Source of the DNA: Bugula neritina
Lineage: Eukaryota; Animalia; Bryozoa
Length of the DNA: 64,000 bases
Assembly: GCA_964035545.1 (NCBI GenBank)
Contig: OZ037771.1
Coordinates: forward strand, 6,171,190-6,235,189
Reading direction: 5' to 3'
The notes below the pieces were generated by a model. The model did no database searches. It worked only from the letters and a program-made list of their open reading frames with translations, and was not told the DNA's origin. Below, one piece after another: positions 1-64,000 of the stretch. Made by a program: the position numbers and the translations under genes. Numbering within the stretch: position 1 is the stretch's first letter; each line of letters begins with the position of its first letter.

Positions 1-111
1 GATGTTTTCGAAAGTTGATTGAATGTTTTGTGTGTAACACGTAGACTGGATTATGATTGGTTGATTACATTTTGTGTGTATACAACTAAAATGTGCCATT
101 GAAATCCACAG

Positions 112-788
112 GCTCATCTCAAAGGTTATCTAAAAGCTGTTGAAGCCAAGATGAAAGAAAATGGAAAGAGTGAAGAAGCCATAGCAAACTTCAAAACAAA
201 TGCAACTGCACATGCTAAAAAAATAGTCAAAAACATTTCAGAAATGGAAGTATTTACTGGTAAGTTGTCTTTGTATTGTAGCTAAATTTATATTATTTCT
301 TCCTGAATGGCTTTACTTAAATAAATGCTCCACTGTCATATTCTGCTGACTATTTCCCAGGGCTAACACAGTAACTCGTGAAGTACCTATTCTTCTTAGA
401 CTGAATGTTAAAAGTTTTCACATTGCTTACTACTACAAACTTGTATATACAACAAGCTGTGTATGGTGAACGCTGTCCTTATATAATAATCAAGCCCCAA
501 TAGATATTAACCCAGGCATGGTGTAAATACAGATGTCATTAAATGTATTGCTACAACTCTTATTCAATGAATATCAAAGTTGGTGTCGGAAAGATTTCAG
601 ATATAACTTATGGAATGACAACTTCGAACTGTTTCTTATTAAAATATATATTTTAAAGACATTCTGCCTTTGTTTCAGGAGAGTCCACAAATCCTGACGG
701 CATGCAGGTTTTGATTGATTACCGTGAAGATGGTATTACACCTTTCGCTATCTTCTTTGAGGAAGGACTGGAGGCTGAAAAGGCATAA
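112..788 (+). CDS. TPT1: Translationally controlled tumour protein (TCTP), last two coding exons; 5' part lies upstream of the window
   Basis: Exons 112-259 and 679-788 are joined by a GT-AG intron and give [85 protein letters not shown]. This matches the TCTP C-terminal signature (FxGESMxPDGMV..DYREDGxTP..FFK.GL..EK). AATAAA at 959-964. Confidence 0.95.
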
Positions 789-1506
789 ACACAACTTTTC
801 ATTGGTCTAATGCTCTCTGTGGGGTACCGAATGCTTTTAAAATCTGAACAGTATCATTGTGCAATGAACCAAACCTATTTGCTTGTGCCACTTAAACTAC
901 TTCAATGCAGAATGTGTCTTTTATTTATTGGAGCCTTTTTAATTTTATAAATTGTACCAATAAAATTCTTTAGGTTACATTCTTAACTAGCTGTATTTCA
1001 TATTTGATAGGGTGTGTGAAAATAAAGGGTTTGCTTTATATATATAATAGAAAATTCACTATATATGTGTAAAAATGAAAACATAAGTTAGAGATGTTCA
1101 AAAGCAAGTTTCTACCTCACAATAATTCTTATCTAAATCAGGTTTGCTGTTCTTGGTTTGATACTGGGAAAAGAACATGACTAGTCTATGAAGTACAATT
1201 TAAGAAATAATATACATGTTGATGGGTGCTGTAATTGTTGCATTAAACTGCCTTGATGCCTCAATGTAGTCCATAAATATGTATGGGATTGTGACATTTA
1301 TTACTCATTTAAAACTTTTGGTAATGAACAGCCTTTCAAAACATCAGTTGCACTATATTATATTGATGATTAGTTTGCAAAGAAATACAAAAACTAAATA
1401 AGAAACAATTTTTGTATAAAGAGATAGTTGTTATATAACAAAATATTTAAAATTTAAGGATAAATAAAAATGGTGTATTTTATTTTCGTACAGACGGTAG
1501 CCATAT

Positions 1507-4500
1507 TTACTCGAAAGGAGATAGAAGTTTCTGAGTATCTTCAGACTGCCGGCCCATCTGTTTATAAAAGTAAAATGGGTTTCTGGACTACAATACAAAT
1601 AAAATCATTGCTTAGCATATAATATAAATTATAATTTTAGATGGTAACGCTGCTGATATATCACTATCGAAACATGTATTACAGCTGCACTTGATTGTAT
1701 TGCTTGAGCTGTTCACACATATTTAGCTTGCTCAATAAAACTTCAGTAATCACATTTAGAACAAGAAGTCTTGCTGAAACTATTTTGTTACAGAACTTAT
1801 CTGAGTTTTCCAGTCTACAGCAATCAGAAGTAAAATATCTTGACTAGACTTTTTATAGTTCTAGATTTTATAAGAAAATTAAACAAACATCAATAAAAGT
1901 TTTTGTCAACAGAGTGGAGATGTGAGACTTACTAGTATTTATTGTGATAAGGCTGTGGATACCAGCAAAACATTTAAATGACAATTTTCTTACTTTTTAC
2001 TAACAAAAATAAAATTTACAGCAAACTTTACAGAGTTGCTTATATACAATCTTGCATTAGTATTCTCTCAAATTTGAGTGCAAAGTAATGCAATACAATT
2101 GAATCTATTACAAATGGCTATATAAATATGCTTTACAGCATGAAGGAAAAAATATTTTTTATATCCATGGCTCCAGTGAAAATACTGTTCACTTTATTAC
2201 ACATCAATGGCCTACTATGCAATTTTCCATGGCAGGATAATATTATTTAAATATAGGTTTATTAACTTGTCAAGTTTGTTACAGATAACCTACTTCATTA
2301 TGGTCATTTGGGGCATTACAAGGTTGAATATAAACTAACAACTCTTAAATATTTTGTATAAGTAAGCTTTTCTTACCATTTAAAAATATTATAAATTGTT
2401 CATGTTTGCCTTTCTTTAATGTTAAAACACAGCTGCTGCTGTTATTAAGACTTTTTAAGTAAAAACCAACTATTCCAAAAGTTTTATTAAATTATTTAAG
2501 ACGCTATCAATTTTGACAAGTTGTCTAGAATTATTTAGTATGCAAAATACCACAAGCACATAGTAGAGGTTGAGTAGCCATATTGCTTTGTTCAACAGGT
2601 AATAATGATAATTAAAAGGTTTGTTATAAGAAACTCAATACCTTAGATCTGGGCGCGTCTGTATGCCTGCTTCGAGTGTGCTCTGTGCTCCAAGTATCTT
2701 TCCTCTTTCTACAACAGACCAGCAGCTAACTATCAATTTGAAACAGAAACAACATATGGCAATGAGTAAGATATTGCTAAATACACCTCTCTAGATTTGT
2801 ATGGGTATCAAGAAGAAGAAACATGTTATTAGAGTTTATAAGAGTGTGTCTTGTGTGCACAATACTGCTATTACATAATAAGTTAATTTTTATTAGCGAT
2901 TTATCTCCAATGTTTGTTTTTATTCCAAAAATAAAGTTGAAAGTTTAATATCAGCAGGTGTTAATAATGACAGGCTAAAATCCCGATGAAGAGTGAATAC
3001 AGCAGTTTTACTTGGCCACTCAAAAAATTTCCGCAGTGCTAAGGCACAATGCAAATTGATATCTCTACTGGCATCCATTTAAATACACTAAAAGTGATTC
3101 CATGGCTTTCCAAAGGCACCATGTCTTAACTAAGTACATAAATTATTTGAGATTTTCCTTCTGATGAAAACTCTGTGCTTCTTCCAGCTTAACCAATAGT
3201 AGCCTATACGTGAATAACTTTAATATACTAAATAAATGGACACACTACTAGACAACCTAACTCTTTATCAATAAGACAAAAAGTTGTAGCAAGTCACAAT
3301 GGGTCGATTCGAGGCCTTTTAACTATTATACTGCCCATTTTAAATCTACCAGACAGAATTCTTAGAAAACTAATATGAATAATTTGTTGCAGCCAGCCAG
3401 TTTTGTTTTGCCTGGTTTTGGCTGCCCAAGACCACATGACTTCTAATTACAAGTTATACAGACTAAGGTCTTACGAGACTGACCTATCAAGGAAAAAGGC
3501 AATGATGACGCCAACTATTAGTAAGAGAACTGCTCCTGCTCCTGAGACAGCAGCAATAACGGAGCCCGGCAGCACCTGATGATGTGATATATCTGCAAGA
3601 GAAAAGGAAAAACAGTAAGCAATTGCAGCTGCCCAACTCTGCTAGCATAGCGCCGTGACAGCTCACACTGAACTCTAGTATAGAAGCTTCGACATTTTTG
3701 TCTTGTTTTCATATATTTTACTGTCAAATGAAGATTAAAAGTAATAAATATAATTTAGGTAAAAATAGTTTAGTTACCAACGATTACTATAGCATTCTTA
3801 GCTCATGCTTATTTTCCCAGTGGTTTACCAACAATTTAAGCACTGCAGGTACAGCGGGAATACTAAATTGTAGAGAAGACATCTAACTACTTAGTGAGTT
3901 ACACCTGGGTTAGGGAAGACAATTACTAAATAGGCTTTTTCTGAGTTTAAATAAGCCAACTATAGGTTTTCCATGGGTTTAGAGAAGACAACTACTATAT
4001 AGGTTATACATGGGTTTAGAGAAGACAACTATTTTCTAGGTTATACTTGGGTTTAGAGAAGAAAACTACTATATAGAATAAACCTGGGTTTAGAAAAGAC
4101 AACTACTATATAAGTTATACCTGGGTTTGAGTCCAGCAGTTCACAGACAGACCCCGAGGCGTACTCAGGACATCTGCACTCAAACTTGCCAATCTTGTCT
4201 ATGCAGGCTCCACCATTGTAGCAAGGGTGATTTGCACACTCATCTATATCCACCTCACACAATACCCCCTTGTACCCCTTCTCACAGATACAGTTGAAAC
4301 TCTCACCTTCATCTACACACCTGGAGACGAGAAGATGCACAGTAATAATAGTATAGTATGAATGGTATTACTACTGAAGTCGTGGATTGGAACCAATGGC
4401 CTTCACCTATTGGTGATGTTAAGAAGAGCATCCAGTCATAATTGCTCCTGTGCCACATATGAATAAGTCCTTAGCTCACTTTAAAAAACCCTTCTGTAAA

Positions 4501-7500
4501 GTTTTTCTTTACAGAAGGGTTTTTTCTATACAGCTGAGTCAAGCTAGCTTTGAAATTGAGTTAGTAACCAAAACCAGTGGCGGAAAAGGTGCAAACCCCA
4601 GCCCAGGTGAAGTGCAGTCCCCAAGCCCAGTCTAGTGCAAGGAAAATTATACACCTTCCATCAGGGGTTCTCACAGAGATGGCGACTATAAGCTTGCGTG
4701 AGTTTATAGATAGTATGAATACCTCACATTATACACACATATTGCGTATTGAAGACAAGATCAGACATTCTATGAGTAGCATGTACTAAATTTAGAATTT
4801 ATGTTGTGTCAATAGTTTATATTATATAACAGATGATAATAACTACTTAAATTGGTGCTAAGGTATTATTAAGGCATGTATTACACAAAAAATTGTTCCA
4901 TTACTTTGCCCACACATAGAATAGCATGTATTATATGTGACCTAAAAGAAACATGTAGAAAGCTGAGAAACCTACTTTCCATGCATGCAGGGTGAGCTTT
5001 TACATGATTGGACAGACTTCTGACAGAAGACACCGTAATATTTCTCGTTGCATTCGCAGGTGAACCTGTTGACCTGGTTGATGCACACCCCGTCATTACG
5101 ACAGGGCTGACTAGCACACTCATCCACGTCATCCTCACACAGGTCACCATGGAAACCTGCAATACTTTACTAGAAGTTATTGTGAAAACGTTGAAGCAAG
5201 GTCAGGTGCTCACAGGTGCTTTGAAACTAAAACCTGTCTGAAATAAGCTTTTAATTGATTTCTTCAATGCTCATTATACTAAATTACTAGAGTGGGATCC
5301 TATAACTTGTAGGACAAAGTAAACTGTTGCAGACATCCTTTGTAGCCAGTATATTTTGCTGCAGATATATATTGTGCGTGTATGTAGTTAGGCTCACCTT
5401 CTCTGCAGACACACTCAAAATCTCCATTCCCTGCATCTACACAGTCAGCCCCATTCTTGCACAAAGCACTTCTACATGATTGTATTTCTTGTTCGCAATG
5501 CTTCCCACGGAAGTGGTGAGGACATTCGCACTTGTATGTATCTTCTAGTGTTTTACATATGCCTGCAAATTAGAAAAGCAAACTTAATAAAATGTTTTAG
5601 GCAATGCTTGTTGCAGCGAATGAAATATCATTTCTAAACTTCCCCATTTTGAAATCCAAATAACAACTTATATAACCTCGGTGTTATTTTCACTATGTTA
5701 CTGCATATATGACCTACATAACAATACATTAGCTATTATAGTAATGAAATGTATCAAATGTCAACAGCAAAGCTTTGCACGTAGTAAAAAGAACCAAAGA
5801 ATTCAGTGAAGTGCAATAGGCGCAAAAAATATTCTCAACAAAAGTACGAGTTGTTTATTTATTATACTAAATACTTTTATTTCATGGAGCATATCATATA
5901 CTAAGTAACACAATTTATTCAAACTTGAATAATGTTTTACAGGTGGTTAGTATCTACTGCATAGACAATATATTCACCCTATGAGTATTTTATTCATAAA
6001 TCAATATGACAAGTGGCCTAGCCGAAAGTTTGAACATAACGTCCCAGTGCTTCAAGCATAGAAGCTGTGAAGGGAGAAAGTGAAAAAGAAGTTAACAAAG
6101 GAAAGGTTCACAAAGGAAAGGGGCAGATAATGATGTACCTCCATTTTCACATGGATCCTCAACACACATGATGTTGTTCTGGCAATGGTGGCCATCCCAA
6201 CCCGTGGCACACTCACATTGGTAGGCATTAATCAAATCAACACACTTGGCATTGTGCTTGCAGGGATCACTATCGCATTCATCTACATTGATGTGACAAT
6301 GATGTCCCACAAACCCTATAAATATAGCATATTTGAGAAGATGACAGAGAAGATGAGAAACAATACTAACTGTTATTAGAGAACTTTAACTAGTTGGTGT
6401 AAAATACCAAACTTGTAAACGTGTATCTGAATATAGCCATTTATATTACAGTCACACACTAACCTGGCGGGCAAATACAAACGTATCCGTCTATTTTATC
6501 ATGGCACACTCCTTCATGTTCACAAGGTCCACTGGCACACTCATTACTGTTTATTTCACAAAACACACCAGCAAATCCTGGCATACATTCACAAGAATGT
6601 CCGTTAACCTAAAGTAAACAGCAACACAGTAGCAAGGCATAACATCTTGTATAGTAACAAGTTGTTGTGGTTGTACGAGTTGAGAGGAGTTGCATAAGCT
6701 GACCTGGTCCACACACACAGCGCCGTTGAGACAGGGGCTGCTCTCACACTCATCTACTTCCTGTTCGCAGTGAAGTCCCTCATAGCCAGCTAAACACTCA
6801 CAGCTGTACTCGTTAACATCGTCAATGCACTTGGCCTACAGAGAGCACATTCTAAGATAGAAAAAAGAGTAAACACACAACATTTCAATATAGAAGACGA
6901 TGTATTAATGCTGAGAATAATCTATCGGTTATTTAAGCAATACCACACTAACAGAAAACTTCTTCAAAAGTAGGTTAGGCATAGGCAGCATTGCATTGTC
7001 TTGCAAAAATCAAACATGCTTTTCTTAACCGTATTTCGTTCTTTAAAGCAAAAAGTACAGAAATATTTGTAAAACTACAGTTTGCGCAAAAGACAGTTTT
7101 ATTTCATAGTAATTTAGGCATAATAAACAACATTGTAATGAGGAGTTGTGGCACCTTGTTGAGACAAGGTTCACTCCTGCATTCATCAATATTGTGGTGA
7201 CAAGTAACGCCATCGTATCCGGGAGCACAGTGGCAGAGAAAAGCGTTAATCAGATCTGCACAGATACCATGGTTCTCACAAGGCAAGGAGTAGCACTCAT
7301 TGATGTTCACCTCACAACGTAAGCCTTCAAACCCTTTTTCACACTCACATGTGTATGAATCTACCTGCAACATAGTGTCACATGTGTATGAGTACCTGTA
7401 ACATAGTGTCACATGTGTATGAGTACCTGTAACATAGTGTCACATGTGTATGAGTCTACCTGTAACATAGTTTTATCAGCAGAGTTTGGAAATTACTGGA

Positions 7501-10500
7501 CACTACATAAGAGGAAAAAAGAGAGAGAAACTCCTTAATTGTATTTTTGTTTAACATATTAATTTAAGAATGTGAATTTAAACTAGATTATCAGAAAGAC
7601 AACATTTTTACCAACATACACACATACAAATTTATCGAGTAATCTCATTGCTTAAATTATAATATAACAACATCGAAAACTTGTTCAAACATTTTACTCA
7701 AGTGTCAAGTTATTTTGACCAAGTGAGTCTGTATCTTTATTCAGAAGTTGTGTTGTTTCATACTGACTATTGGGTACCTTATCTATACATTTAGAGTTGT
7801 GTTCACATGGCAAACTGACGCACTCATCGATATCTATCTCACAGTTGAGTCCTTCAAACCCATCGGCACATTCACAGATGTACATGTCAGTGGAATCAAT
7901 GCAATGAGCTTCGTTGAAACAGGGTGTGCTAGAGCATTCATCTATATCATCCTCACACACTCGGCCCTGCAACAGTGTGAAATCAAACCACAAATGGTAC
8001 TTTATTCAAGTTGAGTTCATCTGTTTGTCTTTATTCACTGCTGATATATATTACTCGCTGTAAACACTCTGAAAATATTTGTATATTTGTGTCCAGCACT
8101 ACAGTTTTGGCAGTACCCCTAATGATGTTCGTGATATTTGTCAGTTTAACATACAGAAAAATACTAGTAAAATCTTCACAAAAGTGAATAACCAGAAACT
8201 GAAATTACCCGATGTTATTGCAATGGAAGAGGCAAAAAGCTTTGGTATTGGACCTTTTTAGTGTTACAAAAAATAACATACACATGTCTTTCATAAGAAA
8301 TGACAAATTGTATATGCCACTGGGAATTGGCAAATTACACATAAAACAGTAAACTAAAATCCAACCTATATTACTAAACTCTGTACAGTTAAATTTCATT
8401 GTATAAAATGCTAGTCTCAGAAATGGAAAATTCACCGAGCCGAAAAATGTCATGAAATGAATAACCTCCGCACTCTTAAATATGGTTGACTGAAAGTTAC
8501 CTGTAAACCTCTCACCAGGACTTACCATAAATCCAGCTGCACACTCGCAGGTAAACTGGTTCACCTCATCTATGCAGAGTCCATCATTCAAACAAGGGTT
8601 GCTGGCACATTCATCTATATTTATCTCACACTCCTGACCTACAAATGAGCAATCAATCAAATTGATATAGAAAATACAGTAAACAAACTTCTGCTTTCTT
8701 AACGTGTTTCGTGAAAAACTAGGCTCAAAAGAAATGTAACCCTTTTAAATATTGTGTTTTAATGCAGGCTTTGAAGTTAAAGCTAATAGTTGGAATCCAG
8801 ATATGATAAACTTGTTAAAGAGGTTATGACCTTTAAACTTCAATTAGAGTTTAAAGGTCATAACTCCATCATAAATTTAATTTCAATTCACTAATACAAC
8901 AAGCAAACCATGAATAATATTCTACAGTAAAAGTTGATACTAAATAAAAAGAATAACAGGAGTAATCTGAGTTGTGAATTCAAACTCATTATTTCACATA
9001 CCAACGAATCCAGCAGCACATTTACAGCTGTACTCATCAACACCGTCTATACAAACGGCGTCGTTACTGCAAGGTGCACTATCGCATTCATCCACATCTA
9101 CCTCACAGTTATACCCTTCGTAGCCAGCAGAGCATTGGCAGGCGTACGAGTCAATGCCATCCATACACTGGCCACCATTTGCACACGGCCATGATGAACA
9201 TTCATTCACATTGAGCTCACAGTGAATTCCTAAAATATAGGATATATCAAGAGTGCAATGCAAATGGCACAAAATAGAGTTCACCAAACCTAAATGGCTG
9301 TATTATGTTATTCGTTGTGCTTTACATTAAATTAGAAAATGAGCATAGAAAAACCCAGACATTAATTGTTATACAAATGAGGCTCAACGGCAGAGAGAAA
9401 CACTTACAATGAAAACTACATAGTAACTAGTTTGTGATGAAACATCAAGACTCTCAAAGAATTCAAGCATTGACTATTTAACCAACAGTGTGCTACTGGC
9501 CAACAATTATTTTATAGAAATATTCTAAATTCAAATGACGTTCTATGATGTATTACTGCATGCTGAGCCAGTCAGTATGTAAACGCCCTACCAGCAGCTG
9601 TTAAGTTCTCCGACAAAACAGACACACTGTGATAATGATATGGTATAGTTGAAGGTCTGATTGTCAGATTACAAGAGCTATTAGAGTGACAGTATTTTAA
9701 AAACAACCTTATCACAGCATAAGATTTACTGTGAGTAACAGAAGTAGGTGCAGTAATGGAGAACCTGAGAAAAGCTTGTGTTTTAGATTATAAATGTAAT
9801 AAAAGAAGTTATGTTCCCGTGAGGATTACAACCAGTAGCCCCAAATTAAATTTTTTTAAGAAAATAAAAAAATTTAGGCTATAAAAATTTCCCAACTACA
9901 CCACATAAATGTAATAAGCAATATACTCTTGCACTGGTTTTAGGTGATAATTGTAAGCTAAATAGTGAATAGATTACACCTTGGCACAGTAAGGAGTACA
10001 TGATTCATAGTGGACAGGTAAAGAAATAAAACTTATTCACAAAACAACCTTCAAATCCAGGAAGGCACACACACTTCCATTCATTGATGCCATCTTTACA
10101 CAACGCTTCATTCATGCAGGGGTGACTGTGACACTCGTCTATGTCATGCTGACAGTGTATTCCTTCAAAGCCAGGCTCACAGTGACATATATACCCATCT
10201 ACCTGTATAACAGACACTATATACTTGTATAACAGATACTGTCTACCTGTATAACAGATACTTTCTACTTGTATAACAGACACTATCTACCTGTATAACA
10301 GATACTATTTACCTGTATAACAGATACTATCTACCTGTATAACATATACTATCTACCTGTATGACAGATACTATATACCTGTATAACAATGAACTCAAAC
10401 CAGAAGAATTTATCAAACTGCAAGAACACAACAACAAAAAATTCCACTTCTTTAAAAAGTTCCAACAGAGAATGAGTTACCATGTCTTCACAAGAAGCTG

Positions 10501-13500
10501 CGTTGTAACAGGGGCCACTCTCACACTCGTTAATGTTCTCCTGTAAGAAATTAGAGCTATATTAAAATTACAAGAAACAGCTTCACTGCTAAAATTCTAA
10601 GGTTTAATCAAATGAAAATACAATTACTACTCACAGTAAAAACTTTAAATTAGTTGACTTACATATAAAGCTCTCCATGACATGCAAGAGAGATTACAAC
10701 TCACTCAGCTAGCACATAGAGATAAACAAGGTAATAAACTATGAAACATGTTACCTGACAGTGAGTGCCTTGGAATCCCGGCAGACAGTTACACTGGTAG
10801 CCGTTTACACCGTCTAAGCAGAGGCCACCATTTTGACACGGATGTGATGAGCACTCGTCAATATTGATAGAGCAGAGAGAGCCTTTAAAGCCAGCCTCAC
10901 AGTTGCAGTGAAACTCAGCCACCTGGGAATTTAGAAATACAGTGCTCTTTCCATATCTCACTAAGTTACGGGTCTCGAAACCTCAAATCGTGACATAGTA
11001 AAATACCAGATTTAACAAATGGATCCGTTAAATTCGTTCATTTTGTCCCTACACATACATTATAAGCCACAAAATGGGGGTCCAAGCCTTTTTTGTGAAC
11101 TATGAAATTTCATGAGAAATGGATCAGTGAGATATGAAGGGAGCATTGTAATGTGAAACTGCACAGCATTCCATAGGCAACATATGACACTATAATAATG
11201 AAGTATTGTATGCTTACACCATCGACACATGTTCCATTGTGACAGTTGACACCTTTGCAATCATCAATATTAGACTGGCAAAGAGGGCCGTGCCATCCTG
11301 CTGGACAGTCACATCTAGATTGAAGATATAGCAAAGTATAGTAGAAGCTAGACTGACATGTGAAAACAATGTCCGACAGATAAAGTTAAAGGAGACATAA
11401 AAATAATTAGAAATAAAGAAGTATTTGAGAATGAGAGTAATTAGGAAGATTGAAATACCTGAATCCATCCACCTCATCTATACAGGCAGCGCTGTTATGA
11501 CAGGGATGACTGTGACACTCATTGAAGTTGATTTGGCAGCGTTTACCAACCCAACCGGGTTTACATCTACAAGACCAGCCAGCTACCATGTCTAGACAGT
11601 CACCTGTGTGAATAAGGTAAATTATACGTGCATTGTGTACCCTATAAAATACTTAGTTTCTAAAAGATATAATATAATATAAAACTATTCCATACAAACA
11701 AAATGTTCATGCATCAAGTTTAAAAATTACAATTCTAAGCTACCAACTTTAGTGGTTCACACAATGCTCATGAAATCCAAATTTGTTTTGGCTATTCACC
11801 ATTGCAGGTCAACTTATTGCTAGAGTCATATTCATGATAGAAAGGAGAAAAGATAATAACAAGTTTATGGCACCTTCGTTGAGGCACGGCGAACTGATAC
11901 ACTCGTCAATTTCCCTCTCACAGTTCAATCCAGTGTATCCTTCCTCACATAAACAGTTGAACATGTTAACTTTATCTTCACAAGTGCCGTGGATACAGGG
12001 AGAGCTGGCACACTCATCTATGTTTGTCTCGCATGTCAAACCTTCAAACCCAGCTAAGCAGTCACATTGGAAGCCATTTACCTCATCTCTGCAAAAGCTC
12101 TAATGTAAAACACATGCTGTGAACGCACACCAAGAGAAGTACATCAGGTTGTAGTTAGATAAGCATTCAAAACTCGAGAGCAAACTCATTACATTGTGCT
12201 CCTTCCTAACTGCAAACAAACCTAAAACAGCAAACCTGCAATGTCCACCATTTTGACATGGATGCTTATTACAATCATCAAAGTTGATTTCACATCTCTC
12301 ACCAACAAAACCATTGAGGCATTCACAGTGGAAAGCGTTCACACTGTCAATACAAGTAGCCCCGTTCAAACAAGGCCCCTTGGCACAATCATCTATGTTC
12401 ACATCACACAGATCTCCGCCCCATCCTATAATAAAAATGTAGTCACATTAATAAACGAGAAAGAATGGAATTACAAGTTCCCACAGAAAGGTGTGCAGGA
12501 ACAATAATTTTTGATTAAGATCAGGTAAAAACTAATCACAGATTATCAACAAAGTGATAATTTATCACATTTTGAAAGTCGTTTTAGATTAAAAAATAAC
12601 AGGAAACATGGTACAATTGCCAGAAACCAGTTGTTGGTTTATATCCTTCTACCCTTTCTCCCCACTATTGCCTATCCTAACATTTATATATACCAAGTGA
12701 CAAAGTTATTTGAAAGAACTATACTCTGGCTAATTCTAACTATCGTGAGTGTATAAAAAAACACTATAAAATATAGCATATGTTCTTTAGTTCAAATTGT
12801 TGACATACTAAGTAAAAATTTTATATTTGCTTTTGAATAGTAGTCGTTTGCATTTATACACACCACAAGTGAGCATAGTTGATGTGTCCAAAAGACATTC
12901 CACATACCCACGTCACAATGACATCTGAATTCATTTTCCAAATCTATGCAGAGACTATTCTGAAGACAGGGCTTGGAGGAGCATTCATTGATATTCACTT
13001 CGCAGATTAAACCCGTATATCCTGGTGAGCATTGACATTTAAAGTTCTGGCTTTCACTAATGCATGTTCCCGATATGCAAGGTTCAGATTCACAAAAATC
13101 AGTTTTTTGAAGACACTGTTTGCCATAGTATCCAATTTCACACTTGCAGGAAAACTCATTTATATGATCGGTACATTTGCCTCCATTGAGACAGGGTTCG
13201 CTTTGGCATTCATCAATGTCATGTTGACATAACTCTCCAGTATAACCAGGAATACATTCACATACAAAGTTATTGAGTTGATCGACACATCTACCACTAT
13301 GTTCACAAGGAGAACTACTGCACTCATCAACTTCAACAGTGCAACGTATACCAGACCATCCTTCAGTACATTGGCATTGCCAATAATTTGGAAAATCCAA
13401 ACAAGTAGCTCCATTTTCACAGGGTTGGCTGTAGCATTCATTTACTTCTTGATCACATTGAATGCCACCCCATCCATCAGAGCAAGAACATGTGAAAGAG

Positions 13501-16500
13501 TTTACACCATCAAGACAAGTTCCTCCGTTTTTACACGAGTCCAGCTTGCATTCATTGATATTTACTTCGCACAATATACCTTCAAACCCAGCTTGACAGA
13601 TACATTGAAAAGAATTTATCTGATCTACACATGTGCCATTGTTTCTACAAGGTGTGCTAAAACACTCATTTACTTCCAAAGTACAAAATTCACCCTTCCA
13701 ACCATTAGCACAAACACATGAAAAATCTGCCACTTTGTCAACACAAGTCCCTCCATTTTTGCACAGCAGATCTGCATCCTGTAAGCCACATTCGTCTATA
13801 TTTATTTCGCAGAAAGTTCCTGTAAACCCTGCAACGCAGACGCAAGTAAAAAGATTGTTTCCATCCAAACATTTACTGCCATGCAGGCATGGGTCACTTA
13901 AACATTCATTGAGGTCATTCTCACAAAGTAGACCAGCAAAGCCTACCAAACAACTACAGCGAAATCCATGTATTAAATCAACACACTTTGCACCATTAAG
14001 GCATGGATTAGAAGCACAATCATCAAAATTATGTTCACAGTTAACACCAGAGTAACCAGGAAAGCACAAACATTTGAAACCCAAAAACTGGCTTTTGCAT
14101 ATGCCGTTGTTTCTACATGTATTTTCAGCACAAAGGTTTACGTGTTGCTCACAACTTTGGCCAGTCCAGCCTGGCATACATTCACAGATATATCCATCCT
14201 GCAGCTCAGAACACTTGCCACCATTCATGCAGGGAATTGAAGCACAATCTGGATAATCTATTTCACAATGGGCACCAATTAAACCTGGTGCACATTCACA
14301 TGAATACCCATTGATAGAATCTAAACAGACACTGCTAGATAAACATGGGTTACTTTCACACTCATCAAAATTTGTTTGACATTTCTCACCGGTAAAACCA
14401 GGATGGCAATAACACTTGAATCCACCAATAACCTCCATACATGAGCCACCATTTTCACATGGTTCTGAATAACAAAACTTAATTCTTTGAGCACAGTGAG
14501 CTCCTTCATACCCTGGCTTACAAGAACATTTAACTTGATCACCTAAGATATCTGTACAGCTTCCGCCATTCAAGCAAGGTTGAGATTCACAGTTGTCAAT
14601 ATTGACGGTACAATTGGTACCTTCCCAGCCATCAAAACAATGGCAAACACCATCAACGCAAGTTCCATGCTGACACATATTTATGGCACATTGATCTACA
14701 ATCAAATTGCAGTGCAGACCATAATACCGATCTGAACAAACACATTCAGGAACTCCTCCCTCAGTTACGTGACATTTCCCATTATGTTGACAGTGCAAGT
14801 AACCATGAACCAAACTATGTTCTTCGCAGGGTGTTATTGAGATTTGACAATCGGTGCCAGCAAAACCCTCTGGACAGTAACATTCATAATAGCCAATGTT
14901 TGATTTGCATTTTCCACCATGTTTGCACGGCTCATTAGAGCACCAATCATCAATGACATCGCAATGTTGGCCAGAATATCCTTTAAGACAAATGCACCGA
15001 AAACCATCTGACAAAGTTCTGCATGTGCCTCCATGTAAGCAAGGAGATGAAATGCACGCACTGATCTTTATTTGACAATGAGATCCTGTCCATCCAGCTT
15101 GACAGACACATGTATAATCTAACTCAGTCAAATGGCAAACGCCAGAATTAGAGCATGGACTTGATTCACAATAATCCATATGATGATTACAGAGGTCACC
15201 TGACCAGCCATTCTCACAATGACAACGAAAGACGTCACCATTTTTAATGCATTTACCATTGACTTCACATGGATGTTCGAAACAATGATCATTTATGCTA
15301 ATCTCGCAATTTATACCAGTGAAACCAGGAAGACAAAAACATTTGTATTGGTCTAACATGTCCACACACGTTGCAGCTGAATGGCATGGTGAAGAGAAGC
15401 ACTCATTGATTTGAATGCTACATTTGTCGCCTGTCCATCCTGGTTGGCACAAGCAGGCATATGAATCATGAAGTGAAATGCAATCTGCATTGTTCATGCA
15501 TGGCTTGTTTTCACATTTATCAGTTTCATCGTCACAGAGGGTACCTTCATAACCAGATTCACAAATACAGGCGTACCCATTCTCCATATCTTTGCAATGA
15601 CCCATAAGTGAACAGGGAGAGCTTTCGCATTCATTAATTTCAATAGCACAATTGAAACCAGTAAAACCACTGCTACAGTAGCATTTATAGCTGTCACCAA
15701 TATCTTGACATGTCCCAAAATTTGAACATGGGTTTGACTGGCATAAGTCAACATCTATAGAACAGTCATCACCCACAAAACCATCTGTGCAGATGCAGCG
15801 ATGGTGCAAAGTGTAAGAGGCTTTCTTTTCACGTTTTAATTTTAGAAAACTATTTTGAAAAGCTGGGTTATGGTGGGGATATTCGAGAATCTCACTCTTC
15901 AAAAAACTATGTGTTATTGCACTGTACTCCAAGGGTATATCTTTTTCAACCATATCAAAATTAGTAATGCCTGTATTATCTTCATGTAGCATTTTTATGT
16001 TAAGATGATGTTCTTCAATGTAACAGATTCCTTTGTTTAAACACAAACCATGATTTATTAGGTCACATGCTATTTTGTCACAATGCTTGCCCACGAACCC
16101 TGGTAGACACAAGCAATGATAGGAACCTAGAATGTTTTGACACACGCCACCATTATCACACAAACTATGATCATTGCATTCATCTATATCAGCTTCACAA
16201 TGTAGGCCAGTAAAACCGGCATCACAAAGACATCTATAGCCAGCCACCTCATCCTTACAATAAGCGCTATTTAAACATGGTCGACTATCACATTCATTTA
16301 TTTCAATTTCACAGCGATAGCCTGTGTACCCTTTATTGCATTTACATTCAAACATATCCCTTAGATCCAGGCAAGTACCACCATGCTCACATGGCAATTT
16401 TTCACAATCATCAATATTGAGTTCACAATTGATACCCGTGTAGCCATCTATGCAGATGCAGTAATAAGAGTTGATTAGGTCAACACATGTCCCATTGTTA

Positions 16501-19500
16501 TGACATGGTAAGCTTTCACATTGCAACATTTGAAATGCACAATACTCTCCGAACCAGCCAGGAGCACATTTGCAACTGAAATCTGCCACTCCATCAATGC
16601 AACTGGCTCCATGTTGACAATGCTGATGATCACAGTCATCAATATCATGTTGACACAGTCTTCCAGTATAACCAGCGGGACACACACACTGGTACTCATG
16701 GAGACCATCTAAACAGGTCCCACCATTTTCGCATTGGTTGCCATTGCAATCATTTATATTTTCTTCGCAATACTTTCCTCCGAAACCAATGGGGCATTCA
16801 CAGGTGAAGTGAAGCTTGTTGCGATGACAAATTCCTTCATTCATACAAGGATTAGAGCTGCACACATTTATTAGCAATTCACATCTTTCACCATACCATA
16901 GAGCAGCACACGAGCAGTGAAATCCATTAACTAAATCGGTGCATTTGCCATTATTGAGGCACGGGCGGTCTTCACATTCATTAATGTTAAACTGGCAACG
17001 ATCTCCACCATATCCTGGAGGGCATTTGCACTTATAGATATTAATACCATTGACACACCGCCCCATGTTCGCACAAGGTGTGCTCAAACATTCATCAATG
17101 TCATTTTCACATAGAGGTCCTTCAAAGCCTGGAAGACATAAACATTCAAATTCAAGTACAGCTCCTTTGCATTCAGCACCATTTTGGCATGGTTCTGATG
17201 CACACACGTCATAATCAAATTCGCATAATTGTCCATAATACCCTTCTTCACATACACATTGAAACAATACATCATGGACAGCTTCACAGATTCCATATTT
17301 GCATTTATTTGAGTGACAAGGGTCTATTTTTTCTTCACAATACCACCCAGAATACCCGGTATCGCAAACACAAACTTCCGTGATATCATCATCTCTGTGC
17401 CCTTCAACAAAAGAACAAATTCCATTACTTCCACATGCTTTGTTTCCTGGATGACTACACAATCTAACTTCACTTTCACAATGATGTCCAGCAAAGTTGT
17501 CAGTGCACTCACATAGGTAGCCATTCACAAAATCTATGCAGTTGCCATTGTTGAGACAAGGAGCAGAAGCACAGTCATTAATATTTATTTCACAGTATGC
17601 TCCCGTCCAACCGGAGTGGCAAACACAAAAATACTCGTTAACTTGATCAATACATTTGCCATGGTTACACTTATTGTCAAGGCAATCATCTATGTTATGC
17701 TGACAATTAGTTCCAGAAAACCCCAAGACACAATCGCATTTCCAAGTTGGAGAAAGCTCTTCATTTAAGCTCAGTTTTTGACACCGTCCACCATTTCCAC
17801 AAAAAACTCCATCACATGGATCAATTTCCTCATGACAAGTCAAACCTTCAAACCCTTCAGTGCATTTACATTCAAAATGTCCAACCAGGTCTATGCATTC
17901 GGAATTGTGGTCACAAGGATTAGAAAAACAGTCACCAGTTTCTAATTCACAATCGTCGCCATAATATCCAAAAGAACAAACACAATGATAACCTGCATAA
18001 GTGCTGATACATGTGGATCCATGACGGCAAGGAGAATGAGAACAATAATCTAGCCGGTGCTCACATTTATCCCCAGTAAAACCCTCTAAACACTCACAGG
18101 AAAACATTTCAACTCCATCGATGCAATGACCAGAGTTAAGACAAGGCGATGAAAGACATTCATTAATATTTATTTCACATAATTTTCCGGAAAATCCTTT
18201 GGCACAATGGCATATGAAACTCGATATGAGATCTTGACAGTGACCTTGATGAAAGCATGGTGCGCTAGCACATTCATTGATATTGATGTCACATCTTTTG
18301 CCAGAAAATCCTTCACTGCATAAACATTTAAAGTCAGCAACAAGATCGGTGCACTTGTATGCGTTACTGCATGGATTTGGAAGACAGTCGTTAATATTAA
18401 TTTCACACCTTTTGCCTTTCCACCCAACTTCACATGTGCAACTGAAATCATTGATTAAATCAGTACATGCACCATTATTTAGACATGGTTTTGAGCGACA
18501 CTCATCAATGTCTAGCTCACAAAACTTTCCAGTATATCCCGCGGTGCAACTACAGTAAAAACTATTTACGTGGTCATAACATTGAGCAGAATTTCGACAA
18601 GGCGAGCTTTGGCACTCGTCAATATTCTCTTGACATCTGTGCCCGTCAAATCCCAAGCTACATTGACATTGGAACGCATTGATTTCATCAATACAAGTAG
18701 CGCCATTAAAGCATGGAGAAGAAAAACACTCATCTTCGTCAAGCTCACACCAATCTCCATTAAAACCGTCAAGACAGTGACACTCAAAAGAGTTCACTAG
18801 GTCTTTACACACACCACCATTATAACATGGTGTCGACAAACACTCATCAATATTTTTAATGCATCTTGCACCAGCAAATCCAAGAGGACATGCGCATTGA
18901 TACCCATTAATTAAATCCTTGCAAGTCCCACCGTTATGGCAAGGATTTGACAGGCATTCATCTATGTTTTCTTCACAAGAGGATCCAGCATAGCCTGGAA
19001 AACAGTCACACTTATACTCTCCACCAGCATTTCGACACTGGCCGCCATACTTGCATGGCATGCTAGCACATAAATCCACCAAGAATGCACACTGTCTGCC
19101 AGTAAAGCCAGCTGTGCATTGACATTCATATCCCGAAATCATGTCAATGCAAACGGCTTGATTTAAACAAGGTGCGCTCAAGCACTCATTGATGTTCACT
19201 TCACATAGTGTGCCAATGAAGCCGCTGTTGCAATGGCACTGGAAACTGTTAACATGATCTTCACAGATGGCTCCATTGTGACAGGGTTGGCTCTCACATT
19301 CATTGATGTTGACATCACATTGAACCCCCGTAAACCCCTCATGACACTGACAAGTGAAACCGTTTCTACCACCAACACAGTTACCATCATCTCCACAAGG
19401 ATTCGGAATACAAAAATCAATTTCTCTTTCACATCGTCCTCCAACAAATCCAGGTTCACAAATGCAAGCAAATCCATCGTCAGAACTTCTGCAGACAGCA

Positions 19501-22500
19501 TTGTTCTCACACGGCTTGCTCAGACACCAATTTACCGATTTCTCACATAACAGACCTGTAGACAAGAAATGAGCACCGACTAGAACACTCATCAAACGAG
19601 ACTTAGTGGTGGTGGCTGATAGTCTACTTTGTGAGAGCATAGCAGAGAAATCTAGTCTACAGCTTTGCACCATTTTGCAAGGAGGTGTGACTCAGAAAGT
19701 CAAGGGGAGAAAACTTGATGCAATAATTAGTTTTTCAACATAAACTTATATTTAAATCCTTATAACATAAATACTTCCATCTAACTTAATATAAATTCTT
19801 TTCCTTTATTCCAATTACTGTGGTATGGTGCAAACTTATATACTAGTGATTTAGGTTATGTTATAAAGCCAAATTCATTTCACAAGCTATTGTGTGCCAC
19901 TATAGACTATTCGCTCTACAAATTATCTAAACTTTACTTTGCAATGTTTCAAAATCCAGAAGTACAGTTATAAGACATCTTGAATAACCATTTTAAGGAG
20001 AACTGCTTTTATAGTTATTGGGGCTTTGCATTTCAAAGAGCCTTAAAAACATTATCAAATTCAGTACATCAACAACCAAATGACCAACAGCTTCTACTAA
20101 CCAGTTTTAGAAGATAAACACTGGCACTGAAAAGAATTAACACCATCTACGCAGATGCCGCCATTGAGACACGGATCACTGGCACAGTCATCAATGTCCA
20201 CTTCACACAAGTGCCCTGCGTACCCCTCTTCGCATACACAACTACAAATTTTTAATTAATAATTTAAGAAAATCTGCTAAATAACATGTAGGACAGCGTG
20301 ATATTCAAGTTGAAAGTTACTTACTTGTATCAAACATAACTTAATCGAACAAGTAGAGAAACGTCTACAGTAATAGAATAACATACGCTGTAGATACATT
20401 ATTTGAGGTTTAACAAGTCCTTGGTGAAGGTTATATCTGCATAAAGTGTAGAATATATCGTATTGCATACAAAACAGCATGCTGAACAGAATTGGTAAGT
20501 TTCTAATTATGCAATAATAAAAATAAGTTCTAGGTAGCAAAAAATTTTTAAAATATTCTAACATAAATGATATGTGTTGTGTATTAAAACTGAAAGGTGT
20601 AACCTACCAAACACCGCATTTATTAATAAATACGTTTACAATAAATCCGTTTACAATAAGTTGAATTTATAGATCAAGTTTTAGTTCCAATTTTTAGTTC
20701 CAAATGAAATGATTCGAACTCAAAATAAAGGACATAAGATACATACTGATAACCTCCTGAAAGGTCTTCACATACTGCTCCATTCTGACAGGGATGGCTA
20801 TCACACTCATCTATGTCTATTTCACATCTCTATACAAAGAAACATGAGGAAACATACACAAGTAAGAGTTGATATTCTTACAACCTGGTATTCTATCAAA
20901 CATTAGACACACCTTCCTAGATGGAAAAATGTATATCAGTATTAAAACTCAACTTGAAGAAAGCAATATGTTATTGATTAGACTATCTCTGGCAATAATA
21001 TTTTATTTAGGTTTGGTGTTGTTTGCACGTGCCAGAAATAAAGAAACAACTGGGAATTACAATGTTGGAATTTCTAGCAGCAACAGATAATGGCAGTGGC
21101 TGTCCAAAACAACCTCGGATTAAATATTAGACTAGAACCAGTAGAGTAAGAGAAGTAGATGATATGCAGACCTCCCCAATGTAGCCGTTATGACACGTGC
21201 ATGTGAACAAGGCCTCTCTGTCTACACATGTCCCTCCATTTTCACAGGGTTGTGAGAAACATTCATCAATCTCGTGTTCACACCGTATACCTTCATAGCC
21301 TAGCTATAAGAATAGAACAGATCATAGCACACACAATCTATTGCATCATTCGCTATAACAGCAGAAAAGTAGGCTGTAAAAACAGCTCAAAAACCATTAA
21401 AGACGTCTCTTGTGCCACCTAATTTCACAGAAACTGTTCTCACCAAAAATGTACTGCTAATTCGACAGATTTAAAATGTCTTCTCTGTGCAAGAGAGTGG
21501 GTTCTAACCTCACAGTCACAAGTCCAGTATGGAGACTCTGCCGTGTCATGACAGATGCCATGAGCAGAGCAGGGATGCTGATCACACAGGCTATATGTCT
21601 CCTCACAGTTCCTGCCCCGACTGCCTGTAAGATAACATAACTCCTTATAGTTCAGCATATTCTAACTCGTGTTAAGAGGCATAACATAGGATAAAGTTAA
21701 CAGTATGTTACCATGACAACAGATGGCTACGAAATAACTGTAGAAAGGTTCATTACCTGGTTTACAGTAGCAGATGTAGCCTACATCCTCAGAAGGTTTA
21801 CACGTAGCCCCGTGTTCACAGGGCATAGTCTCACATACATGCTTCTTGCATCCTGTTTTGGTCCATCCCACAGCACACTCGCAATGGTACCCTCCCTATG
21901 ACAACACAGCCAGTTAGTTTATATCACATCTCTGACATCTTGATTAAGACCAATATCATACATATAACTATAATATTTATTGTAAGGAAATAAGAAGAAA
22001 TAGCTAGTAACTATAGGTTCATAACAACATGGTTAGCAAATGATGTGTTTTGCTTTGCTCTGTTTAATTATTAGATTGGTAGTAGCTTCATATTACACAT
22101 AAGTAATACACGTACCCTACTAAGCTCATTTATACATATGGAACACATCTGGAATACTTTCAATGAAATTCTGATAAGAAAACAAAAACAGCTGTGTTGG
22201 CCTATAGAATATTTGTAGCTTTTTACTTGCCCGCATTTTTTGTTATTAGCTTTTGTTATTTATTACATGTACTATTATTGCTTTTAAAATAGCTAAAACA
22301 ACTTATTCTTAAAAAAAATATTCTTGAAAAATATGTTTTGCAAACCTGCTTTTTAGGAATAAAAAAAAATAAAAAAACAATCACATTACAGAGTTGTCAT
22401 GACATGCAAGTTTTTTGTTACTAAGTTACAAGTAATATGTCTACAGAAAATCAAGTTCTAAAAGACAAAGCATTCAAGGCTAGTTTATCGAGCACAAAAA

Positions 22501-22874
22501 GTAGAAAACGTATTTATAGCCTTTCTGACTGAGAATGTTGCTAAGAAATCTAATAAGTAACAATATCAGCTTTGTTCTACAAATTCTGAGAACTGTAGAA
22601 ATATCAGCAAAGAAATGAAACGAGTAAAACATGTTCCTTCCATGGAAACATTCCATCACAAAGAATCAAAAATACTAAGAGCTTTGTCCAAAAATTTGTG
22701 ACGAAGAAATAGCATGCTTAGAAAATTAAAAACATTGAAAGGAAGCTGTGTATTTAATGTGGCAAGGAAATAGAATGTCTCTTTAAAGATACAGCCCTAC
22801 TGCAGAAGCACATCTACCTACCCATCTGCCATGCAGAAATTTAGAGAGATAGAGGAGGAAGGAGGAGGGAGAGT

Positions 22875-22914
<40 letters not shown>

Positions 22915-22921
22915 AGAGGGA

Positions 22922-22977
<56 letters not shown>

Positions 22978-25900
22978 GAGAGGGAGAGGGAGAGGGAGAG
23001 GGGGAGGGAGAGGGGGAGGGGGAGGGGGAGGGGGAGGGGAAGGGGGAGGGGTAGGGGGAGAGGGAGAGGAGAGGGAGAGGGAGAGGGGGAGGGGGAGGGG
23101 GAGGGAGAGGGAGAGGGAGAGAGAGAAAGAAAGAGAGGGAGGGAGAGAGAGGGGGGAGAGGGAAAAAGAGTGGAATAGCTAAAACTGGTAAAGGAAAGAG
23201 CATACTGACCAGCGTGTTTACACAAGCGCCATGTTCCCCACACAAGGAGTGTGGGGTCTGCATCTCACACTCATCAACATCTTCCTGGCAATGACTTCCA
23301 CTCCAATGAGGTCCACAGTAGCACTTGTATATCAAAGGTTTAAACCTGGGTAAGTAGTCAAGCAGTCACTATCTAATGTTACTACTACAGTTTATAAAGT
23401 TTATTAAAAGCTTGCACCATCTTAACAAAATATCAGCTATAAATGCTGCTGCGCCAATTTTAAGTTGAATCGGCACAACTTAGAAAAAGAAGTGAATATC
23501 TGGCCATACATAGTGTTTTGGGCTTACTTGCATGCTACATAACCATATTATTTAATTTATTATATTACAAGACACTTTAATTTTATATATTATATAATAT
23601 AGCCCTATGATACTATATATATTATATAATATAGCCCTATGATACTATATATATATTATATAATATAGCCCTATGATACTATATATATTATATAATATAG
23701 CCCTATGATACTATATATATTATACAGCAAAACGCTATAATGTATAGATCCTCTGCAGAACGTTGAGTTTATCCAAAAATATTTCTGAATAATTCAGAAA
23801 ATAACAAGCAGTACCTGATATCGAGGCCTTGGCGATCTTTCACACAAACAAAGATGTCGGCATTACCAATAGACTCACACTTGCCCTTCCCGCACTCTTG
23901 CGTGCAATCATATCTCTCGCTATCTAGAGAGAAGTTAGCATAACAGCTGCCTATACTATGGCTAACAGATTATACACATATATTCTATGTAACATCTAGA
24001 TATGCAGAAGAGTGAAGAATGACTGGAAAGAAACTAATCATGGAAATCAGTGAGAAACAGAGCTTTATAATAGCAGTCAATTTCGACAGTTGAAATAACA
24101 GCATAGTACAGATAACAATTATAAGGAGTATATGTATATATAGAGTACAATAAGTATATATAGAGTATAGTAAGTATATATAGAGTATAGTAAGTATAAT
24201 AAACAAAGCAAAGTAAAGAGACGCACCTCTCAGCTCAGCGTCAAAGTAGTAATATCTCTTACTGGCCTCAGTTGACCCTTCTTCATCCTCATGCAGAACT
24301 TGGTGCTGACACCTGCAAACAGACTGTAACTGAACTGTGTTCATTCAAAAGTATTGAGAAAGAATTATATTCCTTACATAGGCCTCACACGTACCTCACA
24401 TGATTTACCTTGCTATTGTTGAGTTTTATGTCATAGAATTGGTGAGAGTACATAACTTGTAATGCTAGACATAAGCTACTTACTGTATTAGCCAATAATA
24501 TTGCTCAGGTATGCTCTATAATCTATATACTCTGTAATCTGTATGCAGGTTCAGGGCATGCCTATTACGTGATAATATTAGCTATTATGAAGAAACTTTC
24601 TTATGTCAGGAAATTATAGAATACAAAGTCAGTATTCCATATATAAAAACCACTCGAAAGATGTTATAGCTGCTAAGCCAATAAGGAATTAACTTTCAAT
24701 GACAAAAGTCAATGTGTGATTGCCTTCGTAGCTACGGCTTTAATGATTGGAAATGATTGTATGTATTCACATATTAGCTCTATCTATCCTGTTCTACTGA
24801 AACCTTAACACTGCAGCTTTAGCACATATAAATGATCTAAGGAAACGTTCACAAGAAGGGAATGTAACTTTCCATCTAATGACAAGTTGGTACAACCCAC
24901 CTCTCACTATACACTATTCTCTGTAAACCCTCAGTCTCCAGGCCCCAGCCTCGTTTCACTTGACAAGTTGTATCTCCAGGGGCGCATCGAGGGTTATCCT
25001 CCAAACAAGCTTCTTCATCAGTGACCAAGTCTATTCCCGTGAGATCATCAGCACATTGGCACTCGTAGCTATAAACAAGTCATAGCAATATTATATATTA
25101 TAAAAACATCTTACGGATGGTAGGTCTCTCTCAGTCGATTCTACCAAGGATTACACTCTATGATTGGGTTGAACAGCGGCACCTCTGTATGTGTAGAGTG
25201 TAGACCAATGCATGATCACATATAATATCCTATATATTTACAACATAGATTACAGTACATGTCATATATAACACTACATGCAATATATCAGGGTTGAGGT
25301 CAATTACATGTGAATGTAATTAATTACAATTACATGAAAATTTGTCAATTACAATTACAATTATAATATCAGTTGAGAAGTAATGTATTTAATTACAATT
25401 ACAATTACTTTTGTTCTCACAAGGGATAAATAGAAGTTATGCAATCTCACTTCCAGGGTCCAATTACCAGGGCCAATTTTGACAGTGGAAAGCCCCCTTT
25501 GTGCTCAATAGTGATACTATACTACATTGACTTAATCTGAACTTGTTATTTAACAGTAGGCATGGTAGGAAAAGCATGGCATGTTTAAGATTTAAAAGTT
25601 TGAAGTAATTAACATGTAATTATAAAGTAATTGTAAAAATCAAGTATAATTATAAAGTAATTGTAAAAATCAAGTACATTAGATATGTAATTAATTACAA
25701 TTACAACTACAATTACATTTTTATGCATCAATTACAAATTACATTCAATTGCTTGAAAAAAGTAATTAATTACAACCAACTACAGTTACAAATTACAATT
25801 GCCCCAACCCTGCAATATACATATGCTACATGTAGTAAATAAATATGTGTGCACTCCACAATGTTATATAAATATTATAATTTTGTGTGAGTACAGTAAT

Positions 25901-28900
25901 ACATATACTGCGCTATAGATATCATAGTAGTATATTTAAGTATTATTAAGATATCAGATTTACCATGGTGATGGAAAAACTTCAAACTAGAAATATTGTC
26001 ATTTTAAATCATACAGCACGAGACAAATAGAAGTATGTCATGCGTACTTACTTTGATGTAGATGCACATGTAATACTTATTGTTGTGTAGATGTACATGT
26101 AATACTTATTGTTGTGTAGATGTACATGTGGCACTTACTGTGAAGTAGATACATATGTTGCATAATTATGACTCTCGCGCTGACACGCTACCATACAGAT
26201 TCTACTTGTCGCAGGAACGGGTATCTGCAGAGTAAAAGGAAGAGTTGTCTCAGACACACAGCCCTTCACCGCCACGTCTCCAGCACCAGCAGAGTGACTG
26301 TTTCCGGTTGTCGGAGATCCTGCAGAAACCAAGAGCATCTCTTAGGATGGCAAGTTGCCAGCTCCCACCATACTTTGCTAGAGATATGGCAACTAAAAGA
26401 GCTAGTTCAACTAGTACCCCTCAGACACACTTTGCCGTAATGTCAATAGCAACGTAAAATGTCAGCCATTCTTAGAAATGTCCGAGCTTTCTGTACGGCG
26501 TTGCGGCACGTCAGGATCAAGCACTGCCTGATTAAAAAAATTAATCGGGCTCCTATTGGACAGTAAGATGTTTACATCAACTCATTGAATATAAATGTCC
26601 AAGGAGGTGGCATAGATCTTACCCAATACCGGACATTAAGAATTTCAACCCGGACACGTTGAAAATGGATGACATTTGATGGTACCGTCAAAGCAACGGC
26701 AAAGTGTGAATCCGGCCATAGAGAGCATACCTTTCAGCTGAAATATGGCTATAGTGTTGTGTCCACCACACGTTTGTTCACTATCATCAGAACAGTGAGT
26801 GCTGCATCCGCCATCTTCTACTTTAGGGTACAAGCCGTAATCGTCATCACAGTAGCATTCGTCACTGTTAGCAAATAGGAATACAGTCAACATGAGGGTA
26901 GCGAATAGGAATACAGTTGGCATGGGATCAACGTATAGTAATAGCAATAGTAATATGCAAATCAGTAATATGTTAATCCTAGCTTATCAGTGTGCTAGCA
27001 ATGGGGTAGCATGGGGCTAGTAGTGCTTTAGCAATACGTTAGTATTGAGTTCGCAATGCATTGGCATTGTGGTAGCTTTGTATTAGCAGTGTGTTGGTAT
27101 TATAATAGCGCTGAGTCAACGCTATGATATCAATATTTCAAAGTTAGGGAAATATTAAGTTGACTTCCAGCTGGTGGGTGTGTTTACTTACACTTTCCAG
27201 TACTTCGGCCATCCAGTAAGTAAAGTATTTGCTTCAGTTTTCATGTATATGGTCTCAGCTCTGTATGTAGTCCAATGTCTATGTAGTCTCGTGTCTATGT
27301 AGTCCCATGTCCATGTAGTGTCATGTCTATGTAGTTCCATGTCTATGTAGTCTTATGTCTATGTAGTCTCATGTCTATGTAGTCTCATGTCTATGTAGTC
27401 TCATGTCTATGTAGTCTCATGTCTATGTAGTCTCATGTCTATGTAGTCTCATGTCTATGTAGTCTCATGTCTATGTAGTCTTATGTCTATGTAGTCTCAT
27501 GTCTATGTAGTCTTATGTCTATGTAGTCTTATGTCTATGTAGTCTTATGTCTATGTAGTCTCATGTCTATGTAGTCTAAGCTCTACCTAATGACTGCACA
27601 CTAATATAACGAATACAACACACGTAGTCTAGACTAACCCTGCGCTCAGGCCAGCATACAAAGTACCCTCCTCTTTACACAAGTGAAAGCAGATCTGTCT
27701 AGTCATCTGTCCCTTAGCAACCAACTTCTCCATGTGCCTCAGCTGGGTGTAGTCACGGTAACAGCCTAAATAAACTGCTTGAGGCTTGTGAGTCAGTTCT
27801 GAAACATATATAGATGCAGTTATAGATACATACTCAGACTTTCACTACCTCGAATGATTGTGCAGATGAATTTGTAGTTGCATTAACCTATGGTAGTGGT
27901 TTCAGTCGATTGACACTGTCCCCATGCATCTAATAAAAAATCCATTTGCATAATGCGAAGCATGGAGACGTAGTGATGTACACAGACATATTCATAGTCA
28001 CAGAGATACAACACTACTACATATTACATATTGCTGTTATTTCACACAAGCAGCCTTGACCCTCAAATTTAGTGCTGAATGCACCAAAAAGTGCATAAAT
28101 GTGCTAAAATGTGCTAAAATGTGCTAAATGTGCTAATAGTTGCACTAATGTGCTGAAAAGTGCTGAAAATTGCCCAAATGTGTTCAAGTGGGCTAAATGT
28201 GCTAATAGGTGCCCTAATGCACTGAAAAGTGCTCAAATGTGCCAAAAAGTGCCTAAATGTGTTGAAATATGTTAAATGTGCTAATAGTTGCCCTATAGTG
28301 CTGAAAAGTGCCCAAATGTGCGAAAAAGTGCCTAAATGCGTAAAATGTGCTAATAGGTGCCCTAATGCACTGAAAAGTGCCCAAATGTGCCAAAAAAGTG
28401 CCTAAATGTGACTAGTCCATATTCCGAAGGCCCATTGCTCCAAAGGCGCATTGCTCAGAAGGTGCATTGTTCCAAAGGTGCATTAGTCCAAAAACTAGTA
28501 GACGCGGGATTATATCACGGAGAATATCATAAATTTCGCTCACAATCTTGCCATATTATTGCTAGCTGTGGGTGGCATGTGAGTTGCCTTCTTGTGATTG
28601 CTTAGCCTGAGATTAAGCTATGAAGCTGCCTCAATTAGGGCTGCATCATCTATCAATATAGTAGTGTCCAACATGTTTATAATTTTTTGTCTTCAATGCT
28701 CATATTTACAGATATGAAGATTAATAGTTTAGCAGCTTACAGATAATTTTAAAGATAAAATGTGATAGCAAATAATTAACTGCAAAGCCAGAAATTTACT
28801 ATTGCATTCAATACCAATAATTTTTTGACTCCAACTTCAAATGCAACCTATTTTTATAAACTATGAGGTAAATCTTTACCGTGCTTATCATAATTACAGT

Positions 28901-31900
28901 ACAGTAGACGCAAAATGTTTGCTTGGCTTTAATGTTTTTACTTTAGTTTTTCAGTTTATAAATAGTCAACATGAAGGGCCTATATAAGCTGACTGACTGT
29001 AGCTAGAATAGAATTGCAGTCTCTAGCTGTCGTTTTTATATGAACTGTGAACTAAAAACACTAATTAAATGCTAGTAAATGATATAAAAATGGTCAAAAA
29101 CCAACATATCTGAGTAACATTCAGGAAAATTAATAAAGCCAACAACTGCCAAAACTTGAATGTTAAAGGGGTATAATAAGAAAAAACTGTAACGTTTATT
29201 GTGTGTAAGCCTTTTTCTATTGTGCCTAATATTTTTCAAGTGTTCTGCAGATAACAAACAAACTAATAAAAAAGGTTACAATTGACCTGTTGTATTGAAA
29301 CACAAAATTAAATAAATAATACATTTTATAAATGATATAATAATTTATAATGAATGTTTTCACATTATATTTAGCAAACATCAGTGTATCCTATATACAA
29401 AATTGACTTTTGTAATTGAACAAGCACTGCTACTCTGCAGGAAAGCTTCAAGTAAAACTATTAAGGCCAAAATAACAGTTGGGTGACTATCAAAATCTAA
29501 ACTTCATGCTTGTTATATAATTTGACTACCCAACAAAAATAGAGTAAGGCATGTATGATATTCTCAGTGATATAATCCTGTGTCAACTAATTTTCGGACT
29601 AATGCACCTTCGGAGCAATGGGCCTTCGGAATATTGCTCCTTCCCCCAAGCAAGCACTACTGACACATGTTTGAATTCTGAATGATATTTCATATGCATC
29701 ATATTTCCCAGGTTAAACATATTTGTAGTGTATAACTTGTAAAGCTGAAATGGTTCCAAAGTATTAAAATAGCTTGACTAGTAATTTAGATTTATATTAC
29801 TCTTAATGTGTAAATAATATCTATAAATTAAACTACGACATTTTCAATGCAGTAAACAGAGTTGAAGAATTTAAACTTCCTGACAACAGACTGAGCATAG
29901 CATGTAGGAAAGTTTTCGGTGAGCCCAGCAGCGCATATAGTCAGTACTGCTGACCAGGCAGCATGCTGACTACATCATGATGCCTGTGTCACACTGATGA
30001 CTTCACATTGTATGTCTTACCATGACAGAGGATGACTGAGAGACGAACAGACATCGTACTCAGACTCTCAGCTGCCTTAGCAGTAAACAGTTTGTTGTGG
30101 GAAGCAACTTTCACCAGAGAGTCTTTGTCAATTCCCTCTCCCACACCAACCACCATCACCACCGTCCCTTCACTCTTCAGCTTTTCTGCCTCTCTCACAG
30201 CTTCCTGGGCATCGCCCTGGGGCCCACCGTCAGTAAGTATTAAAACTGAAATCACAGGATATACATAAAAACTTAGTCTTTAATAAACCTTTAAACTCAC
30301 AACTTGAACACAAAATTGCTTTCCTAGAAACAAATGTCAACAGCTTAAATGTAAACAAATAGTCATTTCAATAAAGTAAATTTATTTTAAATTTCATCTT
30401 AAAAATTAATTCAAATAACATAACTGTTCATAGAATATATACATATTTTATATTTCAAGCAAGCAAATTCAAAGTTCATTTATTCTGCCAGAAGACAGGG
30501 ATGCGATACAATACACTGTATAGAGTAGCCCATGGCATGCAGACAACAGTACACTGCAGGTAGAAGAGACTGTAGTCTGACTAGCCAACAACATACCAAC
30601 ATGAGGTACGGATGACCTAGCTCCATTACTAGCAGTGAGTACATGCTGCCGAACTTTCACAAGAGCAGCATACACGTCGTCAGCATTCCCAACAGATGAG
30701 TCAAACTCGTAGTCCAGAACTATCTCTTGCAGGAATTTAGTGAGTGTTTGCTGATGGGAGTAAAACTCTGTTTCATCGAGTTGTATGATTGGTTCAGCCT
30801 TATAAGACACAGCACATGATTGGCTAGACAAGCTCAAGTTGGGCAGTGTGCATTATTAACTAGATGAAACATGTTAGATGACTGGTAATGACGCTAACAA
30901 ATCTTGTAACATAAAGGAATGAGTCTATTTGATAATGATTGCATCCTACCACTATACCGTAGATTTGCAATACAGAGACTCCACTATACAGTAAATATAT
31001 TCCACTATACGGTAAATATACTGATACTATACAGTAATATACTTCACTATACGGTAAATATACTGATACTATACAGTAATATACTCCACTATACGGTAAA
31101 TATACTGATACTATATACTAAATATACTCCACTATATGGTAAATATACTGATACTATACACTAAATATACAATACTAGATAGTGAATATAACCCGAATAG
31201 ACTAACCTGGTTATATGAGAGAAAGAGTAGAGCCACCCTAACATGATCCGTACTGTACTCCACAGAATTCACAATGTCAGCTATCAACTTCATTTTATAT
31301 CTGAACTGCAAAGCTACTTCGGCAGCTGATAGGTGTAAGTTTGGATTAATATCAACAACAAACACCACTTCGCCCACTGACTTGTGGCATGCTGCAATAC
31401 AGAAAACAACAACATTGTAACATAGAACATTGTGTGCTACTTATTACATATTTTAAACCATATTACATAGACTAGGGTGATAGAGAATGCAGGGGTGATA
31501 GTTACAAGTGAAACTGGAAAGAATATTAGTAAACCACTACTACACTATGTCTTAACTAAACAGTCCACTTTCAACCGTCATTTCTCTATAGATGAGTTAA
31601 AATCAGTAAGCAGGGTGTGTGTGTGTGTGTGTGTGCGCGCGCACGTGCGTGCGTGTGAAACTTTCTACATAATTATATATCAGTAAACTTACCATCATTA
31701 GAAAAATAAAGTTTTTTATTCAACCTACAGATTTAACAGACTTCAATAACTTTATATACAATGTAGGTATTGGAACAGTGGCCTTCAGCTACAGCATTCT
31801 GCTTATTTAAAATCGACTAGTTCTACAATTTTTAGATGGACATGTTTTTAATGAAATTACTCAAAATTTATAAAACTAAGTAATATGACCTATTTAGTAT

Positions 31901-34900
31901 TGAAGTATATAAGAAAGAAGTAAGTGGACTCACTAAAATAGCCAACACCAGTGTCATAGAGAGCATTCCTCGAGTAACCCCCACAGAACTGATACCTCCT
32001 GTCCTCTGCCTATATTCAACAGTTTGAGTTATGTTAAGGAAACTGAGGTTACATAATCAATGGCTATCCAAATTTAAAAATTGAAAATCACGTAAAGCAG
32101 CACCGAGTTAGTGGTCACTGAGTGCAGTGATTTGGAGATGAGAAAATAATGTGTGTAAGAGTACTGTACCCAGTCACCCCCAACTCGGTGCTGCTTCTAG
32201 CCATACTCAATCTAATCAAGAACAAGTCAAACAAGTCAAATACCATTGACAATATAGTTGAGCGTTGAATGCAACTAATTTTTTAGAAAAAACTTTTTAG
32301 TGTAAAAATGTACCAGTTACGAATAGGCAACGGTGTGTGACTTGATTTATGATTAAGCAGCAGTCTATGACTGAAGTTACAAGCACGAAGCGGTCTCTAC
32401 TGAAGTTACAAGTAAGAAGAAGTGTATGACTTGAGTTACAAACAAGAAGAACTTGAGTTGTAAGTACAAAGAGTACCTCCACTCTGCCACAGGAATCTAC
32501 ACACTCCACATCGTCAACTGCTCCAAACAAGCCAACTCTTTCAGCACAGTAACAGTTGAGCTCCAGCCCTCTGCTGTGGAGGTGTTTATTATCTGAACTT
32601 CTAGAATGTTACGCATACAGTTACTGGGAAGGCATATTATACAAAGGTTAGTATAATTGATAATATACCATACAACTATGATACACAGATAATTTCTAAC
32701 TATATTTACAACATAGTGCAGAAACGATTACATTTAATTTATAATGCGCTATGATAGAATATACTGCAATATATAATATACTGCTATAGAATGCACTGAT
32801 ATAGAATGTACTATTATATAATTTACTGCTGTAGTATTACATGCTATAGCATTACATGCTATAGAACATACTGCTATAGAATGTACTGTTATAAAATGTA
32901 ATGCTATAGCATGTACTGCTGTAGCTTATACTGTTATAGAAGTAACTGCTATAGAATAACCTACTTTATGCTAATTGCTGCCATCGGAGCATTAGTCAGC
33001 CTACATTGATGAATGCAACTCAAAACAGGCATAGACTGGTTTTGACGCTGAATACCAGTTATTTCTCTGTTGGCAGGAAACTCTCGGTAACACCCAATAT
33101 AAGGGGATTCGTCCAGGTCTAGAAACAAATGTAATTTATTGGCAGTACAGAAATATATAGAATAAAGTGATATGTTCAAGTCTAAATACACACCATATAC
33201 ATATTTTATAGACTTTACAAAAATATATAGATTATAGAATATAGAGCCTGCAGGTCAAAACCAACATAGTGCTGTTAACTTGTCAACAAATGAGTGATTT
33301 AGCAACTGTACATATAAATATATACAATAAAAAGTGATAAAAAATCCCAACTATTCTTTATTGTGTAAAAGCGCAATAATAATTTGAATAACTACCAATA
33401 ATTTGACGGTAGGCAACCTGATGGTCAGGGAACACAACTCTTGTATATCCTTCACATGTACTCGATCTTTGGTCACATGACTGAGTGATGTCATCGTATA
33501 CATAGCCACTATCACACAGCACTTCCTCTTGCTTACCTTCTTTACATAACAAGTACCTAATAAAGTAGTTGTAAACAGCTATGTGAGTGATTTACAACCA
33601 GCCATGATATGTACTTTGTATAATCATATGTTTATATTATATATAATATATATGTAATATAATATGTATTATATCATACACATATTATACTCATGGCTGT
33701 ATATAGTGCCTTTACCACTAACCTGAATATGCACCTTTTATATATAACAGCTATAACCTGCTATTGACCAAGCAAACCCTGAGCCTAATATATATTTCAG
33801 CAATTAGGCTAGCTTGTTGAGATGAATTTCTAGAAAAATCACTAACTTGGGATTTGTCCCTTCATTATCAGAAGTCAATAAGCGATCAATGACATAATTC
33901 CATGACTTATACTATATTATGTTTGATGCTGAAGTATTTGAGCTGAAACAGTTGCACCTGCCTGTCTACTCTACACCAGAAAAAATGTACAGCACCATGC
34001 TAATAAAATTATCCTCATACATTATCATACTGATTAGATTACAGTCATTATGTCACTTAAAATATGGGATATTATTTGTCACAAAATATCCACCATTCTC
34101 ACAACAAATGAGGTGACTGGTGTTTTAATATAGATGGTCAGTAATACACTTTTCCATAAAATATAGAAACAGTAAAGTCATTGGCAAATGTATTTAACCC
34201 CAAATTTTCTGTGACAAACAGTGAATATAACTAAAAAAGCATCTTTGTTAACTCAGAACAATTAAAAGAAACGAATTGACCAAAACAAGAATCAGTTATA
34301 ACATAACATATACCTGTCGCAATGACAGCAATGTTGAAAAATATATTGAGCATTGCCAGAAATGAAGCTTGGACAGTTTTTCATCCCATGAACACCAGTT
34401 GGGCAATCTGATAACACAGGCATTCACAAATTTGTTCATAAAATTGACAAGTAAATGTCAAACTATAATTTAGACAAAGAAGCTAAGAAGAGGTTCCCAT
34501 TTTTGTATACTATGACAAAAATTGGTAAGTTTAACCAAAGCTACATTACCATCTTAAGCAAGTTAAATTAAGTACACAACCTGCTTTAATTTTTAACATG
34601 AAAAAAGGTTTTAAACAAACAGTTGGTACCTAATACCCTTGAAAAATTGTAAATTGAATTATGTTGAAAAGTAAAATACATCAAAAAATAAAATCATAGT
34701 AGGTATGCATTAAAATCAGACAACAAAGCCTCTCAAAAATATTTGATAATGTATTCTCAAGATTCATCTTTTAAGTAATTGGTTAGTAAAAGTTCATGTT
34801 TAAACATGAGAATGCCTGTTTTGTGTAACAAGATTTATCAAGTTACAAACTAGTTATAATATGTTGCATCAATATAATGAGAATAATGTGATCAGAATAT

Positions 34901-35054
34901 TATGTACTTTGACATGAAACAGAATATGTAAATTCTCACCTTCCTTTTCGTCAAATTCGCAGGCAAATAAATATTTCATCAGCAAAAATTGAGCAGCTAA
35001 CAAAAGGCAGCCTTCTCTTGTCAGCTTCCCCATATAGAAGATTTTAAGGCACAT
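1507..35054 (-). CDS. Giant type I transmembrane protein (~4,200 aa): signal peptide, CBM14 chitin-binding, WSC, vWA, WSC, WSC-like, ~85-90 EGF/cbEGF repeats, TM, short cytoplasmic tail
   Basis: About 42 GT-AG coding exons, phase-compatible at the junctions I checked. Signal exon 35054 (or 35033)-34940. CBM14 34407-34314 and 33556-33396. WSC 33118-32965, 32570-32477, 32009-31934. vWA 31391-31207, 30798-30597, 30245-30021. WSC 27798-27639, 26864-26731. WSC-like 26319-26139, 25068-24901. Linker 24312-24227. EGF exons 23923-20102, giant exon 19555-12908, then 17 small EGF exons from 12425 to 4121. TM exon 3592-3484 ([25 protein letters not shown]). Tail exons 2708-2642 and 1557-1507 ([39 protein letters not shown]). 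Repeat count is estimated from coding length at ~38 aa per repeat. Confidence 0.85.
3897..4130. repeat. ~37-bp minisatellite (~6 copies) derived from an exon/5' splice-site junction
   Basis: Unit is approximately ctgggtttagagaagacaactactatataggttatac. The first copy overlaps the donor of the last EGF exon at 4120/4121. Confidence 0.85.
4350..4710 (+). mobile_element. tRNA-headed SINE, copy 1 (degraded head, longer body)
   Basis: Shares ttggtgatgttaagaagagcatccagtcataattgctcctgtgcca-atatgaataagtccttagc and the 3' segment tctcacagagat-g-gactataa with the copies at 51035-51230 and 59530-59730. Confidence 0.8.
7340..7472. repeat. ~31-bp minisatellite duplicating a 3' splice site plus the exon start
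   Basis: Unit acctgtaacatagtgtcacatgtgtatgagt, ~4 copies, continuous with the acceptor at 7364/7365. Confidence 0.85.
10195..10390. repeat. 22-bp minisatellite (~9 copies) duplicating a 3' splice site
   Basis: Unit ctatctacctgtataacagata, which reads ttatacag|GTAGAT on the minus strand. The functional acceptor is the copy at 10202/10203. Confidence 0.88.
12908..19555 (-). CDS. Single 6,648-bp internal exon encoding ~2,216 aa (~56 tandem EGF repeats) of the giant EGF gene
   Basis: Lies within the 2293-aa ORF 12792..19673. Acceptor ctacag|GT at 19555 and donor G|gtatgt at 12908, phase 1-1. Repeats follow the D(I/V)(N/D)ECxSxPCxNGGxCxDxxxx(F/Y)xCxCxxG(F/Y)xGxxC pattern. Confidence 0.92.
22851..23170. 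repeat. 320-bp polypurine/polypyrimidine tract: (GA)n, (GGGAGA)n, (GGGGGA)n
   Basis: Almost entirely A/G on the plus strand, with a single T near 23052. Confidence 0.97.
23585..23725. repeat. ~35-bp AT-rich minisatellite, ~4 copies
   Basis: Unit atattatataatatagccctatgatactatatat. Confidence 0.9.
25289..25812. mobile_element. hAT-type MITE (non-autonomous DNA transposon)
   Basis: TIRs CAGGGTTGAGGTCAATT and AATTGCCCCAACCCTG. Flanking 8-bp target-site duplication caatatat (25281-25288) and caatatac (25813-25820). Internal aattacaattac subterminal repeats in both orientations. No ORF. Confidence 0.85.
26417..26717. mobile_element. ~300-bp MITE with imperfect TIRs, possibly PIF/Harbinger-like
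   Basis: Left cacactttgccgt...aaatgtcagccatt and right aatggatgacattt...acggcaaagtgtg are inverted copies. The right end reads GGCCGGATTCACACT on the minus strand. TSD not clear. Confidence 0.6.
26731..27798 (-). other. WSC carbohydrate-binding domain (best conserved of three WSC or WSC-like modules)
   Basis: YLGCYRD...[32 protein letters not shown]...[22 protein letters not shown] matches the WSC consensus. Related modules at 31934-33118 (YIGCY...CYC...CGG) and 24901-26319 (degenerate). Confidence 0.88.
27262..27577. repeat. 16-bp minisatellite, ~19 copies
   Basis: Unit atgtctatgtagtct(c/t). Confidence 0.95.
28072..28410. repeat. Degenerate ~10-bp satellite (aaa(t/a)gtgc(t/c)) with higher-order structure
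   Basis: Runs of aaatgtgcta, aaaagtgcct and taatagttgc units. Confidence 0.85.
28419..29634. mobile_element. ~1.2-kb non-autonomous TIR element with ~100-bp inverted termini
   Basis: The left end atattccgaaggcccattgctcc...gcattagtccaaaaactagtagacgcgggattatatcacggagaatatcata is the reverse complement of 29555-29634 (tatgatattctcagtgatataatcctgtgtcaactaattttcggactaatgcaccttcggagcaatgggccttcggaatat). The interior is AT-rich and non-coding. Confidence 0.85.
30021..31391 (-). other. von Willebrand factor A domain with a degenerate MIDAS
   Basis: [17 protein letters not shown] ... VRVALL ... [22 protein letters not shown] ... [30 protein letters not shown] shows the classic vWA strand/helix pattern. 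The DxSxS motif is replaced by DINPN. Confidence 0.85.
30975..31165. repeat. ~40-bp minisatellite in a vWA intron
   Basis: Unit atactccactatacggtaaatatactgatactatacagta, ~5 copies. Confidence 0.88.
32755..32956. repeat. Degenerate ~15-bp minisatellite
   Basis: Repeated tactgctatagaatg-like units adjoining the donor at 32964. Confidence 0.75.
33396..34407 (-). other. Peritrophin-A/CBM14 chitin-binding domain at the N-terminus of the giant EGF protein
   Basis: The spliced sequence [56 protein letters not shown] fits CBM14 six-Cys spacing (C..C..Y..C..G....C..G..(F/Y)D....C....C). Confidence 0.7.
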
Positions 35055-37184
35055 GAGTTCAGTACATCTTTGCTATATAATATTAAAACTTATGGTCACC
35101 TTAAATTTGTTTAAAATATGAACATTCTGTTTAAAAAGAACAAAGTTTCATGACGCTTCAAGTGACAACAAGATAAAAATTAGGAGTAAACAATTAGCAG
35201 CCTATAATTACTGATCCATTTTACAGTTTATCTAAGGTTTATCAGCACTGTTTTCTAACAGATCAATTAAATTTGCAAAGTATTTGAGAGTAGTACTAAT
35301 AATCTCACTATGCAATAAAAAATACACTTAGTCAAAACTTAGCATTATTATGATGGTTATGTACAACAGAAATCTAAACTTATAAATGATTATCCATAAT
35401 GATAATCACAATTATCCTGATAGTCAAACTCAATCTCATAGTTATAGTGCATATATATCATTTTTATTTTCTGCCTAAAAATCAATACTCATAATCATAA
35501 TGTATTTACACTCGCACAAATACATTTGTGAGAGAAAATACCTACAGTGCCCAAGATGTTGCTGACCTATGTCTTATGGTGATTATAATGTTGTAACTAT
35601 CACTGGGATCACCATAATGATAATGATTATGCATAATAATTAGTATAATTGCCAATATGATCACTATAACTATTATAAAACACAATTACATATTGATATA
35701 GATTATAGACATACATTAGGCTTAGCATTTAGTTCATATAGCTATTTAATTTTTTTATATCATTACAATCATACTACAAATCCAATAATTATAGTATTTT
35801 TTTATATTTTAATTATAACATTGATATATAATTATTTATTACAATAATAATTCAAATCATAGCATCCTTGTAGGCTTTAAATGCATTAGATTTAGCATAA
35901 ATGTATTATTTATTCATTTTCCTGAGTTCCTAAAAGCAAAAATATTTCTAAGAGAATATTTACAATTATAGTAATACTAATTCTTATTCTAATTGTAACA
36001 GTAACACCGACGGTTAAACTTAAATTTAATGATCATCACCATGAGCTAGTTAGCAGCAATACACTGAATTTAGTTTTCTAGTTTCAATTGCTGTTTCAAC
36101 TGACAGAATACACAATACAGTAAATATCTTGTGTGCGCTTACAGAAACTAAAATTCAAAACATAAACTTCAAGTTCAAATTCTAGTTTGAGTTTCAGTCT
36201 GACAGTGCCAGCAGCCAGGGTCCGTTCAAAGTGACATCAGCAACACGCTCACAGTAAATGTGATCCGACACTTGGTTTAGTATTTCTATCAAATTCATCT
36301 AATGATTCATTTCCCTTGAAGCCATTGTCATTGTAAATATCAACTTTAATTATTTAAATTCAGGCGATGAGATTTAGGCACTCTTCTGACTCAAAAGCGA
36401 AGGTCGTCCACAAGTTTTTACTGTTTAAAACCTAGCGCGCTGATCATCAATGTGTATTCTGACAAAAAAGCATGCCCTCGTCTTCATAAAGAAGAAAACA
36501 ACTCTTAACTTTCTTTACGTCACAAAATACATAAAGTAAGGTGAACTCTTCTAATCGGAATTAGGAGTTATTTAACCTACAATTTTTCAAGATGTAAGTT
36601 TTTGTAAAGAGATTCAATTTTAAACAATTATCTTTTGTTTCCGTAAGTTGTTATTGAGCGATTAACAAAACAGCTTTCACTTTCACTTTGGCAGTGATTT
36701 TAGTTGCATTCACATTGGTTTTGGCACTGAAATTATTATTTGGCACCCTACGGTCATTTGTTCAATGTGATAATCATAATAGTAGTAAAATACTAAAACC
36801 GAATAACTATAAGTATAAGGAATAACCATCGCTGTCAGTGCCACAGCAAAGCCAAAAGGACAAAGGCTCAGGCTGTGACTTCAATTTTGACTTCAATTTG
36901 AAATTTAAATTATCATTATGGGGAAGAAACCTAAAATTGGTTGTATTGTATCAACCCTGTGCTTTGTGGCTTTTACAGCTACTATATACTATGAATTTTT
37001 GTCTCACCATAGTATCGAAGGGAAACTTGGACTGTTTAAAGGAGGTTAGTACCCACTACAAAATTCTAACTAAAATAATTAATATAACATTAACTATAAC
37101 TATAAGTATAAGTAATATAAATATCTGAGCAAAGGTTAAAGTGACACTCATAGTCACAGTGATAATCATATTCATATTGATATT

Positions 37185-38700
37185 GTATTGTTATTGCTTG
37201 TTATTATTGATTGTATCACAGCCTAGGGCTGATCCCACTAGTGACTAGGCTGGGATAAGTTTACTGGAATCTAGTGATAGGTCTTTTCTCAAAATCTGCG
37301 CTGATTCTAGTAAGGTCGTCTGTTGAATTAATGTGTATTTGGTCTCACATACTTCAAGTAGTGCTATCTAATCTGCAATTTTGTAATTGTGCCCACTCTC
37401 AATAGCTCCAATTTCTTTGGGGAAGACTTTTAGTGATGTGTTTTAAAGGCTAGTGAGTTTTAGTGCCAGATCCTGATATTTCCCTCCCTCCCTGCCTCAA
37501 CAGCAACAACAACGTTGATCGTTTCTGCATTACGCTTATCAACTACAACGATGTCATGCCTCCTAGCTTTAATGTCTCTGTCAGGGTGTATGTTGAAGAT
37601 TCACAAGCCACACGGTCATGTCTATTACTACATTCTCCTCAAGTGCTAGTTTCTCTCACTCACTAAGTATATATATGTACATTACAGTTTCATCTTTCAC
37701 ATTACACATTTAACGGTTCTTTCTGCCTTGTTCTTTTGTTATGGGCACCTGGTAAATCCTTGTGAGCAGTGCTTGATTATGAGCAGCCAACAATAGTCAT
37801 TCTGTTTGTTTTTCAACAAATTAGGTCTTAACCATTTCTATTTTCATTTTTTCACTCTTTTACTGTACTTACCATGTATGGTTGTTTCTATTCGTTAACT
37901 CTTTCTGTCACTTTCTAATTCTTTAGTTCTCTTGTGGTTTTGTCTTTTTAAGAAATTAGTCAGGATGGCCTCTTCATCTATATTTTTTCTGGTTATGTAA
38001 TCATACATGCTGTAATCCTCACATTCATCTGCTACAATTTCTCTCTTGCTAACATAAAGCCTAAGCTCATGCGCTTTTGATTGAAGTGCACGATTTGTTG
38101 CCATAATCTTCTTTGTTTTTCTGCTCAACAGTCTAGCTGAGTATTCCAACCTTATAACACACAGCTGCAGCTGCCTATGCATTTATTACTCCTATGATAT
38201 TCCCTTCATTCAGTTTTCAGTCCATTAGTTTATAGTATTTCTTCCTGATTATGTTTGTCATTTCTTTCATTTAATTTATCCATTTCTAGGATTCAAAGGT
38301 GCTTGAACCGCTCCTCACCAACATTTTGCATCAGGCAGATTGATTTTCATGTCTTTGATTTCCTTACCTTTTCTCATAGCTGTCACAATTTTGTTGTCCA
38401 AATTATAATTTATGAGGATTGTTGCAGTGTTTACTAAAGCTTCCATTTTGTGCTTAGAATTTTCATCAAGTTTAAAATCATTCTAATATAAGAGATACTT
38501 CTCCACTTCCTTGTAAATAGTAACATTGAGTTTTCAGATATCTCTTTTGCAGCAGTCTAAATCATTGGTCAGGGGAGAATTTCATTTGAAGTTTTAATTC
38601 TAAATGGTGCAAAGCCTTTTGAATGTTTTTTCCAAAAAAGGGCTGGAGCTGAGATCTGTGACCAGCCAACATTTTGCTTGAGAATCATCTACCCAAACTC
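37185..38700 (-). mobile_element. Decayed, 5'-truncated non-LTR retrotransposon of the RLE type (R4/Dong-like)
   Basis: Frameshifted, stop-ridden peptides occur in the expected order. YLLY*NDFKL..EALVNT resembles HLLYMDDLKL. FKHL*ILEMD resembles YKYLGILE. Then KLNEGNIIGVINA and LSRKTKKIMATNRALQSKAHELRLYV (resembling LDRKTRK..ALHPK..RLY), KQTE*LLLAAHNQAL, the zinc-knuckle remnant KMCNVKDETV, RHDRVA, and C-terminal IQQTTLLESAQILRKDL, followed by a (TAA/CAA)-rich tail. Confidence 0.82.
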
Positions 38701-39211
38701 TGCCATTTTCACCTTCTGTTCAGTTTTATTATATTAAATATTTAATATCAACATTAAGCTCAAATTCATTATCAATGTGATATAACGATTGTAAGGTGAA
38801 GTGAGTTATAAATTGCTATCTACATTATTATTCAGTTTTAAAATGGATGAAAATGTATTTCAGTTTAGTATTCAAACTTTAACATTTCGTAAAATTCCTT
38901 AAATGGTATTAAGCACCGATTATCTAAATTCTAAAGTCTAAACTATGAGTATAGAAGCAAAATTTAAGCCTTCAACTTATTTTATTGGTTTTCAAATGAC
39001 ATCAGCTGCTTAATGCTTACCATAGAGAAAGTAAATCTAAAATGTATTACAAATAAATTAAATGACCTCTAAACTTTGCAATACACTAAGCACTCACTGT
39101 TGGACTCGAATAGTTTTTTATGTTATGAGTATTTAGCTACTGCAACTCACGACTAGCTGGCATCTGCTAATGCAGACACAGTACTTTGTATTGATACCTA
39201 TGTTATAATTT

Positions 39212-42200
39212 ATGATTGACTCAAGTTATGACGTGTTTTTAGGCTGCTTGTCTCTGGTATTCTTCCTTGTTGGTCTCTTGGCTTCTGATTTCACTTGGAG
39301 AATAACAAGTGACTACTACAGCTTTAAGAACTTGTGGATTCATTACACTTCACTGCTGTTCCTCAGGCTAACTTCTTTTATATTCCACAGACTTGTTGTC
39401 AAGGACACCAGGTAGTCTAAATATATACTGAGTAGTACTTAATATGCTGAGTAGTACTCAGTATATCAAGTAGTACTCAGTATATTGAGTAGTACTCAGT
39501 ATACTGAGAACTACTTGATATACTGAGTACTACTCAGTATACTGAGTACTACTCAATATACTGAGTACTACTTGATATACTGAGTACCACTTAATATACT
39601 GGGTACTACTCAGTATACTGAGTACGTATGTACTACTGTACTATGATATCAATGATGTACATAATCAATGAAGCTAACAGTTAACTTACAACAGAAAACT
39701 GGATTTATCTGAATACGTTTGCAGTTTCGTTTCTGTGTGGAACTATCTGTATACTGTAAGCTTATCAGCATGTACTTGAAATGAGATAAAGACAAGTAAT
39801 CAATAACATGTTTCAGGAATGTGAGGGGCGTTCAGGAGAAGTTCATTTTGGATCTGATAAAATCTAATGCCCTGACAGATTACGGAAAGGCGCACAACTT
39901 TTCTAGCATCAAGTCTGTTAAAGACTTCAAAACCTGCCATCCACTAACCAGATACTCGTACTATGAGAAGTATATTGACCGTGTGTACAATGGGGAGACA
40001 AATGTGATGACATCACTCCAACCATACATCCTGGCCATGACCTCCGGCACTTCAGGTCACCTATAATCTCAAGCAGTTATTGTGTAATCCCTTGCCATTT
40101 GGGTTTTGCTATCATCCTTAATTTTATTGTTAGTATTTCCACACCTCACATTTATGAGGTGGGATGGTCTGAGAAAACTTTTTACAATCTTCAATGCGAC
40201 TTATATGTAATGCTTATATTCAAAGGATGACAAGGAAATGATTATTTTTTCTATTTTTTCCCATTCATATCATATTGACTGTTATAGTTCAAGGTCAGAT
40301 GTTAACTATGATTACTAATAATGTAAGGAAACTTTGAAATTGTCTATAAATGTGATATGTCCATTAACCAGGTCAGCCAAAGATGCTACCAACTGTGAAA
40401 AAAGGAAGGAGTCTGTTCTTTGCCTACGGCCTGCTGCCTCTCTTTCATATCCTTTTCACAAACATGGACGGCATCAACAATCTGCAGAAGAAGCTCAAGT
40501 TCTTTTACACACCACGGTGGAGACAAACTCCTAGTGGAATATCTATAGGTACGGCTTTGCTGTGTCCTTTATGTAAGACCCTGTTGTTATATTGGCAATG
40601 TTTTGTTGATGCGTTTTTGTTATATGTTACACCAAGAATAGCCGTGTTTTCATCTGTATATATTTCATTACTACTTTACATCCTGTGAATAGTACTTCCA
40701 GTACGAAACTATATATTCTCTAGTATTATTTAGAGTGCGGGTGGGAAACCTTTTGGAGCTGAGGCTACATTCAGTTGATAATTTGATAAAAAGTCACTAT
40801 TACTATTGACTATAAATTTTAAAGACCGCATATGTAAGACAAAAATACCTACTTTTATCAGTGCCTCAGAATGGTAATGATTATAGCGTGAATTTCTAGT
40901 TATTTCCTTCATATTAAAATTTTATAAGTTGAATACTATTTTAAAAAACTGAATGTTGGACAAACATTGAACCGACTGATTTGTTCATTACCCATTAGTA
41001 CAAATAAGTATATACCAAAGTATATGTTTTCAAGTCGCAGGTCTGAAGTATAGTAAATATGCTCACTACTTCTTGCATGCTAATTCGTTATTATCGTATT
41101 TGTTTAGAGAAGCAGCTTGTATAGACTTACAATCTATTTTTGAAGTATTTTGATTAAAAATTTTATACATGCAAATTTAGCCAGCAGCATAATGGCTACA
41201 ATGAAGCAGCAAAAAGTCAGCAATTTATCCGTGCCTGTCTTTAGAGTTGAGTAATGCTGTGCCGTCCAGTACGACATATCAAAGTGCAGGTTAATAGATG
41301 CAAGTATTGTTTCAGGACCAAACTCATCCTCCCCTACCAACTCTCAGGCTGAGCTCAGTTTCCACTCCACTCCAGCCGCTGCATTTGATATTCTCTCAGA
41401 ACCTGAGGCTTTATATGTGTACCTACTCTTTGGTCTCAGAGATAAGAAGTTAGGTGAGCTAGAGTTCTACAGTTGTGATACAATTCTGTGCTATAATATG
41501 CTATAACCAGCTTGCAGTTGCACCTGCAATAGTTTAGTACTTAAACTGGGAACCTTTCACCTCACATTGTTAGTTACTACACAGAGTTCACCTACATGTA
41601 TATGTTTTACATATGTGTCATATATGTGTCATACATGTATGTTTCATATACATTTATTACTGATCAGGACATGACGGTGAAAGGTTAATATGTTTCATAT
41701 ACGTTTTATATACATGAAATATGTTTTACAAATGTTCTACTTATGTTTATATTGTACTAGTATACGTTTCATCTGCTTCATATGTGATATCTGAGCCATT
41801 AGAACTATTATCACTACTGAGTCTAACCTAGTCTGACTTCTCCAGCAAAATCTCCAAGCCTGTGTATTGGTCTCTAGAATCTAAATGAAGCTTTGAGTAG
41901 ATGAGTTTTTTCGTCATCAAAAGATGATTAGTAGCTATCACACAATCCCATCATCATTTTATAGTAGAAAATTAGCAGGAACAGTGACTAATAAAAAGAA
42001 CAATCCAAAATGAACAATGTAATGTAGAATAATAGTATTTTCTGCCCAAAATGCAAATGTTAGGTTAAATCTGAAATAACTATATATGTGGTCTGTAGAG
42101 TTTGACATTCAAGTTAGTTTAACATGGCATTGACCCGTCATATTTAGGAGTAACTATAATGGTAATTGTTACTTTTTCTTTGATAATTATACACTAGCTG

Positions 42201-45200
42201 TAATATATAGTATGCATCTATTTATTCTATACATGCCTTGAAATATTACAACTTTATAACTTGAATAAAAATATAAATTTAATACAAGAAGTAGCCGATA
42301 GTATTTTATGTTGGTGTCTTCAGTTCTATCTCTATACTTCTATTAGTGTATAACATGTGTAGTAGGGTTATAGTAACATAGTATACATGTGGTACAAGTT
42401 TTACAGCATATTGTAATATAGTGAATATATCTGGACATAGTATACATGTGGTATAAGTAGTACAGTATATAGTATGGTATATGCATACTGTATAGTATAT
42501 ATTCTGTATAGGTATTACAGTATGCAGTGTAATTTGTATACATTCAGTAAACTTTAGGTATATAGTATACATAGTGCATCACTCTTCTGTTTTTAGGATA
42601 TTTAGAAGCAAATTTTGCATCCCTCATATACACAGCCTTTGTTAGCTTAGAAAGCAACTGGAAAGATTTGTTGACTGATCTACGTAATGGATACATCAAA
42701 CCTGACCTTAACATTGATAGTTCTGTTCGAAAAAGACTAAATTCGGAGTTATCCCCTTTTCCAGAGCGAGCAAATGAGTTGCAGGTAAAAGTTTGTATAA
42801 ACTTGTAATCGGTTCATTGATCTAAGCATTGTTATTTGGCTAAGTAGAAGTTAGGAGAGATGAAGGGGTGATAATGCATTTCCAGTTGACTAATTAAGAG
42901 GTTGTTGTACTGGAGAGGTTTCTGTGTAGAAGTAGGAATAATTAGGGCAAAGAGGTCATTGTGAATGTGCATCAACCTAGTCAGAGATATATGATTGTAC
43001 GTTAAGGCGCTGTCTATTCTGCAGGTAAGTGAGATTATGTTATTTTGGTTGACCTTGACTGGACTAGAGTTATCTTTTAGATAAGTAACTAGATGATTAG
43101 TGATCTAGCTAGTTTAGTACTGTTTCTGAGCTTGTGTTATCATGTCTGGACTATTATAGCCAGATATGTGTGTGTCGCATTAAGGGTGAAATTTTTTATC
43201 TCAAGCAAGCATCATGTAGCTTCAGTTTCTTGTGTTTTGTTTGTAGACGGAGTTTGAGAGGGGATTTCTAGGTATTGCCAAAAAGATATGGCCTTACATG
43301 AACTTTATTCTCTGTGTGGACAGTGGCTCATTCCAAGTCTATGGTGATCTTCTCAGGAAAACTTACTGTAAAGGTAGGCGTGGCAAGTGTGAAGGAAGGT
43401 GTGATTAATGTAAAAGTAGGTGTCGCTAATTTAAAGGTAGGCGTGGTCAATTTCAAAAACGGTCAACTCTCAGAAAAAAGATATAATATAGTGATAGAGC
43501 ACCTTTTCACAAGTGTTGGTATTTTAAGATTGCATATTGTGGCCAACTTAGGTTCTTCAATTTGGTACCAGATTTCCTTGGGGGAGAGCAGAAAAGTGTA
43601 TCACTTACTGCTATAAGATAGGGAACTTATTTGCAATAAGAGAATAATGTAGCTTTCATCGTTTTTTCACAGTTCTCTTGCATCAACTAAACTCTTAGTA
43701 ATGTGAGTAGTCAGCATGAATGTGACTGGTTGGTAACTTAGAAATGTAAGCTCCTGTCAAAGTTTTACTCTTCCTTTCTTGAAATATTAGAACAGAACTG
43801 GATTCACGTAGTCAAGTTGATCCAGTTAACGGCTGATCATGTGCTTAAATTTAAAGTTACATGCTGCAGCTAGTAACTTTAACTAATTGACTTGACCTTT
43901 TTCATCAACATACTTCTCTCTCAAAGTCTCTCAACTCTGGGAAAGTCAAAATAACTGATTCTTATGTATAATTATCTAAAATTGTTAAAATTTCTCATTC
44001 GTAGAAGATTTCAGAGTTTTACTTTATATTCAAGTTATATACTAAAGGCTTTCAAGTTTCTTTAGTAAAATAATTATTTTATCGGTTTCATTGTTTCTAG
44101 AAAAGTTTGATGATTCTTGTAATTTGTTGCAGCCCAGTATGTCGAGTAAATTCTGCAGCGCAGTATAGTATTGAGTACACTTTTCAGTATAGTATAATAT
44201 TTAGTACAGTATCTTCTGACAATGTTATGATTATATTTAAATTAAATACAAGCGGTTTTACAAGTTTTAATGGAAGTTATTGATAGTGAAATAATTTATT
44301 TATTTATGTCATATCTCTACAGCATATTATCTTATACATAGTGCTGTAGCATATCTTATACATAGTACTGTAGCATATTATACATAGTGCTGTAGCATAT
44401 CTTATACATAGTACTGTAGCATATTATACATAGTACTGTAGCATATTATACATAGTACTGTAGCATATTATACATAGTACTGTAGCATATTATACATAGT
44501 GCTGTAGCATATCTTATACATAGTACTGTAGCATATTATACATAGTACTGTAGCATATTATACATAGTGCTGTAGCATATTATACATAGTACTGTAGCAT
44601 ATTATACATAGTGCTGTAGCATATTATACATAGTACTGTAGCATATTATACATAGTACTGTAGCATATTATACATGGTGCTGTGGCATATTATACATAGT
44701 ACTGTAGCATATCTTATACATAGTGCTGTTACTTATCTTATACATATTCTGTATTATATTTGCAGGTCTACATATCTACTCACCCATATACGCTGCCACT
44801 GAGGGGTTTATCGGCATCAACCTGTGGCCCTTTTCACCTGACAGCCACTACCTGATGATACCCAAAGTTCTCTTCTACGAATTTATTCCGATTGATAAAA
44901 GTTTGTCCTGTGAACAGCCAGAAACTCTCTTGTTACACGAGGTGAGCGTTGATACCTTCTACTTCACCTGACCTTCAACTTCACCTGACCTTCAGCTTCA
45001 CCTGACCTTCAACATCACCTTCAGCTTCACCTCACCTTCAGCTTCACCTCACCTTAAATACTGTCCGCTCAGCAAGGTCTAAAGTGTTGCTGAGTCAGCC
45101 AGTAGCCATATTCTACACTACTGATTAATTTAGAGGCTATATGGGGACCCTTTCATACCTCAACGTACAGGGAGTATGTCTGAGGTTCTAGTAGTTGGTT

Positions 45201-46579
45201 AGGTGACCTCATATGGGCAGTTGGCTAAGTTGGTGCTCAAAGTACTGGGATTCTATGTGAGAGATGGTAGGAGTAAATATAGGTAGAGGTTGGGGGAGGT
45301 GCAAACTTGGAAGTGATGGGTGTTAGGATTACATATAAGTTATAGATAGTAGGAAGGAAGACTGTTGGATTAGAAACTGTGTTACTGATATTATGTATTC
45401 ACTGTGTTTTACAGGTAACAGAGGGAGAGGTGTACGAGATGGTAATCAGTAACTGTTCTGGTCTCTACAGGTATTACAGCTTTACTCTTACTTGTTTCTG
45501 CACAGCAGTCTTTATGTTGACAGTCTCACTAATTATATGACCAACAGTCATATAATTAGATCACTACCAGTCTCAGTTATTAAATGACTCAGTGATTAGA
45601 TGTCTAAAATAATCAGTAAAAAAGTGTTAATTTCTGTTTATTAGACTTCCATTTGGAAATTCCCTATCAAAAAAAATTTCTCTAAAATATAAATATTCTC
45701 ATACTAACGCCTCAGATGTTTCTTTTAGATACCGGTTCGGGGATGTTGTGAAAGTTGTTGGATTCAATAACCAGTCACCCATTGTGGAGTTCATGTACAG
45801 ACAGGGACAATTTTTAAATGTCAGGGGAGAGAAAACTTCGGAGAAGTTATTTTATGAGGCATTCCACGATAGTTTCAATATGGTGATGGTTGATTATTCA
45901 CTGCTGGACTATTGCTGTGTCGAGCAGCTGCCCCAGTCTGGTAGGTGCTACTTGTGTTTAGTGTTTACTTTAGAACAAAGCTGTCTTAACAGTTTGCGTA
46001 ATAATTCAACAACAGCAAATGTGTGTACGTTACACCGTTACACCGTATATAGTTGGTGTGTTGTTATGTAATTTATGTGTTATTGCAGGGGAGGAAATCC
46101 CTAGGTATATTGTATTCATGGAAGTTGGCAGCAATGAAGTGACGCCTTCAGTCTCTTTGGTTAATCAACTTGCAGAAGAGGTAAATGTAGTCTATAGTCA
46201 GGTTTACAGTGAGCTCTAATACTTATCAGTGTCATTGTAATATCAAATATATCATGTACCTACTCATAGTTTTACTTCAAATTCAAAGTGTCTCATGCTC
46301 TAATATGTTGATATCAATATAATTACGTAAATATGTTTTCTATTGGCTCTTTAGCTGGACAAGCAACTGCAAAGCTCTTACATCTACAAGTCATTCAGGG
46401 ACAAGGGAAGTATCGCGCAGGTAAAAGTTCATCTGGTCAAACCCATGACTTTCTCCAAGTTCAGACGTACGCTTATTCTCAGCGAGAAAGCAACTCCCAA
46501 TCAGTTTAAAGTTCCCAGAGTAATTCGCAAGTCTGAGGCTATTGACTTCATGCATCAGAATCTGGTGATTCAACCGTAA
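39212..46579 (+). CDS. GHDC: GH3 domain-containing protein (adenylate-forming acyl-amido synthetase family), GHDC-like
   Basis: Eleven in-frame exons: 39212-39411, 39817-40055, 40372-40548, 41316-41453, 42597-42784, 43247-43373, 44766-44941, 45415-45470, 45729-45940, 46089-46180, 46355-46579. N-terminal hydrophobic segment. GH3 motifs TSGTSGQPK, YAATEG, GLYRYRFGD, LNVRGEKTSE and C-terminal QFKVPR. Confidence 0.93.
39423..39626. repeat. Quasi-palindromic ~19-bp minisatellite right after the GHDC exon 1 donor
   Basis: Unit tactgagtactactcagta is nearly self-complementary. Confidence 0.88.
44320..44728. repeat. 23-25-bp minisatellite, ~17 copies
   Basis: Unit tatacatagt(a/g)ctgtagcatat(ct). 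Confidence 0.95.
44955..45056. repeat. 17-bp minisatellite
   Basis: Unit cttcacctgaccttca(a/g). Confidence 0.85.
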
Positions 46580-47669
46580 CTTACATCTCACTTCCTGTGA
46601 GTTTTCTCCACTTCCTGTTTATTAATATTGTGTTTATTGTGACATTGAAAACTCGAATTAGCTCTATATATATACAAGCAGTGTACAGGCACGACTAAAG
46701 CACCTTATAAATCTTCTGATTTAATGTTTCAGCTCGTTATCAACCTGTTTCAAGTATAATACACGGCATAATTTTCGTGTTTATTCTTTGTTTATTTCCA
46801 AGTTTTCGTAATTTCATGCATCGAGATAATTTTTATGTTATGTAATTTTATTGTTGTAGCCCTACATTGCTCACAAATATTTATTACCAAACACTGTACA
46901 ATCGAATACTTTTCATTCCACCAAGCATAATAGCTAAAAATTGGTACCTCTACGCTTTTCTTGTTTCTATATTTTGTTCTGTAAAACTTTAAATTGATCA
47001 GCCATAATAACTTCATAAAAAAAGTAATTAATTTACACCCAAAGCCATGTTCTATAAGCTACGTATTGCAATTGATTAAACTAGCATGATATGCTGGGAA
47101 TACTTCTGGTAATTAGTGTGTGAGGAGTTGCTTTCTATTGTTGGGTGATTAAATGGCACAAGTGTTTTCAGCATATAAAATATCAAACAAAATCAAAATT
47201 TCTAGTTCTCTGTAATATAAGTGTTATATTATACACCTGAACTTGTCTATCTATATATTTTTTGAGTTGGTTTGTTCTTTATGTTGTTACGTATTGTTAT
47301 TGTGTTTTTGTTCAACTATTCTTGCATAAGCCTTGTTATACAAATACAATCATAACGTATCAAATTTTCAGTCATTTCAAAGTTGCTCAATTTTCCATTT
47401 CTTGTAATACTTGGTGCAGTGCATTCATTATTTTTTATAGAATTGCATAGGATATATGTTTTTTGTATTTGAGAGCGAAATTTGTGTAAATTGTATTTTA
47501 GACATCACTGTGGTTAAAAAATATATGTAATAGTAAATAGATGGTAACCTTTCAGCACTGTTATCTTTTACATGTTACAGAAAAGTTTAATGTGATCAAT
47601 GAAACCCCTTCATTTGTGGTGAAATGAACTTTAAATTGTTAGCCTGAGATGGTTGATAAGGTACTTGTT

Positions 47670-48166
47670 CACTTAACTACCAGCTGACTCAAGTACTACC
47701 TGACTTAAGTACCAGCTGACTCAAGTACTACCTGACTTGAGTACCAGCTGACTCAAGTACTACCTGACTTAACTACCAGCTGACTCAAGTACTACCTGAC
47801 TTAACTACCAGCTGACTCAAGTACTACCTGACTTGAGTACCAGCTTACTCAAGCACTACCTGACTTAACTACCAGCTGACTCAAATACTACCTGACTTAA
47901 GTACCAGCTGACTCAAGTACTACCTGACTTAACTACCAGCTGACTCAAGTACTACCTGACTTAACTACCAGCTGACTCAAGTTCTTGAAGTTCAACTACC
48001 TGACTTGAGTACCAGCTTACTCAAGCACTACCTGACTTAACTACCAGCTGACTCAAATACTACCTGACTTAAGTACCAGCTGACTCAAGTACTACCTGAC
48101 TTAACTACCAGCTGACTCAAGTACTACCTGACTTAACTACCAGCTGACTCAAGTTCTTGAAGTTCA
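47670..48166. repeat. 32-bp minisatellite (~15 units) with a ~170-bp higher-order duplication; most units carry CAGCTGACTCA
   Basis: Unit cttaactaccagctgactcaagtactacctga. The block ending gttcttgaagttcaac occurs twice. Confidence 0.95.
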
Positions 48167-48659
48167 ACGACTTAGTCATTGATACTTTTAATGCTACAAA
48201 GGTTTCGACATTAGTTTTATCAAATTAAATCTTAATGGCACTTTAATAAAGTCTCTTCCAAATGTTTTCCATGCATTTCAATATAATTGTATGCTTTATC
48301 AATTGTATCAATATAGCTTAGAAATATTCACTTTTTCATGTTCAGTTGTTGAATTTATGCAGCAACTTTTGTTACATTTAAAATATCTATATGATAAGCA
48401 ACTAGTTATAAGTTGCTTTGCAATTGGTTTGAATCTATTTGGTTAATTAGTTCTGACAAGGCTTTGGTGTTGCGCTATTTGTTATTCAAGGTGATTTTAT
48501 ACATACTTCAAGATGTTGCTTTATGTATAAAGTTTTGAGGACGTTGAGCTAACAATGGATAGGCAACTAAATAGCACCAAAACTATTAGGCCTACGTACA
48601 GATAAAAATTTCACATCACATAAGCCCCACTAACTAACTGACTTATGAGAACTTAAAAA

Positions 48660-53722
<5,063 letters not shown>

Positions 53723-54487
53723 TATCTTGTGTTCATTAAAGTAAGTCTTACATGCAATTTTTATTCATCAAATAGTTTAATCTACTTTGTTATGGGAAGT
53801 TCATTTTCATAATCTTAGTGACCAGATTTTAGTAGGAAATAATACATGAATAGCTGCTAATTGAAAAAATATTTTCTAGTTACTATAACTTCTTTGTTGC
53901 AGCAATAATTGAGTTACTGCAACTTCTAACTGTTGAAGTATGCCAGCAATGTAAGCTATTTTTGGTATTCTACCTGTTGAACTATGCGAAAACAGACTAC
54001 TGACCCATTATTTAACTTTAATAGGAATTCAGTTACCCAATTTTTTATAATTGGAAAAGATATTACTAAAGATGCGTTCAGCAATGCATCACACGATTCA
54101 CATGGTAGATTTAATTTTATAATACTATAATTTCTATTTCATATTCTCTCCTTATCTATTTGGATAGTTTTAATGGGTAATATTATGTTTGGCTTTTTAC
54201 AAGATTGTTTTTATTTAATGATTCCATCTCTGACTACGACCACAGGTTTATTGGATAATAATGTATGGTACATAATAATGTTTAGTAGTGGGGGGGGGGG
54301 GTGGTGGATGGGTGTATAAGTTTTATGATTTATGATGAACTGACATTTAGTGTCAATTTATCCAAAATTGTTGTTTTGTGTTTATGTTAATTTGTTAACT
54401 TCCGTATACTTTTTTCGCAGTCGAATCAATTTTATTTGCTATATACGATATTTGTTTGATATATTTCTAGAAATCTCCCTGCATGCA

Positions 54488-56296
54488 ATGCAGCAATCTG
54501 CAGTGGAAGAAACTCTGAATACAAACATCACCCTCTACCTGGTCATGTTTTCCATCCCCTTGCTGATAATCATCATTGTGAGTGTACCTTCTAATTATAT
54601 CTAGAGTCATATCTGCTACTAGCACCTCCTTAAAATATTTCAAATCATCAAATCATCTCACATTATAATTTTTAATGCTAAGTTTCAGATTATTATTTTC
54701 TGGTGTAAATGCTTGCATTAGTTTAGCATGGCCATTCATATTTAATTTGACAATCAATCTCACCTGTTTCATCAGCTGCTGACAATTCAACCTTTGATTG
54801 TTTATTTACATGTGATGTTGGAAACATAATATTATGATAGCTACACTCTCTGTAAAAGTATGTAAGCTTTAATGGGAAAAAATTTAACATTAATTTAATT
54901 TTTTTCCTTATTATATCTGAATTATAATAAACACAGCTTTATTTATCTGAGGCACTCTATTTATCCAGCATTTGGTTTTGTGGTGTTTCTAATTTCATTC
55001 TACAGTGTAAGAAATTTTCAGCATAATTGTATTCCACAATGCAAAAAAGTTTCTTGTTATTGTAGGTGTTGGTAGGCAAGTACGCAAAAAGAGAGATTTA
55101 CCGCAAAAATGAACAAATGACAAAGAATAGAATGGCAACATTGATTGGTACGTAGCATAGGCACCCTGTAACACTCACGCAGTGTATTTTCACAGGCTAA
55201 AGTCATTCTATCTAATGCATAACTGTTTCTGATGAAATTTTATCCTACAACTAAATAGAATGAAATACTAATTTTTTATAGTGCAGTGAATGCACTACAA
55301 GGAAAAGTCAAAATTGAGGTTTAATGTTTAAAATTTATAACTTGAAAATAATTCGTATTTATGTAAAACTTGTGCTTTGATACAAATGAGCAAAATTTTA
55401 GGCAACTGCTTGCAGCATTTACTATAACTATAATCCTCAGAGTTTGTCCTTTTCTTTCTCTCTCAACTAAACATAAAGACATATAATGTATTGTTGGTGT
55501 TGTAGCTTGAGGTGATAACAGCTGTAATTGCATTGAGAACTGGTTAATACTTCTCCTTGCACCTTGTATATTATTGATAGCCATATTTGTTGATAGAGAA
55601 TATGCCGGAAGGAGTTACTCCCACCTACATGAACATGGCGCAAAGCTCCGGTTCTAGTGTGTTTAGGAAGGAGCCACCCATTCTTATATATGTCACAGAG
55701 CATAAGTCACATTCAAGGCATTCAACATTGCCAAAGGTGTCTATTTTTATAGTCATATTCCACTTGATGATAGCCATGTTTCTATATGCTAAATTATAAC
55801 ACTAAACATTGTATTTTTATTTTTTTTACAAGTTTAATGTCTTTGAATATTTCATAACACTCAATATATTTTTGCTCTTTCTAATTTACCATATTCACTA
55901 ATCTGTGATATTACAACATGTTCAGTAAAAGAAATATCTGCATGAGCTAGTTGTTCCCAGTTTAACAGTGTCTCCAATCATATGTGTAGTTGTTTTATAA
56001 AAATACCACACATCCAGCTATATAACGCTATGCAATACATATACTTAGCTTCTTGTTTGATACTCTGTTTGTGTTGTTAGAACCAAACGCTGGACTGGCA
56101 TGAAAAGCCTGAACTGTTTTCACCAAACCTAAGTCTAGCTATGCCAGATCGGCAATCTCTGGCACTTCCTGAGAACATGTTTTCCATGGCTACGTCTGCC
56201 AACTCATTCGGAAATCTACACGGGAGCTTCAGTTTGCAAGATACGAGACGATCATCATACTCCCCCTATGATCCTTATACAACTTTTCGCTACTAA
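54488..56296 (+). CDS. Uncharacterised ~175-aa single-pass membrane protein with tyrosine motifs (transmembrane-adaptor-like); may be an alternative 3' end of the upstream gene
   Basis: Exons 54488 (acceptor 54471)-54577, 55066-55147, 55597-55736 and 56081-56296 are in frame: MQQSAVEETLNTNITLYLVMFSIPLLIIIIVLVGKYAKREIYRK...EGVTPTYMNMAQ...RRSSYSPYDPYTTFRY*. Confidence 0.72.
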
Positions 56297-57734
56297 TTTA
56301 GGGCTATCTATAGTCTTTTATCAGTATGTGTTGGAGCTGGTTTGCTGCAGTAGCAATCTGTTGATATTTTTCCTAGTTTCAAATATTTTTCAGATGTTTC
56401 ACGTGGTTCAAATAAATATTAATGCAGTAATGCTAATGCGCTGTATTATGCTGCACAATGTAGGTGTGTGTATGTGTTGAAAACCCGTTTATTATAAGAT
56501 TAAAAATAAAGATATGGCTTATAGAGAAAAAGATGGGATAGAGAGATAAGTTTAGTCCATATTCATTTTCCTACAATTAGTTTTACACACGAGATGCATA
56601 TCTTATATACGTTAAACTCTTTCAAAATTTAGTATCTGATTCTAATGGATAATTAACGTTTTCTATTGTTCTTTTGTTTTGTGAATACAACCAACTTTGT
56701 ATAAAGAAGCCTGTGTACTGCAGTGTGTCTTGCTCTTGAGAAGAGCATTAGTTAAACAGTTCAGCATACAGTCTGGCATGCATTAGTTAAACCTAGGCTT
56801 CTGCAATGCAACGCAATGCTAACTAGATTCTAAAAATTTATTTGCACATTCACAGGAGTGATGAGACTGTCTATACTCATGTCTGTAGTAGAAAAAGCAG
56901 TCAAGCAATTTAATTTCAATTTGTTAGTTCATATAAGTATTTCTTAGTAATTTTATTATATATCTTGGATATGTGTCAACCAGTTTATACCAGGGGTGTC
57001 TAGCATACCCCTCCCCTTTATAGGGGGCATCTAACAGCTGTACATACAATAGTATCTTAATCAAATACAACATGTCACAACATGCTGTTGTGGACTTACG
57101 GTGTGGTAAATTTGCAATCAGATTTTTTAATTTCAATTACAATACTCTCCAACATATCCTTTTGAACAGAATTTACAGACAAGAAAATTTTATGTATATG
57201 GAAAAACTATGCACACATCCAAAATTGCACAACTGTTTTTAGGTGCACTCTCTACTCAAACTTTCAGAATTTTACATTAGTATTAGTACTATCAAAGGGT
57301 TAAAGTTCATGGACAAGGCTAATAGATAACACTGCATAATAATATTAGTATCATAATAATAATTAGGGATGCTGGCGACGCTATTCAGCTGCGTCAGTTA
57401 AAAATGGGCGTGACTTATAAAATTTCAAACTAAACTAAAATTGTGGACGCTAAAATCAATCGTAATTTATCGATTTATTATCTGAGTTAACTTGCCAGGG
57501 GCTTAACTCCAATACTTTGATGATCGTGCAATTGGCTGCCCACGCTTTAATATTCACTGCGGTGCTTCAACTGTTTCGAGGATCAACAAAGCTTGCTTGA
57601 GCATTTTCAAAATCAACTTTAGTAAAAAAATTAATTTTATTTAATACAATTCTGTCTATTCGAGCTTACTATTTATTTAGCACTTGCTTTTGGTTGTTAT
57701 ATTTCAGCATTTTATTGGCAAAACGTAGTCAAAC

Positions 57735-60655
<2,921 letters not shown>

Positions 60656-61026
60656 CTTTACATCTGTCTGCCTTGCTTGGTCATCAGTTGACAATCTCGC
60701 TTCAGTTATCTTCTCTCTGCCGGTTGAAGTTGAGGCTATTTGCTGCAGATAGCAGTTGAAACTGATGTACTCTGTAAACTAAGTGCTGCCAAGTTGTATT
60801 TCATTTATATAGTTGACTAAAAGTGCTGTACATTTTCTGATTTTTTTATAGTTTTATCTTACCAGAATATATTGTAAAATTCATGTCTGTTTGTGTTTGG
60901 AAGGATTGTGAAAAAGGTTGGCTGATGGTTTATTTTGTCTTACATTTATTAGTGTTCACAAAAATCTCAAAATTGAAAGTAGAATTTGCCAACTGCTTGT
61001 AATACAATGCAGAGTAATGCAGCCCT

Positions 61027-63528
61027 TTATTCTTGCATTTCTCTAGAGTTATCCGAAGGAATTCTCTTATGTATAAGGCTGTGACCTGTGTTAGTCTCAT
61101 CATCTGACTTAACTGCATGCCCCCAGACCTACAAATAGTATTCTTGTACTTGTATATTACCACAATACTTGCATGTTACCACAGTATATTTAACAGCTGC
61201 ATGTTACCACTGTACATTTAACAGCTGCATGTTACCACTGTACATTCAATAGCCATATGTCACAACTCTTTCTCAAAAGAATTATGCAAATGGAAAAATG
61301 CATGCAATTTCGCCTTATAATCTGGTGTACAATGCAAAACGTATTCCTAGCAGTTGTAACTGTCTAAAATTAGAACTTCTATGAAACTACGTCTTAGCAC
61401 TTTTTTCTATATAATTATTTAATTTTTAAAGAGTAGGCCTACTACGCTCCATCAATTGTTGAGTTGAGATTTATGAGTAACTTATGCCCTGTTACTTAGG
61501 CTATTTCATAAATTCAACAACTGACTATAACATCTGATGCACACAGTGAGTATAGAAGACTTACCTGAGTTCTCTCTGGGTGGTAGAATGGTATGGAGGT
61601 AGCCAGTTGCAAGTAGAACACCGTCTCTCTAAACAACCCAGACTCCTCTATAGAACTGTGGGGCTCCCTGTTGTAGTGACACCCATTCAGGATAACGTAG
61701 AATATTGGAGTAACTATGGTTTGGTAAGTCCTCATTATCAGGTCCTTGGACCTTGTGTGCTCCAAGTAACAGAACTTGCCACCCTGAAGAATCACACAGA
61801 CATTTCTATGACATTTCGAAATTTGCTATACATACGTCTAAATGCTGTTCAGTGTAGGCTGAAACACGTATGTACGTATAGGTAGCAAGTGATTTATGGC
61901 CCATTATTCTGCTTTCTTCTTGAATATAATTGTTCTATTTTAAAGTCTTAAATAGTCTTGTTCAATGGCTTAGCATAAATTAATAACAAACTATTCAACT
62001 TAGAAACTATATGCCTAAAATTAAGTTACCGGTTTGAGAACATAGTGGATATTCTTTAGAGCTTCTCGAACATCTTTGACTGAACACAAGACGTAAGTAC
62101 AGACCACGTAGTCCACACTATTGGCTGGAATGAGACCCGGCAAATTCTCAACCATTCCTTTCACCACCTCATAAGATTTCAAGTGTCTCCCAAATCTGTT
62201 GGAGCAAATAGAATTTGTAAAAAATCATGTTTTTAAAGCTGTTTTGATATTAATTTCAGCAAAAAAGTTGAATAGTTAATAAACTATTTAGTAATATATT
62301 CAAATTATGCAAAAAAACTTCAAGGTTTTTGAAAAAAGCAGACAAAATAAACACTCCTGTTTTTGAAAAAGCTGTGGGAATAAAAACAATGTACCAGGGT
62401 TCAAATTTTTACATACATGCAGAAACATTACTGCTTAAATTGAAGCACAACTTATAGGAAGGAGATAGTAAACCAGTACGGAGGTCCTAGGTAAACACGT
62501 TTGTCTGAAACTTTGTTGGGTCTTTTGTTAGAACCTCTTTCTGATTTACTGTGTGCAACTTCCCTACCCCATGGATGTTTTTAGATAAGCTCGTAGTTTA
62601 TTCTATACAGTTTAAACTATTTTTAAGGCTTTATTGCATTCGGATTCAGAGTTATCATCTCACAAATTAAACTTCTCTCTAATAATGTTATCAAATATGT
62701 GTAGCTGCAGCATTGGAAACATTTCATTGGCCTATATTTTTATTGTTGTTATTATATATATAATTTAAATGGTAAGGGTAGACAGTTTATCTGAAAACTC
62801 ACTAAACTGTTTGTGAAAATTTGTTTATCTAGAGTGGTAACATGTAGTTTATAATGAAAAATTGATGTTTGTTTAAAGCGAAGGTAAAATATTTATTTGG
62901 GAAGAAGGTTAATTTAGGTATAACTTGAAAGTAATAAAACAGCAAGACACCATAAAGTAAAGCCTCCCTGCAGGACCCATATTGCATAAGTAGCCTATTA
63001 AGTATAGAAAAAGTCAAATGTGTATTCTGTATCAGTTAACTACAAAAAGCACATAAAAGGAATTGGTATCCCACACCATGCTTTCTACTCAACCAGAAGT
63101 AGCTGACAAATTAAAACAGCATCGGGTGCTCTTTGCATTGCTGCAGTGTGTCAATACTCAACACTAAATCAAATTGGTGAGGCTACAACTCTAGTCAATT
63201 ATACGACCATTCAACATGTTCTAGTAAAATATTTATAGTTGCTAAACTTTATGCACACAGTTTTTACTCAAACATGCAGCTTCTATGCTAAATAACTTCA
63301 CATGTCACATTTACATATCAACTTACCTTATTAACATATTATATTAGATGTTTTTCATACCTCTCAAAGCTATTGTGGAGATGCTCATCGAACTCAGTGA
63401 CGGGCTCCAAACATGTGACCACACTATTCAAAGGGTAGTATCGGAAGTTAGCTCCCCCACCTGAACCTATCTCCAATATCTTGACTCCCATATCTGTCCT
63501 CATACAGCTGAACATTTCTTCTCTCCAT
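61027..63528 (-). CDS. METTL7A: METTL7/TMT1-like class I SAM-dependent (thiol) methyltransferase; last four coding exons, 5' end not identified in the window
   Basis: Exons 63528-63361 (ILEIGSGGGANFRYYP...VTCLEP, SAM motif I), 62195-62030 (SVDYVVCTYVLCSV...VLKP), 61783-61565 (GGKFCYLEH...GCHYNR) and 61128-61027 (VWGHAVK...*). The symbol indicates family only; 7A versus 7B cannot be resolved. Confidence 0.9.
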
Positions 63529-63694
63529 CTAGTTTAAATAACACGCATGCAGCAGCAGCAAATTTAATTAACAACAATTCACTTTATAATCAGCCATAGT
63601 ATAGACTCTAGACCATAGTAACTTAGTTTGTTTGTTTGTTTGTTTGTATTTTCATAAAATAGTAGTTTATGTCATAGGTTGAAAAATAGAAAAA

Positions 63695-63842
63695 AATCAG
63701 TGATGAGGGTCCATATGCACAATAGCAGAAGGTTAGCGGTTTGAATCCTAGTAAAAGCCATTGGTGACATTGGGAAAGAAATTTAGTCCTAGTTAATCAT
63801 TTGTTAGAATGAAAGCAAGTCTTTGGTCCATTTAAAAAGGGT
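63695..63842 (+). mobile_element. tRNA-headed SINE, copy 4 (diverged)
   Basis: ggtttgaatcctagtaaaagccattggtgacattgggaaagaaatttagtc aligns loosely with the B box and core of the other copies. Confidence 0.6.
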
Positions 63843-64000
63843 TATACTTCAAAAACAAACGTAAGTTTTTTTGTTTTATAAGCATGCAGGTATAGTTTTA
63901 TAAGCATGCAGGTACAATTTTATAGTCATGGTTAGAGCTATGCAACTGGACGCTAAGCTAAAAAACATGTGCAATATTTGGCTCTAGCAGACGTTTTAAC

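Follow-up and report, generated by a model that had tools for sequence, protein, structure and literature searches.

Gene model and evidence for a single transcription unit

The minus strand of the analysed window, a stretch of 64,000 nucleotides from the bryozoan Bugula neritina, very probably carries one conserved and transcribed bryozoan gene that encodes a type I membrane protein of 4,163 aa, in which a distal head is borne on about 87 EGF modules that form an uninterrupted rod. The structure of the gene, its domains, its transcription and its conservation are shown by the data below. From the N-terminus, the protein comprises a signal peptide, a CBM14 domain, a WSC domain, a VWA domain, another WSC domain, a Cys-rich module, about 87 EGF modules, a transmembrane (TM) helix and a tail of 50 aa.

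In the model built here, the coding span (1507..35054, minus strand, as for all features below) is divided into 42 exons with a CDS of 12,492 nt. All introns are of the GT-AG type, and the only stop is that at the end of the frame. The model starts with the ATG at 35054 and ends with the TAA at 1509-1507; a prior sequence-only reading of this DNA had placed the gene at 1507-35054 and was exact at both ends. A hexamer resembling a poly(A) signal, AATAAA, is found 23 nt past the stop (1479..1484), which is weak support in AT-rich DNA.

RNA contigs reveal four minus-strand GT..AG introns (26320-26730, 24313-24900, 23924-24226 and 23346-23814). These introns span the junction between head and EGF rod, joining the second half of the second WSC domain to exon 12, and exon 13 successively to exons 14, 15 and 16. 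Besides, upstream of exon 11 an RNA contig of 1,606 nt continues for 1,443 nt, a length that matches predicted exons 1-10 (1,394 nt) plus a short UTR. The gene is single copy in its own genome, its domains are cut by introns in matching phases across exons, and the frame is preserved by all 41 of its 41 introns.

Conservation was observed in other organisms, where one locus (L005) carries exons 7-13 and 15-20 in colinear order with 48-89% identity, a second (L006) carries exons 6-13 and a third (L011) carries exons 36-41, including the TM exon. All these orthologous exons (6-13, 15-20 and 36-41) share their order and boundaries with the present gene. Together with the RNA introns over the head-EGF junction, they therefore argue for one conserved gene. 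That two neighbouring genes, one for the head and one for the EGF-TM part, or an assembly artefact, were misread as one frame is extremely improbable. Indeed, the joint between exons 12 and 13, absent from the RNA contigs, would leave room for two genes, but L005 and L006 conserve both exons side by side, RNA links exons 11-12 and exons 13-16, and exon 16 terminates in the middle of an EGF module with the frame kept over every intron. Hence, the continuous spliced frame, the single gene and the domain order put forward by the sequence-only reading are borne out by the RNA joints, the colinear orthologous exons and the phase-matched split domains.

Domain composition of the head

The head was scanned against Pfam exon by exon. 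Exon 1 (34940..35054) is predicted to hold the start codon and a hydrophobic, signal-like N-terminus. Its ATG is the first after an in-frame stop, its hydrophobicity peaks near residue 16, and its donor, G|GTGAGA, is the top-scoring one. Exons 2-3 (33456..34407) encode a CBM14 (peritrophin-A) domain of the chitin-binding type. Exon 3 matched Pfam CBM_14 with 27.5 bits (E 3.6e-6), above the cut-off of 22.1 bits although it holds half a domain, and the splice re-forms the C-x5-C junction. The donor of exon 3 is ambiguous (33456 or 33396), and the place of CBM14 in the transcript is predicted from splice logic and from the length of the RNA contig.

The first WSC domain is spread over exons 4-6 (31949..33118), with a Pfam WSC match of 20.5 bits on exon 4; its CGG-containing end lies in the small exon 6, which is conserved in L006 and L009. 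It is followed on exons 7-9 (30021..31391) by one VWA domain, matched by Pfam on exons 8 and 9 (19.6 and 27.8 bits), single copy in its own genome and recovered over the full exon length with 48-59% identity in five loci (L004, L005, L006, L009 and L010). The MIDAS of this domain is non-canonical: the metal site D-x-S-x-S reads D-I-N-P-N here and D-V-N-P-N in an orthologue. The second WSC domain, on exons 10-11 (26731..27798), was matched in two halves (28.2 and 30.2 bits); its exons are 58-77% identical in the orthologues, and the exon 11 donor at 26731 was confirmed by RNA.

Exons 12-13 (24901..26319) encode a conserved Cys-rich module, with an RNA-confirmed acceptor at 26319 and donor at 24901, and L005 and L006 match its core with 68% identity. 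When a match of this module to PF01822 or to the WSC domains of the gene itself was sought, Pfam returned nothing at E<=10 and BLAST the ECxCDD motif only. In a language-model search, the nearest named atlas clusters were all WSC (0.87, 174 shared features), a sub-threshold result, and the intron position and phase of the module are identical to those of both WSC domains. The module may be a divergent third WSC. The CBM14, WSC, VWA and WSC domains recognised in the sequence-only reading were all recovered by the Pfam scan. Its description of a multi-glycan-binding head is too strong: proof of a third WSC is lacking, D-x-S-x-S is missing from the VWA domain, and WSC, a module of PAN/Apple fold, makes contacts with protein as well as with carbohydrate (PMC9024836).

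The EGF rod

The passage from head to rod is made by exons 14-15 (23815..24312), which encode an acidic linker and the onset of a first, atypical EGF and are delimited by RNA introns 24313-24900, 23924-24226 and 23346-23814. The array of about 87 modules then occupies exons 16-39 (4121..23345), exons 16-20 having orthologues in L005 and exons 36-39 in L011. The proposed 85-90 Notch-type EGF repeats agree with both counts, a local EGF HMM giving 86 strong domains and the counting of cysteines 87-88 units. Of the roughly 87 modules, 67 are exactly 38 aa long, and the mean identity between units is 0.42 (0.43 for adjacent units). The Ca-binding consensus is matched by 51-55 modules, and the rod carries 56 O-glucose consensus sites (C-x-S-x-P/A-C) and 23 O-fucose consensus sites (C-x4-5-S/T-C).

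The giant exon 22 (12908..19555; 6,648 nt) comprises 55 complete EGF units and two partial ones. It lies in an open segment of 2,299 codons (12795-19691) in which Pfam EGF was matched with E=0 over 48 stretches, along with hEGF and EGF_CA. In this exon, the splitting into units and the HMM both locate a non-EGF insert of 64 aa (15816..16007) between Cys 3 and Cys 4 of one EGF. Its GC content is 0.32 compared with 0.40 in the flanks, and no in-frame GT/GC..AG intron that would give back a normal EGF was found in it. The EGF HMM tiles residues 662-4071 with this insert as the sole gap, and no LNR, ankyrin, laminin-G, CUB, SEA, ZP or DPY module was found in the model protein.

Membrane anchor and cytoplasmic tail

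The juxtamembrane residues and the TM helix are encoded by exon 40 (3484..3592), whose acceptor is strong and whose donor reads AG|GTCAGT; it is found with the same boundaries and 74-77% identity in L011 and L012. The single helix spans about residues 4088-4112 (hydropathy peak 2.7) and begins 17 residues after the last EGF. Exon 41 (2642..2708) supplies the basic, stop-transfer segment of the tail (RKRKDTW...) and has a counterpart in L011, where a 22-codon exon about 770 nt after the TM exon shares the TGTTGTAG acceptor, the basic cluster, a Trp and the AAG|GT donor. Exon 42 (1507..1587), unique in the genome, is predicted from a phase-0 join and a TTGTAG acceptor to provide the last tail residues, an NPFY motif among them, and the TAA. 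The minimal tail expected by the sequence-only reading is indeed short, but it measures 50 aa instead of about 40 and is not featureless, with its juxtamembrane basic cluster and predicted NPFY (NPxY-type) motif. Since no convertase site (R-x-K/R-R) and no SEA or NRR module was found in the whole protein, the ectodomain probably remains anchored.

Nearest designs and candidate function

Among known designs, MUA-3 and MUP-4, receptors for cuticle attachment in nematodes, and the fly protein Dumpy come closest. MUA-3 and MUP-4 fasten the nematode epidermis to the cuticle at the apical surface, MUA-3 being a protein of 3,767 aa with 52 EGFs, one VWA and a TM (PMC2150771, PMC2150763). The span of these 52 EGFs is put at up to 150 nm by the authors (PMC2150771). 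Like the present protein, both are giant single-pass type I proteins with an ectodomain dominated by EGFs of the Ca-binding type and one VWA domain. They differ from it by two SEA modules near the membrane, for which the 17 residues between last EGF and TM leave no room here, by intermediate-filament-associated tails of 223-328 aa, as against 50 aa, by LDL-A modules in the case of MUA-3, and by a VWA in mid-protein with neither CBM14 nor WSC, whereas the present gene has a distal CBM14-WSC-VWA-WSC head and about 87 EGFs. Orthology to MUA-3/MUP-4 was not detected at the sequence level, and no orthologues of these receptors outside nematodes are reported in the papers that describe them (PMC2150771, PMC2150763). 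Dumpy, a huge, EGF-rich and membrane-anchored apical matrix protein, joins the fly epidermis to its chitinous cuticle (PMC2930355). It consists of triads (EGF-DPY-EGF) plus a ZP domain and has no CBM14, WSC or VWA, whereas the units of the present rod are contiguous 38-aa EGFs with no DPY and no ZP match. The suggestion of a tether to the exoskeleton, made from the sequence alone, thus has a precedent, but these closest designs had been overlooked. Given this precedent, an exoskeleton tether would be no new kind of system.

Bryozoan cuticle contains chitin. Loci of the PF03142 type are present in the genome, which indicates that the organism can make this polymer. By analogy with the nematode and fly proteins we infer, with a confidence just short of even, that the protein serves the epidermis as an apical-matrix receptor that tethers the epithelium to the chitinous cuticle or senses it, its ligands, location and mechanical role included. 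The membrane-anchored EGF rod could extend up to about 250 nm (at about 3 nm per EGF) and would place the head within the chitinous cuticle. In this matrix, chitin would be bound by CBM14, and further glycans or proteins by the WSC and VWA modules. In this way, the epithelium could be fastened to the exoskeleton and strain transmitted or reported. On the cytoplasmic side, the basic cluster and the predicted NPxY-type motif might recruit a PTB-type adaptor serving cytoskeletal coupling or endocytic turnover.

Little is known of the molecules that fasten lophotrochozoan epithelia to exoskeletons of chitin or calcified material, and this gene offers a conserved, transcribed candidate for such a link, with chitin as candidate ligand and a simple tail. 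If the tether reading were true, it would be the third independent giant EGF rod bridging epidermis and cuticle, after those of nematodes and insects. It is doubtful that the protein goes further and is a convergent bryozoan counterpart, assembled from other parts, of MUA-3/MUP-4, Dumpy and the Wsc sensors at once, i.e., a quarter-micrometre rod with a chitin-binding tip acting both as tether and as sensor of strain or damage. Such a protein would be the first animal receptor reading a chitinous cuticle via CBM14 and WSC.

Some features sit less easily with a tether. CBM14 is one small domain. The tails of MUA-3/MUP-4 are long and bind intermediate filaments, as against 50 aa here with a predicted NPFY exon, and an NPxY tail suits an endocytic receptor equally well. 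As for the reach of 250 nm, junctions between non-Ca-binding EGFs may leave the rod flexible and much shorter.

Alternative functions

An unlikely alternative is an endocytic or pattern-recognition receptor, whose head, raised high over the membrane, would trap chitin or beta-glucan of fungi or microbes, or pieces of shed cuticle, and whose NPxY-type tail would lead to clathrin uptake via PTB adaptors, as in LDLR or CED-1/Draper. CBM14 and WSC in the head are in line with this function, as is a tail that is short and, apart from the predicted NPFY, has no module. However, no known scavenger receptor requires a rod nearly as long as one of about 87 EGFs, the exon with NPFY is predicted only, and the gene is single copy whereas invertebrate immune receptors are often expanded.

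Somewhat less likely again, the protein or its shed ectodomain could be a scaffold in the chitinous, lightly calcified wall, organising chitin and Ca-binding EGFs in the manner of Pif/BMSP and of EGF shell proteins. VWA and a chitin-binding domain of the peritrophin type are the hallmark pair of the molluscan Pif/BMSP, which likewise belong to a lophotrochozoan exoskeleton (PMC11291548), EGF-rich shell matrix proteins are known (PMC9290575), and about 51-55 of the present EGFs are of the Ca-binding type. But Pif/BMSP are secreted, with no EGF rod, TM or WSC, and their VWA precedes the chitin-binding domains, whereas the order here is CBM14-WSC-VWA and the TM and tail exons are conserved in the orthologues. 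Neither a furin-type site nor a SEA/ZP cleavage module was found in the protein, an acidic mineral-binding region is lacking, and the head had no tblastn similarity to any of 120 EGF-rich proteins, the best generic matches.

Improbable, too, is a wall-integrity mechanosensor, an animal counterpart by design of the fungal Wsc proteins, in which a wall-embedded WSC head, a stiff, spring-like glycosylated stalk, a TM and a short tail for signalling would report strain of or damage to the cuticle to the epidermal cell. The layout of Wsc1, a mechanosensor with WSC head, stiff glycosylated rod, one TM and short tail, is indeed similar (PMC9024836, PMC7915640), the head holds at least two WSC domains, the rod carries 56 O-glucose consensus sites, and GT90-family genes are present in the genome. 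However, the fungal Wsc sensors are small proteins of an unrelated lineage with a Ser/Thr-rich mannosylated stalk instead of an EGF array, their tails have no similarity to the present one, where NPFY is the sole known signalling motif, and the likeness is one of design only. Besides, such a sensor overlaps with the tether and would be hard to tell apart from it.

Relation to other EGF-rich families

Notch, Crumbs, Eyes shut and the fibropellins were the top generic matches (30-44% identity) and have the EGF type in common with the present gene (hEGF, EGF_CA, O-glucose/O-fucose consensus). Their defining non-EGF modules, i.e., LNR/ankyrin in Notch, laminin-G in Crumbs/Eyes shut and CUB/avidin in fibropellins, are all absent, and the placement of the gene outside these families by the sequence-only reading holds. 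No Laminin_G match interrupts the array, where the HMM tiling leaves the 64-aa insert only, and the C-terminus is a TM and a short tail with no Pfam match to CUB or avidin.

A Notch-like signalling receptor or ligand is hardly credible, for although the tandem EGFs carry O-glucose/O-fucose consensus sites and Notch proteins are among the generic matches, there is no Notch/LNR Pfam match and no NRR in the 17 residues between last EGF and TM, no DSL or MNNL module, and neither RAM nor ankyrin, the tail being merely 50 aa. Notch family membership was rejected on these missing domains, and to annotate genes of this sort as "Notch-like" or "fibrillin-like" is wrong.

When a head exon was used for an exhaustive protein search, this yielded no annotated full-length relative, tblastn of the head against the 120 EGF-rich proteins no similarity, and a literature search no publication on this domain layout. 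The exact layout appears new to the literature. A characterised family of identical domain order was not found, in agreement with the sequence-only reading, which had assigned the architecture to none. A predicted "fibrillin-2-like, partial" protein (P0005) of the crinoid Anneissia japonica has six CBM_14 domains at the C-terminus (opposite polarity), no WSC or VWA and no tblastn similarity to the head, but it does combine a long EGF array with CBM_14.

Structure and transcription of the gene

EGF-type open frames were found on the minus strand of the window, including an open segment at 12795-19691 of 2,299 codons, nearly all of them EGF. On this segment, Pfam returned EGF with an E-value of 0 and 48 stretches, together with hEGF, EGF_CA and teneurin-type EGF models, and no domain family beyond the EGF types. 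The gene model was built from codon statistics, splice signals and a strict 38-residue EGF period. Because generic splice-site matrices gave low ranks to the true sites of this AT-rich genome, EGF periodicity was used in their place for splice choice. An automatic exon chain trained on EGF codons missed or misplaced the head (i.e., the part before the EGF array), the transmembrane (TM) helix and several EGF exons, and curated junctions were adopted. The model comprises 42 exons, from an ATG at 35054 to a TAA at 1509-1507, with a frame unbroken over 12,492 nt (4,163 aa) and GT-AG at all 41 introns. These limits coincide exactly with those proposed by an earlier sequence-only reading of the window. 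An AATAAA hexamer lies 23 nt past the stop and weakly supports the predicted exon 42.

Along the minus strand, a hydrophobic, signal-like N-terminus (exon 1) is followed by CBM14 (exons 2-3), WSC1 (exons 4-6, its CGG-containing end lying in a 61-nt exon), VWA (exons 7-9), WSC2 (exons 10-11), a conserved Cys-rich module (exons 12-13), an acidic linker with a first, atypical EGF (exons 14-15), the EGF array (exons 16-39), the TM helix (exon 40) and the tail (exons 41-42). In the head model, the donors of exon 3 (33456 or 33396), exon 5 and exon 6 are ambiguous. The same holds for the acceptor of exon 5, a CAGCAG tandem of the NAGNAG type (32570-32573, minus strand), which could yield two isoforms one residue apart inside WSC1.

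Contigs from four probable RNA runs (three studies) were mapped on 23170-27260, where they cover the exons and not the introns. Four joints resolve to minus-strand GT..AG introns: one (26320-26730) joins the second WSC2 exon to exon 12, and three (24313-24900, 23924-24226 and 23346-23814) link exon 13 via exons 14 and 15 to exon 16, the first clear EGF exon. These joints speak against separate transcripts for the head and for the EGF part, in line with the single gene proposed initially; the exon 12-exon 13 joint was the sole junction not seen among the RNA contigs over this region. Besides, the RNA contig over exon 11 measures 1,606 nt and reaches 1,443 nt further upstream, as expected if the predicted exons 1-10 (1,394 nt) are preceded by a short 5' UTR.

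Two introns of this region carry additional RNA signal. A stretch of intron 12 (25225-25900) is covered by hundreds of short contigs with many loose ends, their summed depth being very high in each of the four runs; it resembles a dispersed repeat element that is transcribed, rather than a part of the gene. Within the RNA-confirmed intron 11, contig depth was observed at 26458-26594 in two of the runs (X1 and X2), with a loose end at 26568; the source may be a fragment of a repeat, or a transcript that is unrelated or antisense. Introns of the gene also contain long repeats of simple or minisatellite type, at 22843-23163, 27264-27577 and 28078-28410, comprising a tract of (AG)n type (~320 nt), 19.6 copies of a 16-mer and an array of a 69-148-nt unit.

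Domains of the head

Database searches were run per exon, the joined translation being used for local counting only. The domain list of the sequence-only reading proved real, since Pfam recognises CBM_14, WSC, VWA and WSC exon by exon upstream of the EGF array in gene orientation. The scores were 27.5 bits for CBM_14 (half a domain, in a single exon), 20.5 bits for WSC1, 19.6 and 27.8 bits for VWA, and 28.2 and 30.2 bits for the two halves of WSC2, all head domains being split across exons. As a third WSC, the Cys-rich module was negative with both Pfam and BLAST; its split between exons 12 and 13 agrees in position and phase with those of WSC1 and WSC2. In the VWA domain, the metal site D-x-S-x-S is replaced by D-I-N-P-N (within 31207-31389), and the orthologue on L005, an unannotated contig from another organism, carries D-V-N-P-N (L005:416-598). 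Because this degenerate motif is kept between species, the canonical MIDAS was lost long ago, and its loss is presumably functional.

Organization of the EGF rod

With an HMM made locally from the repeats of the giant exon itself, 86 strong EGF domains were detected, and cysteine counting gave 87-88 units, 67 of which are exactly 38 aa long. The Ca-binding consensus is fitted by 51-55 units, the O-glucose consensus C-x-S-x-P/A-C by 56 and the O-fucose consensus by 23, and the whole protein contains only five N-glycosylation sequons. Mean identity between units is 42%. Since neighbouring units (43%) are no closer to each other than distant ones, the array is, to judge from these identities, old and not a recent expansion.

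The giant exon 22 (12908-19555, minus strand) holds 55 complete EGF units in 6,648 nt, while introns interrupt the EGFs on either side of it at varied positions and in varied phases. The pattern suggests either large-scale intron loss or an old part of the array that never gained introns. One EGF of this exon carries, between Cys 3 and Cys 4, a 64-aa non-EGF insert (15816-16007, minus strand) with a GC content of 0.32 vs. 0.40 in its flanks. A retained in-frame intron was rejected, as no GT/GC..AG pair restores an EGF; the stretch may encode an inserted loop, or be a non-canonical intron.

Orthologous exons in other genomes

Queried with the giant exon, the word-based protein search returned only generic EGF proteins (30-44% identity), tblastn gave no head similarity, and the exon of the first WSC1 part (WSC1a) had no candidate in the word search. 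This search covers candidates of up to 4,023 aa, vs. 4,163 aa for the model, so that a blank is uninformative on orthologues of the same length. Because of this blindness, and because the claim of novelty rests on absence, an exhaustive protein search was run with the 74-aa VWA exon. Its long matches were generic multi-VWA proteins; the three checked by Pfam (P0130, P0185 and P0265) were VWA-TSP1, bacterial PKD and VWA-only proteins and were rejected as relatives. P0002 and P0005 were likewise set aside for their differing layouts. The latter, a partial 'fibrillin-2-like' protein of the crinoid Anneissia japonica, combines an EGF array with six CBM14 domains, placed at the end opposite to that in the bryozoan protein.

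The sole single-stretch matches, at 42-91% identity, were exon-sized ORFs on unannotated contigs. Exons 7-9 were found on L004, exons 9-11 on L002 and L003, and exons 6-13 on L006, exon 5 not being found upstream in L006 or L009. The 12.4-kb contig L005 carries exons 7-13 and 15-20, colinear and on a single strand; identities are 48-89%, and most of the matches extend over the whole exon. L011 carries exons 36-40, with 82% identity for the last EGF exon and 74% for the TM exon; ~770 nt past the latter lies a 22-codon exon whose acceptor, basic cluster, Trp and donor match exon 41. Because L005, L006 and L011, which come from other organisms, carry colinear orthologous exons, the head-to-rod and rod-to-anchor links are, on exon order, conserved in another species. 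In the B. neritina genome itself, no paralogues of the VWA, TM and tail exons were found, all being single copy.

Membrane anchor, tail and proposed function

Between the last EGF and the only TM helix, which is strongly hydrophobic, lie 17 residues. The tail (50 aa) opens with D-RKRK and includes a predicted NPFY in exon 42, which is unique in the genome; the orthologous contigs stop short of this exon. A convertase site of the form R-x-K/R-R occurs nowhere in the protein. The structure is solid, and for the function we infer, as the best-supported reading, an apical-matrix receptor that would fasten, and perhaps monitor, the chitinous cuticle. The readings that chiefly compete with it are an endocytic receptor for glycans and a matrix scaffold that is shed.

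As first proposed, the protein is not a Notch, Crumbs, Eys or fibropellin, every defining non-EGF module of these families being absent. The closest known designs are MUA-3/MUP-4 and Dumpy. MUA-3 (3,767 aa) comprises 5 LDL-A, 52 EGF, 1 VWA and 2 SEA domains, a TM helix and a 328-aa tail, and together with MUP-4 it fastens the nematode epidermis to the cuticle (PMC2150771, PMC2150763). According to the nematode authors, an EGF is ~3 nm long and 52 EGFs span up to 150 nm (PMC2150771, PMC2150763); by the same measure, the 87 EGFs of the bryozoan protein would span up to ~250 nm. Dumpy, which combines EGF-DPY triads, a ZP domain and a TM helix, acts in epidermis-cuticle adhesion (PMC2930355). The bryozoan head also recalls the molluscan shell proteins Pif/BMSP, which pair VWA with a chitin-binding domain (PMC11291548), and the whole protein recalls the fungal Wsc sensors with their WSC head, stiff stalk and short tail, the fungal WSC domain being a PAN/Apple fold for protein and carbohydrate contacts (PMC9024836). 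However, the domain order of all these proteins is unlike that of the bryozoan protein, and the head is not detectably homologous. The bryozoan gene is a variant among the cuticle receptors with a giant EGF rod, and does not represent a new category. It is also less surprising given how common giant EGF mosaics are in the genomes of invertebrates.

Chitin-synthase-type loci and GT90/POGLUT-type genes are both present in the genome. The neighbours on the plus strand look ordinary, namely a TCTP C-terminal exon (151-285), a GH3-family (GHDC-like) gene (39821-46071) and an EF-hand (centrin-like) gene (59746-60027).
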